A stretch of 64,000 bases of DNA, from positions 1 to 64,000 of the IMG/VR virus record IMGVR_UViG_3300049845_000008; one strand, written 5' to 3'. The DNA is from a virus. The position numbers were made by a program, and so were the translations under genes. This document shows, one piece after another, positions 1 to 64,000 of the stretch (positions are counted from its first letter, which is position 1; every line of letters begins with the position of its first letter). A model generated the notes under the pieces. The model saw only the letters and a program-made list of their open reading frames with translations, ran no database searches and was not told where the DNA came from.

Positions 1-103
1 CGCGAATGTTCTCGCGCTCTGCTTCCATGCGCGTGAGTGAGTTGGAGATTTCCTGTAGGCAGGACTTGATAGCAACTTTCTGTGCCTGTGTAAACGATGC
101 CAT
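1..103 (-). CDS. dsbA: DsbA-like double-stranded DNA-binding protein (5' part only, runs off window edge)
   Basis: Manual translation from ATG at 103: MASFTQAQKVAIKSCLQEISNSLTRMEAERENIR. AAGGA RBS upstream; resembles the T4 DsbA/GapR-like coiled-coil segment; not in the ORF track. Confidence 0.6.
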   Translation of the reverse strand, partial: MASFTQAQKVAIKSCLQEISNSLTRMEAERENIR

Positions 104-115
104 GACGATAATTCC

Positions 116-784
116 TTAAATGGTGGATAGGTCTTTTTCCGCAGCCACGTAGTATTCGACGGGCTTCTCGGTGTGTTCGAACTTAGTCAGTCCCTTGCAA
201 AGCTTGACGCGATATGAGCCGTCGAGCATCTTCCAGTTCTCAACCTTGATCACGTAGACAAAACTCTTAGTCGTCTTACCAATCTCGGTAGAAGACATGT
301 CAGAAGAATCGTCCTTCGGGTCGTTCGACTGAATGTGAATCTTCTTGCCGTCACCACGGAAGATCAAGAACGGTGAGCCAGAGATACCGGCGCTCTTGCG
401 CTGCCACTGTAGATCATCTGCGCTGAGAGTAAACTCATGCTCCGGAGTGTCCATCGTCAGTTTCTTGTCCGGTGGAATTGCGGTGATGATCTTGGGTGAG
501 GAAAACTTGATGTAGTCCTTGCGGCGGGAGTCTGGAGACTTGAGGATAAGACGATCTGTTTCGACTTCAACCTCTGCATCCTTGTACAGAGACAACTTAG
601 CAAGCAACTTGTTCAGGTCGTAGATACCAAAGTCGGAAGGGAAGGACTCTGCCACTCTTGCGTTTGCGAGGATAGTCTTTCCTGTTGTAATGGTTGTGAG
701 TTCACTTCCCTTCCGAAACATGATGGTCTGGTTCAAAGTCGCGAAATTCTTGAGGATTTCAATTGTCAGTTCACTTAGCTTCAT
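116..784 (-). CDS. gp45: DNA polymerase sliding clamp
   Basis: MKLSELTIEILKNFATLNQ...FGIYDLNKLL...YYVAAE matches the typical gp45 pattern; 222 aa. Confidence 0.95.
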   Translation of the reverse strand: MKLSELTIEILKNFATLNQTIMFRKGSELTTITTGKTILANARVAESFPSDFGIYDLNKLLAKLSLYKDAEVEVETDRLILKSPDSRRKDYIKFSSPKIITAIPPDKKLTMDTPEHEFTLSADDLQWQRKSAGISGSPFLIFRGDGKKIHIQSNDPKDDSSDMSSTEIGKTTKSFVYVIKVENWKMLDGSYRVKLCKGLTKFEHTEKPVEYYVAAEKDLSTI

Positions 785-805
785 AATAACTCCAAAGTAT
801 ACCGT

Positions 806-834
806 ATTATATCACGGTTGGATCAGTTTCACAA
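806..834 (-). promoter_or_regulatory. sigma70-type promoter for gp45 (TTGTGA-17-TATAAT, extended -10)
   Basis: Minus strand TTGTGA (834-829), 17-nt spacer, TGA-TATAAT (811-806), followed by a GGAG RBS. Confidence 0.65.
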
Positions 835-1432
835 CCTTTTTCTCAAGGTCTTCTAGCGTAGTAGAATTAGTGATTTCATCATCGAAGGTCTTGCCGATCC
901 ACGCCCACTCGGAGTAATGGACATTAGGATACTTCTTCATGCTCTGCATGGAGCCGTCCCAACTGGTCATGACGTTGTAGGCTTCGGCTGTGTCATACCA
1001 CTCAGGTTCCGGACCACGCTTCACACGGATGACCTTGCCGCCGTTGTTACGGATCAGGTCAATTTCATTAGGAAAGCGAACGTCAGCGAGGACGTAGTTC
1101 TTAGCCGGATCAGTCCGTCTAAGGAAGGAAAGTACCCATACGTCTGTGTGGAACACGTTTCTGCCCGACTCTGTTCCCATAAGTTGCAGGGCGAGTCGAG
1201 GAGAAAACTCCCGCCCCAACTTCTCAGACCACCATGGATCAGGAGTCTCACGCCACTCTCGCGACTCCTTTGTATCACCTTCCAACATTTTCCTATCCCA
1301 CCCAAAGATAGGAGCAACTGCGTCCTTCACTGCGTTCGCAAAACTTTCCTTGTGGAAACCGTACTTGTGAGTGAGTATGTCTGCAACGGTTCCCTTGCCA
1401 CTGCCAATAAACCCAACGAAACCAATGATCAT
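812..1432 (-). CDS. gp1: Deoxynucleoside monophosphate kinase (T4 gp1-like)
   Basis: True start is probably MIIGFVGFIGSGKGT (P-loop); SFANAVKD, PRLALQLMGTE and DVRFPNE motifs. Confidence 0.9.
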   Translation of the reverse strand: MIIGFVGFIGSGKGTVADILTHKYGFHKESFANAVKDAVAPIFGWDRKMLEGDTKESREWRETPDPWWSEKLGREFSPRLALQLMGTESGRNVFHTDVWVLSFLRRTDPAKNYVLADVRFPNEIDLIRNNGGKVIRVKRGPEPEWYDTAEAYNVMTSWDGSMQSMKKYPNVHYSEWAWIGKTFDDEITNSTTLEDLEKKVVKLIQP

Positions 1433-1433
1433 A

Positions 1434-2249
1434 TTACAGAGTTCCCACGTAGTTCGCAACCGCTGCCATGTCACCCGTGAACGCATACGTTCCAATGTGG
1501 TGAGTCTTCATCCATGGGCAAAGCCAAATCTCGCCGCCGATCTTCCGCCACAACTGACAGAACATGTAGTCTTCGGAGAGGTAGCGCATGGAGCCGCCGC
1601 CGACGTAGGATTCCTTAGTATCGATCACGGTGTCGAAGTAAGCGTGAATCATGCGCGAGCCGTCAAAGTTGGCTTGTCCAACATGGTCGGGCTTGTATTC
1701 GATGCCGGGGAAGTTTTCCTTAAGCTTGTCGAATACGTCACGCTTGATCAGCATGTAGCCGGTGCCAATTTCCAGAACGGAGATAGGATCACCGATGGAG
1801 AACTTCTCGGTGCCGGGGACCGGATTGAACACAAAGTCACCCGCGACCTTCTCAAGTTCTTCAAGCTTGATGTTTGGGTTCTTCGTGATAGCGTCTTTCA
1901 CAGCCGCCCACTTGATGCTCTTCTTCGGGTATGGACCGCCAATTACATCCTTCTTAAGAGCAATCATCGCAACTACGTCGCGAGGATCGTAGTGAATGTC
2001 TGCGTCGATGAATAGAAGGTGCGTGAACCCGGAGCGAAGGAATTCGTCTACCAGATAGTTTCGGGCGCGTGTGATTAGGGATTCATTGAAGATGAATGAG
2101 AACTTTACATCGATGCCGTACTGCGCACAACATGCTTGTAAGTCTAATGAGGATTTGGCATACATGCCATGGCACATACCACCATACATCGGGGTGGCGA
2201 CGAAAAGCTTTACTTTGCGCAGATCGTCTACAGAAATTTCAAGTTGCAT
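1434..2249 (-). CDS. GT-A fold glycosyltransferase-like protein
   Basis: LFVATPMYGG...ESLITRARN...THLLFIDADI (DxD)...GTGYMLIKR...YLSEDYMFC...HIG. Confidence 0.75.
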   Translation of the reverse strand: MQLEISVDDLRKVKLFVATPMYGGMCHGMYAKSSLDLQACCAQYGIDVKFSFIFNESLITRARNYLVDEFLRSGFTHLLFIDADIHYDPRDVVAMIALKKDVIGGPYPKKSIKWAAVKDAITKNPNIKLEELEKVAGDFVFNPVPGTEKFSIGDPISVLEIGTGYMLIKRDVFDKLKENFPGIEYKPDHVGQANFDGSRMIHAYFDTVIDTKESYVGGGSMRYLSEDYMFCQLWRKIGGEIWLCPWMKTHHIGTYAFTGDMAAVANYVGTL

Positions 2250-2293
2250 ATGATAACTCCACTCAGCAAATGATGACAGAGAATATATAGCTC

Positions 2294-2322
2294 AGTTTAC
2301 ATGAGCGGTGCTGAAAAGTCAA
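2294..2322 (-). promoter_or_regulatory. sigma70-type promoter for the glycosyltransferase (TTGACT-17-TAAACT); late-like CTATATA at 2290-2284
   Basis: Direct read of the minus strand with exact 17-nt spacing. Confidence 0.55.
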
Positions 2323-2353
2323 ACGAAAAGAGCCGGAATTTCTTCCGGCTCTT
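2321..2353 (-). terminator. Intrinsic terminator after the HTH gene
   Basis: AAGAGCCGGAA-GAAA-TTCCGGCTCTT hairpin followed by TTCGTTT. Confidence 0.8.
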
Positions 2354-2377
2354 ATAGTCACTTAAGACTCGTTACTC

Positions 2378-2659
2378 TTAGCCGTTGAGGGCTTCAAGAG
2401 CGATCTGCGTCCGACCCGCACGCATGTTGCGGAGGTAACGCTTCGACGGGGTGCCGTAGCGATAGACGTTGATCGTGCGACCTTCATAGGTCTTGCGGTT
2501 GCGATAGATGGGATGCCCCTCTAGGCGCAGCGCGTTGACCGTCTTAGTCACGGTTGCCGGGGAAACGCCGAAACGTGCCGCAGCCTGCTTAGTGGTGAAC
2601 GTATTGTACACCGGATTATCGAAGGTGCGAAGCACCTTTTCACGTAGCGAAAGACTCAT
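2378..2659 (-). CDS. Winged helix-turn-helix DNA-binding protein
   Basis: FTTKQAAARFGVSPATVTKTVNALRLEGHPIY HTH pattern; basic; has its own promoter and terminator. Confidence 0.7.
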   Translation of the reverse strand: MSLSLREKVLRTFDNPVYNTFTTKQAAARFGVSPATVTKTVNALRLEGHPIYRNRKTYEGRTINVYRYGTPSKRYLRNMRAGRTQIALEALNG

Positions 2660-2734
2660 AGTTCTAGAACCTCAATCAAATCCCGCAATTCACATTAGAG
2701 AATGAATGGGCTGCGGTTTACCCATTACAGAATC

Positions 2735-2763
2735 ATTATAGCAGAATGGGTGGAGGAAGTCTA
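2735..2763 (-). promoter_or_regulatory. sigma70-type promoter for the HTH gene (TAGACT-17-TATAAT, TGn extended -10)
   Basis: Direct read of the minus strand. Confidence 0.7.
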
Positions 2764-3183
2764 GAGTGTTTCTTCGCGAGCTAAGAGTATTACTCTCTTA
2801 TTGATCTTACGAGCATAACGAACGGTCGCCCATGTGCCGCTGCGAAGTTCTTCCTGATTAGACTTAGGACTAGCGATCAAGCCAATGGATTCATCCACGA
2901 TATCGTGATTGCGTGGAATGTAATCCTTGGGTTCGCGGATTTCCTTCGCACCCTGACAGTATGCACGCTTGATGCGTCTGATGGGTGGATGGATGATGAC
3001 TTCGCATCCCGCCGCAAGAGCGATTTCGTGCGCCTCTGCATCGGCACCGACACAATCGCCATGGTGAAAAATTACCGGATCACCTTGAAGGGTCGCTGCG
3101 GTCAAAACCTGCCGCAGCGTTTCCTTCTGGTGCGCTGACATTCCTAGCTGAGTGCCGGTGAAACCGATATGACGCTCGATCAT
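2761..3183 (-). CDS. SLOG superfamily (YspA/DprA-like) protein
   Basis: IGFTGT...HHGDCVGADA...RNHDIVD...SGTWATVRYA motifs. Confidence 0.75.
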   Translation of the reverse strand: MIERHIGFTGTQLGMSAHQKETLRQVLTAATLQGDPVIFHHGDCVGADAEAHEIALAAGCEVIIHPPIRRIKRAYCQGAKEIREPKDYIPRNHDIVDESIGLIASPKSNQEELRSGTWATVRYARKINKRVILLAREETL

Positions 3184-3185
3184 GA

Positions 3186-4601
3186 TCAGGCTTCCGGAAC
3201 AAGGAACCCGTGATTGCCGACAGTTTCATCGAAGATGAGCATCGCAGACTTCGCAGCCTTGATCTGTGCATACGTTACCGCAGTCTTGCGGTCGAACGCA
3301 TCGACAATGTAGCAAGCCTTTGCATCATCCTTGAAGATGGATACCGGAGTCTTGTACTTGGCGGCGAGCATCGTCACCATGTCATCGAATTCCTTCGCTT
3401 CGGGCATCTTGCCTTCCGCTTCCACCTTGAACGCTTCCGCGTCGATCTTGCTGTACAAGTCGAGGAATGCGGTCTTCGTTTCCGCATCGAACCGGTTGAG
3501 GCACTTTTCGATTGCTTTCATGCGATTCTTCTTGAAGATCTTGAAAGCCTTGGCAATGTGCACAAGGCGACGGGTGGAAATGATTTCATCCACTGCGCCA
3601 TCCTTGAAGGTCTTGCGAATGGCTTCCGCCCACGTTACCAGACGGTCGATAAAATCGTCGTCCGAGATTTCCAACGCTTCGAAATTCTTCGCGAGAATTC
3701 GGCGTTCGGTCTTCGCATCCGGATAGTCCTGCTCTTCCGTAAGAGCAAAACGTTCAAGCATGGCTTCGTTCATGACGTTCGCACCGAGGTAGCGACCATC
3801 CGCGTCACCCTTGCCCTTAGTGTTAGCCGTTGCGCAAATCTGGAAACCGAATGCCGGGTGGACGATTTCGCCGGTCTTCTTATCGAAGTACGGCTTGCCT
3901 TCTAGAATCGGCTGCAAGCAAAGCAAGTCTTCGGTGCCAAGGTCAACTTCATCCAGAAGTAGAACCGCACCGCGCCGCATCGCAGTCAACACCGGACCTT
4001 CGCGGCGAATCGTAGAACCATCGATCAGTTCGTAAGAGCCGATCAGGTCCGTTTCATCGGTGCGCTTAGTGATGTTCACGCGAATGACTTCGCGCCCAAG
4101 GGACGCGCAAACCTGCTCCACCATCAGGGTCTTACCGTTGCCTGAGTGACCCTGAATAAAAACAGGGTAGAAGAGTTTTGAGTTTATGATATCCCGAAGG
4201 TCATCGAAGAAACCAAACGGAACGTAGGTGTCGAGCCGATCCGGAACAAAGGATTCGGTGACGTTGAGCGCACGCTTCGAAGCAATCTGCACAACGGCAG
4301 CGGATTGCACCATAGCCGGTTCTTCCGCTTCGATCTTGTCGAGCGCCGCCGCGATTGCGTGGCTCATGGTGTTCTTTTTCAGGAGCGCGGAACGCGAGCA
4401 AAGTCGATACTTGCCGCGAGCAAACTTGCGCTTGTCGTCGCGCAGAATGAAATGCGGAACGGGCAACCCCTTGGACTCCGCGAAGTCAAGGATTTGCTTG
4501 GACGTTGCTGTATCGCCAAATTCGGCAATCAGGTCATCAAGGAATTTTTGCTGCTGTTCCACGGTGTAATTCGGAGTGCGTGCCATATCGGAGAATGCCA
4601 T
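3186..4601 (-). CDS. cobS: MoxR/CobS-like AAA+ ATPase
   Basis: Walker A GHSGNGKT, Walker B LLLDEVD, ATANTKGKG, NEAMLERF, ISTRRL. Confidence 0.9.
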   Translation of the reverse strand: MAFSDMARTPNYTVEQQQKFLDDLIAEFGDTATSKQILDFAESKGLPVPHFILRDDKRKFARGKYRLCSRSALLKKNTMSHAIAAALDKIEAEEPAMVQSAAVVQIASKRALNVTESFVPDRLDTYVPFGFFDDLRDIINSKLFYPVFIQGHSGNGKTLMVEQVCASLGREVIRVNITKRTDETDLIGSYELIDGSTIRREGPVLTAMRRGAVLLLDEVDLGTEDLLCLQPILEGKPYFDKKTGEIVHPAFGFQICATANTKGKGDADGRYLGANVMNEAMLERFALTEEQDYPDAKTERRILAKNFEALEISDDDFIDRLVTWAEAIRKTFKDGAVDEIISTRRLVHIAKAFKIFKKNRMKAIEKCLNRFDAETKTAFLDLYSKIDAEAFKVEAEGKMPEAKEFDDMVTMLAAKYKTPVSIFKDDAKACYIVDAFDRKTAVTYAQIKAAKSAMLIFDETVGNHGFLVPEA

Positions 4602-4621
4602 GAGTTACTATCTATGCTACC

Positions 4622-4683
4622 AGTATGAGGGAAGTCGAGTCAAAACGCAAGTCAGGAAAGCTTTTGGAAATCAATGACTTACG
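4622..4683 (-). promoter_or_regulatory. IHF consensus site plus sigma70-like promoter upstream of cobS
   Basis: AATCAATGACTTA (4669-4681) fits WATCAANNNNTTR; 18 nt to TTGCGT-17-CATACT. Confidence 0.65.
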
Positions 4684-4939
4684 AGAATGTGCTAGCAGAA
4701 TAGGTGTTTCGTGGCACAATTTCGGCTTCGATCACGATCCAGTCGATAGGGTCGGGGTATCGTTCCGTTCCGTACAGTCCATATCGTTCACGATAGTTCT
4801 TAATTGAGGTAAGATGGCTCTTAACGAATGCTTTCTTTTTCCAAACCTTCGCATCGCCAATCTTGTCAGTCCATGTGGGACACGGACAACCACCCTTGGA
4901 ATACTTACCCGTCTTAGCGTCTTGAATCATGTACATCAT
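4679..4939 (-). CDS. Hypothetical protein
   Basis: 86 aa, in line with neighbours; YSKGG...W...KVWKK pattern seen in small phage proteins. Confidence 0.7.
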   Translation of the reverse strand: MMYMIQDAKTGKYSKGGCPCPTWTDKIGDAKVWKKKAFVKSHLTSIKNYRERYGLYGTERYPDPIDWIVIEAEIVPRNTYSASTFS

Positions 4940-4943
4940 AGTG

Positions 4944-5483
4944 TCATACCATCGGTAGTAAATTAGGCGGCGGCATGGACTTTCTCACCGCATCTTCGGC
5001 TTGTTCGCGGCAGCGAGTGTAAGCCTCAGTCTCAGGAAGAGAGCTATCATACCAGATATCGAAAGACTCGTAACTCGGCGTTACGGTTGTGGTCGATGCG
5101 TCGTCATAGGTTTGCAGTGTGAATGGGACCATCTTAGCCACTTTCAGGCTCACCATGCCACGCTCAATTGCTTGGCGCACAAGATCTACAACCTTACGAT
5201 TGAATTGCTTGTCCCACTTCAACTGTGTTTTCTTGTTCTCTGTCACAATGAACAGTCGGCGTGCATTCAAGTCTTCTGGACTCGGACGGTTTCCCTTCAC
5301 GTATTTATCAAATGACTTGATGTTTCGCATTACGTAGTCCACCATGTCATCGTACTTGTCGTCATCGAATCGTGTGCCGTCAATCAATTCATATTGGAAA
5401 GCTTCCATGCGAAAGGTGAACGGCACGCCATAGATCGTGCCGTCGCCCATCGGACCCCTGCCCATGAATGGATTGATTGCCAT
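4944..5483 (-). CDS. Hypothetical protein
   Basis: 179 aa, tightly packed with neighbours, no recognised motif. Confidence 0.7.
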   Translation of the reverse strand: MAINPFMGRGPMGDGTIYGVPFTFRMEAFQYELIDGTRFDDDKYDDMVDYVMRNIKSFDKYVKGNRPSPEDLNARRLFIVTENKKTQLKWDKQFNRKVVDLVRQAIERGMVSLKVAKMVPFTLQTYDDASTTTVTPSYESFDIWYDSSLPETEAYTRCREQAEDAVRKSMPPPNLLPMV

Positions 5484-5623
5484 TATTTCTTGTCTTCATT
5501 ATCGAACCACATCATGAGCATCATGTAAAGTATGAACTGCTCCATTTGGGTTCCATCGAAAATCCAACCACAAAGCGCGGCGAAGAAAACCGCGAAAACG
5601 ATCTTCATAATACTAAACATCAT
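5483..5623 (-). CDS. Small hydrophobic membrane protein (46 aa)
   Basis: Manual translation MMFSIMKIVFAVFFAALCGWIFDGTQMEQFILYMMLMMWFDNEDKK; ATGA overlap upstream and TAATG overlap downstream. Confidence 0.65.
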   Translation of the reverse strand: MMFSIMKIVFAVFFAALCGWIFDGTQMEQFILYMMLMMWFDNEDKK

Positions 5624-7968
5624 GCTGCGATATCCTGTGCAAATTTAGAAACAAGGATGCGGTGCTTACGCTTGTCATCCTGCGCGTCAGTGAAAACCTT
5701 GGCAATCTTCTTGCTGCTCATGTCTTCGGAGAGGCTGTAATCTTCATCCGTAACATTGAGGTCATTCTGGTTGACAAAGTAGTACATGTCATAGCCGATC
5801 ATCGGCATGGAGTAGTAACCATCCTTGCGCCACTGCTTTTCCATTTCCTTTTCAGCCAATGCGTCCATTGTGGAGTTCTGGCGAATGTAGCCCTTGACCG
5901 CACGCGCATTACCGATATAGAAGCCGATATGCTTGCAACCGGTCGAGGCACGCACAAACTCGGTCATAGCCTTCTGGTGCTGAATAGACGAAGTGTAGCC
6001 GTTGATCAGTTCGACACGGCGACGGGTCTTCGGGTCGATCAGATAGATATGCTGTTCGATCTTCGGCTTGCCTTCGGTAGTCATGGGCGACGGCTTGATA
6101 TCCGTGAAGTTGAAGCAACCGGTGCCGTCACCGTCCGTAAGATAGATGACGTTGGTGATATCCACCTTATTGTCAGCCTTGAAGCGTTCGATCATCGGGC
6201 GCGAAGCCATGACCGTATGAGTGAACGGAGTGCCGCCGAGAGCCAGACCCATCGCATCCCACGACAGATACGTGCGCGGATACATGCGGCTCTTCCAGTT
6301 CATTGCGATTGCTGCCATTGCGTCAACCGCACGGCGATACACGTTACCCTGCAACTGCGAAGATACAAAGTGAATCAGGTGGAAACCGTCACTGGTAATC
6401 GCATACGCATCGTTGTTCAACTTCTGGAACTTCTGTCCGATAAAGCCAGAGTTCAGCTTTTTCTTGGCAATCATGCCATACAGGAAGTCCTTGCGATCCG
6501 AGAAACCGTAAACGTCGAACGGGATGCCGACGCGACGGCAGAACGCAGTGAGAATAAGCGTCTGTTCCATGGTCGCGCCGAAGCAATCTGTCATGGAGCC
6601 AGACATATCCACGTACATGATCATGCCGTGGCTCTTGCCCTTTTCGACAACAGAGATTTTCTTGAACAGGTCATTCGAATACTTGTACTGGTGCAGCTTG
6701 GACATGTCCAGTTCGCCAGTCTTCGCTACGGTAGTGCGAGCGTACTGCCGCGCATTCTTCCGCATTTCGAATTCCTTGACCAGAAGGTTGATGTAGCGAT
6801 TGTTCTTCTCAGAGAAACGCTTCGCAGCCGTGGCTACGATAGGATCATTCTTACCGGCAAGCTTTTGCGCCTGCGCCAACTGCTCATAGAAGTTGTCAAC
6901 GAATACCTTGTGCGGAACCACGATGCGGTCGAGCATCGGCTTCGGCAGATTGTATGTATAGACTTCCACGCCGTCCGCGATCAGTTCGCGTTCACGGTCA
7001 CGGAAAATCTTGTCGGTGATGGACTCAGGCTCTTCGGTCTTACCTTCCTCGCCTGCGCCACTTTCACCCGGAGCCTCTTCGGTGGAATCCTTCTCTTCCT
7101 TACCCTCGGCAGCTTCATCGCCTTCGCCGGATGCCTCAGACTCTTCCTCGGATTCATCGTCGGAATCTTCCGCATTAGAACCGTCCGCAGTCTCTTCATC
7201 GTCGGAATCTTCATCCGTAGAATCAGACTGCGAAGCCTGCGTTTCCTGTTCCTCTTCCTCGCTGCCATCATTAGACAGGTCGAGTTCCTGTTCTTCGGGA
7301 GCATCGAAGTTGCCGGTTTCGCAGTTATCTTCAAACTGGCGCAGCAACTCTTCGGTCAGGTCTTCAAGCGAATTCAGCTTGTCGTCCTGTTCCTTTTTCG
7401 CGAGGTCGAACAGACGGTGTGAGAGTTCAACAACTTCATCCCAAGTCTCGGTGTTTTCGACTTCGCGCATAAGGTCGCGCTCTTCATCCGAAAACGGAAC
7501 GATCAGGAACGCGCCACACTTCGCATACAGATTGATGCGGTCGAGGATGTTCAGCTTGGAATAGTCATTGAGATTCTTGATGCCGAAGAAATCCCGTTCG
7601 AAGAGATTCTTGTAACCGGCAACGAATGACTTGGAAAGACCGGGATACTTGCGCTTGATCAGTTTTTCGATTCGCGCATCTTCCACGATGTTCAGGACAT
7701 TCTTGAACGTGCCGATGATCTTGCCGTTTTCATCGTGGATAGCGTTGTGCCAACCCTCTTCGGGAGTGAAGAGAGCATGACCGACTTCATGCCCACCGAG
7801 CAAATCATAAAGCGCACCGTCCATATCTTCCCAAATCGGCAGATACAGGGTGCGAGTCTTCAATTCGAATGCCGCAGTGCTGACACGTTGATGCACTACG
7901 TTGATGTTTTCACCCGCGAGCAATTTCGCGAGCATTGACTTGGTGATGCTAAGATTGGTGGCTGACAT
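5620..7968 (-). CDS. CobT-like metallopeptidase-VWA protein (partner of the MoxR ATPase)
   Basis: HEVGH (HExxH), NIVEDARIE, long acidic linker, MIDAS DMSGSM...GGTP...LTDG. Confidence 0.85.
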   Translation of the reverse strand: MSATNLSITKSMLAKLLAGENINVVHQRVSTAAFELKTRTLYLPIWEDMDGALYDLLGGHEVGHALFTPEEGWHNAIHDENGKIIGTFKNVLNIVEDARIEKLIKRKYPGLSKSFVAGYKNLFERDFFGIKNLNDYSKLNILDRINLYAKCGAFLIVPFSDEERDLMREVENTETWDEVVELSHRLFDLAKKEQDDKLNSLEDLTEELLRQFEDNCETGNFDAPEEQELDLSNDGSEEEEQETQASQSDSTDEDSDDEETADGSNAEDSDDESEEESEASGEGDEAAEGKEEKDSTEEAPGESGAGEEGKTEEPESITDKIFRDRERELIADGVEVYTYNLPKPMLDRIVVPHKVFVDNFYEQLAQAQKLAGKNDPIVATAAKRFSEKNNRYINLLVKEFEMRKNARQYARTTVAKTGELDMSKLHQYKYSNDLFKKISVVEKGKSHGMIMYVDMSGSMTDCFGATMEQTLILTAFCRRVGIPFDVYGFSDRKDFLYGMIAKKKLNSGFIGQKFQKLNNDAYAITSDGFHLIHFVSSQLQGNVYRRAVDAMAAIAMNWKSRMYPRTYLSWDAMGLALGGTPFTHTVMASRPMIERFKADNKVDITNVIYLTDGDGTGCFNFTDIKPSPMTTEGKPKIEQHIYLIDPKTRRRVELINGYTSSIQHQKAMTEFVRASTGCKHIGFYIGNARAVKGYIRQNSTMDALAEKEMEKQWRKDGYYSMPMIGYDMYYFVNQNDLNVTDEDYSLSEDMSSKKIAKVFTDAQDDKRKHRILVSKFAQDIAA

Positions 7969-7990
7969 GAGAATCCTCTATCCTGCCACC

Positions 7991-8052
7991 AGTTTGACAG
8001 GTTTTCTAGGGGAAAGCAAGCCTTATAACCCCTTAGAAATCAATAACTTACG
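7991..8052 (-). promoter_or_regulatory. IHF consensus site plus sigma70-like promoter upstream of the CobT-like gene
   Basis: AATCAATAACTTA (8038-8050); 18 nt to TTGCTT-17-CAAACT; same layout as the cobS promoter. Confidence 0.65.
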
Positions 8053-8620
8053 CGCCCTTCGTGATCTTGCGGATCTTTTTCAGGTTCGTTTTGACCTTTC
8101 TCTTAGCTATGTCTAATTTGATTGGCGACACAAGATCCGTGTAACAGATGCCGCGCAGATGGTCAATCTCATGCAGCACGCACGTTGCCATGATCCCTTC
8201 GAACTTCTGGCGAACCACTTCGCCGTTGAATGCTTGGAAGTCCACGATGACCCATTCCGGACGAGCCAGTTCTAGGAACAGACCGGGGAACGAAAGGCAT
8301 CCTTCCTTGAAGTCACTCGTCGTCGGTGACATTTCTACGATGGTCGGATTGATCAGGCAGATCGTCTTGTTGTTCTCAAGATCAACCACCACGCAAACAG
8401 AATGCTCCAAACCAACCTGATTGGCTGCGAGTCCCAATCCCTGATAGTGGGCTACGGAATCGATCAGGCTCATGCCGATGTACGATACCTGTGTTCCCGG
8501 CATCGTGTCGAAGTCGATAGGCTTTGTCGGCTTGCGGAGAATTGGATCGTACTGATCCACCAGAGGTAGAACTTCCGATTCTACCATTTCGCCTTCGATG
8601 AATTTGATATTCTTACTCAT
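8048..8620 (-). CDS. def: Peptide deformylase
   Basis: All three PDF motifs: GLGLAANQVG, EGCLS, HEIDH. Confidence 0.95.
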   Translation of the reverse strand: MSKNIKFIEGEMVESEVLPLVDQYDPILRKPTKPIDFDTMPGTQVSYIGMSLIDSVAHYQGLGLAANQVGLEHSVCVVVDLENNKTICLINPTIVEMSPTTSDFKEGCLSFPGLFLELARPEWVIVDFQAFNGEVVRQKFEGIMATCVLHEIDHLRGICYTDLVSPIKLDIAKRKVKTNLKKIRKITKGA

Positions 8621-10329
8621 GCTGCTATCCTACTGAAGTTTTGCTTCTTTTCGAAGCGAATGGACTGGTTGAACTTGTCGTGCAACTGATCCTTGTGGCT
8701 GATGACGAAGATGTTGGTGTTGTCTGGCATCTGGTGCAGGATATCCAACAGTGCGTCGGTTCCCTTTGTGTCCAGACTTGAATCGAATGTCTCATCCAGT
8801 ACCAACAGGTTAGTGTTGACACTGTTCTTCATGCGAGCAATGCTGCGCCATGTCAACAACAACGCAAGGTCGATCTTCTGCTTCTCACCTTCCGAGAAGT
8901 TCTCATACGAAAAGTCATCCCGGTGCCGTGAACGAATGACCTCATTGAACTCTTCATCAATGGTGAAGTTCACGAAGAAGTCCATCGCTGCTAGGTATTT
9001 ATTCACAAGCTTGTTGATGATGGGCAGGTATTGCTTGATGATTTTCGTCTTGATACCGCCGTCTTTGAGGAGGTACGCGGCAACGTCGAGGTACTGCTTT
9101 TCTTCGGTAGCCTTTTTACGCTTTTCGATGTAGCCGGTAAGCTCTTCGAAGAGTTCCTTGGACTGATCATGCGACTCACCACTCCCACCGTGTTGTTCAG
9201 TAAGTCGCTCGACTTCCTGTTCAAGTACACCAATATAACGTCGGGTATGGCTAATAGAAGTAGTGGTATTAGCAATGTCGCGTCCGATTGACTGAATTCG
9301 CGAATTGACTTCTGCAATGTCTCTAAGTCTTTGAATAACGGCATTCTGCTCTTCCTGTAGCTTATCCAAGCCGCGTTGGAATTCTTCGATCTTGTGGGTA
9401 CAGTCCGCGACGGCTGCACTCTTGAACTCAGGAGCAATGGACTGCTTACATGTCGGGCAGGAGTCATTGTTCTCGTAGAAAAGAACTTCCTTTTCCAGTT
9501 TGGTCTTGTTGGATTCGATTCGCGTGCCTAGCGTATTCAACTTGCCGTGCTTGGCTTTGAACGTAGACTCGTCGCCAATCTGCATCAGCAGTGCATCGAT
9601 CTTCACCTGATGTTCACGCTGCTCCTGCTCAAACTCAATGAGTTGATGCTTGGCGTTGTTTATCTCAACTTTCTTCGCAGCGATCATTTCCTGATTGTTG
9701 CGCTTGAGTTCCTCAAGGTGCTTCTTATGCAGTTCGATCTTTTCCCTCACAGCCTCAAGACGAATCTTGAATTCCTGCATCTGCGTCTTGATGGTGGCTA
9801 GACGATCCTTGACCACCGCGTTCATGCTAGAGAAGATCTGAATATCCAACAGGTCTTCGATGACCTCGCGGCGATCCGCAGCCTTCAACTGCATGAATGG
9901 TGTGAAACTGGCTGTGCCTAGCAGGACGATCTGTGTGAAAGACTTGTAGTTCATCTTGAGAATGAACCGAGTGAGCATGTCCTGATAATCAGCCGCTCGC
10001 GCATCCTGATGCATGAGCGTACCGTTAAGAACGATTTCGAACACCGCAGGCTTGATGCCCCGGCGAACGAGATAGCGGTTGCTGCCGACGCTGAATTCAA
10101 CTTCAGTTAGACATTCCTTGCCATTGATACTATTGATGATCAAAGGCTTATTGATATTACGGAATGGCTTACCAAACAGTGCGAAAGTCAGAGCGTCCAG
10201 AATGGTACTCTTACCCGCGCCATTCTCACCCACAATCAGTGTGTTCTGGTGTGCATCTAATTTGATTTCGGTCCAGACGTTCCCGGTACTAAGGAAGTTC
10301 TTCCACCGAATAGTGTGGAATGTAATCAT
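8617..10329 (-). CDS. gp46: Recombination endonuclease subunit, Rad50/SbcC-like ATPase
   Basis: GENGAGKST, CPTC zinc hook, FSEGEK signature, LVLDE, ISH. Confidence 0.96.
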   Translation of the reverse strand: MITFHTIRWKNFLSTGNVWTEIKLDAHQNTLIVGENGAGKSTILDALTFALFGKPFRNINKPLIINSINGKECLTEVEFSVGSNRYLVRRGIKPAVFEIVLNGTLMHQDARAADYQDMLTRFILKMNYKSFTQIVLLGTASFTPFMQLKAADRREVIEDLLDIQIFSSMNAVVKDRLATIKTQMQEFKIRLEAVREKIELHKKHLEELKRNNQEMIAAKKVEINNAKHQLIEFEQEQREHQVKIDALLMQIGDESTFKAKHGKLNTLGTRIESNKTKLEKEVLFYENNDSCPTCKQSIAPEFKSAAVADCTHKIEEFQRGLDKLQEEQNAVIQRLRDIAEVNSRIQSIGRDIANTTTSISHTRRYIGVLEQEVERLTEQHGGSGESHDQSKELFEELTGYIEKRKKATEEKQYLDVAAYLLKDGGIKTKIIKQYLPIINKLVNKYLAAMDFFVNFTIDEEFNEVIRSRHRDDFSYENFSEGEKQKIDLALLLTWRSIARMKNSVNTNLLVLDETFDSSLDTKGTDALLDILHQMPDNTNIFVISHKDQLHDKFNQSIRFEKKQNFSRIAA

Positions 10330-11396
10330 AATTCAGAAGCTAACGCCTCATTGTATACTTCTCTCAGTATACTCTTCAATCGCGGCTTTTGCAAGTCAAT
10401 TTCCATACCTTCCACCACCTTGTCGATGATGGATAGTGTGTCGTCAGCCTGATCCACCACACCGTCGCCGTTCGCATCGATTATGCTTATGTCGGTGAAA
10501 TCTTCCACGATGGTAACGTCTATCGGATTTGCTTTTCCGAGAGCTTCTATCAATGTCTCAAACAGGAACGAGTTGGACTTCTTCTCCACAACCACCTTGA
10601 CGTACTTGCCGGTGAATGCGGAGTAGTCACCATTCTGCACTTCATCGAAGAACAGGTTGTCATCGTTGTAACCGATCTTCACGTAGATTTCGTGCGGGTT
10701 GCGAATGAACTCTAGCTCGCGAGTCTCGGTGTCGAATACGTGGAATCCCTTGGGATCGTTCCAGTCTGCCCATGTCATCTGGTATGGCACGCCGGTATAC
10801 AGGACGTTGCCCTTCTCTGACCGATGGTGAAAGTGTCCGGAGATTACTTTCTCATACTTCGACAACATCCCTACGTCCATACCCTCATGGCAGAAGTTGC
10901 CGCGATCCATTTCGAATCCCGCTAACTCAAAATGCCCGAAGCAGAAGTCAGACTTGGACTTCTTGATGAAGTCGGCAATCTCTTTCTCGTTCTCTTCGCA
11001 GATCCACGGAATCAGGTCTACGGGGTTGCCGCCGAAGACAATGGTGGATGGGGAGTCGATCAGACACACTCGCCCGTACTCTTGCAATACCAGAGAGGGT
11101 GAGTTAATCTTGAGCGTATTGCGGTAGTAGATATCGTGATTGCCTAGCAGCGCGTACAGGGTCATGCCGCGACGGTCTAGTTCCGAGAAGAAGTATTCCT
11201 TGGCACTCGCAAGAATGTTGAAGTTGATGAACTTGCGTCGGTCGAACAGGTCGCCCAACTGAATCACGTTACCGATGCCGTGCTGCTCAAGATACGGGAA
11301 GAAGACCTCTGTGTAGAACTTGCGAGCAAGCTCATTGAACACAGCCGAGTCGTTTCTCATGCCGAAGTGGGTATCACCCAAGATTGCGATTTTCAA
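10326..11396 (-). CDS. gp47: Recombination endonuclease subunit, Mre11/SbcD-like nuclease
   Basis: GDTHFG, GDLFD, GNHD, GHFH phosphoesterase motifs; TTG start. Confidence 0.96.
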   Translation of the reverse strand: MKIAILGDTHFGMRNDSAVFNELARKFYTEVFFPYLEQHGIGNVIQLGDLFDRRKFINFNILASAKEYFFSELDRRGMTLYALLGNHDIYYRNTLKINSPSLVLQEYGRVCLIDSPSTIVFGGNPVDLIPWICEENEKEIADFIKKSKSDFCFGHFELAGFEMDRGNFCHEGMDVGMLSKYEKVISGHFHHRSEKGNVLYTGVPYQMTWADWNDPKGFHVFDTETRELEFIRNPHEIYVKIGYNDDNLFFDEVQNGDYSAFTGKYVKVVVEKKSNSFLFETLIEALGKANPIDVTIVEDFTDISIIDANGDGVVDQADDTLSIIDKVVEGMEIDLQKPRLKSILREVYNEALASEL

Positions 11397-11485
11397 AACT
11401 TAACACCCATGAAATAGAGAACTACCTCTACCACGAAAACAATGAACATGGCGATGAACACGCCTTGGGCTATTCTCTTAGTCAA
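11393..11485 (-). CDS. 30-aa single-pass membrane mini-protein
   Basis: Manual translation MTKRIAQGVFIAMFIVFVVEVVLYFMGVKF; TTG start with GGAG RBS; its TGA overlaps the gp47 TTG. Confidence 0.55.
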   Translation of the reverse strand: MTKRIAQGVFIAMFIVFVVEVVLYFMGVKF

Positions 11486-12011
11486 TGAACTTCTCCAATC
11501 CTTTTGCGGCTGCGACCTTGGCTTTCTTTACTGCTTTCGCATCTTCGAATTTCTTGATGAATTCGCTGATGTTTTCATACATTTCAAACTGCCGGGTATT
11601 GCCGTCGTCGGATTCCATCTGATCAAACTCATCCAAGATGCCATGCAACTCAGTTGACTTATACTTCACATAGAGTTCTTTCTTTTCGAACTTAATGCGC
11701 CTCAAGAATGCATAATAGCATATTGTCGAGAAATATGCAAATGGATTCTTGGATTTCGCAGGATTAAAGTTATCCACGTAGCGCAGACAGTTTTCAATGG
11801 CATCGTTCACCATTTCGTCCCGCCATGAGTAGGTCAGGAAATTATACTTATGACTCATATTCTCTGCGATCAGCAGAAAGCACTTGCCAATGTACTCAGG
11901 CACGCGAGGCTTCGGTGCCTTCTCGCGCTTGGCTTTGCGGACAGCCTTGCGATAGGCTGTAATCTCCTTTAGAAAGAGTTTGTTGTCAACGTAGTTATTA
12001 GTTTTAGCCAT
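11478..12011 (-). CDS. gp55: Late-transcription sigma factor
   Basis: NYVDNK...YIGKCFLLIA...NF..Y.WRDEMVNDAIENCLRY..NFNP.KSKNPFAYF. Confidence 0.96.
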   Translation of the reverse strand: MAKTNNYVDNKLFLKEITAYRKAVRKAKREKAPKPRVPEYIGKCFLLIAENMSHKYNFLTYSWRDEMVNDAIENCLRYVDNFNPAKSKNPFAYFSTICYYAFLRRIKFEKKELYVKYKSTELHGILDEFDQMESDDGNTRQFEMYENISEFIKKFEDAKAVKKAKVAAAKGLEKFID

Positions 12012-12020
12012 GATTTAGAT

Positions 12021-12049
12021 TTGACAGAACCTCGACTGATGTGTATAAT
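12021..12049 (+). promoter_or_regulatory. Perfect consensus sigma70 promoter in antisense orientation
   Basis: TTGACA (12021-12026), 17-nt spacer, TATAAT (12044-12049) in an intergenic gap. Confidence 0.8.
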
Positions 12050-12091
12050 GAGCGTGTGGCTCTTTGAAGGGTTGATTTAATAAGAAGGGAA

Positions 12092-12466
12092 TCAATTGGG
12101 CTTAGTAGAAGGATCACGGAGAAGAAAGGGAACAACCTTATCTCCTTTAGACTTAGGAGCCTTTCTAGGCGTAACAGAGTAGAAGAACTCAGCAGCACTG
12201 GTAAACTCTTCCTTGAAAGTGTCTTTCACATCCGTAGAGAACATAATAAACTCCTTGGGAAGAAAGATGGTGTCATTGGCACAGACGATGGGTGGAACCC
12301 ACTCTCTCACATTGAGCATCTGCCTTCCTTCAATAATCTCATTGTCCACGGTAAAGGCTAATGGGCGTTTGATCTGAATATGTCCCTTTGTGACCTGAAC
12401 CTCAAATGCGACAATATCCTCGTTGGTCTTTAGCTTGTAGAACTTGATAGGGAATTGGGTGTTCAT
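12092..12466 (-). CDS. Conserved hypothetical protein downstream of uvsW (possibly Sm-like fold)
   Basis: IKFYKLKTNEDIVA...IKRPL...REWVP pattern; ATGA overlap with uvsW. Confidence 0.7.
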   Translation of the reverse strand: MNTQFPIKFYKLKTNEDIVAFEVQVTKGHIQIKRPLAFTVDNEIIEGRQMLNVREWVPPIVCANDTIFLPKEFIMFSTDVKDTFKEEFTSAAEFFYSVTPRKAPKSKGDKVVPFLLRDPSTKPN

Positions 12467-13917
12467 TGGCTTAGTCCTATGTTGATTGATTTGATGGGAA
12501 ACTTTTCTTCGTTGTAAATGCGAACTCGTTCCTCATAGTGTTTCAATGCGAAGTTGACGTATGCTCCATACCGAAGATCGTCAACAATGTCATAAAGGAC
12601 TGCCTTACTCTTATTCTCACCGAGGCGTAATCCTCTGCCGATGGACTGTAATGTTCTAATCTGACTCTTCGTTGGTGAGGCGAAGATAACATTATGTAGG
12701 TGTTTTATGTTGATGCCTGTGGAGAACGTGCCATAGGAAGCCACGATCACCGAGTCTGTCTCATCCTCAGTGATTCTACGTACTTCCTCTCGGTCAAGAG
12801 TCTCTACGTCACCATGGATGAAATGCACCTTCCGATTCGGCAGACGATCCTTGATCAACTGGTGCAGAATCCTTCCGTGCTTGTCCACGTAATTATACAG
12901 GATCAGCGTGTTGCCGTCAAGTGATTCTGCTAATTTCGCTATGAATTTGTTGCGTGCTTCGTTGGCACAGAGGAAGGAAATCTCGTCCGGATAGGACTGT
13001 CCCTTGACTACCTTAGTGACCTCTTCCGGATACTTTAATACCAGACACTTGATTTCAAGTTTAGCGAGGTATCCTTTATTTTGTAGCTCCTGTGTGGAAG
13101 CCACACGCTGCACCGGACCAAACAATCCCTCTAGGACTAACTTGTGTACCTTAGACCCATCGAGGGTGCCGGTAGTTCCAATGCGGTAGTCGCAATTAAC
13201 TAGCTGCTCCATGATGTGCTTGAGGGAATCAGCCTTGAACTGGTGAGCCTCGTCACCGATCACGTAGTCGAACTGAGCAAAGTATTTCTTCGGCAGATCA
13301 TAGACTGACTGCCACGTAGAGATAACCAACGGCGCATAGGCATCCGTCGTGAATCCCTGATAGATGCGTTGGCAGTTCTTCTCTACGTCCCACCCGTAAG
13401 AGGCAAAGTCAGAGTACATCTGCTCGACAAGAGAGGTAGTCGGCACGATCAGCAGCCCACGCTTCTTACCGCGTTCGATCAGCCATCGTGATATCATGTA
13501 GATGATCATCGACTTGCCGGATGCGGTAGGCGAAATGACGATGCCACGCTTCTTAGTAAGGCTCCATAGATAGGCTACCCATTGATAATCGCGGGGAGCC
13601 ATAGAAACCTTCCATGACTCAACGTGTTCTTTCTGTGGTAGAAGGGCGATATTACCCTTGACAAGCGTTGAACTGTAAGTGTAGTTGAAGTCCTTGGCGA
13701 ACTGTCGAACGTATGGTTCTAATCCGGCGTAGATCTTGTGAGTTCTAAGATGGAATAGACGAATCTTCCCGTCCCAATACTTCTTTTTCTCTTTGGGAAG
13801 GAACTTAGCGGAGGGTACTGAATAGGTGAAGAACTCTGATAGCTCCTGTGCGGTGCTATCCTCGCATCTTATCTTCGCCCATACGTTACTGACTTGTTCA
13901 AAATGGATATCACTCAC
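12463..13917 (-). CDS. uvsW: UvsW RNA-DNA/DNA helicase
   Basis: PRDYQ, SPTASGKS, DEAH, GTTGT, QSIGRGLR. Confidence 0.96.
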   Translation of the reverse strand: MSDIHFEQVSNVWAKIRCEDSTAQELSEFFTYSVPSAKFLPKEKKKYWDGKIRLFHLRTHKIYAGLEPYVRQFAKDFNYTYSSTLVKGNIALLPQKEHVESWKVSMAPRDYQWVAYLWSLTKKRGIVISPTASGKSMIIYMISRWLIERGKKRGLLIVPTTSLVEQMYSDFASYGWDVEKNCQRIYQGFTTDAYAPLVISTWQSVYDLPKKYFAQFDYVIGDEAHQFKADSLKHIMEQLVNCDYRIGTTGTLDGSKVHKLVLEGLFGPVQRVASTQELQNKGYLAKLEIKCLVLKYPEEVTKVVKGQSYPDEISFLCANEARNKFIAKLAESLDGNTLILYNYVDKHGRILHQLIKDRLPNRKVHFIHGDVETLDREEVRRITEDETDSVIVASYGTFSTGINIKHLHNVIFASPTKSQIRTLQSIGRGLRLGENKSKAVLYDIVDDLRYGAYVNFALKHYEERVRIYNEEKFPIKSINIGLSQ

Positions 13918-14048
13918 AACTCAACCATTTTCCCACACCGCTTACACGGACCTGCCGCAGTGCGGTTACTGTAAAAGATCAGATCAATATCACCATGCCC
14001 ACGCAAAGCACACCAGAACTGCTTCCACCATTCTCTAATCTTCATCAT
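13914..14048 (-). CDS. 44-aa zinc-finger-like mini-protein (DUF1660-like)
   Basis: Manual translation MMKIREWWKQFWCALRGHGDIDLIFYSNRTAAGPCKRCGKMVEL with C-x4-H...CxxC; 4-nt overlaps on both sides. Confidence 0.6.
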   Translation of the reverse strand: MMKIREWWKQFWCALRGHGDIDLIFYSNRTAAGPCKRCGKMVEL

Positions 14049-14203
14049 CCATCTTCCCATACGAACCCGAAGAACAACTTCATCATGGTGCGATGAAACC
14101 AGTTGGGTTTCTTGGGGAAGTTTAGACGGCAGTGTTGATAGCGATAGCCGCCCACCATCTTAGGTAGGGCTGAAATGACGTTGTATTGAGTGTTAGTGTC
14201 CAC
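14045..14203 (-). CDS. 52-aa hypothetical protein
   Basis: Manual translation MDTNTQYNVISALPKMVGGYRYQHCRLNFPKKPNWFHRTMMKLFFGFVWEDG; fills the gap between uvsY and the next ORF. Confidence 0.55.
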   Translation of the reverse strand: MDTNTQYNVISALPKMVGGYRYQHCRLNFPKKPNWFHRTMMKLFFGFVWEDG

Positions 14204-14645
14204 CGCGTTCAAACCTCTCCCATGCCATCCATTCCTTCATCTGCCATGTACGGTTGTTGAGTTCCTTCATGACGTAGGTGCAGAAAGACACGCACTCTTC
14301 ATGGAACGTGATCTGCGCCTTGATCTTAGCCAGATCGTCGTCAGCATCCATGTACACGTTGAGGTCAGCCTTGAGAGTGAACGGGAAGGGTTCCCAATCC
14401 AACATAGCCAACTCTTCCTGAGAAAGCTTGCCGTTGTAGTAGCACCACTTGAGCTTGCGCATCTTGTTGAACTCAGCCTCGCGTCGAGCGACCGCAAGTT
14501 TGTGCATCGACAAATACTTGTTGTACTTAGAGTGAAGGACAGGAATCTTGATCATCTGTCCACCCGCATCCGTTGTGTCAACGTGCGAGTCTGTTTCCCA
14601 TTCCGAAATCAACTGTTCGACATTGGGTGCAATCATATTAGCCAT
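14193..14645 (-). CDS. uvsY: Recombination mediator UvsY
   Basis: IPVLHSKY...KWCYYNGK...PF...LKAD...DADDDL...NRTWQ. Confidence 0.93.
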   Translation of the reverse strand: MANMIAPNVEQLISEWETDSHVDTTDAGGQMIKIPVLHSKYNKYLSMHKLAVARREAEFNKMRKLKWCYYNGKLSQEELAMLDWEPFPFTLKADLNVYMDADDDLAKIKAQITFHEECVSFCTYVMKELNNRTWQMKEWMAWERFERGGH

Positions 14646-14676
14646 AGCAAAGAATCTCCATCAAAAGCATATGGTT

Positions 14677-14705
14677 ATCATACCATATTTCGGTTAGAGA
14701 GTCAA
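14677..14705 (-). promoter_or_regulatory. sigma70-type promoter for uvsY (TTGACT-17-TATGAT, extended -10)
   Basis: Direct read; the -10 lies inside a 7-6-7 inverted repeat ATATGGT/ACCATAT (14669-14688). Confidence 0.7.
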
Positions 14706-15250
14706 ATTCTTTCGATGTTGTAATACGAATATCTGAAAGTTACGTCGGATGTGATGATGTTCTCAGCCGAGTCGAGCGAGCTAAATTGAATTCCACCTAG
14801 ACTTGTCGGGAACAAATCTTTGTATTGAATGCGGACATTAGGGTTATTCTTATTAGTGAATACTGTCATGGAGGCGTCCGAATACTGTGGCGGCAGTTTC
14901 ACACCCGATCCACGCCGAACCTGAGTGTCACGGAACTTGGTGTCCATCTTGGCATACTCTTCGAATTCCTTGGGGAAGGTCATCGCACGAATCCAGTCAT
15001 GAATAGCTTCCCAATCCTTGAGGTCTTCGTCAATCAACATGGTCACGTTCAGGGTATCGTAGATAGCCTTTTCGCCCGGTTGCCATAGATCGACAAACGG
15101 CGTCGGACGCTGAATTTCTGTCAAGGAAATGCCGGGGAGATTTGCAGTCTGGCAAAAGAAAGTCAACCCCGGCAGGCGCATGAAGTTGAGTTTGAACTTC
15201 GTGCTTTGCAGGATATCACGATTCGATGGATTGCGGGTGATTGCGCTCAT
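14702..15250 (-). CDS. gp3: Tail completion / tube terminator protein
   Basis: FFCQTANLPGISL, LIDEDL..W..IHDW, DLFPTSLGGIQF; position after gp23. Confidence 0.88.
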   Translation of the reverse strand: MSAITRNPSNRDILQSTKFKLNFMRLPGLTFFCQTANLPGISLTEIQRPTPFVDLWQPGEKAIYDTLNVTMLIDEDLKDWEAIHDWIRAMTFPKEFEEYAKMDTKFRDTQVRRGSGVKLPPQYSDASMTVFTNKNNPNVRIQYKDLFPTSLGGIQFSSLDSAENIITSDVTFRYSYYNIERI

Positions 15251-15275
15251 GCGTATTCTCCAAGGGAGTGTGATC

Positions 15276-15282
15276 TATTTAG
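15276..15282 (-). promoter_or_regulatory. gp55-type late promoter (CTAAATA) for gp3
   Basis: The same motif recurs shortly upstream of nine structural genes. Confidence 0.75.
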
Positions 15283-15290
15283 CAGACAAC

Positions 15291-15320
15291 AAAAAGGGGC
15301 GGGAGTTGCCTCCCGCCCCT
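15291..15320 (-). terminator. Intrinsic terminator after the major capsid gene
   Basis: GGGGCGGGAG-GCAA-CTCCCGCCCC followed by TTTTTGTT. Confidence 0.92.
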
Positions 15321-15364
15321 GAGTCACTTGGGATTGCTCCCTCGTTATTATTGGCGACCAGTTA

Positions 15365-16708
15365 TCAACCGATTAGGTTGACGACTTGGAACTTACGGTA
15401 GTAAGTGTTGGTGCCGTTTGCCAGAGTTCCCGAGACAGCCGTTTCAGCACCCTGCGAAGAGTTCTGGAATGGGTTGCCAACCATGCCGTAGCGGGTCTTG
15501 AACCCGATCTTAGGCTGGAAGGTGTCTGGATCGATTGCGCGAACCATCTGTAGAGGAACGTATGGGCAGTAGAACACACCTGCGTCATAAGGGGTTGGAC
15601 CCTTATAGCCAACGATTACGTAGTCTGCGCCCGTTACCGAGTATGGATCCACGTAGACCTTGAGGCGACCGAATAGCGTACCTGCGAAGGTGTTGCCAGT
15701 GTCGTCAACCGAAAGGTTGGTGTTGTTGGTGAGTGCGCCCTGATAGTCAAGCAGACCGGTCATCGACAGAGCCGATGCAACGTCCGTGCTGACGATCAGA
15801 ATGTTGCCCTTGCCACGGCGAGTGTCCTTAGCAATCTTGTTGCAAGAACGCTCAACAGCGAACAGAAGTCCCTTGAACTTTTCAACTGCCCAACGTCCGG
15901 ACGTATCCGAAGTGCTGTTCAGGTTGAACTGTGCCGAGGTAAGCCCCGTAACACCAACGTTTGCCACTGCGTAAACCGTGCGAATGACTTCGCGGTTGAT
16001 TTCTGCAAGGATTTCGGTGGAAAGGATGTTCGATAGCTCGGCTTCTGCGTCAAGACCGTGAATCGCCTTCAAATCTTGAGCGAGTTCAAGCGTGTACTGT
16101 GCCTTAAGAGCGCGGCTCTTAGCGACAACCGACACACGCTCAATCGTGAAGCCCATTTCTGCCATCGTCGAGCCGAGGTTTTCAGCCGTAGACGTAGACA
16201 TGCCGGTACCGGTGTTAGCCAGAACGACATTAGCAATGTTACCGCCGAGTGCAGCAGCAGTGTGAGTGCCGGTGCCTGCCCATGCAGTGTTAGCTTCGTT
16301 GTAGAACGATTCAGGGGTCGATGCTGTGTTGAGGACAGCGTTGCCAGTGTTAGCATACTTAGCCTGCATCGCGAAGATCAAGCCGGTAGGACCGGTCATT
16401 GGCTGCACGCCGCAAACGTCATATGCCATTAGGTTAGGAAGTGCACGACGAACCAATCCGATTAGGATAGGATCGAAGCCCTTGATGTTGCCTGCGCCAG
16501 TCTCTAGCGAGCCTACGCCTGCGCCGACCGAGTTAGGAACGGCTTCGAACATGTTGCCATAAGCAGCAGCTTCTTCGCGCATTGCCTTTTCTTGGTTCTC
16601 AAGAATGACAGCCGTGACTGCCTTCTTGTATGGGTCCGTGATCTTAGCCAGTTCAGGGTGATCAAGGACTGGTGCCCACTTCTGGACATGAGTTTCTGAT
16701 AGATACAT
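15365..16708 (-). CDS. gp23: Major capsid protein
   Basis: GVQPMTGPTGLIFAM, ELAQDLKAIHGLDAEAEL, YCPYVPLQMV, FQPKIGFKTRYG. Confidence 0.99.
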   Translation of the reverse strand: MYLSETHVQKWAPVLDHPELAKITDPYKKAVTAVILENQEKAMREEAAAYGNMFEAVPNSVGAGVGSLETGAGNIKGFDPILIGLVRRALPNLMAYDVCGVQPMTGPTGLIFAMQAKYANTGNAVLNTASTPESFYNEANTAWAGTGTHTAAALGGNIANVVLANTGTGMSTSTAENLGSTMAEMGFTIERVSVVAKSRALKAQYTLELAQDLKAIHGLDAEAELSNILSTEILAEINREVIRTVYAVANVGVTGLTSAQFNLNSTSDTSGRWAVEKFKGLLFAVERSCNKIAKDTRRGKGNILIVSTDVASALSMTGLLDYQGALTNNTNLSVDDTGNTFAGTLFGRLKVYVDPYSVTGADYVIVGYKGPTPYDAGVFYCPYVPLQMVRAIDPDTFQPKIGFKTRYGMVGNPFQNSSQGAETAVSGTLANGTNTYYRKFQVVNLIG

Positions 16709-16750
16709 TTGGTTTTCTCCGTAAGAGGTTTGGTTTAGTTCGCAGTTGCC

Positions 16751-17992
16751 TTACTTGGCTAGCTGCTTGCTGATTGCTGATACATAACGATCCATACTTG
16801 GGGTTACTTCCTTGGTTTCAGTCTCTACGAGAGCCTGTGGTGCTTCACTGACCTTTTTACCCGATGGGAAGTAATTCTCGCGAATCACTGCGAGCTTCTG
16901 CGAATACTCACCCTCTGTGGTGAACTCTACGCCCTCTGCGAGCGACTTAATCTTTTCGACCTGAACTTCAGTCAGACCTTCGCAAATCTTGCGTAGGACT
17001 TCCTGAGACTTAGACTCTGCCAATGCCTTGACGAGCTTCGTGTTCTGTTCAGCCTGTTCCTTTAGCATTTCCTGAGAGCTAGCAACCTGTGCTGCAAGTT
17101 CTTCTAGGAGGTCTGCCTTCTCTTCTGGAACTTCAATGTAGTGTTCCGTGAAGAGATTCTTGAGTCCTGCCATGAAGTCTTCGGCAATTTCTGCGCGTAG
17201 ACCAGACTCGACTGCAAGCTTGTTGTCTTCCATCCACTGCTCGACCACGTAGTTGAGGTATTCGTCAACCTGCGAGGTCATCTGCTCTTCAAGCTCAGAC
17301 ACGGTGGATTCCATGATTGCTTCGTTCTCAGCCGAAACCTTCTCGACAATCGCTTCGACGCGGCTGCGGACAGCGGCTTCGAAAATCGTCGTTGCTTTGG
17401 TCTTGAACTCTTCCGACAGATTCTCGCCGCTGAATAGAGCGTCGATATCCTGTGCGCAAGAACCCATGTTCTCGGAAACCAGAGCCTTGAGTGCTTCGGT
17501 ACGAGCGGCTTGAACTTCTTCTTCGGTCAACTCAGGAGCTACTTCTTCCTTCACTTCCTTCTTGTCTTCCTCATCTTCGTCCTCGTCCTTCTCATCTTCA
17601 TCGTCATCACACTTCTCGCCCTTGGCTTCGGTGACAACTTCTTCGGATGATTCCTCTTCCTCGGACAGTGCTGCAAGTTCTGCTAGCTCTTCTTCGGATA
17701 GGGTGTCGAGGTATGCGTCGATTTCTTCTTCGGTCAGTTCAGGAAGATCTTCCTCAGAAGACTCTTCTTCCTTAACAGCCTTAGCGGATAGCGGCTGCCC
17801 TTCCTTTGGAGTGACAGCTTCCTTAGCCTTAGCGGAAACCTTTGGTCCGGTTGCCTCTGGCTCAGTTGTAGGGGTTTGTCCACCGAGGTCTTCGGCTCCT
17901 GCGCCGGGACCGGCTTCCAACGGATCCTTCTTGGCAGAGCCAAGGGACGTTGCGAGGATTTCGGCAGCAGATTCAGATAGGGACTTGCTCAT
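16751..17992 (-). CDS. gp22: Prohead core scaffold protein
   Basis: Acidic; LSEEFKTKATTIFEAAV, YLNYVVEQWMEDN, MDRYVSAI. Confidence 0.95.
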   Translation of the reverse strand: MSKSLSESAAEILATSLGSAKKDPLEAGPGAGAEDLGGQTPTTEPEATGPKVSAKAKEAVTPKEGQPLSAKAVKEEESSEEDLPELTEEEIDAYLDTLSEEELAELAALSEEEESSEEVVTEAKGEKCDDDEDEKDEDEDEEDKKEVKEEVAPELTEEEVQAARTEALKALVSENMGSCAQDIDALFSGENLSEEFKTKATTIFEAAVRSRVEAIVEKVSAENEAIMESTVSELEEQMTSQVDEYLNYVVEQWMEDNKLAVESGLRAEIAEDFMAGLKNLFTEHYIEVPEEKADLLEELAAQVASSQEMLKEQAEQNTKLVKALAESKSQEVLRKICEGLTEVQVEKIKSLAEGVEFTTEGEYSQKLAVIRENYFPSGKKVSEAPQALVETETKEVTPSMDRYVSAISKQLAK

Positions 17993-18017
17993 GTTCTAAC
18001 TCCTGTTAGGGTACGTT

Positions 18018-18024
18018 TATTTAG
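18018..18024 (-). promoter_or_regulatory. Late promoter (CTAAATA) for gp22-gp23
   Basis: Recurrent motif followed by an AGGAG RBS. Confidence 0.78.
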
Positions 18025-18029
18025 TAAAC

Positions 18030-18674
18030 TTAAAGTTTTGACAAGAAATTCTCAAAGATTCTCAAGGAGATATCTTCGATCTGTCTAGACTTTGCGTTGC
18101 GGATTTCATCATACATTTGGACAACATCGACCTCACGGACGATTCCATTGTCCCAAACCCATTCCTTACCTTCCATGATGCCTTGTACAAAGGCTCCGGG
18201 TGCGGATGGGTCAGCCACGATATCTGCTGCTGTAGCGAGATAGTAGTCATCTTGAACCATGTTCACGCCATTGACTTCCTTGAGGGAACCCATGCCGCGT
18301 GAAGACACGCCTAGGCTTGCGCCGCCGTCCAGAAGCCCCTTTGCGGTCTTGCCGTATGGGGTTTCAAGGATTTTAGCCTTGCCGTAGAATGTGGATCCTT
18401 CCTGACGTAGATTGACGATCAGGTGGGAAACACGGTCTAGATTGATGGATGGAGAGTCAGGATGCCCCAACTCACCGAATGCTCTGTTCTTAGTGATATA
18501 CTCTTCATTGTAGCGGCGAACTTCCCGCTCAAGAATGGACTTGGAATAGACACGCCCGTTGCGGTTCTTCTGCTCGCCCACTAGGAACGGACCAGTGATG
18601 AAAAGGCTCTTGACACCGTTCTTTTCTTCGGTGAGTACCTTCACATCCTGTAGTGTTTCTGTGATAAGTTTCAT
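18030..18674 (-). CDS. gp21: Prohead protease
   Basis: MKLITE, NRNGRVY, GELGHP, GVSSRGMGSL, DIVADPSAPGAFV. Confidence 0.98.
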   Translation of the reverse strand: MKLITETLQDVKVLTEEKNGVKSLFITGPFLVGEQKNRNGRVYSKSILEREVRRYNEEYITKNRAFGELGHPDSPSINLDRVSHLIVNLRQEGSTFYGKAKILETPYGKTAKGLLDGGASLGVSSRGMGSLKEVNGVNMVQDDYYLATAADIVADPSAPGAFVQGIMEGKEWVWDNGIVREVDVVQMYDEIRNAKSRQIEDISLRIFENFLSKL

Positions 18675-18679
18675 TAGAC

Positions 18680-19006
18680 TTAAACTCCTAGTGACTGTCT
18701 CTTGCGCATGGAACGCTTGCGCTTCATCATGCTTCTTGCCATCTTTGCCTTACGCTTGACCTTGCCCTTTCGTGCTGCTTGCTTACGCTTCATTCTCTCG
18801 GAAGAGGACATGCGAACAAGCTTGCCGCCGCGCATCGTGTAGCCGGGGCGAGTCGAGACTTTCTTCTTTCTCTGAATCTTGCCACCGCGCACACGCGCCT
18901 TGACGATCTTGAAATTGGCTTCGTCCAGACTCGTCGCGACTGCTACCTTGTAGGCTTGCAGCTTCGCTTCGGCAATCTGGTCGAGGTACACAAACAGGTT
19001 ATCCAT
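18680..19006 (-). CDS. gp68: Prohead core protein, highly basic (gp68-like)
   Basis: K/R-rich C-terminus after LDE; position before gp21. Confidence 0.75.
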   Translation of the reverse strand: MDNLFVYLDQIAEAKLQAYKVAVATSLDEANFKIVKARVRGGKIQRKKKVSTRPGYTMRGGKLVRMSSSERMKRKQAARKGKVKRKAKMARSMMKRKRSMRKRQSLGV

Positions 19007-19241
19007 TTGGATACCCCGGCTGTCCTACAATCGGTGCGCCCATGTCCGAGTTTCCTGCGGATCCACCATAAGGAATGGTGAACACCAAATTGTATTTATC
19101 ATTAGTGTAAAGTGCAACATGCTTTCCATCAGGGAAAATACGAATGCCGCGCCGACGCAGAACGAGCATAGGCGCAGGAATGGATTCATCCCTGAGTGCC
19201 TTATCCTCATTCAACTTGGAACGTAGTTCGCGGAACTTCAT
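18999..19241 (-). CDS. Small head-associated protein with capsid-targeting-like N-terminus
   Basis: Probable start MKFRELRSKLNE at 19241, immediately after the gp67-like stop; LVLRRRGIRIFPDG...VALY. Confidence 0.65.
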   Translation of the reverse strand: MKFRELRSKLNEDKALRDESIPAPMLVLRRRGIRIFPDGKHVALYTNDKYNLVFTIPYGGSAGNSDMGAPIVGQPGYPNG

Positions 19242-19242
19242 G

Positions 19243-20163
19243 TTACTTGAATCTCTTGATGCGTTGCAGTGCTTGATTGAATTCGTTTGGATTGGCTTCA
19301 AGCGACTGTCCGAGCGGAACGCCAGACTGCGAAAGCGACTGCACAGCCTGTGCCTTCTGTGCGCCTAGCTTGCGCATGAGCATGTAGCCGGGAGCCTTTG
19401 GATTCTTGGCTGCGAGCTTGGAGAAGTCACGATGCCCTGCGGCTGCTTGCGTAGGGTTGATACCCTTGATTCGAAGCGTCTGCATCGCACGGCGAATGTT
19501 CGTCATGACATTACGGTTGAGTGTAGCATTCGAAGGAGCAACGGCACTCTTCGAACCGCCCGACAGAACTTCGTCTAGCTGCGTGTCTTCGTTGACTCCT
19601 GCTGCTGCCATGAACTTCGCACGATCAAATCGTGGGTTCTGCTGCTTGAACAGGGATGCATGGTGATTAGCCATTTCCTTGCGCTTTTCAGGATGTTCGA
19701 TGCTCTTGATCAGGTCTGCGGTCTGCTGAAAGTGCTTGCGAGTAGGACCGCCTTCTTCAAGGGTTTCTTCCTTGACAGCTTTTCTCTTGACAGCACTGCG
19801 AGCGTCCTTGACGAACTTTGCGCCACGGTCAACATACTCCGCGCCTACACCACCGGGAACGCCACCCATGTTCTTGAAATACTTGCGTGCAGCCCCTTTG
19901 AGTTCCTGACGATGCACGGAAACCTTATGTCCTAGTCCACCCTCATAGTCTTTGCCGATTGCGGAAACGTGACGAGTCCACCGACGCTGCGCGTCCATGC
20001 CCTGCCCTTCCTGTAGATCGTCCATGATGGTCGAAGCGAGTTCTACCTTGCGGACTTCCAGATGATCAGCCAAACGGTCTTGAATCATGGATTCAAAAGC
20101 GGAATTTGCTGCATCCTTGTTGTCTGCTGCAAGAGCGTTGATCAGGTGATTTGCTGTGGTCAT
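19243..20163 (-). CDS. gp67: gp67-like prohead core protein with long C-terminal extension
   Basis: N-terminal approximately 50 aa (AFESMIQDRLADHLEVRKVELASTI) is gp67-like; ATGA overlap with gp20. Confidence 0.7.
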   Translation of the reverse strand: MTTANHLINALAADNKDAANSAFESMIQDRLADHLEVRKVELASTIMDDLQEGQGMDAQRRWTRHVSAIGKDYEGGLGHKVSVHRQELKGAARKYFKNMGGVPGGVGAEYVDRGAKFVKDARSAVKRKAVKEETLEEGGPTRKHFQQTADLIKSIEHPEKRKEMANHHASLFKQQNPRFDRAKFMAAAGVNEDTQLDEVLSGGSKSAVAPSNATLNRNVMTNIRRAMQTLRIKGINPTQAAAGHRDFSKLAAKNPKAPGYMLMRKLGAQKAQAVQSLSQSGVPLGQSLEANPNEFNQALQRIKRFK

Positions 20164-21773
20164 TGTGGAACTCCGGAAGGTATGCCTGTATTTATGTTTG
20201 TTGGACTTCCTGCCTGTGGATTAGAACCCGCAAGAACCTGCTGCTTCGCCATTTCTGCCTGTGCCATGGCTGCGTAGATTTCCTGCTCTTCGGCAATCTC
20301 TTCATCCATCGTTTCGATTTCTTCTTCGGAAAGATGTAGAACGTTCTTCTTGATCCACTTCATCGAATAGTAAGTTCCGACATAAGGAACCAATCCGTTC
20401 AGAAGTGTGACGCGAGAGGTTAGTAGTTCTGCGTCCTTTAGCTCAGAGAAGTTGTTGTCTTCAAGGTAGTCATAGTAGACGAATTCCTTGATCTGATCCC
20501 ATTCTTCGTAGGATGCGATGCCCTTGAGCGCAAGCTGACGCTTCATCAGTTCATCGAACAGGGTAGAGAACTTAGCACGAATACGCTCAACGAACTTGTT
20601 GAACTTCAACTCGTCGCGAGTAATCTCGTTGCTTCTGCCGATGGAGAATCCCTGCTGTGGTTCTAGGCGACCGACTGGCACGCCGAGCGAACGATAGAGA
20701 ACCTGTTGGAAATACTTTACGTCGTCCAACTGTCCAAGTGTCTGTCCACCTTGCAGCGTAGTGATTTCGGTAGACTTACCTTCACCACGGCGAGGAATCC
20801 AGAAGTCTTCGATCATGGAAGTGAACTTACGGTCATCCTTGACTTCGCCAGTGTTCGCATCATAGACGATCTTGTTACGGAACTTCGTCATGATATCGTT
20901 CATGTACTGGTCAGCCTTCATCTTAGGCAGATTACCAACGTCGATGTAGAACACACGGCGTTCTGGTGCGCGGGACAGGCGATAGATTACCACCGCGTCT
21001 TCGATCATTCTAAGTTGATTTAGAGGCTTGATAGCCTTGTGCAGATAGGACAGAACCATGTTGCGTGATACGTCCATCAACCCGGAGTTGATGTTCACCA
21101 CTGCGTCTTCTGCGATCTTCATGGATGCATCGACCGGCGACGACATGACCATGTTGCCACTCGTCATCGACTTGTCGTTGTACACATAGAAGTCTGCGTA
21201 GCCAGAAACAAACTCTACGCCTGTGCGCGGATCCTTGTTCTTGATGACCGTGCGAACCTTGCGGATCTTGCGCGGGTCGAGATAGACAAGTCCTATGATT
21301 CCGTTCTTTGGATTGGTTTCATCTATCTGTACCTGATAGAACAGGCGACCATCGACATACCAACGGCGGAAGATATCGTGTCCATTGTTGTCGAAGTCCA
21401 ACATGCGTAACAGAGACTTGAACTCTTCGCGCAGCATGTTCTTGATGGATTCGGATTGCTTGAGTTCATCAAGCACAATCTCAACAGACATACCCTTTTC
21501 GTCGTGGACGATTGCTTCGTTGACGATTTCATCGATGGCTGCTTCCACTTCGGGTTGCATAGCCATGGTGCGATAACGAGAGATTAGCTCGTTCTCGTTC
21601 TTGAATGCGGACTCTAGATTGAGGTAGGTGCCATAGTAGCCACCGAGAGCGCCTGCGTTGATGACGTATGCGCCATCATCTGTCTGTGGCGGTGCGATAG
21701 CGGGTGCTTGGGCAACTACGGTGTCGTTTTCCGCTGCCCGAGTGATCTGCCAACCGAATAGGTTAATAGCCAT
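20160..21773 (-). CDS. gp20: Portal vertex protein
   Basis: YLHKAIKPLNQLRMIEDAVVIYRLSRAPERRVFYIDVGNLPK. Confidence 0.99.
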   Translation of the reverse strand: MAINLFGWQITRAAENDTVVAQAPAIAPPQTDDGAYVINAGALGGYYGTYLNLESAFKNENELISRYRTMAMQPEVEAAIDEIVNEAIVHDEKGMSVEIVLDELKQSESIKNMLREEFKSLLRMLDFDNNGHDIFRRWYVDGRLFYQVQIDETNPKNGIIGLVYLDPRKIRKVRTVIKNKDPRTGVEFVSGYADFYVYNDKSMTSGNMVMSSPVDASMKIAEDAVVNINSGLMDVSRNMVLSYLHKAIKPLNQLRMIEDAVVIYRLSRAPERRVFYIDVGNLPKMKADQYMNDIMTKFRNKIVYDANTGEVKDDRKFTSMIEDFWIPRRGEGKSTEITTLQGGQTLGQLDDVKYFQQVLYRSLGVPVGRLEPQQGFSIGRSNEITRDELKFNKFVERIRAKFSTLFDELMKRQLALKGIASYEEWDQIKEFVYYDYLEDNNFSELKDAELLTSRVTLLNGLVPYVGTYYSMKWIKKNVLHLSEEEIETMDEEIAEEQEIYAAMAQAEMAKQQVLAGSNPQAGSPTNINTGIPSGVPQ

Positions 21774-21795
21774 GCGTTACTCCATATCAAAGGAA

Positions 21796-21825
21796 GGGTG
21801 CGTTGACCTTGGGATCAACGCACCC
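21796..21825 (-). terminator. Hairpin after the tail tube gene (weak terminator or stabilising stem)
   Basis: GGGTGCGTTGA/TCAACGCACCC 11-bp stem; imperfect U tail TTCCTTT. Confidence 0.65.
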
Positions 21826-21833
21826 ATTTCAAG

Positions 21834-22421
21834 TTAAGCCGACTTCTGAGGAACAGCCGAGCGAGTGTCGTCACTCTCCCAATACTGGTACGAAAGGGTT
21901 ACTGAGAACTCTTCGACCGCATCGTTGCTGCCCCAATCAAGATCGATTGCTGCGAGGTCATTAGGGAACATACCAACGAAGCGATACTTCTTGATAGGCG
22001 TTCCACCAGCCTTCGAATACTGGTACACTTCTGCATCGACAGCGTAGGACGTTCCCGGCGTGAGTGGCGAAGTGCTGACTGCACCCGGCTCACGGAGGTT
22101 GGTCTTGTTGCCGTTGATACCACGGTGCCAACGTTCAAATGCGTTGCGGATCGTGAAGTCTTCGTCGTTGATGACTGTGACTGACCAATCAGCGAAGGTA
22201 CGGTTGCCTGCGACCTTGACTTCGCGACCGAAGTAAGGCACGGTGACTGCGCCCAAAGTCGAGCCGGGAAGCTGCGCGGTCTTCACGAAGAATCGTGAGA
22301 GTGCCGATGCTTGGCTTCCAAGCTGAACGAACGTTGGGAACTGCAACACAACTTCGAAGAGGTTGGGACGCGCACCATCGAACTGCATGGCTGTTCTGAA
22401 ATTGTCTACGTTAAATGACAT
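21834..22421 (-). CDS. gp19: Tail tube protein
   Basis: GARPNLFEV, PYFGREVKVAGNRTFADW, IDLDW, EEFSVT. Confidence 0.97.
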   Translation of the reverse strand: MSFNVDNFRTAMQFDGARPNLFEVVLQFPTFVQLGSQASALSRFFVKTAQLPGSTLGAVTVPYFGREVKVAGNRTFADWSVTVINDEDFTIRNAFERWHRGINGNKTNLREPGAVSTSPLTPGTSYAVDAEVYQYSKAGGTPIKKYRFVGMFPNDLAAIDLDWGSNDAVEEFSVTLSYQYWESDDTRSAVPQKSA

Positions 22422-22449
22422 TTGTTTCTACTCCTGTGAGCCTGTTAGC

Positions 22450-22456
22450 TATTTAT
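22450..22456 (-). promoter_or_regulatory. Late promoter (ATAAATA) for gp19
   Basis: Recurrent TAAATA motif. Confidence 0.72.
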
Positions 22457-24171
22457 CAGAACTTGCCGACGACTTCTTCAAAGGCGACACCCGTGCGGAC
22501 TGCGACGAAGTTCAACTGGATAAAGTTGATCGACTTAGCAGGCTTGACGTAGATATCACCAATGAACTCGTTACGGTCAATGACTTCTGCGGTGTTGTTG
22601 GTTTCGTCGCAGACTACGCGATAGTCGTAGATACCACGGCGACCCTGAACGGTACGCAGGAATGGCTCAACCAAGTTCACGAACTGTGCGCGAGTGAATT
22701 CATCGTTGAACTCAAACAGCGAGGAACGTGCGGCTTTCGCAATGCTCTTCTCAAGAACGATGAACAGACGGCGAACGTTGATTCGGTCGAATGCGCTTGG
22801 GCGTCCGAGAAGCGTCTTGTCACCATAGAGAAGTGTGCCTTCACCGGGATTCGAAATGACAGGGTTAATGCCATTCTTGTATAGCTCGTCGCGGTTAGCC
22901 TTGTTAGGGCTGTAGGCTAGCTTGATGACGTTCTTGATCTGTCCGCGAGTCAGACCCGCAGGCGAGAACCAAGGGTCACGATCCGTGTCGGTGCGTGCGC
23001 ATAGACCGGCGATATCGCCGTTCAGTGGAATCCAACGGTACGTATCGTTGTACTTGTCGTACATGTACTTCCAACCAGAGTCCATGACTACGTAGGAAGA
23101 CGAGAGGTTCGACAGTGCATTGTTACGGTAGTTGATGACAGCCGTGGTTGCGTCCGAAGCCTGTACGTTTGCGAGTGCAGGCGAGAGGAACAACACTGCG
23201 TCCTTACGGTTCTCAACGGTCGAAGCAGCCGACAGTGCCACAGTCTGTGAGTGTCCTGCACCCATGACTAGGGAAACGTCGATCTTCTCAGCGTTACCGA
23301 TCAGGTCATAGCCGCGAATAACGTCACCATCGGTGAGGGTGATATCCGAGCCATTCGTGAACGTGTAATCATTCTGAGTGTTGTCGTTCTTCGTGGTCTG
23401 GTAGGAAGAGGTTGCGTTAGCGACCGTGTTCCAGTTATCGACAACCGTTCCGGATGCCTGTAGAGGCAGACCGGTGATGAGGATGTACTTCGACTTACGG
23501 AAGATTACGTCCTTCCAGTAGATCGATTCGCCCTGCTCGTTCTTGGCATTCGTAGCCTTGGAGAGATTTGCGAACTTCTCAAGTACCGTGTTAGCAACAC
23601 CCGTGATGGAGCCGTCTTCGTCCACAACGACAAGGTGCAATTCGTCGTTAGCCGTTGCGTTGCCGAAGGAGCTAGACACAAAGTAGGAAGTGCCGGGTGC
23701 CTTATCGAACAGGCTACCGTATGCCCAAGTTCCGAGCGAAGTGTTCGCTAGAAGACTGAGCTTGAGGGTGTTGCCCTTACCACCGGGATAGCGTGCGATT
23801 GCTACCGAGTTGGTAATCGTGTTGAGGGATGAATTAGCTTCATACGCTTCTTCGTTAGGGCAGTACACAGCCGTCATGACACCCGTGTTGGCGTATGCGT
23901 TACGCGAACCGGTGTTTGCTGTACGGACAACGCGGAGGTCGCCTGCGTAAGCAAGGAAGCTTGCTGCGGTGAAGAAGGTCGGTGCGGAGTTGGTCGATGG
24001 CTTACCAAACGTCGAGGCTAGCTCGTTTTCATTGGTAATTTGGCGAACGGACTCAACCGGACCCCAATCGAACGGACCCGCGACGGCTCCCGAAGAAGTC
24101 GATACGGCAGGGATTACCGTAGTTAGATCAATTTCGGAAGTGTTGATGCCGGGAGATACTTGAAATGTCAT
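22456..24171 (-). CDS. gp18: Tail sheath protein
   Basis: FQVSPG..TSEIDLT, PWFSPAG, FDRINVRRLF, KPAKSINFIQLNFVA. Confidence 0.98.
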   Translation of the reverse strand: MTFQVSPGINTSEIDLTTVIPAVSTSSGAVAGPFDWGPVESVRQITNENELASTFGKPSTNSAPTFFTAASFLAYAGDLRVVRTANTGSRNAYANTGVMTAVYCPNEEAYEANSSLNTITNSVAIARYPGGKGNTLKLSLLANTSLGTWAYGSLFDKAPGTSYFVSSSFGNATANDELHLVVVDEDGSITGVANTVLEKFANLSKATNAKNEQGESIYWKDVIFRKSKYILITGLPLQASGTVVDNWNTVANATSSYQTTKNDNTQNDYTFTNGSDITLTDGDVIRGYDLIGNAEKIDVSLVMGAGHSQTVALSAASTVENRKDAVLFLSPALANVQASDATTAVINYRNNALSNLSSSYVVMDSGWKYMYDKYNDTYRWIPLNGDIAGLCARTDTDRDPWFSPAGLTRGQIKNVIKLAYSPNKANRDELYKNGINPVISNPGEGTLLYGDKTLLGRPSAFDRINVRRLFIVLEKSIAKAARSSLFEFNDEFTRAQFVNLVEPFLRTVQGRRGIYDYRVVCDETNNTAEVIDRNEFIGDIYVKPAKSINFIQLNFVAVRTGVAFEEVVGKF

Positions 24172-24211
24172 GAGGGTCTACTCCTGATAAGAGGAATTCG
24201 GAATTGCTGAT

Positions 24212-24218
24212 TATTTAG
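24212..24218 (-). promoter_or_regulatory. Late promoter (CTAAATA) for gp18
   Basis: Recurrent motif. Confidence 0.75.
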
Positions 24219-24223
24219 GTTTT

Positions 24224-25858
24224 CTAGTGGTTCACTATTTCCCATACACTACCCTCTTCGACGTATCTGGAATCGGCTGAATCCTGTCCGTCGTTGTATA
24301 GGGGTGATGGGAGCATTTGGTTGTCGATCTGTGCCATCTGTTCTCGGTAGAGCTTTTCCTTGATATTGGTGTTGCAAAGGTCCGAAAAGAACGGTTGGTT
24401 GGTCATCCAAGAAAACAGAACTAGGCACATTACGAGGTCATCGTTTGACCCCTCATCCGCTTCGTAACTGTTGCGCTTATTTATGAAAGTTGAGAGTTCC
24501 GAAATGATGTTGAAGTCTTGGAACGTCAACTGGTAGGACTCAATCAGGGACTTCATGAGGGAACAGCCGAGCCGCTTGACGCTCTTTGTGGTAATGATAC
24601 CACGGGCTGCACCGGTTCCACCCATTGCCCAAGACAGGACGACCTTGTTCTTGGATACCTGAGTGGAGAGGATGTTCTCATACTCGTAGTCATCGAACAG
24701 GGAGTCCACCACCTGTTGCCCGTTGTCGTTGATTTCGACCAGAGCATAGGCTTCGTTATACCACTTAGCCATCTTAGCGATAATGGAAGGGTACAGGATA
24801 GGACTAATATCGTTGTCCTTGTAGGTACAGACGACCCTATATGGAATCTCGGTTACATCGATAATCACGAATGCGGAATAGTCAAGCCCCTTTCCACGCG
24901 AAGTATCCGCGACGAGTACGTATTTCCGCCCCTTCTGAGGCTTCTCGTAGAAGCACAGCCCGACGATTCCTTCGAAGGTTTCAGGCTTGACAAACGCAAG
25001 AGTCTTCAAGACTCTTCCTGAAATTAGAGTTCCGGACGAGCCGTGGAACTCGCACTCCATTTCCTGCATGTATTTTTCGTCACCGAGGGCTTTCCGCTGC
25101 CGCTCTGCCCATTCTGCCGTGCGCCCCGGAACCGAACGCCAGTTGGCATCGATGGTCTTGAAGCCGTTGCGCCCTTCGATAGCGTCGATCCACATCTTGT
25201 AGTAGTGATTCATGCCGTTTGGCGTGGAGGATATGAGGATCTTGGCTGTCTCACCCGAGGTGATGGTTGGATAGACCGAGGTGAAGAACTCTTCGGCAAT
25301 GTTGTTTGGGACGAACGCGAATTCGTCCAGATACAGGAAGTTGATAGACCAACCACGGATGGCTGACGATGCGGTAGAGTCTGCAAGGACGCGGGACATG
25401 TTCTCTAGCTCAATGTCACCCTTGTTCCAGACGCGAACGCCTTGCTGAATCCAGTGAGGAAGCTCTTCATAGGCTACCTTGATACGGTTGAGGATTTCGC
25501 GAGCGGTCTTAGCTTTGTTGGCTAGAATAGCAACCGTCTTGGCTTCATGGAACAGGACGTACCAGAGAATGATACCCACGGTCAGCGTTGTCTTACCGAT
25601 CTGGCGACCGGCTTTGATGATGACCTGACGATTGTTGACGATGACCGGAACCGCATCTTTCTGGTATGGATACAGGTCGATGTTCACCAAACCCTTGTCC
25701 AGAGTGATGATCTTGACGTAGCGATTGATGAAGTATTCGGCGTCGGTGGCGCAGCGAACGTATTCGTTCACCTGATCCTGCGTCATCTTTTGTTGGACCC
25801 CTACCCTCTTTAGCTTTTTGTTGCCGAGGTAGGGGCGAAAGTCAATGATATCAACCAT
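24224..25858 (-). CDS. gp17: Terminase large subunit
   Basis: GRQIGKTT, YLDEFAF, SSTPNG, DTSRG.GLDYS, NDDLVM. Confidence 0.98.
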   Translation of the reverse strand: MVDIIDFRPYLGNKKLKRVGVQQKMTQDQVNEYVRCATDAEYFINRYVKIITLDKGLVNIDLYPYQKDAVPVIVNNRQVIIKAGRQIGKTTLTVGIILWYVLFHEAKTVAILANKAKTAREILNRIKVAYEELPHWIQQGVRVWNKGDIELENMSRVLADSTASSAIRGWSINFLYLDEFAFVPNNIAEEFFTSVYPTITSGETAKILISSTPNGMNHYYKMWIDAIEGRNGFKTIDANWRSVPGRTAEWAERQRKALGDEKYMQEMECEFHGSSGTLISGRVLKTLAFVKPETFEGIVGLCFYEKPQKGRKYVLVADTSRGKGLDYSAFVIIDVTEIPYRVVCTYKDNDISPILYPSIIAKMAKWYNEAYALVEINDNGQQVVDSLFDDYEYENILSTQVSKNKVVLSWAMGGTGAARGIITTKSVKRLGCSLMKSLIESYQLTFQDFNIISELSTFINKRNSYEADEGSNDDLVMCLVLFSWMTNQPFFSDLCNTNIKEKLYREQMAQIDNQMLPSPLYNDGQDSADSRYVEEGSVWEIVNH

Positions 25859-26285
25859 TCTTGATCTGCTTCAACAGGTCTGCGGTGGAGCCGGTGAATA
25901 CAGCCTTGTCAATGTTTACGGTCTGCTGAGTGGGCGCAGGACCGCCTTCTCTGCCGTCGAGCGCCTTCTTCTTTTCGTGCAAGATCATGAGCTTGTCTGC
26001 CATGTCGGACAGATTCTTGAGTAGCCCCGATGCGACTTCATACGCACGCGGATGCTGCGATTCCTTAGCCACCTTGAGGAGTTCTGGCAGTGCGTCCTGT
26101 CCTTGCTCTAGAAGGTCGCGATGAAGATTGCGAGTGTACTCATAGTCATATTCCACATCACGATTAGTGTCTGGAACCGGGTCCGACGCAACCACCACGG
26201 GATGCTCTTCCACCGGGACGACTTCATTCACAACCTCCGGAACGATTTCCAGAATGGTGTTGAGATTCTGTTCTACTTCACTCAT
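25851..26285 (-). CDS. gp16: Terminase small subunit
   Basis: DYEYTR.., ESQHPRAYEV, VFTGSTADL. Confidence 0.93.
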   Translation of the reverse strand: MSEVEQNLNTILEIVPEVVNEVVPVEEHPVVVASDPVPDTNRDVEYDYEYTRNLHRDLLEQGQDALPELLKVAKESQHPRAYEVASGLLKNLSDMADKLMILHEKKKALDGREGGPAPTQQTVNIDKAVFTGSTADLLKQIKNG

Positions 26286-27298
26286 TACATGTACTCTGTG
26301 ATATTGGTGGAGAAGCCAAACGCTTCTTCGATACTGTTGGCAGTGTTAGGAATTGGCTCGACTGTGATGTTGACTAACTGGTTTGGATCCGTGGAATAGG
26401 ACACCACGTTATATCTAGCTCCCGAAGCAGCGCCCACCAGAATAGTATTCGGACGGAAGGTGCCATTGGTATCGTAGACGATCATGGTGTTCGAAGTCTC
26501 ATTCCAATTACGAACATAGGCGGTGGCTGTGGCTTCTGAAACGTCCGGTCCCTGATAGACCAGTTCGTTGTACTTGTAGGTTCCGCAATCCGTATTCGCC
26601 ACGGACGGAGCAAGCACAATCTCACGCAATGGATTAGTCTCAAAGGTGGCATCGTACACGTTCGCGGTGGCTTTCTTGATAGGGCGAATGTCTGCGATAG
26701 GTCCGAAGAGATAGCCCTTTGCGGTGAAGTTCAGCGTCCAGATGATGCTTCGCGTAGACTCAGGATCACCTTCATGCGAGTCATCGTAGGTAATGGAGTT
26801 GAACACAATCGGAACGTCGAGTTTCATGTCGTTGATGCCGACGAAATCCAGAGTCACGGTGTAGTCGGGCGTGAAGTAGGGAAGAATTTGCTCGACCAAC
26901 TGTGCACCGTCTTCCGTGTTACGCACGAAGATGTACAGGTTGAAGTCGAAGTTGTATGGAGTGTAGCGTGCTTTCTTCAAGCCGAGAGGAAGCCCCTCTG
27001 CGAACTGCTCTGAGAAGTTGCTGACCTTGCGCAGCGGATCATACGAGATACCGTTCATTTCGAATGCCATGCGCGGCAGCGTGAGGTTCATTGGATTCAC
27101 GAAGTCGGGTGAACTGCTGATGCGCATGTAGAACTTTTCCTTCGATGCGTACATCAGAGGAACCGTGACACGCTCAATCTCAATGTCCGAGTTGGTGGAC
27201 TGATCGTAGCGCACAAGCCGCATGTCATTGAACAGCGATCCGAAAGCCACTACGAGCTTACGAATGATGCGATGATAGTAGTGAGTTTGTGCGAGCAT
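26285..27298 (-). CDS. gp15: Tail sheath stabilizer / tail terminator
   Basis: YHRIIRKLVVAFGSLFN, TLPRMAFE, QLVEQILPYFTP. Confidence 0.95.
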   Translation of the reverse strand: MLAQTHYYHRIIRKLVVAFGSLFNDMRLVRYDQSTNSDIEIERVTVPLMYASKEKFYMRISSSPDFVNPMNLTLPRMAFEMNGISYDPLRKVSNFSEQFAEGLPLGLKKARYTPYNFDFNLYIFVRNTEDGAQLVEQILPYFTPDYTVTLDFVGINDMKLDVPIVFNSITYDDSHEGDPESTRSIIWTLNFTAKGYLFGPIADIRPIKKATANVYDATFETNPLREIVLAPSVANTDCGTYKYNELVYQGPDVSEATATAYVRNWNETSNTMIVYDTNGTFRPNTILVGAASGARYNVVSYSTDPNQLVNITVEPIPNTANSIEEAFGFSTNITEYM

Positions 27299-28170
27299 TA
27301 TGGGCTACCAAATGGATTAGACTCAGAGAAGTCGAGGTAGTTGTTGGCTTCCTCTTCGATGATTTCGTTGTCGCCAATCTCACCCTGCGGAATCGTCGCA
27401 TTGTAGAGAACGTTGTAGTCGGTCAGTGTGGCTGTCGCATTGGAGGTTAGACCAGTGATGACACCGTTAGCCACGAACTCGCCACGGATATTGCGCAGCC
27501 GCAGAATACCTTCCGGACGATCATACTTCACCACGATGCCAAAGATATTGGATCCGGTGTTCGCACCTTGGAATGCAACCTCACCGCGTTCGAAAGAAGC
27601 GGTCGAAGTTGGAGCCACGTTGTATTGTAGCGAAAGCGCGGATTCGTCACCCATGAGGTCAATCTCTTCGATGCCTGTGTTGATGAACTCGCCGTTGTAC
27701 TTGAAGGTTTCAAGCGAGAGAACATACATGTAAGGAATGACCTTGCCCAACTGATAGAACGATGCGTCCTTTTCCACGAATCTAATTTCCATTAGCTTTC
27801 GCTGAGTCGGCATGAAGATCAGGTCGCCTTCCTTTGGCAGCACGCGCAGGGAAGTCGGCACGTACTTTTCGAACGTGCGACGAGCCATAGCCAATCGTGC
27901 GGTCTTTTCGATCTGCAAACCGAACTTGGAGAAGAATTCCTGCTGTCCACCGAAGTCCTGAAACGTTTCAAGGTACATGTCGATCTTGATGGCTTGATCG
28001 TAATACTTGACCGGATCATCACCAAACAGGGAGTCGAGAATGCCCTGCGAAGTGCGCGGCAGATAGTATACGTCGATGCCATGATTGCGAATGCTCTCAA
28101 TGACAAGATCCTCAAGGAGCATCTGCTCCCGAGTGGCGTTCTGATTGTTGAAATAGACGCTAGTAGGCAT
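27298..28170 (-). CDS. gp14: Neck protein
   Basis: EQMLLEDLVIESI..G.DVYYLPR, SKFGL, PKEGDLI, FYQLGK, DFSESNPFG. Confidence 0.95.
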   Translation of the reverse strand: MPTSVYFNNQNATREQMLLEDLVIESIRNHGIDVYYLPRTSQGILDSLFGDDPVKYYDQAIKIDMYLETFQDFGGQQEFFSKFGLQIEKTARLAMARRTFEKYVPTSLRVLPKEGDLIFMPTQRKLMEIRFVEKDASFYQLGKVIPYMYVLSLETFKYNGEFINTGIEEIDLMGDESALSLQYNVAPTSTASFERGEVAFQGANTGSNIFGIVVKYDRPEGILRLRNIRGEFVANGVITGLTSNATATLTDYNVLYNATIPQGEIGDNEIIEEEANNYLDFSESNPFGSP

Positions 28171-28173
28171 GGC

Positions 28174-28998
28174 TTATCCTACGAGAAAATCTGGTGGCAT
28201 TTCCCATGTGCTTCGAAGTTGTTCTTCTAGGCGAATGATATCGGCTACAGCCTCTTCGTAGATGCCTTGCCCGTTGATGATCATACCTCCCGGCAATGTG
28301 TAGTTACCGTACTTCTTCATGTTCTCGCCCCACTGCTTCTTGATAAGCTGCGTAGAGTATTCCTTGAGCCACTCGTCGTTGTAGACCTTGGGGAAGTCCA
28401 CGGGTTCGATGACGCGGGTGCATTCGATCATGAGGTAGGTGTCAGCCGGAACTTCTGGCGCATTCCAGTGCATATCGATGTAGAGCCTGCCCATGTGCTT
28501 GCTGAACCGAATCGGGTTCTGCCCGATAAGAATCATTTCCAACATGCGAATGTGGGTACGGGCAATCCAGTAATACTGGTAGGATGAACTGGTGAATTCG
28601 TAGAGTTCGTTCAGGCGCAACTGGTAGTTCAGGTCAAAGATATTGAAATTAGCACTAGAGCCGCCACCCGAAATGACTTCGCCGGTCAGAGGGAAGATGC
28701 GATTAACACCGACAACCCCTTCTGGCAGCGGAACCCAACCGTAACTGGAATTAGCGACTGTCGAGTTAGCCGAGGTCGCAGAAGCCACGTTGCTGCCGTT
28801 CGCCAACATGTCCGCAGTCATCTTGATGGCTAGGTAGTCGGGGAAGGTCGCATCGTAGTGGAACTGGACGTACTTCTGCAACGCATCGTCAATCCGGTCA
28901 TCGACCTGATCTTCGTCTACGTTAATGTCAATGACTGGAAAGCCTAGCTTGCGTAGGCAGTAGTCCTTGAGTGATGCTTTGTCGGTTGGTTTTGCCAT
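28174..28998 (-). CDS. gp13: Neck protein
   Basis: LKDYCLRKLGFPVIDINV, WLKEY...KKQWGEN, LPGG..NG. Confidence 0.96.
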   Translation of the reverse strand: MAKPTDKASLKDYCLRKLGFPVIDINVDEDQVDDRIDDALQKYVQFHYDATFPDYLAIKMTADMLANGSNVASATSANSTVANSSYGWVPLPEGVVGVNRIFPLTGEVISGGGSSANFNIFDLNYQLRLNELYEFTSSSYQYYWIARTHIRMLEMILIGQNPIRFSKHMGRLYIDMHWNAPEVPADTYLMIECTRVIEPVDFPKVYNDEWLKEYSTQLIKKQWGENMKKYGNYTLPGGMIINGQGIYEEAVADIIRLEEQLRSTWEMPPDFLVG

Positions 28999-29037
28999 CG
29001 GGTTCTGTCCCTGTGGATGCTGTGAGGTGTGGTGAAT

Positions 29038-29044
29038 TATTTAG
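29038..29044 (-). promoter_or_regulatory. Late promoter (CTAAATA) for gp13
   Basis: Recurrent motif. Confidence 0.72.
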
Positions 29045-29694
29045 GCAAACTTGATGCCCCTACTCTCAAGGAATCGGTAGTCTTCCTCAAGGTAGTCCCG
29101 AATCTCAGCCTCTTCGTGCGGGGCGAGCGCATCCCGATCCGGCAGGGTGATGGAATCGTTGATTTTGGGAATCGGCATGGGATTATCCACCCCGAGTTGA
29201 GTCAGAATCTTCGAAACCTCGTTTTGGTAGTCTTCGAAGTTCAACGGAATGACGGGACCGGAGAGCCATGGCTTGTGGGTTTTGCCATAGGGACCGCGCT
29301 CCATATGCATCTTAAGCTTGCGAAACACTTCGATCATGGGAATACAGTCACACATTTGCCTCATTTCGTGCTTCTCCCATTCCCAATAGTTCTCCTGAGA
29401 GGTATAGGATGCAGGTAAATAGCTACCATAGAATGCACGAAAGAACTTGGCGTGGTGTCGTCCGCGCCGCAGATAGTTCATGATGGAGATACACCGGTCA
29501 AGCGGATTCCGATAGAATGCGTAACATGTGTACTCATTCAAATTAGGGTATTCTTTCATTTCCTCGTATCTGGTATGAGCCTCGTCACACACGGCTAGTG
29601 GAATACCCAAACCGGCAACCGCCGTTCGAAGTGCCTTGCTTCCGGTCCTAGGTGTGAAGAAAACCATGACCTTTCTTTCAGTGGAAAGTATCAT
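29041..29694 (-). CDS. Sulfotransferase-family protein 1 (Sulfotransfer_2-like)
   Basis: 5'-PSB-like FFTPRTGS, 3'-PB-like AFYRNPLDRCIS, C-terminal Y.EDY.F. Confidence 0.72.
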   Translation of the reverse strand: MILSTERKVMVFFTPRTGSKALRTAVAGLGIPLAVCDEAHTRYEEMKEYPNLNEYTCYAFYRNPLDRCISIMNYLRRGRHHAKFFRAFYGSYLPASYTSQENYWEWEKHEMRQMCDCIPMIEVFRKLKMHMERGPYGKTHKPWLSGPVIPLNFEDYQNEVSKILTQLGVDNPMPIPKINDSITLPDRDALAPHEEAEIRDYLEEDYRFLESRGIKFA

Positions 29695-29990
29695 TGCCCA
29701 TCTTTCAACTTGCGTTCTTCGTCTGTCAGAGGAATGGTTTCCATCAGATCAGCCGCGATTTCATACTTGTTGCCCTTGTAGCCGTGGCGAATGGATTCCC
29801 ACAGGTACGAGAGGTAGAACTTGAACCAACCCTCTTCTTCGACCTGATAGATATGTTCTAGCTCATGGCGGAATAGGCGATCCGTGACTTCCTCTCGCGT
29901 GCGCTTGAAGAAGATGAATGGGTAGATGGTGATGCCGCCGATCCACGTTTTGCGGAGCGGAAGAAAGTGATAGACGATTCTGATTTTCAT
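29691..29990 (-). CDS. Small zincin-type metallopeptidase-like protein
   Basis: GGITIYPFIF...RHELEHIYQ...YEIAA (HExxH plus a distal Glu). Confidence 0.7.
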   Translation of the reverse strand: MKIRIVYHFLPLRKTWIGGITIYPFIFFKRTREEVTDRLFRHELEHIYQVEEEGWFKFYLSYLWESIRHGYKGNKYEIAADLMETIPLTDEERKLKDGQ

Positions 29991-29994
29991 TTTG

Positions 29995-30552
29995 TTATAC
30001 CTTGAAGGTGATGCCTCTTGATTCGAAAAACTCGTAGTCCTGCTTGTAGAATTCCTTTATGTACGTCACTTCTTCGGGAGTCAGGTCATTGACCGTTCTC
30101 CTGTTGTCACTGGCATTCAGCCTAGGAATGTGAATGTTGTCTGGTATGCCAACGATGCGCAACACCTTTCTCATTTCGTTTTCGAAGTCGGCGTAGTCTA
30201 GCAGGTTGACCTTCACCTCCTCCGGATTGAGCCACCGCACCTGCGGCACAAAGTAACCATACTTAGAAACATACTCCATGACGTTGCTGACTGGAACCAT
30301 GTGTGAATACTTCCTGTAGTTGAATGCCATGAAGGACAGAAACTTCTCCACCGGTTCCCGATAGAACGCATAGACCTGATATTCATCAACATTTGGAATA
30401 TCGAGTTGTTTGATGCTAGGGTGATTGGTCTGATTCTCTGTATAGATCTTATCGATTTTACCATGATCCAGTAGAATCTGTCGCAATGTATGCGTACCCG
30501 TCTTGTGTGGGTAGAGGATAATGACTTTCTTTTTGGTGTCTACGTATGCCAT
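29995..30552 (-). CDS. Sulfotransferase-family protein 2
   Basis: PHKTGTHT, AFYREPVEKFLS, PQVRW, PRLN.S, FYKQDYEFF. Confidence 0.72.
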   Translation of the reverse strand: MAYVDTKKKVIILYPHKTGTHTLRQILLDHGKIDKIYTENQTNHPSIKQLDIPNVDEYQVYAFYREPVEKFLSFMAFNYRKYSHMVPVSNVMEYVSKYGYFVPQVRWLNPEEVKVNLLDYADFENEMRKVLRIVGIPDNIHIPRLNASDNRRTVNDLTPEEVTYIKEFYKQDYEFFESRGITFKV

Positions 30553-30992
30553 TATTTTTCTGCCGTAGCTGACATGGTATGAGTACCAGTTGCAATAAGA
30601 ACACTGTTTGAGGTGTACCGAATTTCGACAGTGAGTGTTGCATCAAGAGTACCTGCGTTCTGTTGGTCGATTGAATAGCTTCTATCAGTTGCCATACCGA
30701 TCCATGTGTTGTTTGCCCACCCTGCTGAGAATGTTGGAACTGTCGTTCCAGAAGTAAACGTGGCTCTCAACTGATAATCAGCCGAAGCACCCGCCAATCT
30801 CCACGCATAGGAAGAGGCTCCCGTGGTACCAAATACTTGACATGTTCCGTTTGCCCAATGCCAAATAGAAGCATTGGACGAATCTAAACCAGAATCAGCC
30901 ACAGTCTTGTTCTGAACCTGCGCGTCAAGCACAGGCGGTGCAGCCGCCGCTTGCGCGTTGCCATAGGATAGGAGAATGTTGCGAATGCTCAT
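30552..30992 (-). CDS. Putative fibre-tip / virion protein
   Basis: S/T/G/N-rich beta-type domain shared with 31981-32814 and 45884-47107. Confidence 0.6.
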   Translation of the reverse strand: MSIRNILLSYGNAQAAAAPPVLDAQVQNKTVADSGLDSSNASIWHWANGTCQVFGTTGASSYAWRLAGASADYQLRATFTSGTTVPTFSAGWANNTWIGMATDRSYSIDQQNAGTLDATLTVEIRYTSNSVLIATGTHTMSATAEK

Positions 30993-31660
30993 GGGAAGGT
31001 TATTCCCTTGGATGTGAAGAAGTCATAGTCATCCTGATAGAACGCACGAATCTCAGCCGCGTCTTCTGGTGAGAGAATATCGATATCGGGACGCTTCGGT
31101 TGTTCGTTCTCGTTGGGAAGAACCCTGTCAGGATTTGCTCCGAACGCAGTCAGTAGTCTTCTCATTTCCGCGTCGTGATCGTGGAAGTTAAGAAGGATTA
31201 GATTGATGGACGGCTGATTTAGCCAGTTCACTTGCTTCGACCACGCCGCCAATCGCCCACTGTTGATTCGATCCTGCATTGCTCGCCAGACCTGAATCGG
31301 AGTGATGGTGTCGTTTGCAGCCTGCAATTCAGGAGAAAGATCCTCATAGAACTTTCGATTGAGGCATGAAATTCTTGCGCCGTTTCCCAAGACTCTGTGC
31401 ATGATTTCAGCACACCACCGACGCTTCATGAACATCAGCATGGAGAGCGCACGATCTAATGGTTCCCGATAGAACGCATAGAAGGTGAACGCACCCAACT
31501 GTGATTGCATCTGAGGAAACTGAACGAGCATTCCGTCCAGATTGATGTGATCGTGTGAGACATGCGTAAGCGATGCATCCCTGAACACTTCGTAGAGGGA
31601 ATGTGTGGCTGTCTTTGGCGGCATGAATACCGCTAGTTTTCGGGTGTTATCAATGATCAT
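30989..31660 (-). CDS. Sulfotransferase-family protein 3
   Basis: FMPPKTATHS, HDH, AFYREPLDRALS, QVNW, FYQDDYDFF. Confidence 0.75.
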   Translation of the reverse strand: MIIDNTRKLAVFMPPKTATHSLYEVFRDASLTHVSHDHINLDGMLVQFPQMQSQLGAFTFYAFYREPLDRALSMLMFMKRRWCAEIMHRVLGNGARISCLNRKFYEDLSPELQAANDTITPIQVWRAMQDRINSGRLAAWSKQVNWLNQPSINLILLNFHDHDAEMRRLLTAFGANPDRVLPNENEQPKRPDIDILSPEDAAEIRAFYQDDYDFFTSKGITFP

Positions 31661-31971
31661 TCTGTGTACGTCCCGTTGTAGATGCTCAGAATAACATCCA
31701 CGTTATGATCCTGCATGGCAAGCACATCTGAGTTATTCTCAACCCAACTATCCAACACCAGATCCCGAACGTCGGCGGATGGAATGAAAGTCTGTGGTGT
31801 GGGAGGAGGAAGATCAACCCAATGTGCGCTGCGATACATCTGCCCTGTTTCCAGATCAGTTGTGAGAAGGAACACTCGCAGTCTGGTGTAGACAGTATCG
31901 TTGAAGGTTGCGTCGAAATAGGATTCAGCGTCTTCTAATGGTATGTAGACCTTATGCTTATACGATGCCAT
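31657..31971 (-). CDS. Putative fibre-associated accessory/chaperone protein
   Basis: LPPPTPQTFIPSADV...LDSWVE resembles the FIPY.DLT...V..WV motif of small genes that follow phage fibres. Confidence 0.5.
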   Translation of the reverse strand: MASYKHKVYIPLEDAESYFDATFNDTVYTRLRVFLLTTDLETGQMYRSAHWVDLPPPTPQTFIPSADVRDLVLDSWVENNSDVLAMQDHNVDVILSIYNGTYTE

Positions 31972-31980
31972 GATGTAATC

Positions 31981-32814
31981 TCACTTAAAGTTGTGGCTCA
32001 ATACGCCTTCCATGAAGTATGTATGCGCGTCTTCGACTTCGAAGCTTACCACTTCACCGGCACCTACGTAGTCGATTGCGGTGATGGTACTCTTTCCGAG
32101 TCTCATGCCGACGTTCAGCTTACAGGCGCGTATCAGAGTGTCACCGTCTTCCAGATAGAAACGATGCAAGTCCGAACAGATAATTTCCTTGCCATCATCG
32201 AATCTGATGCGAAACTTGATGGCTTGCTGTATCTTGATGTTGGTGATTGGATAGGAACCCAATTCTTTTGTCGTTTCGTGAACCGCAAGCACTTTCATTC
32301 CGACCTTTAGTTCACCCGCACGGATAGTGGATCCATTCGCAAGCGTGATGCGCATACTTGGATCCGGACAACCCAAATACTCATACTCTGCCGAACATTC
32401 ACAATAGACGTTGGATATTAGTTTTAGAGAATTCTTTTCTCGCAATTGCAACCAAAACCGTATGTTGACTGCGGTAGTGGTTGTATAGATTCCCCACCAC
32501 GGATCTGCACCACAATCAATCCACGTATTTGCGGATGAACCCACAAGAGTTCCTCCCGATTGAGAGAAAAATCTTGCGTTGGCTTGATAGTTGTTTGCGC
32601 CGCCACCCTGCAACCAAATCATCTTCGGAAGTGTAGTGGTGAGTGTATTGGCTGTATAGAACGTGCCATTGCCCGTGATTGTATGTCCTCCACTATTCCA
32701 TATCTTAATGTCAGCCTGAGTTCTCGGTCCCGGTGTCACAGCACCCGAATTATAGTTTCGCGATATGAAAGTCCCGAATCTAGACCACTGTTGCGTGCCA
32801 CGCGCCACCGTCAT
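31981..32814 (-). CDS. Fibre-tip-like domain fused to a C-terminal Hint autoprocessing domain
   Basis: Hint starts at G|[13 protein letters not shown] (Cys149); block B ICSDLHRF; block [24 protein letters not shown]. Confidence 0.8.
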
Positions 32815-35800
32815 GTGATATCTCCTGAAACAATCGCTTCACCCGTGGTGGTGTAGAAGATGGAGGCTACGGAATACCTTGCGGCAAGGTTCGATGTGAT
32901 GTATCCTGCGGAGTTCAACTTCGCTACGCCCGTCGTGTTGGCAATGGTGACGTTGCCTGTGTTGGTTCTGATGATGGTGATACCGAAGCCTGCGTTGGTT
33001 GCAGCCGCGAGCGTGATCGTCATGGCTGTTGTCGAGTTGCAGAGCAGAACCTTACCTGCATGGTTATCGCTAACCGTTCGTGACGATGTTACCTGAATCA
33101 TCGGCATGTCCGAGACATTGCTCGTCATTCTCACATTGCCGCTGAACAATACGTCCGAAGAAACCGTCGTGCCGAAGGACGTACCCTGAGTACCCTGTCT
33201 TCCCTGTACACCCTGAATACCCTGCGCACCGGTAGCACCTTGCGATCCACCACCGCCACCGGTAGACTCAATGCTTCCTAGGAGATAGATGGCATTGGTT
33301 GCGGCGTAGACGATGGTGACGGCTGAGTTCTGCGAAGCGATGTTCGAAGTGGTGAACGTCGTGCTGTTCGACTTGAGCGCAAGGTTAGCAATCGTGACAT
33401 TGCCTGTTCCCTTACGAACCACCGTGACTGCAAAGCCAGAAGTAGACGAGTTAGCGAACGTGATCGTCGTCGCGGATCCGGAGTTGACTTCGACAATCTT
33501 ACCTGCGGCATTCTCAGCATAGTGCGTAGAAACGGCTGTAGTAATGATGGGTGTGTCAAACACCTGATCAGTGAACACCACGTTTGCGTTGAACGTAACG
33601 TCCGTGGCAACTGTCGTGCCGAACGAAGTACCCTGAATACCTTGAAGCCCTGTTGCGCCCTGAGAGCCAGTACCGGTAGCACCTTGAGTGCCTGTACCTG
33701 TCGTTCCCTGCCGACCTTGAAGCCCCTGAATGCCTTGCAATCCGGTGGTGCCTTGTGCACCCGTAGCACCTTGAGTTCCTGTTCCGGTTGTGCCTTGCGA
33801 TCCAGTTGCGCCTTGAGTACCGGTCAGTCCTTGTAGACCGGTCGTGCCTTGTGATCCACTTCCAGTGAGTCCTTGAAGACCCGTTGCACCTTGCGTGCCT
33901 GTTCCTGTGGTACCTTGAGTTCCAGTCAGTCCTTGTAGACCAGTGGTTCCCTGTGCGCCTGTTGCGCCTTGTGTTCCTGTGCCAGTTGCACCTTGCGTGC
34001 CGGTGCCAGTGGTTCCTTGCAGACCCGTAAGCCCTTGCAGACCAGTGGTTCCCTGCCGTCCTTGAATACCTTGCAATCCGGTCGTACCCTGAGAACCTGT
34101 AGTTCCCTGAATGCCAGTTGTACCTTGAGAACCCGTAGTTCCCTGAATGCCAGTTGTACCTTGTGCGCCGTTCGTCCCTTGCAGTCCAGTCGTACCCTGC
34201 GCACCCTTCCGCGCAACAGCAAGCTTGATCTTGAAGTTGCTAGAGAATGAGGTTGTCGTTCCGTTGTTGATGAGTGAAAGCCCGAATTCATAGTAGCCCG
34301 TCTTATTGGTTTTAGACGTAACAGTATACGAGAAGAACTTGGACGCATCACCCGGATCTTGTAGAAGAAAAATGTCGCCTACATTCGTGTAGTTGAGGAA
34401 CAAGCTTACGTCAACAGCACTATCGTTGAGAATGTCGATCCACATCAACGTTGCGAGTGTGAGGTTTGCGTTGTTCAGCTTCAACTTGCCCGAACCCGGA
34501 TCAGAGTCCGTGGTGCCGGTGTCGAATCGATAGTCCGTTGCTAGCGCAGAAACACCTTCGTTGCCAGTGATGCCCTGAGTTCCTTGCGAACCTGTGGTTC
34601 CCTGCAATCCAGTCAAACCCTGTAGCCCTGTGGTTCCTTGTGAACCTGTGGTGCCTTGCGATCCAGTCAAACCCTGTAGTCCAGTCGTACCCTGCGAACC
34701 CGTCGTTCCTTGGCGACCTTGAATACCTTGCAGACCAGTAAAACCTTGAAGTCCCGTCGTGCCTTGTGCGCCTGTGGTTCCCTGTGCGCCAGTCGAACCT
34801 TGAATGCCTGTAGCACCCTGAGTTCCAGTCGCGCCTTGAGAACCTGTAATGCCCTGTAGTCCCGTTGCGCCCTGAGTTCCTGCACCGGTCGCACCTTGAG
34901 TACCGGTTCCAGTGAGTCCCTGTAGACCAGTCGTTCCCTGTGAACCCGTCGTTCCCTGTGAACCCGTTGTGCCTTGAAGACCCGTTAGTCCTTGCAGCCC
35001 TGTGGTGCCTTGTGCACCCGTGGTGCCTTGTGAACCGGTCGAACCCTGAATGCCTGTGAGTCCCTGTAGTCCGGTTGTTCCCTGTGCGCCAGTGGTGCCT
35101 TGTGATCCGGTGGACCCTTGAATGCCAGTTGCACCTTGAGTACCTGTCGTACCCTGAATCGATGTACCCTGAACACCCTGAATACCTTGTGCGCCTGTTG
35201 CACCGGCTGCGCCGCCGAGATTAACATCCCAATTGGTAAACGTGCCAGAGCCACCCGTGGTTGCAATGGATGCCACCATGGTTCCGTTTGCGACGTAGTA
35301 GGAACTGACGGACCCTTCCATCTTGTTGACAGCCGTGTTTGCGATAACAACAGACTGTCCTGTGGAGTATGCAAGTCCGGTTGCAATGGTAAGTTGCTTA
35401 GTTCCGGTGCCAATTGTCAATGAGGTTGTAGACGTTGTGGCATACTTGTCACCGGCATTGCCCGTCGTGCCTTGAACACCCTGAATTCCCTGTGCACCGA
35501 TTGTTCCTTGTGCACCGGTGAATCCCTGAATGCCAGTAGCCCCTTGTGAGCCAGTCGTACCTTGAACACCCTGAATGCCTTGTGCGCCGGTCGTACCCTG
35601 AGTTCCGGTAAGTCCTTGAAGTCCGGTCGTTCCCTGCCGTCCTTGAATACCTTGCAAACCAGTGATGCCCTGTGCACCGGTCGAACCTTGTGTGCCTGTG
35701 AATCCTTGAATTCCTGTTGCGCCTTGAGAACCAGTCGTGCCTTGTGCGCCAGTGGTTCCCTGAGAACCTGTCGAACCCTGTAGACCAGTGGTTCCCTGCC

Positions 35801-36464
35801 GACCTTGAATGCCTTGGCTTCCGGTCGCACCTTGGCTTCCGGTCGCACCTTGGCTTCCGGTCGCGCCTTGCAACCCTGTCGTTCCCTGTGCACCCGTCGA
35901 ACCCTGAATGCCCGTAGCGCCTTGAGTTCCGGTTGCGCCTTGTGCACCAGTAATACCCTGATTAGAGATACCCTGAATACCTTGAATGCCGGTGAAGCCT
36001 TGAATGCCAGTGGCACCCTGAACACCCGCGCCGGTCAGACCTTGTGTGCCTTGCAGTCCGGTCGATCCCTGAGTACCTGTCGCGCCCTGAGAACCTGTGA
36101 TGCCTTGAATGCCCTGTGCGCCGGTTGATCCCTGAGTTCCAAGTGCGCCTTGCGTACCGGTGGCACCCTGAGTGCCTGTTGTTCCTTGCGGTCCTGCGAC
36201 GGTACCGGCAATGATCATGGAAACGTTGGCGTTGCCGGTCGGTCCCTGCGTCACGGATACGAGAATGTCGCTTGTGTTTACAAAGTTGATTCCGTTGGCA
36301 TTGATGGTGGATGCAGAGTTGGCTGAGACAAGAACTTCGGAGATTCCTCCACCACCGCCGAGTCCACCGCCTGCTTTCCAAGAATAGCCATCCCACTCCC
36401 AAGATGTACCATCATTGGAAGTGAAGATCGTACCGATGATGGGATTGGAAGGAAAGTCTGCCAT
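32811..36464 (-). CDS. Collagen-like fibre protein A (1217 aa)
   Basis: Long G-x-Q-G-x-T triple-helix tracts interrupted by globular domains; N-terminal FPSNP..G...W.WDG..W motif. Confidence 0.88.
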
Positions 36465-36498
36465 GAATGTACTCTAAGGTGGAAAGAGCTATGCCACC

Positions 36499-36505
36499 TA
36501 TTTAG
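36499..36505 (-). promoter_or_regulatory. Late promoter (CTAAATA) heading the collagen A-sulfotransferase operon
   Basis: Recurrent motif about 35 nt upstream of the ATG. Confidence 0.72.
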
Positions 36506-36511
36506 CCGCTG

Positions 36512-37264
36512 TCAGATGACGACAACTTGGGATCTAGGTCTAATCACTGCGTCTGCGGTTCCAATCAGTGCGCCTGTCCAAGCTGCCATGACGTTTGCGG
36601 CTGCGACGTTGACGCGAAGATTTCCCGTCTGTCCCGCAGAAGGTTTACGGAAAGTAAGTAGCGCAATGGCACCACCACCACCCGAAGTTGTACCCAAATC
36701 ATGCTGTTTTGTCAAGTTTGTTTCATCACCCGAAGGGGAGTTAATGAAAAGTTGTCCTGCGGCATTGATAATGGCTGCGGCTGAGTCGCGTGCGTGAGTG
36801 ACGTAATTCAGAACGAGTGTGTTGGCTACTGTGGTTGTGACATTTCGGAATGTTACCTGTGCCGAGGCAGTGCTGACCACAACGTTGACACCGGCTGCTG
36901 TTCCAGTATCCCACGGACTACCCGATGTTGGCACATTGTAAAATGCTGACATAACTGCCATCGTATGATCACCAAAGTCAGTGATGGATACAGCCGTCTG
37001 AGATTGTGATGTGGCACGTTGCCACCATACGTCAACTTTTGTAGCCTGTGCACCGCCTAGTGTACCGACCGTGACGTTAGAGTTTGCAACACGCGCCCAA
37101 CCATTGTTCGTCAGGTTGGTGTGGGCTTGTGCGTTGGACTGGTTTGCACCTTCCAAAGCAAGAACTAGAATGTCGTTGACCTGATAGCCGGTCGGAAAAG
37201 TAAGTGTAATCGAACCTGTACCCGAAACATAGGAAGAGTTAGCGCGAAAGGTTGGAGCAGGCAT
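36512..37264 (-). CDS. Putative virion decoration/fibre protein
   Basis: S/T/A/N-rich 250-aa protein between two collagen genes. Confidence 0.65.
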   Translation of the reverse strand: MPAPTFRANSSYVSGTGSITLTFPTGYQVNDILVLALEGANQSNAQAHTNLTNNGWARVANSNVTVGTLGGAQATKVDVWWQRATSQSQTAVSITDFGDHTMAVMSAFYNVPTSGSPWDTGTAAGVNVVVSTASAQVTFRNVTTTVANTLVLNYVTHARDSAAAIINAAGQLFINSPSGDETNLTKQHDLGTTSGGGGAIALLTFRKPSAGQTGNLRVNVAAANVMAAWTGALIGTADAVIRPRSQVVVI

Positions 37265-37275
37265 TTCAAATCACC

Positions 37276-40113
37276 TTATGGGTCAAGATGCAACGCAACC
37301 GTGATGACGTTTGCGTTGACTACCGAAGGAGCGGAGTTTACGCGGAACTGAATGACGTTACCGGCAGCGATGACACCCGAAGACCATCCGGTGATGGAAG
37401 CACTGGTGTTCTTGCGAAGCGTGTCTAGTCGTGGAGAATTTGTCTGAGAAATCATGACTTCGTTCGTGAAGTCTGCAAGAGTAGTTGTCCAGATATCTAC
37501 GCGAATCGTAGCCGATGCCGAATTTGCATCCGACATGATTGACCATCCTGCGATGTTGCAGGCTTGTGAAGTGTAGATATAGCCCTTACTCTGTGCGGCT
37601 TCCGTAGTACCTGTCGCAATGATTGCTCCACCACCGTCGATGATGAAGTTGAGTGTGCGAGGACCGGCAATACCTTGAATGCCTGTGAGTCCTTGAAGAC
37701 CCGTCGTTCCTTGCGATCCGGTTCCGGTCGTGCCTTGCGTTCCTTGAAGTCCAGTTAGCCCCTGCAAGCCGGTAGCACCTTGCGTCCCTGCACCGGTAGT
37801 ACCTTGAGTTCCTTGAAGTCCAGTCAGCCCTTGAAGCCCCGTTGCGCCCTGTGTGCCTGCACCCGTGGTTCCTTGCGTCCCTTGAATGCCTTGCAGACCT
37901 GTAGTACCTTGCGAGCCGGTTCCAGTCAGACCTTGCAATCCGGTGGCACCCTGAGTTCCTGTTCCAGTTGTTCCTTGAGTTCCTTGAAGTCCAGTCAAAC
38001 CCTGAATACCGGTTGCGCCTTGAGTTCCCGCGCCGGTTGTACCCTGCGTTCCTTGCAGACCAGTTAGCCCCTGAATGCCTGTTGCACCCTGAGTTCCGGT
38101 TCCGGTCGTTCCCTGAATACCTTGCAACCCGGTCGTGCCTTGTGCGCCCGTGGTGCCTTGGCTACCGGTTCCTGTGAGTCCTTGCAGACCCGTTGCACCT
38201 TGCGTGCCGGTTCCGGTTGTGCCTTGTGTTCCCTGAAGTCCGGTGAGTCCTTGCAGACCTGTTGTACCTTGGCTACCCGAACCCGTAAGTCCTTGCAGCC
38301 CCGTCGTTCCCTGCGAGCCAGTGGTTCCTTGCAGCCCCGTCGTTCCCTGCGAGCCAGTGGTTCCTTGAAGACCTGTGGTGCCTTGTGAACCGGTAGCACC
38401 CTGAGTACCTGCGCCCGTGGTTCCCTGAATACCTTGAAGTCCGGTCGTACCCTGACTTCCGCTTCCAGTCAAACCTTGCAGACCGGTTGAGCCTTGAGTA
38501 CCCGTTGCGCCTTGTGTTCCCGCACCAGTGATGCCTTGAATACCCTGAATACCGGTTGCACCCTGACTTCCGCTGCCGGTCAATCCCTGTAGACCAGTGG
38601 TTCCCTGTGATCCTGTTGTGCCTTGGCTTCCAGTGAGTCCTTGTAGTCCTGTTGCACCTTGAGTTCCGGTTGCACCCTGCGCACCCGAACCAGTCAATCC
38701 CTGTAGACCCGTCGTACCCTGTGAACCGGTGAGTCCTTGCAGCCCTGTGGTTCCTTGTGAGCCAGTGGTTCCCTGAAGTCCGGTTGTTCCCTGCCGACCT
38801 TGCAAGCCTTGGATGCCTTGTAGCCCGGTGGCACCTTGCGAACCACTCGTTCCCTGCGCACCATTCGTTCCCTGAGAACCTGTAAGTCCCTGAATGCCTG
38901 TGAGTCCTTGAAGACCCGTCGTGCCTTGTGCGCCGGTTGTTCCCTGTGAGCCTGTAAGCCCCTGTAGACCAGTTGCGCCTTGCGTACCGGTCGATCCCTG
39001 TAGCCCGGTGGTTCCTTGTGAACCTGTGGATCCCTGTAGACCAGTCGTACCCTGCGAGCCTGTGGATCCCTGTAGACCAGTGGTTCCCTGTGAGCCTGTA
39101 AGCCCCTGTAGTCCTGTAGTGCCTTGCGATCCTGTTGCGCCCTGTGTACCGGCACCGGTCGCACCTTGAGGACCAGTTGCACCGGGAGTTCCTGCGAGGT
39201 TGATGCTCCAAGAAGTGAACGTACCTGTGCCGATGACAGAAGCAACGTCAACCACCAACTGTCCGTTTCCGGCGTTGTAGGAGTTGACCGTACCTTCCAT
39301 GGAGTGCGTCGAGTCATTCGCAATGATGACCGTCTGCCCTGCTGAGTAAGCCAAACCAGTGTCTACCGTCAGTGTCTTCTGTGCGACGGTAATCGAAAGA
39401 GAAGTCGTAGAGGTTGTTACGTATTGGTCGCCGGGTTCACCGAGCGTTCCTTGAACACCCTGAATGCCTTGCAGACCTGTAGTACCTTGCGTACCCGTTG
39501 AACCTTGCAATCCGGTCGTGCCTTGAGAACCTGTAGTTCCTTGGCGACCCTGAATGCCTTGAATACCCTGCAAACCAGTGGTGCCTTGAGTGCCTGTGGT
39601 TCCTTGTGCACCATTCGTTCCCTGTGTGCCGGTTGCACCTTGCGTGCCTGTGCCGGTGAGTCCTTGCAGACCCGTTGCACCTTGCGTACCTGTGCCTGTG
39701 GTTCCCTGTGCACCGGTCGAACCCTGCGTACCACTTCCGGTCAACCCCTGAATGCCGGTCGAACCTTGTGTGCCTGTGAGTCCTTGAAGTCCAGTGGTTC
39801 CCTGTGTTCCTGCGCCCGTGGTGCCTTGCGTTCCGGTTGCGCCTTGTAATCCAGTGGTGCCTTGAACACCCTGAATGCCTTGGGATCCGTCGCCCGTTCC
39901 ACCGCCGCCTGCCGGTCCTTGAATACCCTGAATGCCTTGTGCGCCGTTGCCCGTTCCACCACCGGGACCGACAAAGTATCCGGCTGAGTTGATGACGAGT
40001 TGATTACCAACCTGAACCTCGGCTGCATTGACAACACCGTTCGCCAACACCACGTTTGCGAGCGTGTTGCTGCTGTTAATGCGAATCTGTTTTGAGGTAG
40101 GCTTGTTTGGCAT
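37276..40113 (-). CDS. Collagen-like fibre protein B (945 aa)
   Basis: About 500-aa nearly continuous G-X-Y tract; C-terminal domain beginning LNFIIDGGG. Confidence 0.88.
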
Positions 40114-40137
40114 GTTCTTTTTCCGGAAGGATCCTGA

Positions 40138-40144
40138 TATTTAG
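40138..40144 (-). promoter_or_regulatory. Late promoter (CTAAATA) for collagen B
   Basis: Recurrent motif. Confidence 0.72.
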
Positions 40145-40146
40145 GC

Positions 40147-40593
40147 TTATGCCCAAATCCTTCGCCTGTTCTTTACGTTTGCAGGATCGAATAGCTTCAC
40201 GTTATTCGGTCCCACATAGCCGGGAGGTTCGCCTGCGCGTGAGATATCTTCCCATACCAGACCGGGAATGAGGGAAAGAATGCGAGTTCGCTCAAAGACG
40301 TTGCCTTCTGTGGGCATTCCTTCTGTTAACAGTTCTTCTAACGCGCCACCGGCAATCAGAATATTCACATGATGCCCATAGACGATTTCGGGTGGAGTCG
40401 TCGGAATGCCATTGACAAAGACGGATTCCTTCTTTACTAGGTTGCCAATCTCGTCCACATGAAGTCCCGGCACATAGAGTAAAGAACCGGTTTCGGTTAT
40501 GGTCGCGAGTGGCGTTCCATCCGGCAGATAGGTCGAGGTCATTCCTTGAATGAATTCTTCTCTTGTCGGAACGTAGACTAGAATCTCAATCAT
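40147..40593 (-). CDS. Hypothetical protein (fibre accessory)
   Basis: 148 aa, coupled to the large repeat protein; ends DP.NVKNRRRIWA. Confidence 0.7.
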   Translation of the reverse strand: MIEILVYVPTREEFIQGMTSTYLPDGTPLATITETGSLLYVPGLHVDEIGNLVKKESVFVNGIPTTPPEIVYGHHVNILIAGGALEELLTEGMPTEGNVFERTRILSLIPGLVWEDISRAGEPPGYVGPNNVKLFDPANVKNRRRIWA

Positions 40594-40596
40594 GCG

Positions 40597-43500
40597 TCAT
40601 TCTCCCTTCTTCACCATTTCTCTAAGAGCGAGGGTGGTGATTCCAAAAGGAATGAACACGAATCTCTTGATGCAGGAGTTGAAAGCATTGTTGGTTGTTT
40701 GACCAAATCGAATTGTGTAACCACCCCTAAACGTACCGTTGCCTTGAGCTTCTGAGGATGTTGTGGCTCTTGTTCCACAATATGCACGGAGCGTTCTTCC
40801 TTCGTCACCCCACGACATAGCCATCTTGTAGGTACCCGGCTTAGACAACTGAGGCATTGCCGCAGAGACAACAGCGTTAGAGAAGTTTATTGAGGCTGGA
40901 TTGTTGTTGTAGCCGATGGTTTGATTGCCGATGTTTCCTAAGTTTGTAATTGTCGCATAATGCCCATAGAAGTATTGCATCGTAGGGTTCTGAACGAATT
41001 CGATGTATATGGTTCCCTGACCGGTTGAAAATGCTGATGAATAAGCAGTATTAGACAACAGAACAGTCTCGACCGCTCTGGTAGCCGCTACCGTTTCGGT
41101 GTAGATGGGAGTCGTCATAATTCCAGAGGATGCTCCAACAGGCGGAATCTCAATCTGTGCAAAGTCGAGTGCAAGTTCATCACCAGAGGTTACGATTCTG
41201 ATACCACAAGCAGGATTGCTTGTGATGGAAGACAAATACACGCGAGTCCAGTTCTCATCGATTGAGAAGTCTGTCCATATCAGCCCGTCCATGCTGATCT
41301 GAACGACACCCGTGCCGGTCAGCCGCTTCACATAGATTCCCGATGCCCACCATCCGTGTCCGCGAGTGATTTGCTGAATAATGGTTGCATTGGCTCCGGT
41401 CGCGGTAAACCGTGTGGCGGTGTTTACTCTGCCGTCAATACCAGTCTCCGTCAGAGCAACGGTAGCATTGGTCTTTGTCCATGCTGATTGGGTGCCATCA
41501 CGACACCACAGAAGTTCATTGGTTCTTGCTTCCTCTTGAAACAGCCCGTTACAGACTGGCATTGTCTTGAGAAGAGCATAGTATGGATATATCTGATTGG
41601 TTGCTTCATACGTAGTGTTTGCATTGGCTTGTTCTAGCTGCGCACCCCAAATGCGAATGCCGTCCGATCCATTCGGTGTAAATGTGTTGAAGATTGAGTT
41701 TGAGTTCAGTCCTGCGCTCACGTTCAGGCTTGAACGGGGTCCAGTGAGAATGGTTCCGCGAGTGACTGTTGTTCCCGTATTTGCTTTCACCGAGCAACGA
41801 TACCAACCATCACCCACCGAATTGATTTCGGTCGTATTGGCGTAAACTCCGTTTGCGATGAGCGTTCCGGAAATCAGGTTGTAGGTCGCTGAGTGACCCA
41901 CCGGATTTGTTGCATCCGAACCAACGCCCAACATGAGCGTATGATATTCATCAGCCTTTGCGTAGACTGAGAAAGTGTGTGGTACTGTTGATGTTGTAGC
42001 CGGTCTTTGGAAGATGCCGTGGGTATTTGAGCTTACACCAGTTCCGATGAGTTTCAGTGCGTTGTTCCCACCATCCGGTGAAGGATAGAAGATTGGAGCA
42101 TATGCATATTGGGCTGTAGCGGTGGTACTGTTGGCAAAGGCTTCGTTGACATTTCCCGGCACAACCTGCGCCTTGTACAGAATCACATCGGAGTTGGCTA
42201 CGGCTACATGAGAAGGTGCGCGACCATTCACGATACTATTGCCAGTGAAAGATATGGTCAAACCGGCTGCGCCGGAAGTCAGATTCGAAGTGGCTGTCAT
42301 TATCAAATCGTAGACACCATTACCTACGCTAATAATGCTTGGAGTACAGTTGAAGGAGTTTTCAATTGCTCCGGTGGTGACGTTGAAGTTGGCAAATGAG
42401 TTTGGGAAGTTTGATCCACTACCAGAAAGCTGAATGATGGATTGAGCATTTGCGCCAGTTCCTTTCTTGACACGCACACTACTTGTATATTCTGTTCCGG
42501 AGTATGATTGAAAACCGGCACTGGCAATCATGTGTTGCGATGAACCCACTGTTGCGGTAAACACATTTGCGCCGGGAGAGCCGGTGACAGATCCGCCTGT
42601 TTTTGTCCAGTTAGACAGTGAGAAATCTTCAGACGATTGCACCAAACTTGCCTTGATGTTTGCAGATAGAGCGGTCCAATAGATGTAGAAGTCTTCCGAA
42701 GAAACAAGAAGATTCTTACTGGACGTATTCGCCATGTAGGACGAAAGTGGTCCTTCTTCAAACTGCGCACCCCAAATGTACATGTATTTGGTAGGGTCGC
42801 CAGTGTACGTGGCTTGTCCATCGGCTGTATTGATGTACAGGTTAGGGTTCAAGCTATTCGTTACTGATGTAAACGTGACAGAGCAACGATACCACCCGTT
42901 TCCAACATTGGCGATTGCGGCTGTGTGGAGAGAGTTTGCCGTTGCGACGGTTCCGCCTGCAATATTGAACCATGTTCTTACACCACCATCAGGACTCAAG
43001 GAAATGAAATCTCTATTTCCTTGCTTCACATAGTAACTCAGCGTGTACACTTTACCGGGAATGAATGCGACTATGTTTGGCGACCGGTTCAGAATGTGGT
43101 TGTTATTAACAGAGGTTTCTGAAAGCTTGGCTGCGGTGTATGAACCATCCGGAGCGGTGGTTTCCGGAGTGTCCGGAATGAGTGTTGTCGATCCTCCTGC
43201 GGTTGACCAATTGGCACCAACGAAATTATCTGAGGATGGAATGATGTTCTTATTCGTCCATGAACAGAACTGCCAGTCGAAACGCGGCAGTCCGTAATTG
43301 GTTTCGATGAATGGTGAAGCAGAAGCACCTGCCTCAATTTGTACACCCCAAACATACACACTGGATATATCGTCGCCAGTATAGGTGAAGTTGAGTGCGT
43401 CGGTTACTTGCTGTGCCAGAGAAAAGAAAGCACTGGATACGCCCGATGATTGAGCGACCCAAGAAACCACGCAGCGATACCAACCATCACCAACATCCGT

Positions 43501-44154
43501 AATAGAGGCAGTGGCAGAACCGGTTCCATTGACGCTTGTGGCTGTTCCGTTTTGAAGGTCGAACACTCCACCAGATGATCCGCTGACAGCAAAGTTTCCA
43601 TATATCTGAAAGAATCGACTACCGACACCCGCTTTAGCATAAGCAGAATATGTGTAGGTGTTGCCACCGACAACAGTGACAACAGCAGCACTTGTCACCA
43701 ATTGATGAACAGATGAAACGCTACTCTCTGTGATCAGACAGGCTGACAGAGAACCATTTGGCGCAGGAAAATTCTCACCCAAATAAACGTTGTTTTTCTG
43801 CCATACGTTATTGTCACCAAACCTTTGATATGCTCCTGACAAAATTTGATTTGGATTGGTCGTTGAATACTTCAACAGACCGTCTTGCCCAATATAGCTG
43901 CCGTTGGATGGACGAGTGAAGATGATCTGATCCATCGCGCTGCCCTTACCAAACCCCTTTACGTATCCAATGTTGTTGGAGAAGTCAAGGTCGATGGTGG
44001 CTCCCGGCAGAATGCCGATATCCTTGTATTCGCCTTCTGTGATTGGAAGCGTTCTGAGCTTCTTGCGCAGATTCGGACCACGCGAAAGGGCTGATCCTTG
44101 CACAGCAAGGTCAGTCGTCATGCGATTCAGCCCATGGGATAGCTTTTCACTCAT
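40597..44154 (-). CDS. Large virion protein with repeated carbohydrate-binding-like beta-sandwich domains (head-spike/fibre type)
   Basis: Repeats of APDG..A..L.E, Y(A/V)K.G, VG.GWYRC, WG(A/V)Q.E. Confidence 0.75.
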   Translation of the reverse strand: MSEKLSHGLNRMTTDLAVQGSALSRGPNLRKKLRTLPITEGEYKDIGILPGATIDLDFSNNIGYVKGFGKGSAMDQIIFTRPSNGSYIGQDGLLKYSTTNPNQILSGAYQRFGDNNVWQKNNVYLGENFPAPNGSLSACLITESSVSSVHQLVTSAAVVTVVGGNTYTYSAYAKAGVGSRFFQIYGNFAVSGSSGGVFDLQNGTATSVNGTGSATASITDVGDGWYRCVVSWVAQSSGVSSAFFSLAQQVTDALNFTYTGDDISSVYVWGVQIEAGASASPFIETNYGLPRFDWQFCSWTNKNIIPSSDNFVGANWSTAGGSTTLIPDTPETTAPDGSYTAAKLSETSVNNNHILNRSPNIVAFIPGKVYTLSYYVKQGNRDFISLSPDGGVRTWFNIAGGTVATANSLHTAAIANVGNGWYRCSVTFTSVTNSLNPNLYINTADGQATYTGDPTKYMYIWGAQFEEGPLSSYMANTSSKNLLVSSEDFYIYWTALSANIKASLVQSSEDFSLSNWTKTGGSVTGSPGANVFTATVGSSQHMIASAGFQSYSGTEYTSSVRVKKGTGANAQSIIQLSGSGSNFPNSFANFNVTTGAIENSFNCTPSIISVGNGVYDLIMTATSNLTSGAAGLTISFTGNSIVNGRAPSHVAVANSDVILYKAQVVPGNVNEAFANSTTATAQYAYAPIFYPSPDGGNNALKLIGTGVSSNTHGIFQRPATTSTVPHTFSVYAKADEYHTLMLGVGSDATNPVGHSATYNLISGTLIANGVYANTTEINSVGDGWYRCSVKANTGTTVTRGTILTGPRSSLNVSAGLNSNSIFNTFTPNGSDGIRIWGAQLEQANANTTYEATNQIYPYYALLKTMPVCNGLFQEEARTNELLWCRDGTQSAWTKTNATVALTETGIDGRVNTATRFTATGANATIIQQITRGHGWWASGIYVKRLTGTGVVQISMDGLIWTDFSIDENWTRVYLSSITSNPACGIRIVTSGDELALDFAQIEIPPVGASSGIMTTPIYTETVAATRAVETVLLSNTAYSSAFSTGQGTIYIEFVQNPTMQYFYGHYATITNLGNIGNQTIGYNNNPASINFSNAVVSAAMPQLSKPGTYKMAMSWGDEGRTLRAYCGTRATTSSEAQGNGTFRGGYTIRFGQTTNNAFNSCIKRFVFIPFGITTLALREMVKKGE

Positions 44155-44168
44155 GGTGAGTTAGACTC

Positions 44169-44588
44169 TTAGTAGTCTTCAGCCATCGCAACAAACGTCA
44201 TCGACCTACCGGCTGTGATAGCGACCTGAGAATTGGCTCTCAGCACATAGCCTGCGGGAAGTGGCAGCACGCGCTTTCCGTTCGCATCGTATGGAAGCGA
44301 AGGGAATAGAGTACCACCGAGAAGATCAGTGGTTGCGGTAGTACCGTTGTTACCGGCAGCAACCGCAACTTGCGTAGAGCCGATGTAGATATCCTGTGCG
44401 CCATCGTGAACATAGATGTTGACAGTTCTTGCGGCTGTGTCGGTGGAAACGGCATGAAGTGACTTCACAACAGAATCATTCGTTCCAGCCGTGAATACGT
44501 TCACGATGCCAGTGCCGTTGGCATTGACGAGAACATTGGCTGTCAGCTTGAAATTCTGCGTGAAATAGAGGTTAGTTGACTTTGGCAT
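44169..44588 (-). CDS. Putative virion structural protein
   Basis: 139-aa beta-rich protein within the late fibre operon. Confidence 0.65.
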   Translation of the reverse strand: MPKSTNLYFTQNFKLTANVLVNANGTGIVNVFTAGTNDSVVKSLHAVSTDTAARTVNIYVHDGAQDIYIGSTQVAVAAGNNGTTATTDLLGGTLFPSLPYDANGKRVLPLPAGYVLRANSQVAITAGRSMTFVAMAEDY

Positions 44589-44589
44589 G

Positions 44590-45510
44590 TTAGTATCCCG
44601 TTAAAATTAGATTGGTGAGGGTTTGAAGAGGAACGGTGTTTGCATCAGCCCCGGTTGTTCCCTGAATACCTTGTGCACCCGATCCTGTGGTTCCCTGCAA
44701 ACCAAAGGATCCCTGAATACCGGTTAAACCCTGAATGCCCGTGGTTCCTTGAATGCCTTGTGCACCAGTGATACCTTGCAGTCCACTGAAACCCTGAATG
44801 CCCGTTGCTCCTTGAGAGCCTGTGATGCCTTGAGAGCCTGTGATGCCTTGTAGTCCAACAGAACCCTGTGTGCCTGTGGCTCCTTGAATACCGGTCGATC
44901 CTTGAGTTCCGATGGCTCCCTGCGATCCTGTCGATCCCTGAGTACCTGTCGAACCCTGAATACCAGTGAGTCCCTGTGTTCCGATGATGCCTTGCGTTCC
45001 GTCAGAACCTTGAATGCCTGTCGATCCCTGAGTACCGGTGGCACCCTGAACACCCGCACCCGTGACACCCTGAACACCATAGAATCCCTGAATACCGGTC
45101 GCGCCTTGCGATCCCGAACCCGTTGCACCCTGAAGTCCCTGAAGTCCTGTGGCACCCTGTACACCGTCGATGATGCCGATGGAAGTGAAGATACGAGCTT
45201 CGACCGTATCACCTTCGTCGGGAGCGACCACAAAGTTAAGGGTATTCCCCGAGAGTGTGTAATGAGTATTAGGAACCTGAACGACACCGTTGAGGGTGAC
45301 GATGATAAAGTCAGTTCCGTAAGGACGATGGCTCAGAACATAGGAAGACTCAGCTACGCCTGCGACAAACGTATCGCTGATGATGGTAGTGTTACCATCC
45401 GTACCGTCCGATCCCGGCACGCCTGCGCGAATGTTGATGGTTCCTAGGGACGATACCGGGGATACCTCAACCTTGCCGACGCGATTCTGAGACTTGATTT
45501 CAACCTTCAT
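44590..45510 (-). CDS. Collagen-like protein C (306 aa)
   Basis: VTLNGVVQVP..HY.L.GNTL.F..AP..GD domain followed by about 170 aa of G-X-Y. Confidence 0.85.
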   Translation of the reverse strand: MKVEIKSQNRVGKVEVSPVSSLGTINIRAGVPGSDGTDGNTTIISDTFVAGVAESSYVLSHRPYGTDFIIVTLNGVVQVPNTHYTLSGNTLNFVVAPDEGDTVEARIFTSIGIIDGVQGATGLQGLQGATGSGSQGATGIQGFYGVQGVTGAGVQGATGTQGSTGIQGSDGTQGIIGTQGLTGIQGSTGTQGSTGSQGAIGTQGSTGIQGATGTQGSVGLQGITGSQGITGSQGATGIQGFSGLQGITGAQGIQGTTGIQGLTGIQGSFGLQGTTGSGAQGIQGTTGADANTVPLQTLTNLILTGY

Positions 45511-45839
45511 TACCTAGTGACCTGTGGCGTAATCGTGACAATGCCTTCGATGACGCGAATGGTCACGTTGGAACTGTCTGTCATTTTGAGGTCGTAGAGA
45601 TACCGTCCCGGCTTGATGTTGGCTGTGTTGGCTGCGGGAATGGAGAGGCGAACCAATCCGTTTGCGGCGTCTTCTTTCGTGACCGTGATGATGGCTGTCG
45701 CGTTGACCGAGTAATAGGACTTACGAATTTCAGCCGAAAACGTACTGTCGGTGATGTTGATCACCGAGTTGTCGTCGTTCGTTAGATTGATGGTAGACGA
45801 AAATGTTGCGCCTTGATCAATGGTGAGTTCTGCATACAT
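45510..45839 (-). CDS. Conserved Ig-like virion protein
   Basis: ELTIDQGATFS...EIRKSY.S...GRYLYD...RVIEG.VT.TP.VTR, a pattern common in environmental T4-like phages. Confidence 0.75.
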   Translation of the reverse strand: MYAELTIDQGATFSSTINLTNDDNSVINITDSTFSAEIRKSYYSVNATAIITVTKEDAANGLVRLSIPAANTANIKPGRYLYDLKMTDSSNVTIRVIEGIVTITPQVTR

Positions 45840-45866
45840 GTGGAACGTTCCTCTGAGGATTCCAGT

Positions 45867-45873
45867 TATTTAG
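45867..45873 (-). promoter_or_regulatory. Late promoter (CTAAATA)
   Basis: Recurrent motif. Confidence 0.72.
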
Positions 45874-45883
45874 GCGTAAGGGA

Positions 45884-47107
45884 TTACGTACCACCTTCGA
45901 CGGTCGCGGTTGCCACTATGTAGCAATTGACATTGGCTACAGTAACGTTATCACTGCGTCTGCGGAACTCCAACCAACCCGTCGCAGTAGAATCTGCTTG
46001 TCCTAATCCAGTCTTTTTCGCATAGCAACCCCAAGACAAATCGTTTGAGACTTGATGCCATGTGTTTGCGGTATTGCCAAGAAGTGTGGTGTTGCCCGTG
46101 GCTGCAATTCTGGTAAATCGAACATCAAAGTTCGATGTAATCGTGGAGTCTGACGAAGAAAACAATCTTTTCAGCCATGTCTGATAATATCCAGAAGACC
46201 CATTGGCTGTGGCGTACACGAATGAACTAGCCTCGGCTGAACCCGGATCAAATCCCATCGCATCAGCAAAATATTCAAATGCAGTCTTTCCCGTAGGGTA
46301 GGTATTTCCTTTGAATCCCATCTCATCGGCACCCAAGAAATCTCTTATCTTGATGGTTCCGGAGGCTGGAATGAATCCATTATACCCCACGGCTGTTGGA
46401 CTGGTCACATAGCTGCCACCGCGTAGAAATGCTCTCAGATTATTAGCGGTCGAGTTGGTATACCACGTTAGCCTAACCTGCCCGGCTGCGCCGTCGCCAC
46501 CCGTAGTGATGGTGGAGTTAGCAGGACCGCCACCACCACCGGGCGCGGTGCCGTCGAGAGTCGGCGCACCACCTGCGCCGCCACTGGATCCTGCACCTCC
46601 GGATGACACGTTACCGTTCGCACCGGCTGTGTTGACAACATTCAGTTCCATGTATGAGTGTATGGTTGAATTAACACCTCCCGCCAAACCAGAATCCGTT
46701 TTTCCACCGCTGCCACCGTCTGCGGTCAGTGTGGCGCTACCATAACCCGGAACACTGTTGGCAGAAGAAAATCCACCAGAGGAACCATTGGCACTAGAAG
46801 CACCACCTGCGCCACCCGTACCGACTTTATATCCGATTGAGGTTGTGCCGGGAATAACAGGCACAGTGACACTGAGATAAGCACCACCGCCGCCACCATA
46901 CTCTGAAAAGATAGCATTGTAGCCGCGACCACCGCCACCGCCACCCCACAATTCGATCTTACACCAGACAGCATCCGAAGGAGCGGTCGAATATCCAGTA
47001 GCCCCGGAAGTGGTGTATGTGTCCGTGCGCGAGACACCACCATAGGTGTACGCATCCCTGATATCAGAGAGGAAGATCGTCCCCGAATTAGCAATACCGC
47101 GACCCAT
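45884..47107 (-). CDS. Glycine-rich fibre-tip/adhesin protein
   Basis: ELWGGGGGG...GGGGGAY...VG.GG.GG polyglycine domain (gp38-like architecture); SGTI..SD motif; follows the S74 fibre. Confidence 0.7.
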   Translation of the reverse strand: MGRGIANSGTIFLSDIRDAYTYGGVSRTDTYTTSGATGYSTAPSDAVWCKIELWGGGGGGRGYNAIFSEYGGGGGAYLSVTVPVIPGTTSIGYKVGTGGAGGASSANGSSGGFSSANSVPGYGSATLTADGGSGGKTDSGLAGGVNSTIHSYMELNVVNTAGANGNVSSGGAGSSGGAGGAPTLDGTAPGGGGGPANSTITTGGDGAAGQVRLTWYTNSTANNLRAFLRGGSYVTSPTAVGYNGFIPASGTIKIRDFLGADEMGFKGNTYPTGKTAFEYFADAMGFDPGSAEASSFVYATANGSSGYYQTWLKRLFSSSDSTITSNFDVRFTRIAATGNTTLLGNTANTWHQVSNDLSWGCYAKKTGLGQADSTATGWLEFRRRSDNVTVANVNCYIVATATVEGGT

Positions 47108-47109
47108 GA

Positions 47110-49740
47110 TTACTTCCCTTCAAGAACTTTGATACGTTCGCTCAGTTCCTTGATGGCTTCTAGCAGGACAGGAACCAGTCGGTCGTAGGACACGCGGAGA
47201 TATCCGGCGCTGTCTTCGTGCACGGCTTCTGGCAATACAGCCAGAACTTCCTGTGCGATCACACCGATTTCATTACCCGTGGTGTTCTCATAGCCAATTT
47301 CAAGTGCAAGATCGTTCCAACGATACTTGATCGTGTGAATCTTCTCTAGTGTGTCAACGGCATTCTCGACGTTTCCAACAATGTTCTTGAGTCGAATATC
47401 GGACGTTGCAGCGAAGTCGGTCGCATACACAATTCCGGCATTCATGTAGACCACGCCGTTGTTGATGTATGGAGTGTAGTTAGCACCGGCAGACTGAACA
47501 CCGACTAGCTGCCAGTTTCCACCCGTGCTTGTGGTCGCGTTAATTGCGGTCGAAGGACCGGTGGAACCTTGCGTTCCTTGGCGACCCTGCAAACCCTGAA
47601 TGCCCTGTAGACCAGTGATACCCTGTGCGCCAGTGGTTCCTTGAGTACCGGTTGCGCCCTGCGTACCCGTAGCACCCTGCGTTCCGGCACCCGTGGTACC
47701 TTGCAGACCTAGCGTACCCTGAGAACCGGTAAAGCCTTGCAGCCCTTGAATACCCTGAATGCCTGTGGTACCCTGAGAACCGGTTGCACCTTGCGTACCC
47801 GCGCCTGTGATACCTTGCAGACCTGTCGAACCTTGAATACCGGTCGCGCCCTGCGTACCGATACCAGACGTTCCTTGTGCGCCAGTAGTACCTTGCGTGC
47901 CTGCACCAGTGAGTCCCTGAATACCGGTGGCTCCCTGTGTACCTGTGCCGGTCGTACCTTGAATACCTGTCGAACCCGTGGTGCCTTGGCGACCCTGAAT
48001 ACCTTGAATACCCTGAATACCTTGTGCACCGTCCGAACCGATGAAGCCGTTGATACCCTGTGCACCGGTTGCACCCTGAATACCCTGTGGTCCGAGCAAT
48101 GCAGGATTAGAGTTATCGACGGCGAACGAAATGTTTGCGTTACCGTTGATGCCTGCGCCCACCGTGACGAGAACCGTCGCAGTGTTGTTGAAGTTGATGC
48201 CGTTTGCCTTCGCAATGGTCGAGCCGGTGTTGGCTGAGACACGTACCGTGTTGGCTGCACTGTTCGAAGATACGAGTGCGGCAATCGCGTTGATGTTCGC
48301 AGCGTTGACGAGCAAGGCGGATGCGACGTTGCCGGTATCGGTCGAGTAGACAGTCTGGACGTTGGCACTGGTGATCAGTGTTGAATACGTGCCTAGATCG
48401 TTTGCAGTTGCTCGCCACGTATTAGAGGTAGTGGAGAATGCAATCTGAGCGTTACCGTTTGTCGTGCCTTGGAACACACCGAACGAACCGTCGCCGCGAG
48501 TCGTCTGAGCAACGCGCAGTCTGTAGGATGAAGAGTCCGATTCGGATGGTGCAGAGATTGGATCCTTTACCGTGAGGCTTGTGACTTCCAGAGTCGCGAT
48601 GTTTGCAAGAATAACGTTTGCTCTGGTAGTGACATTCAGCAAGCCAATCGATGCGTTAGTGGTGACACTGTTCGCAGTCGATACGTTAGCAAAGTTGGCT
48701 GTTGCACCCGCAGCCGCGACGTTCAGAGTTGCAACGTTTGCGGTGACGATGTTGGCGAGGACTGCGTTTGCGCGAGTTGTGACGTTCAGCGTGCCGATGG
48801 ATGCGTTGGTCGTCGTCGTGTTTGCGAGCGTGACGTTCGCAAAGTTAGCGGTTGCACCGGCTGCGGCGACGTTCAGTGTCGCGACATTGGCTGTGACAAC
48901 GTTGGCGAGAACCGCATTCGCAGCAGTGGTGACAACCAATGTGCCGATAGAAGCATTGGTCGTGATCGTGTTTGCGAGTGTGACGTTGGCGAAGTTCGCG
49001 ACGGAACCCGTGGCTGCGACGTTCAGTGTGGTGACGTTGGCTACGGTAGCGACGAACTTGGTATAGACGTTCATGACCGATGCAACGGCATTGGTCGTAT
49101 TAGAGTTAGAAGTAAAGACGTTGGCGAAGTTCGCGGTTGCGCCGGTCGTGTTCGCGTGGAGCGTCAGAACGTTCTGAGTGGTCGTGTTGGCTAGTGTGAT
49201 GCGAGCGTTGCCAATTGTAGCTACGTTGGATACCTGAATGTTGCCGGTGATGTAGACGTTGGAACTGTTAGCCACCGAACGAACGACAAACACGTTGGCT
49301 ACGTTCATGATCACGTTGCCGTTGGCATAGGTTCCAGAAGTTTCGATGAATCCGGATGCGTTGACGTTGGCTAGCGACGAGAATGTGTTGTTGTAGAGGA
49401 AGCGAGTACGAGTGTTGCCGTTGGCATGAATCGTGCCGTCGCCTGCGCGGAACTTGATATCCAGAGAGTCAGAGTACAGGTAGGCTGCACCACCGTCCTG
49501 TTCGAAGTTCTTAAGCGAAACCTTACCCGATACGCGAGCGTCAGCCGTAACGTCCAACATCGTGCCGGTGGCGTTGGCTAGAACCAGTTTACCTACGGTG
49601 AAGGTGACGTTTCCGACTGGCTTGGTGAATTCACCACGCGCAATTTCATTAACGTCGTTCGCCATTAGGTTGTCACGGATTCTCCAAACCTCAAAGGTAT
49701 TGGTAGTTTGGATGATCGTGCTGTTTGATACATTAGCCAT
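47110..49740 (-). CDS. Tail fibre with Asn-rich repeats, collagen segment and C-terminal intramolecular chaperone (peptidase S74)
   Basis: ATSDIRLKN...Y.WN...IGVIAQEV..VLPEAV...V.YDRLVPVLLEAIKEL; 50-aa tandem repeats; G-X-Y tract. Confidence 0.88.
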   Translation of the reverse strand: MANVSNSTIIQTTNTFEVWRIRDNLMANDVNEIARGEFTKPVGNVTFTVGKLVLANATGTMLDVTADARVSGKVSLKNFEQDGGAAYLYSDSLDIKFRAGDGTIHANGNTRTRFLYNNTFSSLANVNASGFIETSGTYANGNVIMNVANVFVVRSVANSSNVYITGNIQVSNVATIGNARITLANTTTQNVLTLHANTTGATANFANVFTSNSNTTNAVASVMNVYTKFVATVANVTTLNVAATGSVANFANVTLANTITTNASIGTLVVTTAANAVLANVVTANVATLNVAAAGATANFANVTLANTTTTNASIGTLNVTTRANAVLANIVTANVATLNVAAAGATANFANVSTANSVTTNASIGLLNVTTRANVILANIATLEVTSLTVKDPISAPSESDSSSYRLRVAQTTRGDGSFGVFQGTTNGNAQIAFSTTSNTWRATANDLGTYSTLITSANVQTVYSTDTGNVASALLVNAANINAIAALVSSNSAANTVRVSANTGSTIAKANGINFNNTATVLVTVGAGINGNANISFAVDNSNPALLGPQGIQGATGAQGINGFIGSDGAQGIQGIQGIQGRQGTTGSTGIQGTTGTGTQGATGIQGLTGAGTQGTTGAQGTSGIGTQGATGIQGSTGLQGITGAGTQGATGSQGTTGIQGIQGLQGFTGSQGTLGLQGTTGAGTQGATGTQGATGTQGTTGAQGITGLQGIQGLQGRQGTQGSTGPSTAINATTSTGGNWQLVGVQSAGANYTPYINNGVVYMNAGIVYATDFAATSDIRLKNIVGNVENAVDTLEKIHTIKYRWNDLALEIGYENTTGNEIGVIAQEVLAVLPEAVHEDSAGYLRVSYDRLVPVLLEAIKELSERIKVLEGK
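48590..49050 (-). repeat. About three 150-bp (50-aa) tandem repeats within the tail fibre
   Basis: Unit ANVATLNVAAAGATANFANVTLANTTTTNASIGTLNVTTRANAVLANIVT; boundaries approximate. Confidence 0.8.
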
Positions 49741-49743
49741 TTG

Positions 49744-49962
49744 TTATCTTCTCTGTGTCAGGAGTTGTCCCAACAGTTCCTTGATTTCGGAAATGTCGTT
49801 CTTGATGGTATTTATCTCTTCCTCTTGAGCCTTTCGCTTACGAAGAGCTTCCATCTTCTGCTCATGGGTTCTGAGTTGTGAACGGTCGGTGTTCAGGATG
49901 GCGAAGTTTCCGGCATCCCGAATGAGTCGCTCATTTTCCCGCACTTTGAGTTTCATGTTCAT
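49744..49962 (-). CDS. Conserved small coiled-coil protein
   Basis: Probable start at the TGATG overlap (MNMKLKV); L.RD....AILNTD...EINTIKNDISEIKELL. Confidence 0.7.
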   Translation of the reverse strand: MNMKLKVRENERLIRDAGNFAILNTDRSQLRTHEQKMEALRKRKAQEEEINTIKNDISEIKELLGQLLTQRR

Positions 49963-52900
49963 CAGCCTTCCGGAGTAGCAATGATTCTCAAGTTCTGTAC
50001 CCAAGGCGCAACAGTGGTATCGACTGCGGTGAGGCAGACCTTGACTGCGAAGTATTTGAACTTGCCGCCGATTGGATACTGAATACCGTTTTCCATGTAC
50101 TTGAGTTCATTCTCAAGGAGGTCTGGACGGAACTGCAATTCGATGACCTGACGAGCATCCTTGGACTTCTTATCCACCACCTTGTTCATGAGAACCCAAG
50201 ACTTGTCGGCAAAACGCTCTGGATCTTCGGATCCTAGCACCTTGTAGTAGCAATGAACGTCAGTTCCGTTAGGACGGACAACATCCATGAACACGCGAAG
50301 GTCGCCTGCTTCGAAGCCATCTTCCAGTGCGATCTGGCGAGTGAGGTAGCGGCAGAGGATGTTTCCGCCACGCTTGCCGTCTTCGCCCTGTGCAACAGCA
50401 GCGGCTCGGATCATGCCGGAAGCGGCATTGCCGATAGCCACGTTGAGTCTTGGCGTCTTGATGTAGCCGGAACCTTCCGAGGTCATGACGATGTAGTTGA
50501 CCGTGTTGGATGCATCCGTGTTTGCGACTGCAAAGCCTTCTGCGCCCGTACCGAACTCATTGGCTGCGACCGAGACATAGTAGAAGCCGACGTTGAAGTT
50601 GTTGGCTAGGTAAGTCTCACGGAACAACTGAGCGATGTTGTTCTGAGTGTTATTAGCACCACCGAACACCACGTTGCCCGAGGTCGAAACTGCGTTGTAG
50701 CCTGCACCCGGATTGGTGATCGAAATGACGGTATTGGAGATACCTGCATTGTTGATGGCATGGTCAGCCGGAACAACCGCAAGGGTTTCCAGATTGAAGA
50801 TAGGCGAAACGTCCGTATCCGAAGTGGCGAACTCTGCAAGCACCTGAACACTGTTCGCATTACCCGTCAGGAGTGTGCGAGCGTTGTTGAAGTTAGCCGA
50901 GGTTTCCTTGTTCGAAGCGTCCATCAGGTCGCCATACTTGAAGATGGTCTGTGGCTTGATAGCCACGTAGTTGTCAAAGGCAGCGTTAGCCTTGAAGACA
51001 CCCTTTACCTTGAAGTCGATATCGGACACAGGGAAGGAGAGCTTGTCTGCGTTGATGAACATACGATCTACGTTCATGTCGAAGGTAGGCACTTCCTTGA
51101 TCTGGAACGATGCTGAACCGGTCGAAGAGAACTTCGCCTTGTTGATGACGAACATGAGGTCTTCGTTCTGATACGGAGTCCATGTCGTCGCGTTCTGGCT
51201 ACGGAAGAACGATCCGGCGTATGGCTGCTCGGAGATTCTCTGAGGAGGATCTGCGCCTAGCACGTTGCCGCCGAGTTCTGCAATGTAGCACTCGTACTCA
51301 GGCGAGTCAGAGACTACGAGCAATGCGTATTCAGTATCCGGTGCAAGAAACACAGGGTCACGGAAGGTGAACTTCGTGATCGTGTTTGGATCGTCGTAGG
51401 AAGGAGAGGTCGAAATCTTAACGTCCTTACACTTGACCGTGGCTTCTGCAAGATAGTTCTGCGTAGGATAGCCGTTGACCACTTCTGCGATCTTGACCTG
51501 TACAGGCAACTGCAACGATGCGCGTGCGACCGATGGCTTTGCTCCGAAGAACAATTCCACAGAGGTCACGAACACACCGTAGGACACCTTGTTGGTGTCT
51601 GGCTTTGGAGTCCAGAAGGTCTGTGCAATCGGGTCGCGGGATGGGCGACGAGGAATTAGAGATACCGGCGTGCGAACAACCGGCGCAGCCACAGGCGCAG
51701 GCGAAACTGGACGCTGCGTTGGTGGTGGCGGAACAACCGGATTGTTAGGTGGCGTTTCAGGCAGCGGACGCATGATAGGAGTGAGGTTGACACGCTGACT
51801 AGAATTGCGCAACCCACCCGAAGAGAATCGTGCGGAAGCCTTCATCGTGAAGTCATCAGAGTCCAGACTATCTACGTCGGTGATGGTCAGCAGACGCTCG
51901 CCCGTGCGGAACTTGAAGTTAGGCTCTTCTGGAACGTTGAGAATACCGTTGAGGGATCCGTTCTCATCGACGTAGAGGTTGCCGATGGAATACTTCGTGT
52001 TCGAAGAAGGGTCAACCGAGAATGCGGAAGAAACGGTCACACGCTTGCCCGATACAGCCGTGACGCGGCGGAACTGTCCGAGTCCCGTTCCGGAGGTCAG
52101 ATACATGACGTTACCGACTGCATTGGTGTTGGCTGTTGCGTTCAGATAGACGTACTGCCCACCGCCTTCGATGGTGTTGGCTGTTGCATTAGCCACGACA
52201 CCCGAAGAGTGTTCATAGAGAACCACAGCCACGTTCTTCGACGCCGTGGTTACAGAAACGATGCGGTTGTTGGAAGCAATGTCTACGAGCTTGACACCCG
52301 AAACGCGGAACTCAGGAGTCGAAGTGTTCGAAGCATTCCAGAGGGTTGCGCGAATGTTAGCCGCAGAGGAGTTGGTGTTCATTCTGCCGTTGATTGGGCT
52401 GATGGCTAGAGAACCGGTTCCTGAATCGTAGTATTCAACCTTACCGGTGAACACTGCGTTGTTGAATTCTGCTCGTCCGGTCGTGGACTGATAGACCAAA
52501 TCGCCGGGATTGAAGTGCAGCGAACTCAGTGCCACGTTCATCTGTGCAAGGTTAGCATTGATGAAGTTCTCAGACACGTAGAGGATGTTCTCACCCGAAG
52601 AGCCGATGACCTTCATGAACGTCTTCGTGTTGGCATTGATCACACCTTCGTTCATCGTGAAAATGTCAGACGTATTAGAACTGACTTCGCGAGTGACGGA
52701 AGCTGAGAAGGTGGTGATGCCGGTGTTCTTTTCGATGTAGACGTTGGCTGAACTGTCGAAGTTGCCGCTCATCGCGAAGATGACCAACTGCCCGGTCGCT
52801 GAGTTGTAGGACTTGACGTTTGCGGAGAAGGTTGGGGCTACGTTCGAACTACCCTGATAGAAGTAGTCCGACGATGCGGCTGTGTACGATGTGTTAGGAA

Positions 52901-53099
52901 CGACAGTCAGAATCTTCTCGGAGTTGAGAATGATCTTGTTGCCCTTCTGTGTGAAGCCATTCATCGCCACTTCATCGAAGAAGATGCGAGCTAGCTTCTG
53001 AGGACGCAGATTGTTTGCATCAAAGGCAATGTCCTGTTTCCGCATGTACGGAATCAGGGTTGAATCACCTAGAACTGTTGCTTGTGTTACGTCAGCCAT
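49962..53099 (-). CDS. DUF4815/VrlC-type structural protein, C-terminal part
   Basis: IPYMR, FRTGER, DPIAQTF, QPYAGSFFRSQNATTW...EDLMF, P.VQNLRIIA. Confidence 0.8.
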   Translation of the reverse strand: MADVTQATVLGDSTLIPYMRKQDIAFDANNLRPQKLARIFFDEVAMNGFTQKGNKIILNSEKILTVVPNTSYTAASSDYFYQGSSNVAPTFSANVKSYNSATGQLVIFAMSGNFDSSANVYIEKNTGITTFSASVTREVSSNTSDIFTMNEGVINANTKTFMKVIGSSGENILYVSENFINANLAQMNVALSSLHFNPGDLVYQSTTGRAEFNNAVFTGKVEYYDSGTGSLAISPINGRMNTNSSAANIRATLWNASNTSTPEFRVSGVKLVDIASNNRIVSVTTASKNVAVVLYEHSSGVVANATANTIEGGGQYVYLNATANTNAVGNVMYLTSGTGLGQFRRVTAVSGKRVTVSSAFSVDPSSNTKYSIGNLYVDENGSLNGILNVPEEPNFKFRTGERLLTITDVDSLDSDDFTMKASARFSSGGLRNSSQRVNLTPIMRPLPETPPNNPVVPPPPTQRPVSPAPVAAPVVRTPVSLIPRRPSRDPIAQTFWTPKPDTNKVSYGVFVTSVELFFGAKPSVARASLQLPVQVKIAEVVNGYPTQNYLAEATVKCKDVKISTSPSYDDPNTITKFTFRDPVFLAPDTEYALLVVSDSPEYECYIAELGGNVLGADPPQRISEQPYAGSFFRSQNATTWTPYQNEDLMFVINKAKFSSTGSASFQIKEVPTFDMNVDRMFINADKLSFPVSDIDFKVKGVFKANAAFDNYVAIKPQTIFKYGDLMDASNKETSANFNNARTLLTGNANSVQVLAEFATSDTDVSPIFNLETLAVVPADHAINNAGISNTVISITNPGAGYNAVSTSGNVVFGGANNTQNNIAQLFRETYLANNFNVGFYYVSVAANEFGTGAEGFAVANTDASNTVNYIVMTSEGSGYIKTPRLNVAIGNAASGMIRAAAVAQGEDGKRGGNILCRYLTRQIALEDGFEAGDLRVFMDVVRPNGTDVHCYYKVLGSEDPERFADKSWVLMNKVVDKKSKDARQVIELQFRPDLLENELKYMENGIQYPIGGKFKYFAVKVCLTAVDTTVAPWVQNLRIIATPEG

Positions 53100-53127
53100 T
53101 TAGAGAATACCTTGTGCGTTAATCATT

Positions 53128-53134
53128 TATTTAT
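53128..53134 (-). promoter_or_regulatory. Late promoter (ATAAATA) between the two DUF4815 genes
   Basis: Recurrent motif. Confidence 0.65.
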
Positions 53135-56100
53135 CATCTAAAAGTCACGAATTCCAGCGATCCCATCTTCGTAGAAAGGCTGAATCCACCACCACTCGAC
53201 GCAGTGACCGGTGCTGTATAGACTGGCAGCGGCGAACTTGGTGCCGGTGGAATTGGCGCAGGCGTCTTCACCGTGAGGGTTGGGAACAGCAGTCGGATAC
53301 TGTCGAAGGTGCTTCTGGTCGTCGTGGTGGTGAGTTTAGGCACCGTGAACGACAGCGATGGAATCAATGGCGACTGAGAAACCGTGGCAACCGGCGTGTT
53401 GAACGTCGTGTTAGCCGCAGGAGGATCGACACCCGGAGTGGTTGTAATCACACTGGTTGCGTTGGAGGTTGGCGTAGGAACCTGTGGCTGTGGCACTGGC
53501 TCACGCACTCTTTCAGCCGCACGCTCGGAGTTGTAGATTTCGCGAATGCGGTCATCAACTTCTGGCGCACGCAGAACATCAGGCTTGAGGGTTTCGGATA
53601 CCCAAAAGTCCATTTCCGGAGACAGTGTGCAGTCACCAATGAACTGTGCGAAGAGGAACGGCTGAACCGAAACGAGCTTGTTGGAAGTCACAGTCTGTGC
53701 AACCATAGGCTCTTCGGTGAAGTTCAGCGTCACTGTACGCTCATTCATCTTAAGGTTAGTGGTGTTCAGCAGCTTCATGCCGAAAGGAACGTTGCCCACG
53801 TATGGACCCATTTCACCTTCTTCCATCGAAACGTTGAAGTCCTGATCCTTGTAGTCAGCGATGTTGAAGTTCTTGAAGCCTTCACCGATGATGCCGTACT
53901 TAGCCTTGTCGGTGCCGTCTTCATACTTCGTAGAGTCGCCCATGGCTAGCCCTTCGATGTTGTTCAGCGAAGTGTAGTATTCCAGAGACTCAACGCGCTT
54001 GTCGATTCGCGAGATATCCTTCATGGTGTATCTGCGGTTCTCGTTGTACTTCAAGCGAATGTCTTCGGTCGAGGATACGAACGGAGCGAGATAGATCGTG
54101 TAAAGAGTCATCGCATCTTCTGTGTCATCCGGTGGGATTGGCGCAGGCGAAGAGACACCCTTGAGAATGCGGAATTCCTTGTGCTTCGAAAGAACGAGCT
54201 TGTCGATACGTGGGAGATAGTAGTCGAAGCTCAATTCGGTCGAACTGTTTGGATCCGGCAGAATGCCCGTATCGATGGTTCCGTCCGAAACGCCGATGCG
54301 ACGGGTTGGGCGGAAGTCGAGGCAGTCACGCAGGAAGTATGCACCCGAGGATTCGGAGAAGTAGACTGGAATCTGCCCATCCTCATACACGGTCGTATCA
54401 TACGAGTCCACGGAGAAGTAAGTGGAGTTAGCAGGATAACTGTGCTGATAGAAGTCAACGTGTATCGTCAACCTTGCATTCGGCGTAGGGTATCCCTGCT
54501 TGAGCGTGATCTTGGCGTGTTCATACATTTCCTCAGTCTGTCCGAGGTCGATGGCAAAGTGGTCAGTAATGTCCTGACTGTTTGTTGCATCTGCAACATG
54601 CGTGGTGTTGCCCTTGAGAATTGCACGGACGTTGACCACATCAGGCACATAGAGGCTGATGGAATCGCCGGGGAAGATCTTAGTGACAGATGGTTCCGTG
54701 ATGAAGATCAGTCCGTTTGCGACGTTGATCTTAGCCACGTTGCCCACGTTAGGGACTGCAACCGTGTAGTCGGTGTTTACGCCGCTGTCCGTTGGATAGT
54801 TGAACGGCGCAGTGGTGAGCAATGGATTCGAACGCAGGGTCTTCGTGCGCTTACGCAGATGCGCATCGTTCTGCTTGACGAGAACATATGCATCGATTCT
54901 GGTAATCGTGGATGGAAGAGTGACCGTAACTGCACCACCCAAGCCGGGAGTGACCGCGACTTCGCCAGTGTTCAGCTTGAGAACCGTTCCGTTGGCAATT
55001 GCACCGCCCGAGGTTTCACGAACCACAACGATCAGGTTGTCTTCGATGTTCGAATTGGTGACAGACCATGGAATCGATTCGTGCGCTTCAACCGTCAACG
55101 TGAAGATACCGCCTGCGCCAGTGGATTGCATGTACTTGATGTTGTTGTAATCAACATTAGTCAACGATCCGCGCTTGACGGTGTTCTGTGGCAGACGGAA
55201 GATAACCCGCTTGTCAGAAGCTTCGAAGAGTTCCGTGGAGCCGTCGATCAGCAAGGACTGGATTGCGATGTTCGCATGGGCATTAGCCTTACCGAACGTG
55301 GCGTTAGGCTTGACCCAAGACTTGAGGTTGTTGATGCCGAAGTTCAACTGGACAACGGTGTTGTTCGCAGGAACGGCATTGTCGTCCCATGGTCGATCAA
55401 TCGTTGCAACCTGAGTCGAACCCACGTAGGATGTGATCTTACGCGACTGGTTGGTGACGTTCGAAGAGTACGTGTTCTGTAGAAGAATCTGCACGTTGGC
55501 GTTTGGCGAGCCGCCCACAACCGTCTTCGTGAACGCTGAGTTGACGTAGAGGTAGTTTGTAGCCACGTTGACAACTTCACGAACTTCGTCAGCCACGCGA
55601 ATGACCTGTCCTACCTGCACCGAGGCAAGAGTGGATTCCGCATTGACGCGAGTGGAGTTGATGAAGACGTTGGCTGCGTTGACAGCCGCAACAGGAGTGA
55701 GTGTAACAGGCAGAACGGTGATCGTGGTGTTCTGGTATACGTTGTCCTTCTGGCTTGATAATGGCGGCAACTTCACAGTGGTCGAGGTCGAACCGGTAGG
55801 AATGACAAGCACTCTTGGCTTGATGTTGATATCGGTGAAGTGGAAGTCGAAGACACCGTTGGAGTCTACGTTGGCTACGCCGTCCTGCGCTGCGATATCG
55901 CGGCGAATAGCACGAATCTTGGCTGTACCGATCTTCGTGTTGGCGTAGAAGGACGAGTTCGCACCGGCTGAGACACCAATGTTGACGTTGGCAACGTCGG
56001 TGCAGTGGAGGTCTACCGTGTCAAGTCCGGTGGTGTTGATGAACGTTGCGGCGTTCGAACCCCATACGTTCTTGAACTTAAGGTAATTGCCATAAGAAGT

Positions 56101-57153
56101 ATCGAAGTCAATGTCCACAAGCGAACGAGTATCGATACCGTCCGTGCGTGGCTTGGGAGCTTCCATCTTGACCGTGCCGATGGTTTCAAATTCGAAGCCC
56201 TTGACGTAAGCCTTGCCCGGTTCGATGTTGATGATGTAGTTGTTTGCGTTCTGCGATTCGCCCACGGAAGCGCGGAAAGGAATGACGGTGTAATCGCCCG
56301 ACTCATCGAACGTTCTACGTGCGAGTGTCTTTTCGATTTCCGAGTAGATTGGATACTTGACTTGCTTCGTGATTGCGCCGTTCTCGACTCGCATGAGTTC
56401 GAAGAACTTGGATTCGTCAACTGCGGTGTCCAGAGGGCGAGTGGAGAGCGTCAGTCCGAACTGGTAGCGGTCTGCACCCGGAGCCTGATAGTTGAACGAG
56501 TCCTGTGCAGGATCCAACAGAGTTGCGTCGATAGCGTAGTCTACGATTTCGTCGGTGACTTCAAGACCGATCTTGACGTTTGCGTTCTGAGAGTAAGCAG
56601 CGACCACAGCCGTCTGTGGATTGACCGTGACGAAATAGCCGTCAACGTAGAAGATACCGTCGTTGATCGATGCGACCGTTCCCTTGCCCGACGCAGCCGA
56701 AGCGATCAGCTTGGCGCGAGTGGTGGTTCCTGCGACCTTGAATACGTCGCCGTCCGAGAAATCCACACCCGAAAGATACTTGATCAACAGGGTTGGCGTA
56801 CCGCCCGATGGGTAGTACGATGCGAGAACCTTAGCCTGTACCAGAGAGTCAGAGTCGCGAAGAATGACCTTACCCACGAATAGGTCAAGCTCAACGTCTT
56901 CGTTGTTGTAGGTTTCGTCTAGCTTGATGTACGTAACAGAGTTGTCTAGGGCTAGATTGCCGCCAATGACAGGCGAACCATCCTGAAAGATGTGGTCGCC
57001 AAAGGCTTTGATCTGGTTCTGTAGAATAGACTGAATCTGAGTCAGTTCGCGTGCCTGAACTGAGAACCCCGGCTTGAACAGGATCTTCAGATAGTTGTTG
57101 TCTTTCGCGTTCTGCTGAAAGTCGTCGTTATACGGTTCTACGTTGAATTCCAT
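53134..57153 (-). CDS. DUF4815/VrlC-type structural protein, N-terminal part
   Basis: FNVEPY.DDF...LFKPG.SVQARELTQ.QSILQNQI, APGADR, LARRTFDESGDY, RRYTMKDI..I.KRVE.LEYYTSL. Confidence 0.85.
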   Translation of the reverse strand: MEFNVEPYNDDFQQNAKDNNYLKILFKPGFSVQARELTQIQSILQNQIKAFGDHIFQDGSPVIGGNLALDNSVTYIKLDETYNNEDVELDLFVGKVILRDSDSLVQAKVLASYYPSGGTPTLLIKYLSGVDFSDGDVFKVAGTTTRAKLIASAASGKGTVASINDGIFYVDGYFVTVNPQTAVVAAYSQNANVKIGLEVTDEIVDYAIDATLLDPAQDSFNYQAPGADRYQFGLTLSTRPLDTAVDESKFFELMRVENGAITKQVKYPIYSEIEKTLARRTFDESGDYTVIPFRASVGESQNANNYIINIEPGKAYVKGFEFETIGTVKMEAPKPRTDGIDTRSLVDIDFDTSYGNYLKFKNVWGSNAATFINTTGLDTVDLHCTDVANVNIGVSAGANSSFYANTKIGTAKIRAIRRDIAAQDGVANVDSNGVFDFHFTDINIKPRVLVIPTGSTSTTVKLPPLSSQKDNVYQNTTITVLPVTLTPVAAVNAANVFINSTRVNAESTLASVQVGQVIRVADEVREVVNVATNYLYVNSAFTKTVVGGSPNANVQILLQNTYSSNVTNQSRKITSYVGSTQVATIDRPWDDNAVPANNTVVQLNFGINNLKSWVKPNATFGKANAHANIAIQSLLIDGSTELFEASDKRVIFRLPQNTVKRGSLTNVDYNNIKYMQSTGAGGIFTLTVEAHESIPWSVTNSNIEDNLIVVVRETSGGAIANGTVLKLNTGEVAVTPGLGGAVTVTLPSTITRIDAYVLVKQNDAHLRKRTKTLRSNPLLTTAPFNYPTDSGVNTDYTVAVPNVGNVAKINVANGLIFITEPSVTKIFPGDSISLYVPDVVNVRAILKGNTTHVADATNSQDITDHFAIDLGQTEEMYEHAKITLKQGYPTPNARLTIHVDFYQHSYPANSTYFSVDSYDTTVYEDGQIPVYFSESSGAYFLRDCLDFRPTRRIGVSDGTIDTGILPDPNSSTELSFDYYLPRIDKLVLSKHKEFRILKGVSSPAPIPPDDTEDAMTLYTIYLAPFVSSTEDIRLKYNENRRYTMKDISRIDKRVESLEYYTSLNNIEGLAMGDSTKYEDGTDKAKYGIIGEGFKNFNIADYKDQDFNVSMEEGEMGPYVGNVPFGMKLLNTTNLKMNERTVTLNFTEEPMVAQTVTSNKLVSVQPFLFAQFIGDCTLSPEMDFWVSETLKPDVLRAPEVDDRIREIYNSERAAERVREPVPQPQVPTPTSNATSVITTTPGVDPPAANTTFNTPVATVSQSPLIPSLSFTVPKLTTTTTRSTFDSIRLLFPTLTVKTPAPIPPAPSSPLPVYTAPVTASSGGGFSLSTKMGSLEFVTFR

Positions 57154-57164
57154 TGCTTACTCTC

Positions 57165-58778
57165 TTAGAATGATAGAACGAGCCGAATTTGCTCGGTCTG
57201 GTCTGCGTCACGAACGATTTTCGCTCTGTTCTCAATATATAGGAGGTCGCCACTAAACAGCCCGATATCGGGTCCGGTTTCACCTAGAACAGTCGCGGTT
57301 GCGGCTGAAGTTGCGCCCGTCAGGGTCGAACCCACCGTCACATTGCCCGACAAGTTGTTTACGTACAACTCGTTGGTGGATGCGTTCCATGTAACCACGG
57401 TGCCGGTGAAGGTTGCGTCGTTAGGACCGGTTCCGATGTACACGGTTTCGTCGTTCGAATAGTTCGAAGTGCCGGGATCCGTCAGGCTCAACTTAGTGGT
57501 CGAGCGATAGACAGAGCCGTTGGCATAGACACCATTGGCTAGCAATGGGTCACGAATTAGAGATATCTGGCGGAAGTCGAACGGAACTACGTCCGTGCCG
57601 ACAGGGATGGTGTCGCTTTCGGTGCCTTCGAAGCTTACGGCTGTCATGACCGAGTAGCATCCGAGTTCCTTGATAGGGTTGGATCCATGTCCACCGGGAG
57701 GGCTGATCATGGCTTGGAAGATGGCTGCGTTGCCGTTCGACAATTGGTTAGGGTCTACAGCCACGACATTCGCGGAAGTGTATCCGGTGCCGCCGTTCAG
57801 AATATTCAGGTCGGTGATAACACCGGAAGAGATATTCGCAGTGACCACAGCCCCTTCGCCGTCGCCCGTGACCGTGATGATCGACAGGGAGGCTGAGTTG
57901 CCCGATTCGCCATTGTCGAGGAAGTAGCCTGTGCCGCCGTCTTCGATCATGATGATATCAAGGCGTCCGTCTGTTGCGCCTGCAACCACCGAGTTGTCCT
58001 TGATGACCGGCATCCAGTTGTTTGTGAAGAACTTCTGCTTCAAGCCGTAAGGAATCGTGTACAGGTATTTCCACTTATAGCCGTCAGCCGTGAGAATGTA
58101 TGGATTCTCAGGAAGCTGCCCGTCAATGTCGATGGTCGGCTCCGTGGTAGAAGGAATGCCCACGCCCGTATCGGATCCATTGTGCAGGCACTTGAAGACC
58201 TGATCCTTGGAGTTACGGCAGTAGAAGTTGTTGGCAAAGTGTGGATAGGTGTTGTCGATTCGGACGATGGTTCCGTTCAACACAGAATAGGTAAAGGCAG
58301 TGTTGACCACCAGATGCGTCGTATTGACACCGACAACCTGCTTAGTCTCTGCGTTGAGTGTGATCGTGTTACCGACAGAGATTACGCCTGTCCATGTGGC
58401 AGTATTAGCCACGATTAGATTGCCGGTGGCATTGGCTGTGCCAGTGACCGTCAGCTTGTCCTCATGGGAGAATAGCTCAACGTCGTCGTGGTATTCGTCA
58501 TAGGTCGTTCCTGTTACCCAATCGATGCGAGGAACCACCAGTGCGGTATCGGCTGCCGCGACTCTTTTCAGTGCGATCATGTCGCGCCAGACCTGATTAC
58601 GATAGTCCGTGGTGTAGCGAACATCCTCAATCTCGTTTGCGGTTTCGGTGTCGTCTGCTCCCCAACGAATAGGGCGACCAATGCAGAGGTACGTGTTCGC
58701 ATAGGTAGGGAACACGTTCGCTTTGATGATTTCCACAATCTCAAACTTGAGAAGTGGAGTGATGGCTGATTTGCTCAT
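57165..58778 (-). CDS. gp8: Baseplate wedge subunit
   Basis: PRIDW..G..YD.Y, VFKCL.NG, DGYKWKYLYTI, PPGGHG, FRQI.LIRDP, SGDLLYIENR. Confidence 0.88.
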   Translation of the reverse strand: MSKSAITPLLKFEIVEIIKANVFPTYANTYLCIGRPIRWGADDTETANEIEDVRYTTDYRNQVWRDMIALKRVAAADTALVVPRIDWVTGTTYDEYHDDVELFSHEDKLTVTGTANATGNLIVANTATWTGVISVGNTITLNAETKQVVGVNTTHLVVNTAFTYSVLNGTIVRIDNTYPHFANNFYCRNSKDQVFKCLHNGSDTGVGIPSTTEPTIDIDGQLPENPYILTADGYKWKYLYTIPYGLKQKFFTNNWMPVIKDNSVVAGATDGRLDIIMIEDGGTGYFLDNGESGNSASLSIITVTGDGEGAVVTANISSGVITDLNILNGGTGYTSANVVAVDPNQLSNGNAAIFQAMISPPGGHGSNPIKELGCYSVMTAVSFEGTESDTIPVGTDVVPFDFRQISLIRDPLLANGVYANGSVYRSTTKLSLTDPGTSNYSNDETVYIGTGPNDATFTGTVVTWNASTNELYVNNLSGNVTVGSTLTGATSAATATVLGETGPDIGLFSGDLLYIENRAKIVRDADQTEQIRLVLSF

Positions 58779-61700
58779 TATTCCGTTACCTTGATGATTT
58801 CATAGGTCGTTTCGGTGTAGACTGGAACCACCTGATAGACCAGACCGGTGTTCGACGTATTGGCAGTGTTATTTAGGGAGACTACATTACCGGATACGGC
58901 TGTGACCGAATAGAGTTCGATATTTCCGACATTGATTCGAACCACATCGCCGGTCGCGATAAAATCCGAAACCGAGTTAGTGTTGCCGCTGATCTGTAGC
59001 AGGTTATTGCCACTGTTGGTGGACGCCTTGCCCTGTCCAATCATGACAAAGTTGGACTCTACGTTCAGGCTCGTCGGAGAGGTGATGAACTTGATGATCT
59101 TAGCCTGACTGCGCAGCGGCGCGATAGGATCTGCGATTAGAAGTATGTCGCCCACGGCTGCGGTCAATGTGAAGAGGCTGTTCGCGCCCGTGACCACCAC
59201 GTTGTAGGAGTTGGACACCGTGACCGTCGCATTGGCATTGACATACGGAATGGTCGAGACAACCGAAACCGGTGTGATCGATTCCGTAAGCTCGGACTTG
59301 GAGATTGTACGCCCAAGCATGACCATGCCGATTGGGTGGACGATATCCTTCATGGAATTAGAGTAATCCGACAGCGACTTCTCAGACTCAATGACGTAGG
59401 AGTAGTTGTGATACTGCTTGCTGTCCTGTAGTTTCTTGTCCGAAGACAGGAAGCCGTCCGTGTTCAGATAGAATCCGGTAAACTTGATCAGACCGTTGTA
59501 GAACTCTGCGTATCCCTTAGCCTTGCCATTGCCGTAGAACCATGGATTGTCCAAGCCGACCGCACGGATTTCCGCAGGGTAGGAGGAAGGAGCCGGAACC
59601 TTGGCTGCCTGATCGACAAAGAATGTGACACCACCTTCGGAAGTGAATTGCAGAGACTTGTTGAAGCTGCCGAAGCTATTGCCCGAATAGTTGAACAGGC
59701 GTAGCAGGCGAGTCGAACGGTTGTAGGACTTGATGATGCCTTGGAAGGTTGCAGTCTCAAGGGTTGGTCCCTGATAGACACGCTCGCCTTCGGAAAGGGA
59801 TTCTGCTTCCAGAATTCCGTCGATGATCATGTCCACAACCTTGAACGAAACGATAGGCGTATCGATGTAGTCGAATCCACGGCTGATCATGCGAACGTCC
59901 TTGACGCGCCCGATTGCACCCGTTTCGACACCCACTTCGACACCTTCTCCGAAGCCATAGGCTGAGAGTGATGCATTAGCACCACCGGAAGTGGTGACGG
60001 AAACCGACTTGGCGTTGTAGTAGCCTTCACCACGGTTGATGATGGTGGCTGCGACGATGGCACCGTTAGCCCCGACCGTGACGTTACCGGTGAATCCATA
60101 GCCCGATCCGATGACGGTGAGTGCGTCACCGTTGGCATAGCCGGTGCCGGGGTTATCGATGTAGATGTGCGCAATCTGTCCGGTCGCAGAGAGCAACTGG
60201 CGAGAGTTTGCATAGTCCTGCGTGCCATACTCATACGCTTCTGAGAGATACGTATCGTGATAGGACTCAGTTCTGATCACAGGCGTCGAACGGAAGCCAT
60301 AGCCACCGTTGAGAATATTGTAGAGAGCTACGCCACCCGTTTCGATGCGTTCGAAGTTCAGTGCTTGGCAGATCGAAGAGTTGGCATTGATCGACATTTC
60401 AATGTCATCGACGCTGCTGACCGTGTAGTTTCGCAACGAGTTTGTGGTGGTGATGGTGTTGCCAGTGAGAATGGTCAGCGGCTTTGTGTTCTGCACGGCG
60501 TACATGACCACCTGTGCAGGACCGCCCACCCACGCTGCGTTCGATGTGATGATCTTGCCGACGATGTTTGCAGTCTGATAAGAGCCATTAGAATCAGCGT
60601 ACCAGTCTTCGTACTGATGCCACTTGGCTGAACCCGAACCGGGAGTACCTGTGATGGTGAGCAATACGTTGCGAGCGTTGGACGAGAACAGCACCCAATC
60701 GCCCGTGTTGGAGAGTACCTGAGAGGCTGCGTACTCAATCGGCATCTTATCGACAACGATGTATTCAAGGAACTTGGCGTTGGTGTTGGCTGTGTCATCG
60801 AACGTGGTGATACCAGCCACGCGAATGTCCGTGGACAGATTAGCATTAGGATCGTCGCCCACGGAGCGATAGACAATAGCTTCTGTGTTTGAATACGTGC
60901 GGTAGCCATAGCCTCCGAAGACCACGGACAGACCTTCGATGGATCCCACGGTGACGTTGCCGACGACAGCCACGGCATCGTTAGCTTCGGCTGTGGCTGC
61001 AAGACCACCAAAGACGATGACAGGATCACCGACGTTGTAGGATAGACCTCTACGCTTCTGCTGTGGGTCTGTACGAATCTGAGAATCCACCACGATGTTC
61101 GAAATGGATCCGATGATCTTTTCGGAGAAGAGTTGCTCGACGCCGTTTTCATCGACATACGGAATCTCTAGATCTTCACCGTTTGTGAAAGAACGGAAGA
61201 CGTTGGAAACGTACATTTCCAGAATTTCGGTTCCGAACGTGCGGTCGATGGTCTTGTTAGCCGATTCGATGATACACGTAGCCTTGGAGATAGATCCGGT
61301 AGCCTTGTGCTTCTCTAGCAGGTTAACATCGATGTTCTGATTGGCTGCGGATAGCGTCAACTGAAAGGCTTGTGGCAGCTTCCACTTACCGTCCGAGGCA
61401 ATGAGAATCTGCTGCTTCGGATAGTAGACGTTGATATCTTCGCCATAGAGAACGCGGAACAGCCACTTGACAGACTCTTCGGAACCCTTCTTGATGTAGA
61501 ACTCGCGTGCGCCCTTGAGGATCTTGACCAGATCCAGTTCAGAGTTCTCAGGGAAGTACGGCAGGAGTTCCTGCTTGAACAGACGAATGAACGGGTCCAG
61601 AGTTTCGTCCACATCACGATACTTACCAGAGTTCATGATGTGGTAAACGGTATTACCCTTAGTCTCGTCCTCTAGCCAAGTGTAGTAGAGTTCAAGAAAA

Positions 61701-61786
61701 CGCTTGAACTGTGGATGATCTGCGCGAACGAAATCCGGCAGTTGCCGGTTGATCAACGCGGATACTGTTTTCTCTGCTGTTGCCAT
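58778..61786 (-). CDS. gp7: Baseplate wedge subunit (gp7-like)
   Basis: QLPDFVR.DHPQF..FLELYY.WLE, FY..KGSEES...LFR.LYGE, LQDS..Y.NYSYVI, VHP.GM; lies between gp6 and gp8. Confidence 0.75.
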   Translation of the reverse strand: MATAEKTVSALINRQLPDFVRADHPQFKRFLELYYTWLEDETKGNTVYHIMNSGKYRDVDETLDPFIRLFKQELLPYFPENSELDLVKILKGAREFYIKKGSEESVKWLFRVLYGEDINVYYPKQQILIASDGKWKLPQAFQLTLSAANQNIDVNLLEKHKATGSISKATCIIESANKTIDRTFGTEILEMYVSNVFRSFTNGEDLEIPYVDENGVEQLFSEKIIGSISNIVVDSQIRTDPQQKRRGLSYNVGDPVIVFGGLAATAEANDAVAVVGNVTVGSIEGLSVVFGGYGYRTYSNTEAIVYRSVGDDPNANLSTDIRVAGITTFDDTANTNAKFLEYIVVDKMPIEYAASQVLSNTGDWVLFSSNARNVLLTITGTPGSGSAKWHQYEDWYADSNGSYQTANIVGKIITSNAAWVGGPAQVVMYAVQNTKPLTILTGNTITTTNSLRNYTVSSVDDIEMSINANSSICQALNFERIETGGVALYNILNGGYGFRSTPVIRTESYHDTYLSEAYEYGTQDYANSRQLLSATGQIAHIYIDNPGTGYANGDALTVIGSGYGFTGNVTVGANGAIVAATIINRGEGYYNAKSVSVTTSGGANASLSAYGFGEGVEVGVETGAIGRVKDVRMISRGFDYIDTPIVSFKVVDMIIDGILEAESLSEGERVYQGPTLETATFQGIIKSYNRSTRLLRLFNYSGNSFGSFNKSLQFTSEGGVTFFVDQAAKVPAPSSYPAEIRAVGLDNPWFYGNGKAKGYAEFYNGLIKFTGFYLNTDGFLSSDKKLQDSKQYHNYSYVIESEKSLSDYSNSMKDIVHPIGMVMLGRTISKSELTESITPVSVVSTIPYVNANATVTVSNSYNVVVTGANSLFTLTAAVGDILLIADPIAPLRSQAKIIKFITSPTSLNVESNFVMIGQGKASTNSGNNLLQISGNTNSVSDFIATGDVVRINVGNIELYSVTAVSGNVVSLNNTANTSNTGLVYQVVPVYTETTYEIIKVTE

Positions 61787-63840
61787 TAGCTTTGTACCGC
61801 GCCTACTCTAATGTCGATAGCAGCGGGATCCGTGCTGTCGAGTGTGAGGATTGCATTACGTGTGGTCGAGAAGACGTTCGTGTTAGGTTGCGCCTTGAAG
61901 ACCATCGTTCCGAACGGATCGTTGACCGAAATTGGATTGAAGTTGTCCAGAGTCAGGTAGCCGTCGTCGTAGTAGATCGTGCCTGCGGCGTTGTTGATGA
62001 CGCGCTTGATGGAGTTGGCATCGTAGTAGAAGATTCGAAGCGTACCCTTCTTACCCTGCAATACGCAGCGAAGTTCTGCACCCGATCCGGATCCACCTTC
62101 TACGCGAGCCACGGCTGCGGAGTAATTCGAACCAGAGTTCGTGACCACAACGCTCTTGAGCTTGCCGTTGACAATGACGGCGGATGCGGCTGCGCCTGTA
62201 CCATCGCCTTCGATCACGATCTTAGGAATCTCGGTGTACTGGTCGCCGGTTGCAACCACTTCGATTGCGTCCAGTCCGGTGAAGGACTGAGGAACTTCTT
62301 CGATGAAGCCGATACGCTCAATGCCGAACTCGTCAATGATTCCGAACGATGGCTCGGAGTAGAGTCGGTCCAGAGAGGTTCCCTTCTTGAGCGGAACGTA
62401 GAAGTCGATCTTATACGTCTTAGACTGATTGAGCAGCGGACGGAAACGCTTTTCGATGACAACCTTGATGGAGTTGTTTTCGATGGAAGGATCTGCATCA
62501 TCGATAGCCCGAACCAACTTGCTCATCTTGAACGTGTTGTTGAACGTGTTGAGGTAGTCGTTGGCGAAGTTAGCCACAGCACCATAGACAGCCGTTTGAA
62601 TGCCGCCTGCGGTCTTTGTGGTTTTCCGTGGGTCATAGACCACATCGACCACGAAATTCATGTAGTTGTAATCCGGAGCGATGTACTCAGGCGTGACCGT
62701 CAGCACGGAGATAGGCTTGAGGACTTCATCCTTCATGTACTGAATCTCGGACTGCGTGACTTCGTAGTTGCCGCGAGGCTTGACCGAGAAGAAGATCTTA
62801 CCATAGACAGGCGGCACATTCTCTTCGCCACCCCACACCGCAACCGAGTCGAAGTATGGATAGTTCTTGTTGATCAGTGCGATGTAATCGTTCTTAGTGA
62901 CAGCACGGTTCTGAGCGATGAAGCTCTTTGGTGCGGTGAACTTGATGTTGTCCGTAGTCTCTTCCAACTTGCCCGAAGACGATTCGGTGGAAAGCGCGAT
63001 GGTGACAGTCGTTCCCGGCATTGGATTGTCAGAGAGGCTAAAGGTGCGAATGCCATTGGCTTCGTCGCCCGAAGTGACCACATAGGAAACGATGACGATG
63101 TTGCCGTTCTCTAGGGCTGCACCGAGAATGCCGTCACCGAAGGAAATCTGATAGCGACCGTTGCGATTCTCTTCTAGGTAATAGACAGGCGAATCGGAGG
63201 TAACGGTGGTGGAATCTTCCGCCAGTTCAAAGGTTTCGATGGAATAGTTGTCGGCACTCTTCTGAATCTGAACACTGAGCGTTGACGTATCGACACCCAC
63301 ATCCGGCAGAACGAATACCTGCTTCTCGTTGGTCTGTGAGTCGTAGGTGAAGACGTAGGAGACAGGGTTGCCTTCCTTGATCTGTAGGTTTTCGAAGTTG
63401 AAGTAGCCTGCATTGTTCTTGGAAACCACACGTTGCTCGACCGTGACAAAGCTATAGGCTTTGCCGTCCTTGGGAGCAGAAGTGAACTTCGTGAACTTAG
63501 GCAAGGTCATCGCGGAGTTGGATCCACCGACCACTTCCTGAAAGGCAACATTGATCGTAGCCTGAGAAGCCACGCGGGATCTTGGCGTATAGCCTAGCAG
63601 CTTTGCATGGCTAACCACTGACTGCCGCAGTTGTGCGGTGTCGATGAACATTTCGTTCGCCATCATGTTCATGTAGTAGCCCATGTAATGCGTGTTGTAC
63701 GCAAGAACGTCGAGCAGAATCGAAAGACCAGAGCCGTCGAAGTTGTAGTCCGAGAATTCGGGCTGAGACTTGAGGAAGGTCTTTAGGTTGGACTTGATGC
63801 TTTCAAAGTCCAGTTCTGTAATCTTGAGTGGTTGAGTCAT
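61786..63840 (-). CDS. gp6: Baseplate wedge subunit
   Basis: TELDFESIKSNLKTFL, DYNFDGSGLSILLDVLAYNTHY, QNRAVT..DY, WGGE.N.PP.YGK. Confidence 0.95.
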   Translation of the reverse strand: MTQPLKITELDFESIKSNLKTFLKSQPEFSDYNFDGSGLSILLDVLAYNTHYMGYYMNMMANEMFIDTAQLRQSVVSHAKLLGYTPRSRVASQATINVAFQEVVGGSNSAMTLPKFTKFTSAPKDGKAYSFVTVEQRVVSKNNAGYFNFENLQIKEGNPVSYVFTYDSQTNEKQVFVLPDVGVDTSTLSVQIQKSADNYSIETFELAEDSTTVTSDSPVYYLEENRNGRYQISFGDGILGAALENGNIVIVSYVVTSGDEANGIRTFSLSDNPMPGTTVTIALSTESSSGKLEETTDNIKFTAPKSFIAQNRAVTKNDYIALINKNYPYFDSVAVWGGEENVPPVYGKIFFSVKPRGNYEVTQSEIQYMKDEVLKPISVLTVTPEYIAPDYNYMNFVVDVVYDPRKTTKTAGGIQTAVYGAVANFANDYLNTFNNTFKMSKLVRAIDDADPSIENNSIKVVIEKRFRPLLNQSKTYKIDFYVPLKKGTSLDRLYSEPSFGIIDEFGIERIGFIEEVPQSFTGLDAIEVVATGDQYTEIPKIVIEGDGTGAAASAVIVNGKLKSVVVTNSGSNYSAAVARVEGGSGSGAELRCVLQGKKGTLRIFYYDANSIKRVINNAAGTIYYDDGYLTLDNFNPISVNDPFGTMVFKAQPNTNVFSTTRNAILTLDSTDPAAIDIRVGAVQS

Positions 63841-63998
63841 TGTCCGATCTTCCTACTTGCTCTCTTCTGGAACGTCTTGTGACCATCTACGGTAGCCTTC
63901 TTGACGGTTTGTTCCGGCTTCTTCGTCTTAGGCAGCATTGGCTTACCCTGATACATCAACCCTTCCAACATACTGCGAAACTCTTTGAGTGTTTTCAT
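63837..63998 (-). CDS. 53-aa basic internal-head-protein candidate with capsid-targeting sequence
   Basis: Manual translation MKTLKEFRSMLEGLMYQGKPMLPKTKKPEQTVKKATVDGHKTFQKRASRKIGQ; TAATG and ATGA overlaps on either side. Confidence 0.7.
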   Translation of the reverse strand: MKTLKEFRSMLEGLMYQGKPMLPKTKKPEQTVKKATVDGHKTFQKRASRKIGQ

Positions 63999-64000
63999 TA

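Follow-up and report, generated by a model that had tools for sequence, protein, structure and literature searches.

Bacterial enzymes that glycosylate asparagine recognize short linear motifs on exposed proteins, N-x-S/T for HMW1C/NGT and D/E-x-N-x-S/T for PglB. Among tailed phages, Freeman et al. reportedly found in 2023 that mycobacteriophage virion proteins are O-glycosylated by phage glycosyltransferases whose genes adjoin the structural genes. Asparagine also has familiar positional preferences in protein folds, including the type I turn with a G1 bulge (A-N-G), Asx turns, and the Asn ladders of beta-solenoids; strands can end or start on a small residue followed by Asn and then by a beta-branched residue or Gly, and pentapeptide repeats follow the pattern A(D/N)LXX. 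The atypical glycosylation sites of Vp54 from the chlorovirus PBCV-1 may have Ala or Gly at position -1. As reported, these N-glycan sites read NTGT, NTET, NTAT, and NIPG, not N-x-S/T (PMC9614988, PMC5408694). The Asn-centered bias that we describe here in T4-like phages resembles each of these systems in part. It would share with PBCV-1 a virus-encoded cytoplasmic machinery and atypical exposed capsid Asn, with N-T raised in our case only after Ala; however, PBCV-1 infects eukaryotic algae and its glycans are chemically proven, whereas those of the phage clade are hypothetical.

The window analyzed, that is, the whole stretch of DNA at positions 1 to 64,000 of IMG/VR record IMGVR_UViG_3300049845_000008 (a 73.8-kb contig; genome about 41% complete), holds the late structural genes of a T4-like phage that has not been cultured, with the features given below on the minus strand. 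In its outer tail, baseplate, fiber, and capsid proteins, Ala stands directly before Asn at about twice the chance rate. Across 25 outward-facing virion proteins (13,118 aa), with expectations taken from composition-matched shuffles, 189 AN dipeptides were seen versus 81 expected under global shuffling (z = 13.6) and 97 under 10-aa local shuffling (z = 11.0), and removal of the repeat-rich fiber at 47110-49740 left 149 versus 74.5 (z = 9.5). As originally noted, internal and enzymatic proteins show no excess of the motif (16 AN versus 19 in 22 proteins of 6,387 aa). The prediction had been broader, covering AN, SN, and GN as well as N-x-S/T sequons, and of these only AN survived shuffling in the window: the entire surplus of [AGS]N (358 versus 242) is due to Ala-Asn, GN (90 versus 91) and SN (79 versus 71) show no dipeptide enrichment, and TN (71 versus 97) and NN (50 versus 65) are depleted. 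Sequons (N[^P][ST]), pooled with the fiber at 47110-49740 excluded and tested by 20-aa local shuffles, show no excess (155 versus 142.0; z = 1.3), with z at most 2.2 in every external virion protein. Those preceded by Ala number 43 versus 14.4 and the remainder 112 versus 127.4; N-T and N-x-S/T are thus elevated only if Ala precedes. The residue that follows is less restricted. A-N-[T/S] occurs 55 times versus 14.4 (ANT, 31 versus 8.1; ANS, 24 versus 6.3), and ANV (23 versus 7.3) and ANG (21 versus 6.9) show a comparable rise, also beside the extended pattern ANT.T, whose numbers are small (5 versus 1.0; NT.T, 13 versus 9.0). Across the clade to which the phage belongs, AN[VI] is raised 2.78-fold and AN[TS] 2.15-fold, and there, outside the window, GN[TS] (2.0-fold) and SN[TS] (1.8-fold) are raised as tripeptides, which lends the broader prediction of a small residue before Asn some truth at that level. 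The virion proteins are indeed richer in Asn than the internal ones, as had been claimed, but this is equally true of the T4-type phage, so Asn richness in itself is ordinary.

The excess can be followed protein by protein, with observed and expected AN counts given in that order. The major capsid protein gp23 (15365..16708; Pfam Gp23, 5.5e-132) has 6/3.5, with four of the six within residues 119 to 164, and contains YANTGNAVLNTAS, GGNIANVVLANTG, and LANGTNT. In the internal head block (16751..21773; gp22, gp21, two small head proteins, a 306-aa protein, and gp20, by Pfam), the counts are 0/0.9 for the gp22 scaffold, 0/0.7 for the gp21 protease, 4/2.2 for the 306-aa protein, and 1/2.1 for the gp20 portal; gp19 has 0/1.0 and gp17 2/2.0. 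The tail sheath protein gp18 (22456..24171; Pfam) has 10/4.7, divided between an insertion at residues 84 to 314 (8/2.3) and the core at residues 315 to 571 (2/2.0), which for the sheath bears out the claim that the motif lies mostly in variable segments. Its peptides include TANTG, YANTG, EANSS, LANTS, GNATAND, and VANAT. T4-type sheaths match the fold of its AF2 model (pLDDT 84.5) with Z scores of 34 to 39, and minimal sheaths align over only about 300 to 320 residues. The neck and sheath completion proteins gp15, gp14, and gp13 (26285..28998; Pfam, PHROG) have 3/1.7, 3/1.0, and 4/1.0, gp13 through a low-complexity, AN-rich insert, LANGSNVASATSANSTVANSS; all of the peptides originally quoted from gp23, gp18, and gp13 are present. 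A 277-aa protein (31981..32814) joins an AN-rich N-terminal part (5/1.1) to a C-terminal Hint/intein-like domain. It is followed by two collagen-like fibers (32811-36464, 10/4.0; 37276-40113, 5/1.8; both Pfam Collagen and PHROG tail fiber) that flank a 250-aa protein (36512-37264, 5/2.8), and then by tail proteins at 40597-44154 (16/8.7), 44169-44588 (4/1.6), 44590-45510 (collagen-like, 1/0.5), 45510-45839 (3/0.9), and 45884-47107 (glycine-rich, 9/2.6). The fiber at 47110..49740, with a collagen-like stretch and a C-terminal S74 chaperone domain, has 38/12.3, largely from internal repeats (...AN-F-AN-V-TL-AN-T...); a tandem repeat within its gene (48683..49026; period 150 nt, 2.3 copies, 77% matches) means that the AN sites there are not independent. 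Beyond it lie a VrlC/DUF4815-type baseplate protein in two ORFs (49962..57153; Pfam DUF4815) with 15/6.9 (53134-57153) and 16/8.7 (49962-53099), both matching phrog_358, at positions 6-1121 and 1320-1586; the baseplate wedge protein gp8 (57165..58778; Pfam; AF2 pLDDT 90.1) with 10/3.1; and a gp7-like wedge protein (58778..61786; Pfam, PHROG) with 14/5.3. In the gp8 family as a whole (120 members), AN occurs 929 times versus 354.

The AN excess is genuine, and it is the peptide that selection acts on. The codon pair GCNAAY occurs 187 times in frame versus 8 and 16 times in the other two frames, a specificity that places the bias in the peptide. In variable alignment columns, Ala at one position and Asn at the next are coupled, ranking 1st of 172 dipeptides in the gp8 family and 5th of 158 in the sheath family, and the sites turn over, since sheath homologues carry a mean of 7.3 AN, with just 2.0 at the columns used in the window. 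The claim that one motif recurs across unrelated surface proteins beyond composition therefore holds for AN, which is frame specific, coupled, and turning over. A reading without selection would trace the excess to composition, to inserts of low complexity, to internal repeats, or to a few AN-rich segments of common ancestry. It can draw on the tandem repeats behind the 38 AN of one fiber, on the low-complexity insert of gp13, and on the AN sites that are conserved family columns, such as four in the gp8 consensus. Yet the excess outlasts both local shuffling and removal of that fiber, the coupling appears in variable columns, the DNA flanking AN sites is no more alike than that of other Asn (3.45 versus 3.24 of 12 nt), and giant cyanophages, whose structural proteins are alike in composition, show no AN excess. 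This reading is very improbable and largely refuted.

The bias is a selected trait confined to one branch of T4-like phages, consisting of this contig, uncultured relatives, and the cultured phages Cr30, DLP_6, and phiM12. It was not found in the T4-type, cyanophage, pelagiphage, pf16, and Desulfovibrio phage genomes examined. The comparison with the T4-type phage that had been proposed gives 59 AN versus 52.0 there, as opposed to 189 versus 81 to 97 here; pf16 has 17 versus 19.7, and, summed over homologous proteins, S-M1 has about 44 versus 52 and HTVC008M about 61 versus 51. A weaker excess does appear elsewhere, in Melnitz (43 versus 29.5, or 1.46-fold), in the VrlC homologue of Desulfovibrio phage 7757 (13 versus 6.4), and in single proteins of the T4-type phage (gp34, 15/7.6; gp7, 8/3.9; gp36, 4/1.7).

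Surface chemistry could account for a trait of this kind if exposed Asn with small or hydroxyl-bearing flanks tuned hydration, polysaccharide stickiness, or aggregation resistance in the habitat of the hosts. The restriction of the excess to proteins that face outward and, in the sheath, to the outer insertion agrees with this, as do the turnover of positions at maintained density and the independence of the excess from GC content over 31 to 52% (Spearman coefficient of about 0; n = 77). A bulk property, however, needs no fixed order, and the motif is directional: across the clade, the reversed [TS]NA stands at 0.89-fold. In the window, Ala alone is raised before Asn, and a ligand or binding-site pattern was not found. 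We regard surface chemistry as quite improbable.

Two gene families set the AN-rich phages apart. Among 1,427 families in 11 genomes, only two track the clade, being shared by the AN-rich genomes and absent from four AN-poor genomes and Melnitz, and both are glycosyltransferases. By profile search, GT-B (phrog_2170) is found in all five complete AN-rich genomes and in none of six others, the genome of the window being only about 41% complete. The nucleotide-diphospho-sugar transferase GT-A (phrog_1574; 1434..2249 in the window; PHROG, 5.5e-59) is found in the window, Cr30, DLP_6, phiM12, G001, G002, and G005 and in none of the six others save for a marginal fragment (8e-4) in the T4-type phage. 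Virus-encoded glycosyltransferases, as in the chloroviruses, are thus present in the window (GT-A) and in all five complete clade genomes (GT-B), and GT-A is a candidate modifier specific to the AN-rich clade.

These enzymes raise the prospect that A-N-[T/S], perhaps A-N-x, with Ala at -1 as the key residue, is a new acceptor sequon for cytoplasmic N-glycosylation by GT-A and GT-B, which would lay a glycan coat, possibly heptose based, on exposed virion Asn. ORFs individually significant for AN number 19 of 282 in genomes carrying the glycosyltransferases versus 0 of 264 in the others. In Cr30, G001, and G002, GT-B lies within a cassette that also encodes a SIS isomerase, a GHMP kinase, a nucleotidyltransferase, and an NAD epimerase; in some members, a phage NDP-heptose cassette would feed the two glycosyltransferases. 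In DLP_6, the neighbor of GT-B is GT29-like. The motif is directional, limited to outer proteins and domains, coupled as a unit, and turning over, and sequons rise only after Ala. A precedent exists in the chlorovirus capsid N-glycans placed on non-sequon Asn by virus-encoded enzymes (PMC9614988, PMC5408694). Like mycobacteriophages, these phages might modify their capsid and tail proteins with glycosyltransferases that they encode themselves, but the glycans there are reportedly O-linked and the genes lie by structural genes, whereas here the motif is Asn centered and a position within the structural module was found for neither GT-A nor GT-B. In the window, Cr30, and DLP_6, GT-A sits in a replication module between the gene for peptide deformylase and that for the gp45 sliding clamp, and GT-B adjoins RNase H, placements that fit DNA or host-envelope glycosylation; the literature interprets the enzymes in this way (PMC7029224, PMC12801897). 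The GT-carrying AN-rich genomes all belong to a single clade, so the correlation amounts to one phylogenetic contrast. Melnitz carries neither enzyme despite its excess, and ACG-2014f (27 versus 35.8) and HTVC027P (43 versus 37.5), with only distant GT-A homologues, lack the bias. The single contrast, the replication-module position of GT-A, and the unbiased distant homologues weaken the link from the glycosyltransferases to Asn, as does the equal enrichment of ANV and ANG. No solved relative of GT-A was found by sequence. The enzyme proposed in the original prediction, GT41/HMW1C (PF13844), was found neither in the contig itself (0 of 1; about 41% complete) nor in the five complete AN-rich genomes, whereas the control genomes did give matches; with GT41 at 0 of 6, no known family of Asn-glycosylating enzymes was found. 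Modification by the known HMW1C/NGT route thus differs from the present case in both sequon and enzyme. We judge N-glycosylation at A-N-[T/S] to be unlikely, but were it true, these phages would provide the first tailed-phage particle with N-glycans, and the trait would extend over a whole T4-like branch that includes Cr30, phiM12, and DLP_6.

Hydroxylation of the Asn, also suggested originally and here ascribed to a 2OG-Fe(II) oxygenase, or a tie to three sulfotransferase-like enzymes deserves hardly any credence. The three paralogues (29041-29694, 29995-30552, and 30989-31660, within 29041..31660) and a gene for a 99-aa HExxH protein (29691-29990) do lie inside the late operon, between the neck and fiber genes, and in relatives the syntenic position is often occupied by 2OG oxygenases (HTVC008M). 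But the AN-poor HTVC008M is itself rich in 2OG oxygenases, the Asp/Asn hydroxylase family (Asp_Arg_Hydrox, PF05118) is present in one of five AN-rich genomes and in none of the 48 window proteins scanned against Pfam (E ≤ 0.001), and none of loci L001 to L092 yielded the sulfotransferase genes, although those relatives show the AN bias. Sulfotransferases are not known to act on Asn.

A folding habit and a sugar-attachment tag are both possible causes of the bias. We prefer, at a little short of even confidence, a lineage-specific building habit of beta-rich outer modules that involves no chemical modification. The exposed, fast-evolving parts of the capsid, sheath, neck, baseplate, and fibers favor Ala directly ahead of Asn, in most cases with Thr, Ser, Val, or Gly next. 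Asn would lie at loop/strand junctions and tight turns, with the small Ala packing ahead of it and either Gly or a beta-branched residue behind, and the habit would arise anew with each new surface loop. We infer this structural reason from several observations. The follower set, with V, I, and G beside T and S, is unlike a sequon and fits strand entry and hairpin turns. The weaker excess in Melnitz, the phage 7757 VrlC homologue, and gp34, gp7, and gp36 of the T4-type phage arises without the glycosyltransferases, and the location of GT-A outside the late operon, together with its unbiased distant homologues, also favors a building habit. Against it, a general folding rule would not predict a bias missing from sister-lineage homologues of similar composition (S-M1, HTVC008M, pf16, and the T4-type phage); in the window only Ala is raised before Asn, and V, I, L, and F are not; and the surplus is present outside BLAST-detectable shared modules (169 versus 72.3) as well as inside them (18 versus 5.9). 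The known turn and strand preferences are general, whereas the present bias belongs to one clade and no special secondary-structure class: in the AF2 models, AN and other Asn (n = 20 versus 71) have the same spread over helix (4 versus 13), strand-adjacent loop (7 versus 22), and mid-strand (4 versus 8), so that no special structural role is visible. A match to the pentapeptide-repeat family was not found among the window virion proteins by Pfam (E ≤ 0.001), and the repeats of the fiber at 47110-49740 are 50 aa long, not 5 aa. Within that beta-repeat, AN is periodic, a likeness to the known preferences that favors the building habit, and in the two confident AF2 models, gp18 and gp8, 8 of the 20 AN sites are found at the end of a strand or next to it.

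The Ala-Asn (AN) bias in the virion proteins of this uncultured T4-like phage is selected, is tied to the exposed parts of the particle and is diagnostic of one branch of T4-like phages. The original prediction held that small-residue-Asn motifs, many of them N-x-S/T sequons, pervade the outward-facing virion proteins and spare the internal and enzymatic ones, and every peptide that it quoted is present in the window. Comparison of dipeptide and sequon counts with shuffles of each protein upheld the observation but narrowed it to Ala-Asn, which sharpens to A-N-T/S/V/G. Small-residue-Asn pairs are indeed enriched in 25 virion proteins ([AGS]N, 358 observed versus 242 expected), but the entire excess is AN (189 versus 81, z of 13.6; 189 versus 97 with shuffling restricted to 10-residue windows), and neither GN (90 versus 91) nor SN (79 versus 71), nor TN (71 versus 97) or NN (50 versus 65), is in excess. 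Enrichment of sequons was not found, with z never above 2.2 in any external virion protein and a pooled count of 155 versus 142.0. The excess is absent, as predicted, from internal and enzymatic proteins, where AN stands at 16 versus 19 in 22 proteins. In this 25-versus-22-protein comparison gp19 and the 146-aa ORF at 30552-30992 were counted as virion proteins; in later counts gp19 belongs to the internal set and the whole block at 29041-31700 is left out. Nearly all tail, baseplate and fibre proteins carry two to three times the expected AN, and gp22, gp21, gp20, gp19 and gp17 have none or the expected number. One fibre protein (47110-49740, minus strand) holds 38 AN, mostly through 50-residue tandem repeats, and without it the count is 149 versus 74.5 (z of 9.5).

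The bias acts at the peptide level, because GCNAAY is frame-specific (187 occurrences in frame, against 8 and 16 when those genes are read in the two other frames) and all four Ala codons are in use before Asn. These two properties, together with the lack of any relation between AN excess and GC content across relatives of 31 to 52% GC, rule out a cause at the DNA level. Within the window, the repeat fibre set aside, Ala is the sole residue raised before Asn (148 versus 64), with Val, Ile, Leu and Phe at expectation. A sharper unit appears downstream, A-N-[T/S] occurring 55 times versus 14.4 (z of 10.4), and ANV (23 versus 7.3) and ANG (21 versus 6.9) are raised as well. N-T without a preceding Ala is at 71 versus 72.9, and sequons are raised only behind Ala (43 versus 14.4, compared with 112 versus 127.4 elsewhere). 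A neutral origin of the motif, which we rank fourth among the explanations, seems quite improbable. Micro-duplication outside the repeat fibre was rejected, as the DNA flanks of AN sites are no more alike than those of other Asn; spread of shared modules is insufficient at the BLAST level, the AN excess not being limited to modules that BLAST detects as shared.

Relatives of gp8 and the sheath anchor 87 IMG/VR loci, and these show the same contrast between external and internal proteins. AN is in excess in the external families gp23 (104 versus 58.1), gp18 (555 versus 356.5), gp15 (95 versus 34.6), gp7 (117 versus 43.0), gp8 (35 versus 13.8) and DUF4815 (67 versus 38.3) and falls below expectation in the internal families gp22 (21 versus 45.7), gp21 (6 versus 23.9), gp20 (53 versus 74.8) and gp19 (40 versus 77.6). 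In 120 gp8 homologues from a large protein database it is the top over-represented dipeptide (929 versus 354). The sites themselves turn over: sheath homologues have a mean of 7.3 AN, only 2.0 of them at AN columns of the window sheath, and Asn conservation is 0.34 in AN versus 0.50 for other Asn. Alignment error in variable regions may inflate this apparent turnover but leaves the coupling test unaffected, in which A(i)-N(i+1) co-occurrence exceeds column frequencies in variable columns of the gp8 family (222 versus 160.3, rank 1 of 172) and the sheath family (263 versus 201.9, rank 5 of 158). N-T is coupled as well in variable columns. Turnover and A-N coupling together exclude simple inheritance of conserved AN sites.

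The bias fades outside the window's group. In external virion proteins, AN is at 59 versus 52.0 in T4-type Shfl2, about 61 versus 51 in HTVC008M and about 44 versus 52 in S-M1 (the last two being hand sums), 17 versus 19.7 in pf16, 27 versus 35.8 in ACG-2014f and, among ORFs of 400 aa or more, 64 versus 59.3 in Desulfovibrio phage 7757. Melnitz (43 versus 29.5) and phiM12 (52 versus 34.5) are therefore intermediate, and the cultured phages Cr30 (62 versus 32.6; other proteins 14 versus 14.0) and DLP_6 (65 versus 33.5; other proteins 4 versus 13.3) share the trait. Phage 7757 was rejected as a case of loss within the clade, since it turned out to be a separate deep lineage. In an unbiased scan that tested all ORFs of 11 genomes singly, individually significant AN excess was found in 7 of 30 ORFs of the window, 4 of 51 and 3 of 58 in the uncultured complete genomes G001 and G002, 4 of 42 in Cr30, 1 of 52 in DLP_6 and 0 of 49 in phiM12; the remaining five genomes gave none among 264 ORFs. 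The clade signature is a directional small-Asn-beta-branched/Ser pattern (AN[TS] 2.15-fold, AN[VI] 2.78-fold, GN[TS] 2.0-fold, SN[TS] 1.8-fold, [TS]NA 0.89-fold), and all five ratios are about 1 in the other genomes.

Structural models bear on where the motif sits. In the sheath model (pLDDT 84.5), which matches T4-type sheaths at Z of 34-39, 8 of the 10 AN fall within residues 84-314 (2.3 expected), flanked by a conserved segment at the N terminus and by the conserved C-terminal domains, and the core has 2 versus 2.0. Minimal sheaths (pyocin, AFP) align over only about 300-320 residues of this model, and the extra residues, by what is established for sheath proteins, form the outer domains. 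In the sheath and gp8 (pLDDT 90.1) models no single secondary-structure role for AN was seen, its 20 sites being distributed among helix, strand and loop in the same way as the other 71 Asn. Our top-ranked explanation, held tentatively and at somewhat under even odds, is a lineage-specific structural habit. A shared surface chemistry, the alternative offered in the original prediction, would also place the motif on exposed parts; we rank it third and think it improbable. If the bias is a folding habit only, AN nonetheless marks exposed virion domains cleanly and is diagnostic of the clade, and it shows that sister phage lineages whose proteins are homologous can diverge sharply in their short-motif grammar.

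The second-ranked explanation, possible but unlikely in our estimate, is that AN is a glycosylation acceptor served by a pair of glycosyltransferases of the clade. When 2,090 ORFs were clustered into 1,427 families, five families occurred in at least four of five complete AN-rich genomes and in none of four AN-poor ones. Only two of these are also missing from Melnitz: GT-A, a nucleotide-sugar transferase (phrog_1574; ORF 1434-2249 in the window) for which no solved relative was found by sequence, and GT-B (Glycos_transf_1, phrog_2170). The remaining three are a peptide deformylase, a small metalloprotease-like protein and a gp33-like factor. Profile searches agree with the clustering on the distribution of GT-A and GT-B. 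In Cr30 (2793-6580), G002 (L180:8844-12772) and G001, GT-B lies next to RNase H in a cluster with genes for a SIS isomerase, a GHMP kinase, a nucleotidyltransferase and an NAD epimerase, a cassette that reads as putative NDP-heptose synthesis; in DLP_6 a GT29 (sialyltransferase-like) gene adjoins GT-B. The closest known system for this bolder reading, a candidate parallel rather than an established membership, is the N-glycosylation of chlorovirus capsids at non-sequon Asn (PMC9614988, PMC5408694). Several points weigh against glycosylation. All AN-rich genomes carrying the glycosyltransferases form one clade in the core-gene tree, and the link to AN is therefore a single phylogenetic contrast. 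An independent contrast was sought twice, by way of distant homologues of GT-A (ACG-2014f, HTVC027P), with a negative outcome each time, both lineages lacking the bias; the virion proteins of the Pelagibacter podophage HTVC027P show no AN excess. Melnitz has some AN bias without either enzyme; in the window, Cr30 and DLP_6 the neighbours of GT-A on its two sides are peptide deformylase and the clamp gene; and phage glycosyltransferases of such type are read as DNA or O-antigen modifiers in the literature (PMC7029224, PMC12801897). None of the papers returned by literature searches described an Ala-Asn bias or N-linked glycans on the virions of tailed phages. Were AN a glycosylation mark, T4-like phages that infect proteobacteria would have a novel Asn sequon and a coat of glycans on the virion, which would matter for host recognition, for the stability of particles and for phage engineering; glycosyltransferase and heptose genes at present taken for LPS or DNA modifiers would also gain a function. 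With motif and enzymes both present in three cultured phages, the question can be tested directly.

The modifying enzymes originally proposed gained no support: GT41 was absent in searches of the phage's own contig (41% complete) and of five complete AN-rich genomes, and an Asp/Asn hydroxylase family occurs in only one of five clade genomes. Hydroxylation or sulfation of the motif ranks last, as a very remote prospect. A late-operon block (29041-31660, minus strand), with the neck gene gp13 on one side and the fibre genes on the other, encodes three sulfotransferase-like paralogues (pairwise E of 1e-22 to 1e-29; N-termini resembling a PAPS loop) together with an HExxH protein of 99 aa; as the cause of the trait it was rejected, its genes not being found in bias-sharing relatives (tblastn over loci L001-L092). 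The syntenic position in HTVC008M is occupied by four 2OG/phytanoyl-CoA dioxygenase genes. The distant GT-A homologue of HTVC027P stands beside a second glycosyltransferase within the tail/structural module (L186:39666-41508).

The window spans bases 1-64000 of an IMG/VR virus record of 73,810 bases, whose completeness is rated at 41%. All long ORFs of the window, among 54 called, are on the minus strand, and Pfam and PHROG scans show that it is laid out as in T4-type phages: replication and other early genes (gp45 clamp, a GT-A-like gene, a MoxR/CobS-like ATPase, a CobT-like protein, peptide deformylase, gp46/47, gp55, UvsW), a late module (gp23, gp22, gp21, gp20, gp19, gp18, gp17, gp16, gp15, gp14, gp13), a block of six small genes, and fibres and baseplate (collagen-like fibres, a VrlC/DUF4815 protein in two ORFs, gp8, a gp7-like protein, gp6). 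No close cultured phage was found for the window; gp23 is 57.6% identical to that of Pelagibacter phage HTVC008M and 52-55% to those of cyanomyoviruses, and gp7 reaches at most 29-38% to cultured phages. The AAA_5 ATPase of MoxR/CbbQ type (3186-4601) and a 782-aa protein (5620-7968; phrog_459, weak CobT match), both on the minus strand, resemble the cobS/cobT-like pair of marine T4-like phages. Peptide deformylase is at 8048-8620, and two long candidate ORFs occupy one stretch on opposite strands (14190-14723, plus; 14193-14645, minus) between UvsW and the gp19-like tube gene (14702-15250). The giant VrlC/DUF4815-type baseplate protein comprises two ORFs matching consecutive parts of phrog_358 (49962-57153, minus strand); DLP_6 is likewise annotated with two VrlC genes. 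The downstream one of the two window ORFs is overlapped by the gene for a small virion protein (49744-50004). Four collagen-like fibre proteins (32811-36464, 37276-40113, 44590-45510 and 47110-49740, minus strand) contain proline-free G-x-Q/G-T-x triplets, the last ending in an S74 intramolecular-chaperone domain, and no dipeptide in the module is over-represented more strongly than QG (324 versus 102). Directly upstream of a collagen-like fibre gene, and overlapping it, an ORF (31981-32814, minus strand) encodes a 277-aa protein that is AN-rich in its N-terminal part and has a Hint/intein-like domain at the C terminus (PT-HINT, 1.5e-4), with weak N- and C-terminal intein motifs.

Follow-up and report, generated by a model that had tools for sequence, protein, structure and literature searches.

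What three sulfotransferase-like genes might be doing in the structural region of a T4-like phage is the question raised by this locus, which comes from an uncultured freshwater phage whose major capsid protein shares 56-58% identity with its counterparts in HTVC008M, Melnitz, and cyanophages. In the window (the whole 64,000-nucleotide stretch of DNA analyzed here), eight minus-strand genes run tightly coupled from 36464 to 29041 (Table 1), with overlaps of 4, 4, 4, 1, and 4 nt and gaps of 9 and 4 nt at their junctions; all eight open reading frames of the original prediction, spaced by overlaps or gaps of less than 10 nt, do exist. The three sulfotransferase genes lie between the collagen-like fiber genes and the neck genes, each adjoining a small tail-associated protein, which makes sulfation of the phage's own fibers probable. 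The conserved anchor of this variable slot is the gp13 gene, followed by gp14 (head closure) and gp15 (tail sheath stabilizer). Independent freshwater metagenome contigs align to the region with 0 mismatches and bridge the ST2-NTW146-ST3, ST3-acc104-NTW-Hint, and gp13 promoter-ST1-HExxH junctions, so the gene arrangement is not an assembly artifact. With about an even chance of being right, the unit can be seen as a late-expressed fiber-decoration module that occupies a hypervariable slot between the fiber genes and gp13.

Table 1. Coordinates of the eight-gene unit and of the associated features in the window
Feature	Position	Strand	Remarks
CTAAATA late-promoter-like motif	36499..36505	-	35 nt upstream of collagen A start codon
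Collagen A, collagen-like fiber protein, 1217 aa	32811..36464	-	GxQGxT hexads
NTW-Hint protein, 277 aa	31981..32814	-	NTW domain and terminal Hint autoprocessing domain
NTW domain of NTW-Hint	32386-32676	-	about aa 47-143
Hint domain of NTW-Hint	31984-32370	-	aa 149-277
acc104, 104 aa	31657..31971	-	overlaps ST3 start
ST3, sulfotransferase paralog, 223 aa	30989..31660	-	PAPS-binding motif residues kept
NTW146, stand-alone NTW-domain protein, 146 aa	30552..30992	-	40-49% identical homologs
ST2, minimal sulfotransferase, 185 aa	29995..30552	-	Pfam Sulfotransfer_2, AF2 model
HExxH protein, possible minimal zincin, 99 aa	29691..29990	-	conserved HExxH...E
ST1, sulfotransferase paralog, 217 aa	29041..29694	-	PAPS-binding motif residues kept
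Next CTAAATA motif	29038..29044	-	overlaps ST1 stop codon, 40 nt upstream of gp13
gp13-type head-tail adaptor	28174..28998	-	PHROG 211 "head-tail adaptor Ad2," E 1e-34
Third NTW protein, Gly_rich_2 tail-fiber-type with C-terminal NTW (aa 320-401)	45884..47107	-	Pfam, jackhmmer

The late-promoter motif reported upstream of collagen A is present on the minus strand as CTAAATA, and its promoter function is putative. The window carries 8 copies of this heptamer, compared to 3.0 expected (8 were reached in 1 of 100 shuffles); every copy lies on the coding strand, 7 of them at a distance of 25-41 nt upstream of a start codon. A search for the canonical T4 late promoter, TATAAATA, found none. Since another copy precedes gp13, two such motifs bracket the eight-gene unit, and the second of them marks its downstream edge.

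The three enzymes are genuine sulfotransferase-fold proteins: the fold and the PAPS-binding motifs of the original prediction are borne out by Pfam, the family profile, an AF2 model, and residue conservation. ST2 scores 30.3 bits against Pfam Sulfotransfer_2 (cut-off, 22), a threshold passed by 77 of the 129 members of its family. Among the best 50 structural matches of its AF2 model (pLDDT 94, pTM 0.89) are sulfotransferases only (Z up to 11), with Z values of 10-11 across 170-177 residues for NDST1, HS 2-OST, and 3-OST. The likeness to the NDST1 sulfotransferase domain and to the latter two enzymes includes the fold, the 5'-PSB and 3'-PB motifs, and the C-terminal DY motif, but the identity is only 13-16%, and the cytoplasmic phage enzymes, shorter by 60-100 residues, have no glycan-binding loops. 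Against the PDB, the family profile likewise found sulfotransferases alone, in alignments covering the 5'-PSB and 3'-PB motifs; ST3 also had a weak match to PHROG 3347. R65, P67, and S73 are 100% conserved among the 129 family members, and K/R17, T18, G19, H44, and R70 are conserved in at least 90%. The PAPS-contacting motif residues and the candidate catalytic His are retained in all three paralogs, ST1 keeping R16 (a Lys/Arg position across the family), T17, G18, H40, R62, P64, R67, S70, N179, D205, and Y206, and ST3 keeping K16, T17 (followed by A18), H38, R65, P67, R70, S73, N185, D211, and Y212; such conservation would be the pattern expected of active enzymes.

The motifs originally quoted for these enzymes (P[KR]T[GA]/HKTG, YAFYR.P..[RK]..S, and the C-terminal DY.F..S[RK]GI.F) are all there, as is the insertion after the 3'-PB motif, ∼35-45 residues that are found in ST1 and ST3 and are absent from ST2. 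Their description as local paralogs holds with respect to paralogy and fails with respect to recent local copying: pairwise identities are just 26-33% (31% for ST3 versus either ST1 or ST2), and the three proteins do not cluster together in a tree with their relatives, so they are ancient paralogs. ST1 has the longest branch in that tree and lacks a close ortholog among the fetched loci. None of the three has a membrane anchor or a signal peptide.

In collagen A, which contains 212 Gly-X-Y triplets in runs of at least 6, with Gln (52%) and Thr (40%) dominating the Y position and no Pro or Lys at all, the repeats are interrupted by globular segments and followed by two repeated domains at the C-terminal end; its N terminus and C-terminal domain are common to the fibers of relatives. 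Both of the presumed tip proteins are encoded, "tip" being a label rather than a finding, and what they have in common is a beta-rich uncharacterized domain, here named NTW: an hhalign comparison establishes homology between the N-terminal domain of NTW-Hint and the NTW146 family (96.7%, E 3.9e-10). AF2 modeled the NTW part poorly; for NTW146, the Atlas model alone gave a weak Ig-like beta-sandwich lead. A third copy of the domain (jackhmmer E 4e-19) is fused to a Pfam Gly_rich_2 protein whose PHROG matches are to tail fiber assembly, minor tail, and tail fiber families. In the complete 172.6-kb relative G001, the ortholog of this protein is followed by an acc104-like gene (25% identity to acc104) and a sulfotransferase gene, the same position that acc104 has here; Pfam and PHROG searches with acc104 itself returned no family match.

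The Hint autoprocessor assignment is confirmed at the level of the fold, with Foldseek TM scores of 0.75-0.82 (target-normalized) to mini-inteins and BIL2, while the Pfam matches (PT-HINT, Intein_splicing, and Hint) are all sub-threshold. Like the BIL and Hedgehog-type domains, it is terminal, carries an N-terminal Cys nucleophile and a block-B S/TxxH motif, and has no endonuclease; Cys149, Ser214, and His217 are invariant across 5 homologs. Unlike those domains, it lacks a C-extein and is fused to an NTW domain, a fusion for which no description was found in the literature. The protein ends in His-Asn (missing in more distant homologs) followed by just Phe-Lys and the stop codon, so the domain can cleave or transfer but not splice. 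As for the predicted peptidase, the HExxH...E pattern is conserved (H42, E43, H46, and E77 are invariant across 11 homologs), whereas peptidase identity is a label that goes back to this motif and a weak eCIS_core match. The latter (PF13699; 5 of the 11 members) reflects a short GxTxxPxIxF...HExxHxxQ pattern shared with eCIS_core/DUF4157 proteins, from which this putative zincin-like protein differs in being stand-alone, 99 aa long, and scoring 13 bits versus the cut-off of 22. Further weak leads come from Atlas and from PHROG 15610 "protease" (E 1.2e-4).

The genomic association of sulfotransferases with fiber genes extends to relatives, as the original prediction implied. A sulfotransferase-HExxH pair adjoins gp13 in ten related contigs, and the HExxH gene lies next to a sulfotransferase gene just upstream of gp13 wherever upstream DNA is visible. 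Two of these contigs, L028 and L029, have the order collagen, NTW-Hint, ST, NTW, ST, ST, HExxH, gp13. In ∼10 cases among related phage contigs, a sulfotransferase gene is preceded immediately, or nearly so, by an NTW gene, and in four contigs, including L028 and L029, an NTW146 homolog is immediately upstream of an ST2 ortholog. Sister clades fill the same slot, adjoining collagen fibers, with glycosyltransferase or 2OG-oxygenase cassettes, and more distant phages encode the same sulfotransferase family beside collagen fibers along with P4H-type 2OG oxygenases, GT1, GT2, and PF11397 GlcNAc-transferases. In the close clade, Thr occupies 22-40% of the collagen Y positions in sulfotransferase-bearing contigs and no more than 10% in most contigs without a sulfotransferase, a correlation drawn from few, phylogenetically related, and partly truncated contigs. 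An exception is L021, whose collagen is Thr rich although the 10 kb upstream of gp13 contain no sulfotransferase gene. Four other contigs encode NTW proteins without a sulfotransferase. In L014 and L027, the neighbors of the sulfotransferase gene are not fiber genes; both contigs have a Vut_1 transporter gene beside it, and L014 has a porin-like gene there as well.

The best reading, in which our confidence is evenly balanced, is that the phage sulfates fiber or accessory proteins of its own late in infection, in the cytoplasm and with PAPS from the host. The late-type promoter would drive one message, translationally coupled as judged from the sequence, for a proline-free, Thr/Gln-rich collagen-like fiber, two NTW proteins, and three soluble, signal peptide-free sulfotransferases. 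In the cytoplasm of the infected cell, these enzymes would draw on PAPS made by the host and O-sulfate structural proteins of the phage, either ahead of assembly or while it proceeds. The likeliest acceptors would be the NTW-domain proteins whose genes immediately precede each enzyme gene, the two forming enzyme-substrate gene pairs; Thr/Ser hydroxyls of the collagen fibers, or sugars on them, are other possible acceptors, and the three divergent paralogs, which differ by the post-3'-PB insertion, may have different ones. Hint self-cleavage at Gly148|Cys149, predicted from the fold and the catalytic residues, would set the NTW domain free or, in the manner of BIL and Hedgehog domains, pass it on to a different molecule. 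In the weakest step, the small HExxH protein encoded beside the gp13-adjacent sulfotransferase may act as a zincin in processing. Taken together, these steps would give the fibers or whiskers a negative charge and change their adhesion or their recognition of the host. No PAPS-synthesis gene, and specifically no APS kinase, is encoded in the 73.8-kb contig or in G001, as originally noted for the shorter sequence, so the activity of these enzymes depends on host PAPS. No glycosyltransferase was found in the operon or, above threshold, in the 73.8-kb contig, where the PF00535 search was empty; a weak Anp1-like match lies at 1434-2249. Such sulfation chemistry has been predicted, but no measurement for any phage was found in the literature.

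The main rival explanation, clearly less probable than own-fiber sulfation, is that the enzymes act on the host, sulfating envelope glycans or cytoplasmic precursors (O-chain, capsule, or EPS) during infection and thereby blocking superinfection or keeping progeny from sticking to cell debris; the position next to the fiber genes would then merely reflect a hypervariable "host recognition cluster" that gathers accessory genes. Glycosyltransferases of the fiber clusters of pelagimyophages and cyanomyophages have been read this way (PMC7029224), PHROGs places the sulfotransferase family among auxiliary metabolic or host-takeover genes, and the transporter- and porin-like flanks of the sulfotransferase-HExxH pair in L014 and L027 keep this alternative live. 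Moreover, Sulfotransfer_2 comprises carbohydrate sulfotransferases and the best structural matches are heparan sulfate enzymes, a kinship that, with no glycosyltransferase in the operon, would count against the own-fiber reading. Also counting against it are L021, the NTW-only contigs, the L014/L027 flanks, and the dependence on host PAPS. Sulfation of host targets, however, fits poorly with genes that sit inside a late-type, translationally coupled structural operon, with enzymes devoid of membrane anchors and signal peptides, with the repeated pairing with NTW structural-type proteins, and with the location of both G001 sulfotransferases within the fiber module; late envelope remodeling would presumably also bring little gain to a lytic T4-like phage.

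Sulfation of a small molecule or a short peptide with no virion role, either a metabolite or a RaxX-like peptide modified in the manner of RaxST/RaxX and matured by the HExxH protease, appears unlikely. The minimal size of the enzymes (185-223 aa, with no large acceptor-binding loops) and the constant proximity of a putative peptidase would suit it, and acc104 and NTW146 could be the precursors. Nevertheless, NTW is a folded domain also found fused to a tail-fiber-type protein, neither transporter nor leader-peptide features were observed, the unit bears signals of late structural co-expression, and in relatives the sulfotransferase occurs beside collagen fibers in the company of hydroxylases and glycosyltransferases that modify proteins. 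Very unlikely is a non-catalytic role as structural or binding components, e.g., as nucleotide- or sulfated-glycan-binding fiber accessory proteins. Pfam searches with ST1 and ST3 individually gave nothing above any cut-off, and the 5'-PSB motif has its Lys replaced by Arg in ST1 and its Gly by Ala in ST3. These substitutions, though, are normal family variants (20% for K-to-R and 5% for G-to-A), and the PAPS-contacting residues and candidate His are conserved in 129 divergent members as well as in all three paralogs.

Collagen-like surface fibers are also known from Bacillus (BclA), Clostridioides difficile (BclA3, with SgtA), and mimivirus (collagen L71, with L230), where Thr or hydroxy-Lys is glycosylated by enzymes encoded nearby. 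Sulfation is not known from any of these systems, and no homolog of the transferases that serve them was found in the phage operon.

One of the closest precedents is the prediction by Iyer, Abhiman, de Souza, and Aravind (2010) of bacterial hydroxylase-sulfotransferase operons acting on collagen-like/T4 gp12-type tail-collar proteins (PMC2938197). There, too, the gene for a P-loop sulfotransferase neighbors those for its proposed substrates, Gly-rich proteins of collagen-like or phage-fiber type, and 2OG oxygenases recur in the more distant relatives of the phage locus. That prediction, however, concerned bacteria, required prior hydroxylation, and often included a PAPS synthetase, whereas the phage operon has neither a hydroxylase nor a PAPS gene, its collagen lacks the Pro and Lys residues, and its three sulfotransferase genes are set among others that encode NTW proteins, a Hint domain, and an HExxH protein. 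The sulfotransferase fold and the fiber association in the original interpretation stand, and its "new system" has a forerunner in the 2010 prediction; sulfate on virions, glycans as its acceptor, and the status of a new system are all conjectural. The host recognition cluster of pelagimyophages and cyanomyophages (Zaragoza-Solas et al., 2020; PMC7029224) is similarly hypervariable; in these aquatic T4-like myophages, it combines tail fiber genes, collagen repeats, and carbohydrate-active enzymes. The enzymes reported from it are glycosyltransferases, not sulfotransferases ("sulfo" occurs 0 times in that paper), and are read as modifying the host O-chain; enzyme-structural gene pairs are not described there. 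New in the present locus and its relatives are the repeated NTW-sulfotransferase pairing, the sulfotransferase-HExxH pair at gp13, and the alternative cassettes in sister clades.

Eight ORFs on the minus strand, in the order collagen A, NTW-Hint (277 aa), acc104 (a 104-aa protein), ST3, NTW146, ST2, the HExxH protein, and ST1, overlap by 1 to 4 nt or are separated by gaps of 4 and 9 nt, just as the original prediction had described; NTW, for a conserved Asn-Thr-Trp, is a domain of the 277-aa protein and of the stand-alone NTW146. The late-type motif proposed to precede the operon, at positions 36499-36505, was likewise confirmed and reads CTAAATA on the minus strand, which carries nearly all credible genes of the contig. 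The window contains 8 copies of this motif versus 3.0 expected, all of them on the coding strand, and 7 of the 8 lie 25 to 41 nt before the start codon of structural genes. The next copy, at 29038-29044, is found ahead of the gene for the head-tail adaptor gp13, so that the eight genes form a single motif-bracketed unit. The window lacks the canonical late promoter of T4, TATAAATA, and, judging from sequence, CTAAATA is a candidate late-promoter consensus of this phage clade that would stand in place of TATAAATA of T4. Scans for consensus sigma-70 promoters and terminators gave only background levels. Contigs from an independent freshwater study match the operon without mismatches and span the ST2-NTW146-ST3, ST3-acc104-NTW-Hint, and ST1-HExxH junctions. 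Overall, the evidence shows three predicted sulfotransferases (STs) that share a transcript, from an inferred promoter, with genes for fibres and fibre accessories and are coupled to these in translation.

All three enzymes contain the sequence motifs originally quoted for them, as seen in a full-length alignment (31 to 33% identity), including both parts of the binding site for the sulfate donor PAPS (the 5'-PSB PKxGxT loop and the 3'-PB R...S motif). ST2 scores above the threshold of the Pfam Sulfotransfer_2 family (PF03567; 30.3 bits, cut-off 22). ST1 and ST3, searched alone, have no Pfam match and only weak matches to PHROG 3347, and are linked to ST2 through the 31 to 33% identity and a common family profile. 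That profile, built from the three enzymes, retrieved 545 metagenomic representatives (clustered at 50%), nearly all of 180 to 250 aa; 77 of 129 aligned family members match Sulfotransfer_2 (E <= 0.01), and a PDB search with the family profile returned sulfotransferases only, aligned at the 5'-PSB and 3'-PB motifs. Among the 129 sequences, R65, P67, and S73 are 100% conserved, K/R17, T18, and G19 are conserved in 90 to 100%, and H44, R70, Q104, N146, D172, and Y173 in 90% or more; ST1, ST2, and ST3 keep these residues, barring the K-to-R and G-to-A variants that are typical of the family. The AlphaFold2 model of ST2 (pLDDT 94, pTM 0.89) has the sulfotransferase alpha/beta fold, matching NDST1, HS 2-OST, and the 3-OSTs with Z scores of 10 to 11 (VIA) and an rmsd of 3.4 to 3.9 A over 170 to 177 of its 185 residues. 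All 50 structural matches listed (VIA) are sulfotransferases, and the Foldseek results are concordant. The candidate catalytic-base His, conserved in 90% of the family, is H44 in ST2, H40 in ST1, and H38 in ST3; in the ST2 model it belongs to the loop of the lowest confidence (pLDDT 68 for residues 31-40 and 88 for residues 41-50). No signal peptide or membrane segment was detected in any of the three; they are apparently cytoplasmic, PAPS-type sulfotransferases and are predicted to be active. Their description as local paralogues did not survive: a tree that includes relatives gives ST2 clear orthologues in four contigs (49 to 59% identity) and leaves ST1 and ST3 on long, unplaced branches, which indicates that the paralogues are old. 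Cluster look-ups for the family returned metagenome proteins only, and two motif-limited pattern scans of the genomes of 185,579 prokaryote species, which are not proof of absence, yielded no relatives of this subfamily.

NTW146 and the N-terminal domain of the 277-aa protein are homologues (hhalign probability 96.7%, E = 3.9e-10), and the same domain ends (aa 320-401) a Gly_rich_2 protein with PHROG matches to tail fibre and minor tail families. In the complete related genome G001, the orthologue of the Gly_rich_2 protein is directly followed by an acc104-like gene and then by a sulfotransferase gene; acc104 itself has no family match, and its position between the NTW protein and the sulfotransferase is kept in that genome. 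The AlphaFold2 model of NTW is poor for residues 1-72 and modest for residues 73-143. Its Atlas matches are to Ig-like adhesin domains (TM score about 0.5, from a model with pLDDT 0.52), so a beta-rich, Ig-like fold is suggested as a lead only. The conserved Asp-Tyr-Asp of NTW was considered as a site of tyrosine sulfation and rejected, as the NTW proteins of the related contigs L028 and L029 have Phe there, yet precede ST2 orthologues. Some NTW-type or neighbouring small proteins share an N-terminal motif, LS..IQTEFGGSNPI.LSEYY, which may be an attachment module of virion accessory proteins.

The predicted Hint domain at the end of the 277-aa protein was borne out by structure comparison (Foldseek E = 1e-8; TM scores of 0.75 to 0.82, normalised by target, to mini-inteins, BIL2, and a Clostridium BIL domain), with Pfam Hint-type matches under the cut-off (22.5 versus 27.7). 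Residues C149, S214, and H217 (block-B T/SxxH) are invariant among homologues. After the terminal His-Asn come just Phe-Lys and the stop codon, without a Cys, Ser, or Thr as the +1 residue of a C-extein, and the more distant homologues in L028 and L029 lack His-Asn; splicing is thereby excluded, and identification of the protein as an intein was rejected. For this domain, the plausible chemistry would be cleavage at its N-terminal side or transfer. The HExxH protein (99 aa), a candidate zincin metallopeptidase, has invariant H42, E43, H46, and E77. A match to eCIS_core/DUF4157 (PF13699) is seen in 5 of 11 family members and reaches 13 bits at best (cut-off 22), and a PDB profile search returned no peptidase, only chance matches to I-CreI. 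Wherever the upstream DNA is visible, its gene is never found without a sulfotransferase gene.

Collagen A carries a long Gly-X-Y repeat, with 212 triplets in runs of 6 or more (190 in the neighbouring fibre), and would have to form any triple helix without Pro or Hyp. Its Y position is occupied by Gln in 52% and Thr in 40% of triplets, Pro and Lys being absent. Two further fibres of the window score above the threshold of the Pfam Collagen family (PF01391), and of the four separate proline-free collagen-like proteins that the window encodes, the 876-aa collagen-repeat fibre has Peptidase_S74, an intramolecular chaperone domain, at its C-terminus.

The 64-kb window is the beginning of an IMG/VR contig of 73.8 kb with an estimated completeness of 41%. 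The contig is that of a T4-like myovirus: downstream of the operon are genes for gp13, gp14 (head closure), and gp15 (tail sheath stabilizer), followed by terminase, sheath, tube, portal, and capsid genes. The phage's major capsid protein shares 56 to 58% identity with its counterparts in Pelagibacter phage HTVC008M, the Methylophilales Melnitz phages, a Stenotrophomonas phage, and marine cyanomyophages. Near-identical DNA is present in freshwater and freshwater-sediment metagenomes of several studies. Nucleotide and tblastn searches of a cultured-phage collection with the operon and ST2 gave no match, which left no annotated close relative for comparison; no Rfam families or tRNAs were detected in the window.

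Comparison was made with 15 loci fetched via the sulfotransferases and 80 via gp13, across which homologues were mapped. The close clade (gp13 identity of 62% or more) includes ten contigs with one to three sulfotransferases and the HExxH gene immediately upstream of gp13, and the gene order of the window is almost exactly repeated in L028 and L029. The association of sulfotransferases with fibres in the genomes of relatives holds, for example, in these two contigs and in G001 (172.6 kb, with terminal repeats), which encodes exactly two sulfotransferases, both within the fibre module, and a sole GT2 far away. In about ten cases an NTW gene lies upstream of a sulfotransferase gene, either directly or via acc104. 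NTW genes also occupy the same place without a sulfotransferase (L022, L030, L031, and L037), so that NTW has the look of a resident structural component to which a sulfotransferase is optionally added. Within the close clade, Thr accounts for 22 to 40% of collagen Y positions in sulfotransferase-carrying contigs and for 10% or less in most contigs without sulfotransferases, a correlation that is suggestive only, given the small number, relatedness, and partial truncation of the contigs and a clear exception in L021. In the sister clade (gp13 identity of about 48 to 52%; more than 25 contigs), the slot holds a GT1, an unknown 250-aa gene, a DUF6445 gene, and a GT2, and the collagen fibres upstream of this cassette are Pro-rich (P at 60 to 72% of triplets). 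Some other contigs encode P4H-type 2OG oxygenases: L003 combines an oxygenase with a sulfotransferase and glycosyltransferases, L002 and L013 have an additional PF11397 GlcNAc-transferase, and on the unrelated phage backbones L011 and L015 a cassette of a conserved protein, an oxygenase, and a sulfotransferase follows the fibre genes. Hydroxylases are found beside the sulfotransferase in all five of these loci. No match to the 2OG-Fe(II) hydroxylase family PF13640 was found in the 73.8-kb contig (41% complete), and the window locus is a sulfotransferase-only variant of such hydroxylase-transferase cassettes.

Coordinates and locations of features in the window and in related phage loci
Feature	Coordinates or position	Strand	Sequence
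Proline-free collagen-like protein (876-aa fibre)	47110-49740	-	window
Proline-free collagen-like protein	44590-45510		window
Proline-free collagen-like protein	37276-40113		window
Proline-free collagen-like protein (collagen A)	32811-36464	-	window
CTAAATA copies	15276, 18018, 24212, 29038, 36499, 40138, 45867, 58870	-	window
Gly_rich_2 protein with NTW domain	45884-47107	-	window
Parts of ST3 and acc104 identical to RNA-library contigs	31375-31510, 31710-31881		window
271-aa protein	1434-2249	-	window
CobS-like ATPase and 782-aa gene	3186-4601 and 5620-7968	-	window
NTW-sulfotransferase pairs			window (twice), G001/L026 (twice), L028/L029 (twice), L019, L020, L025
Sister-clade four-gene cassette	immediately upstream of gp13, in place of the sulfotransferase module		L045-L071 and L083
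Proteins with the shared N-terminal motif	1250-1801; 5533-6069; 69951-70529; 6126-6710		L019; L022; G001; L013
Vut_1 gene directly upstream of sulfotransferase-HExxH pair	1744-2974; 57-1303		L014; L027
APS-kinase-like protein of G002	1333-1785	-	L096

The most economical reading, of moderate confidence, is self-modification of the phage's fibre apparatus. In relatives, the slot of the operon is filled by other enzymes that modify proteins or glycans, beside collagen fibres. The candidate acceptors are the NTW proteins together with the Thr-rich collagen or its sugars, and host PAPS would serve as the sulfate donor. In keeping with the earlier remark that no PAPS-synthesis gene was visible, APS_kinase matches are absent both from the 73.8-kb contig (41% complete) and from the complete G001. 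The main rival, that the sulfotransferases modify glycans of the host surface, appears unlikely; it has a published precedent in the glycosyltransferases of pelagimyophage fibre clusters, which were read as modifying host surface glycans (PMC7029224), and it fits the counter-example of contigs L014 and L027, where a Vut_1 gene (YhhQ-type vitamin or queuosine-precursor transporter) flanks the sulfotransferase-HExxH pair, joined in L014 by a signal-peptide, porin-like gene. Sulfation of a small molecule or peptide and a non-catalytic role of the sulfotransferase-fold proteins are less likely. Modification of the phage's own fibres could also take the form of direct O-sulfation, with each minimal sulfotransferase acting, without a glycan, on Ser, Thr, or Tyr of its cognate NTW protein or of the Thr-rich, proline-free collagen, and the Hint domain then ligating the sulfated NTW module covalently to the fibre; this scheme is quite improbable.

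Systems of this kind are already known, so far by prediction only, and the window locus adds a variant. Bacterial operons for the hydroxylation and subsequent sulfation of collagen-like and tail-collar proteins were predicted by Iyer et al. (2010; PMC2938197), whereas the operon of the window has no PF13640 hydroxylase match. According to a 2023 phage paper (PMC10580990), what phage sulfotransferases do "remains unclear", and the phrases "phage-encoded," "viral," and "virus-encoded sulfotransferase" were not found in the literature searched. Particular to the window are the sulfotransferase-only composition, in which every one of the three divergent paralogues has a non-enzymatic partner gene, the occurrence of NTW in three domain architectures, a terminal Hint domain that does not splice, and the sulfotransferase-HExxH pair conserved at gp13. 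If the virion fibres are sulfated, the particles would bear a strongly anionic, enzyme-installed modification that could alter how they adsorb and aggregate, their host range, and their binding to mucus or particles in lakes, and virions would take up sulfur drawn from the PAPS pool of the host. The locus would then be a tractable test case for Aravind's 2010 prediction of collagen-like protein sulfation outside animals, the enzymes being small and soluble and an obvious candidate substrate being encoded beside each of them. If the scheme of direct O-sulfation with Hint ligation is true, protein sulfation by a virus-encoded pathway and Hint-mediated conjugation during the assembly of virions would both be firsts.

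Several further observations concern the phage and its relatives. Parts of ST3 and acc104 recur identically in two short contigs of a sediment metatranscriptome (RNA-library) run, which on its own does not show transcription. The distant sulfotransferase-carrying phage G002 (158.9 kb, 94% complete), which has the oxygenase-sulfotransferase cassette of L015, encodes a 150-aa APS-kinase-like protein (34.9 bits, above the cut-off) with a P-loop and a D-x-V-R...FS..R pattern that may represent a phage-encoded step in PAPS supply. In the window, a 271-aa protein whose gene adjoins that of the gp45 clamp weakly matches Anp1 (GT-A mannosyltransferase; 22 bits versus a cut-off of 28.8), is 79% conserved in G001 and 28% identical to the product of a gene in the unrelated sulfotransferase-carrying contig L011, and may be the glycosyltransferase of the clade. 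A CobS-like AAA_5/CbbQ_C ATPase is encoded near a 782-aa gene.
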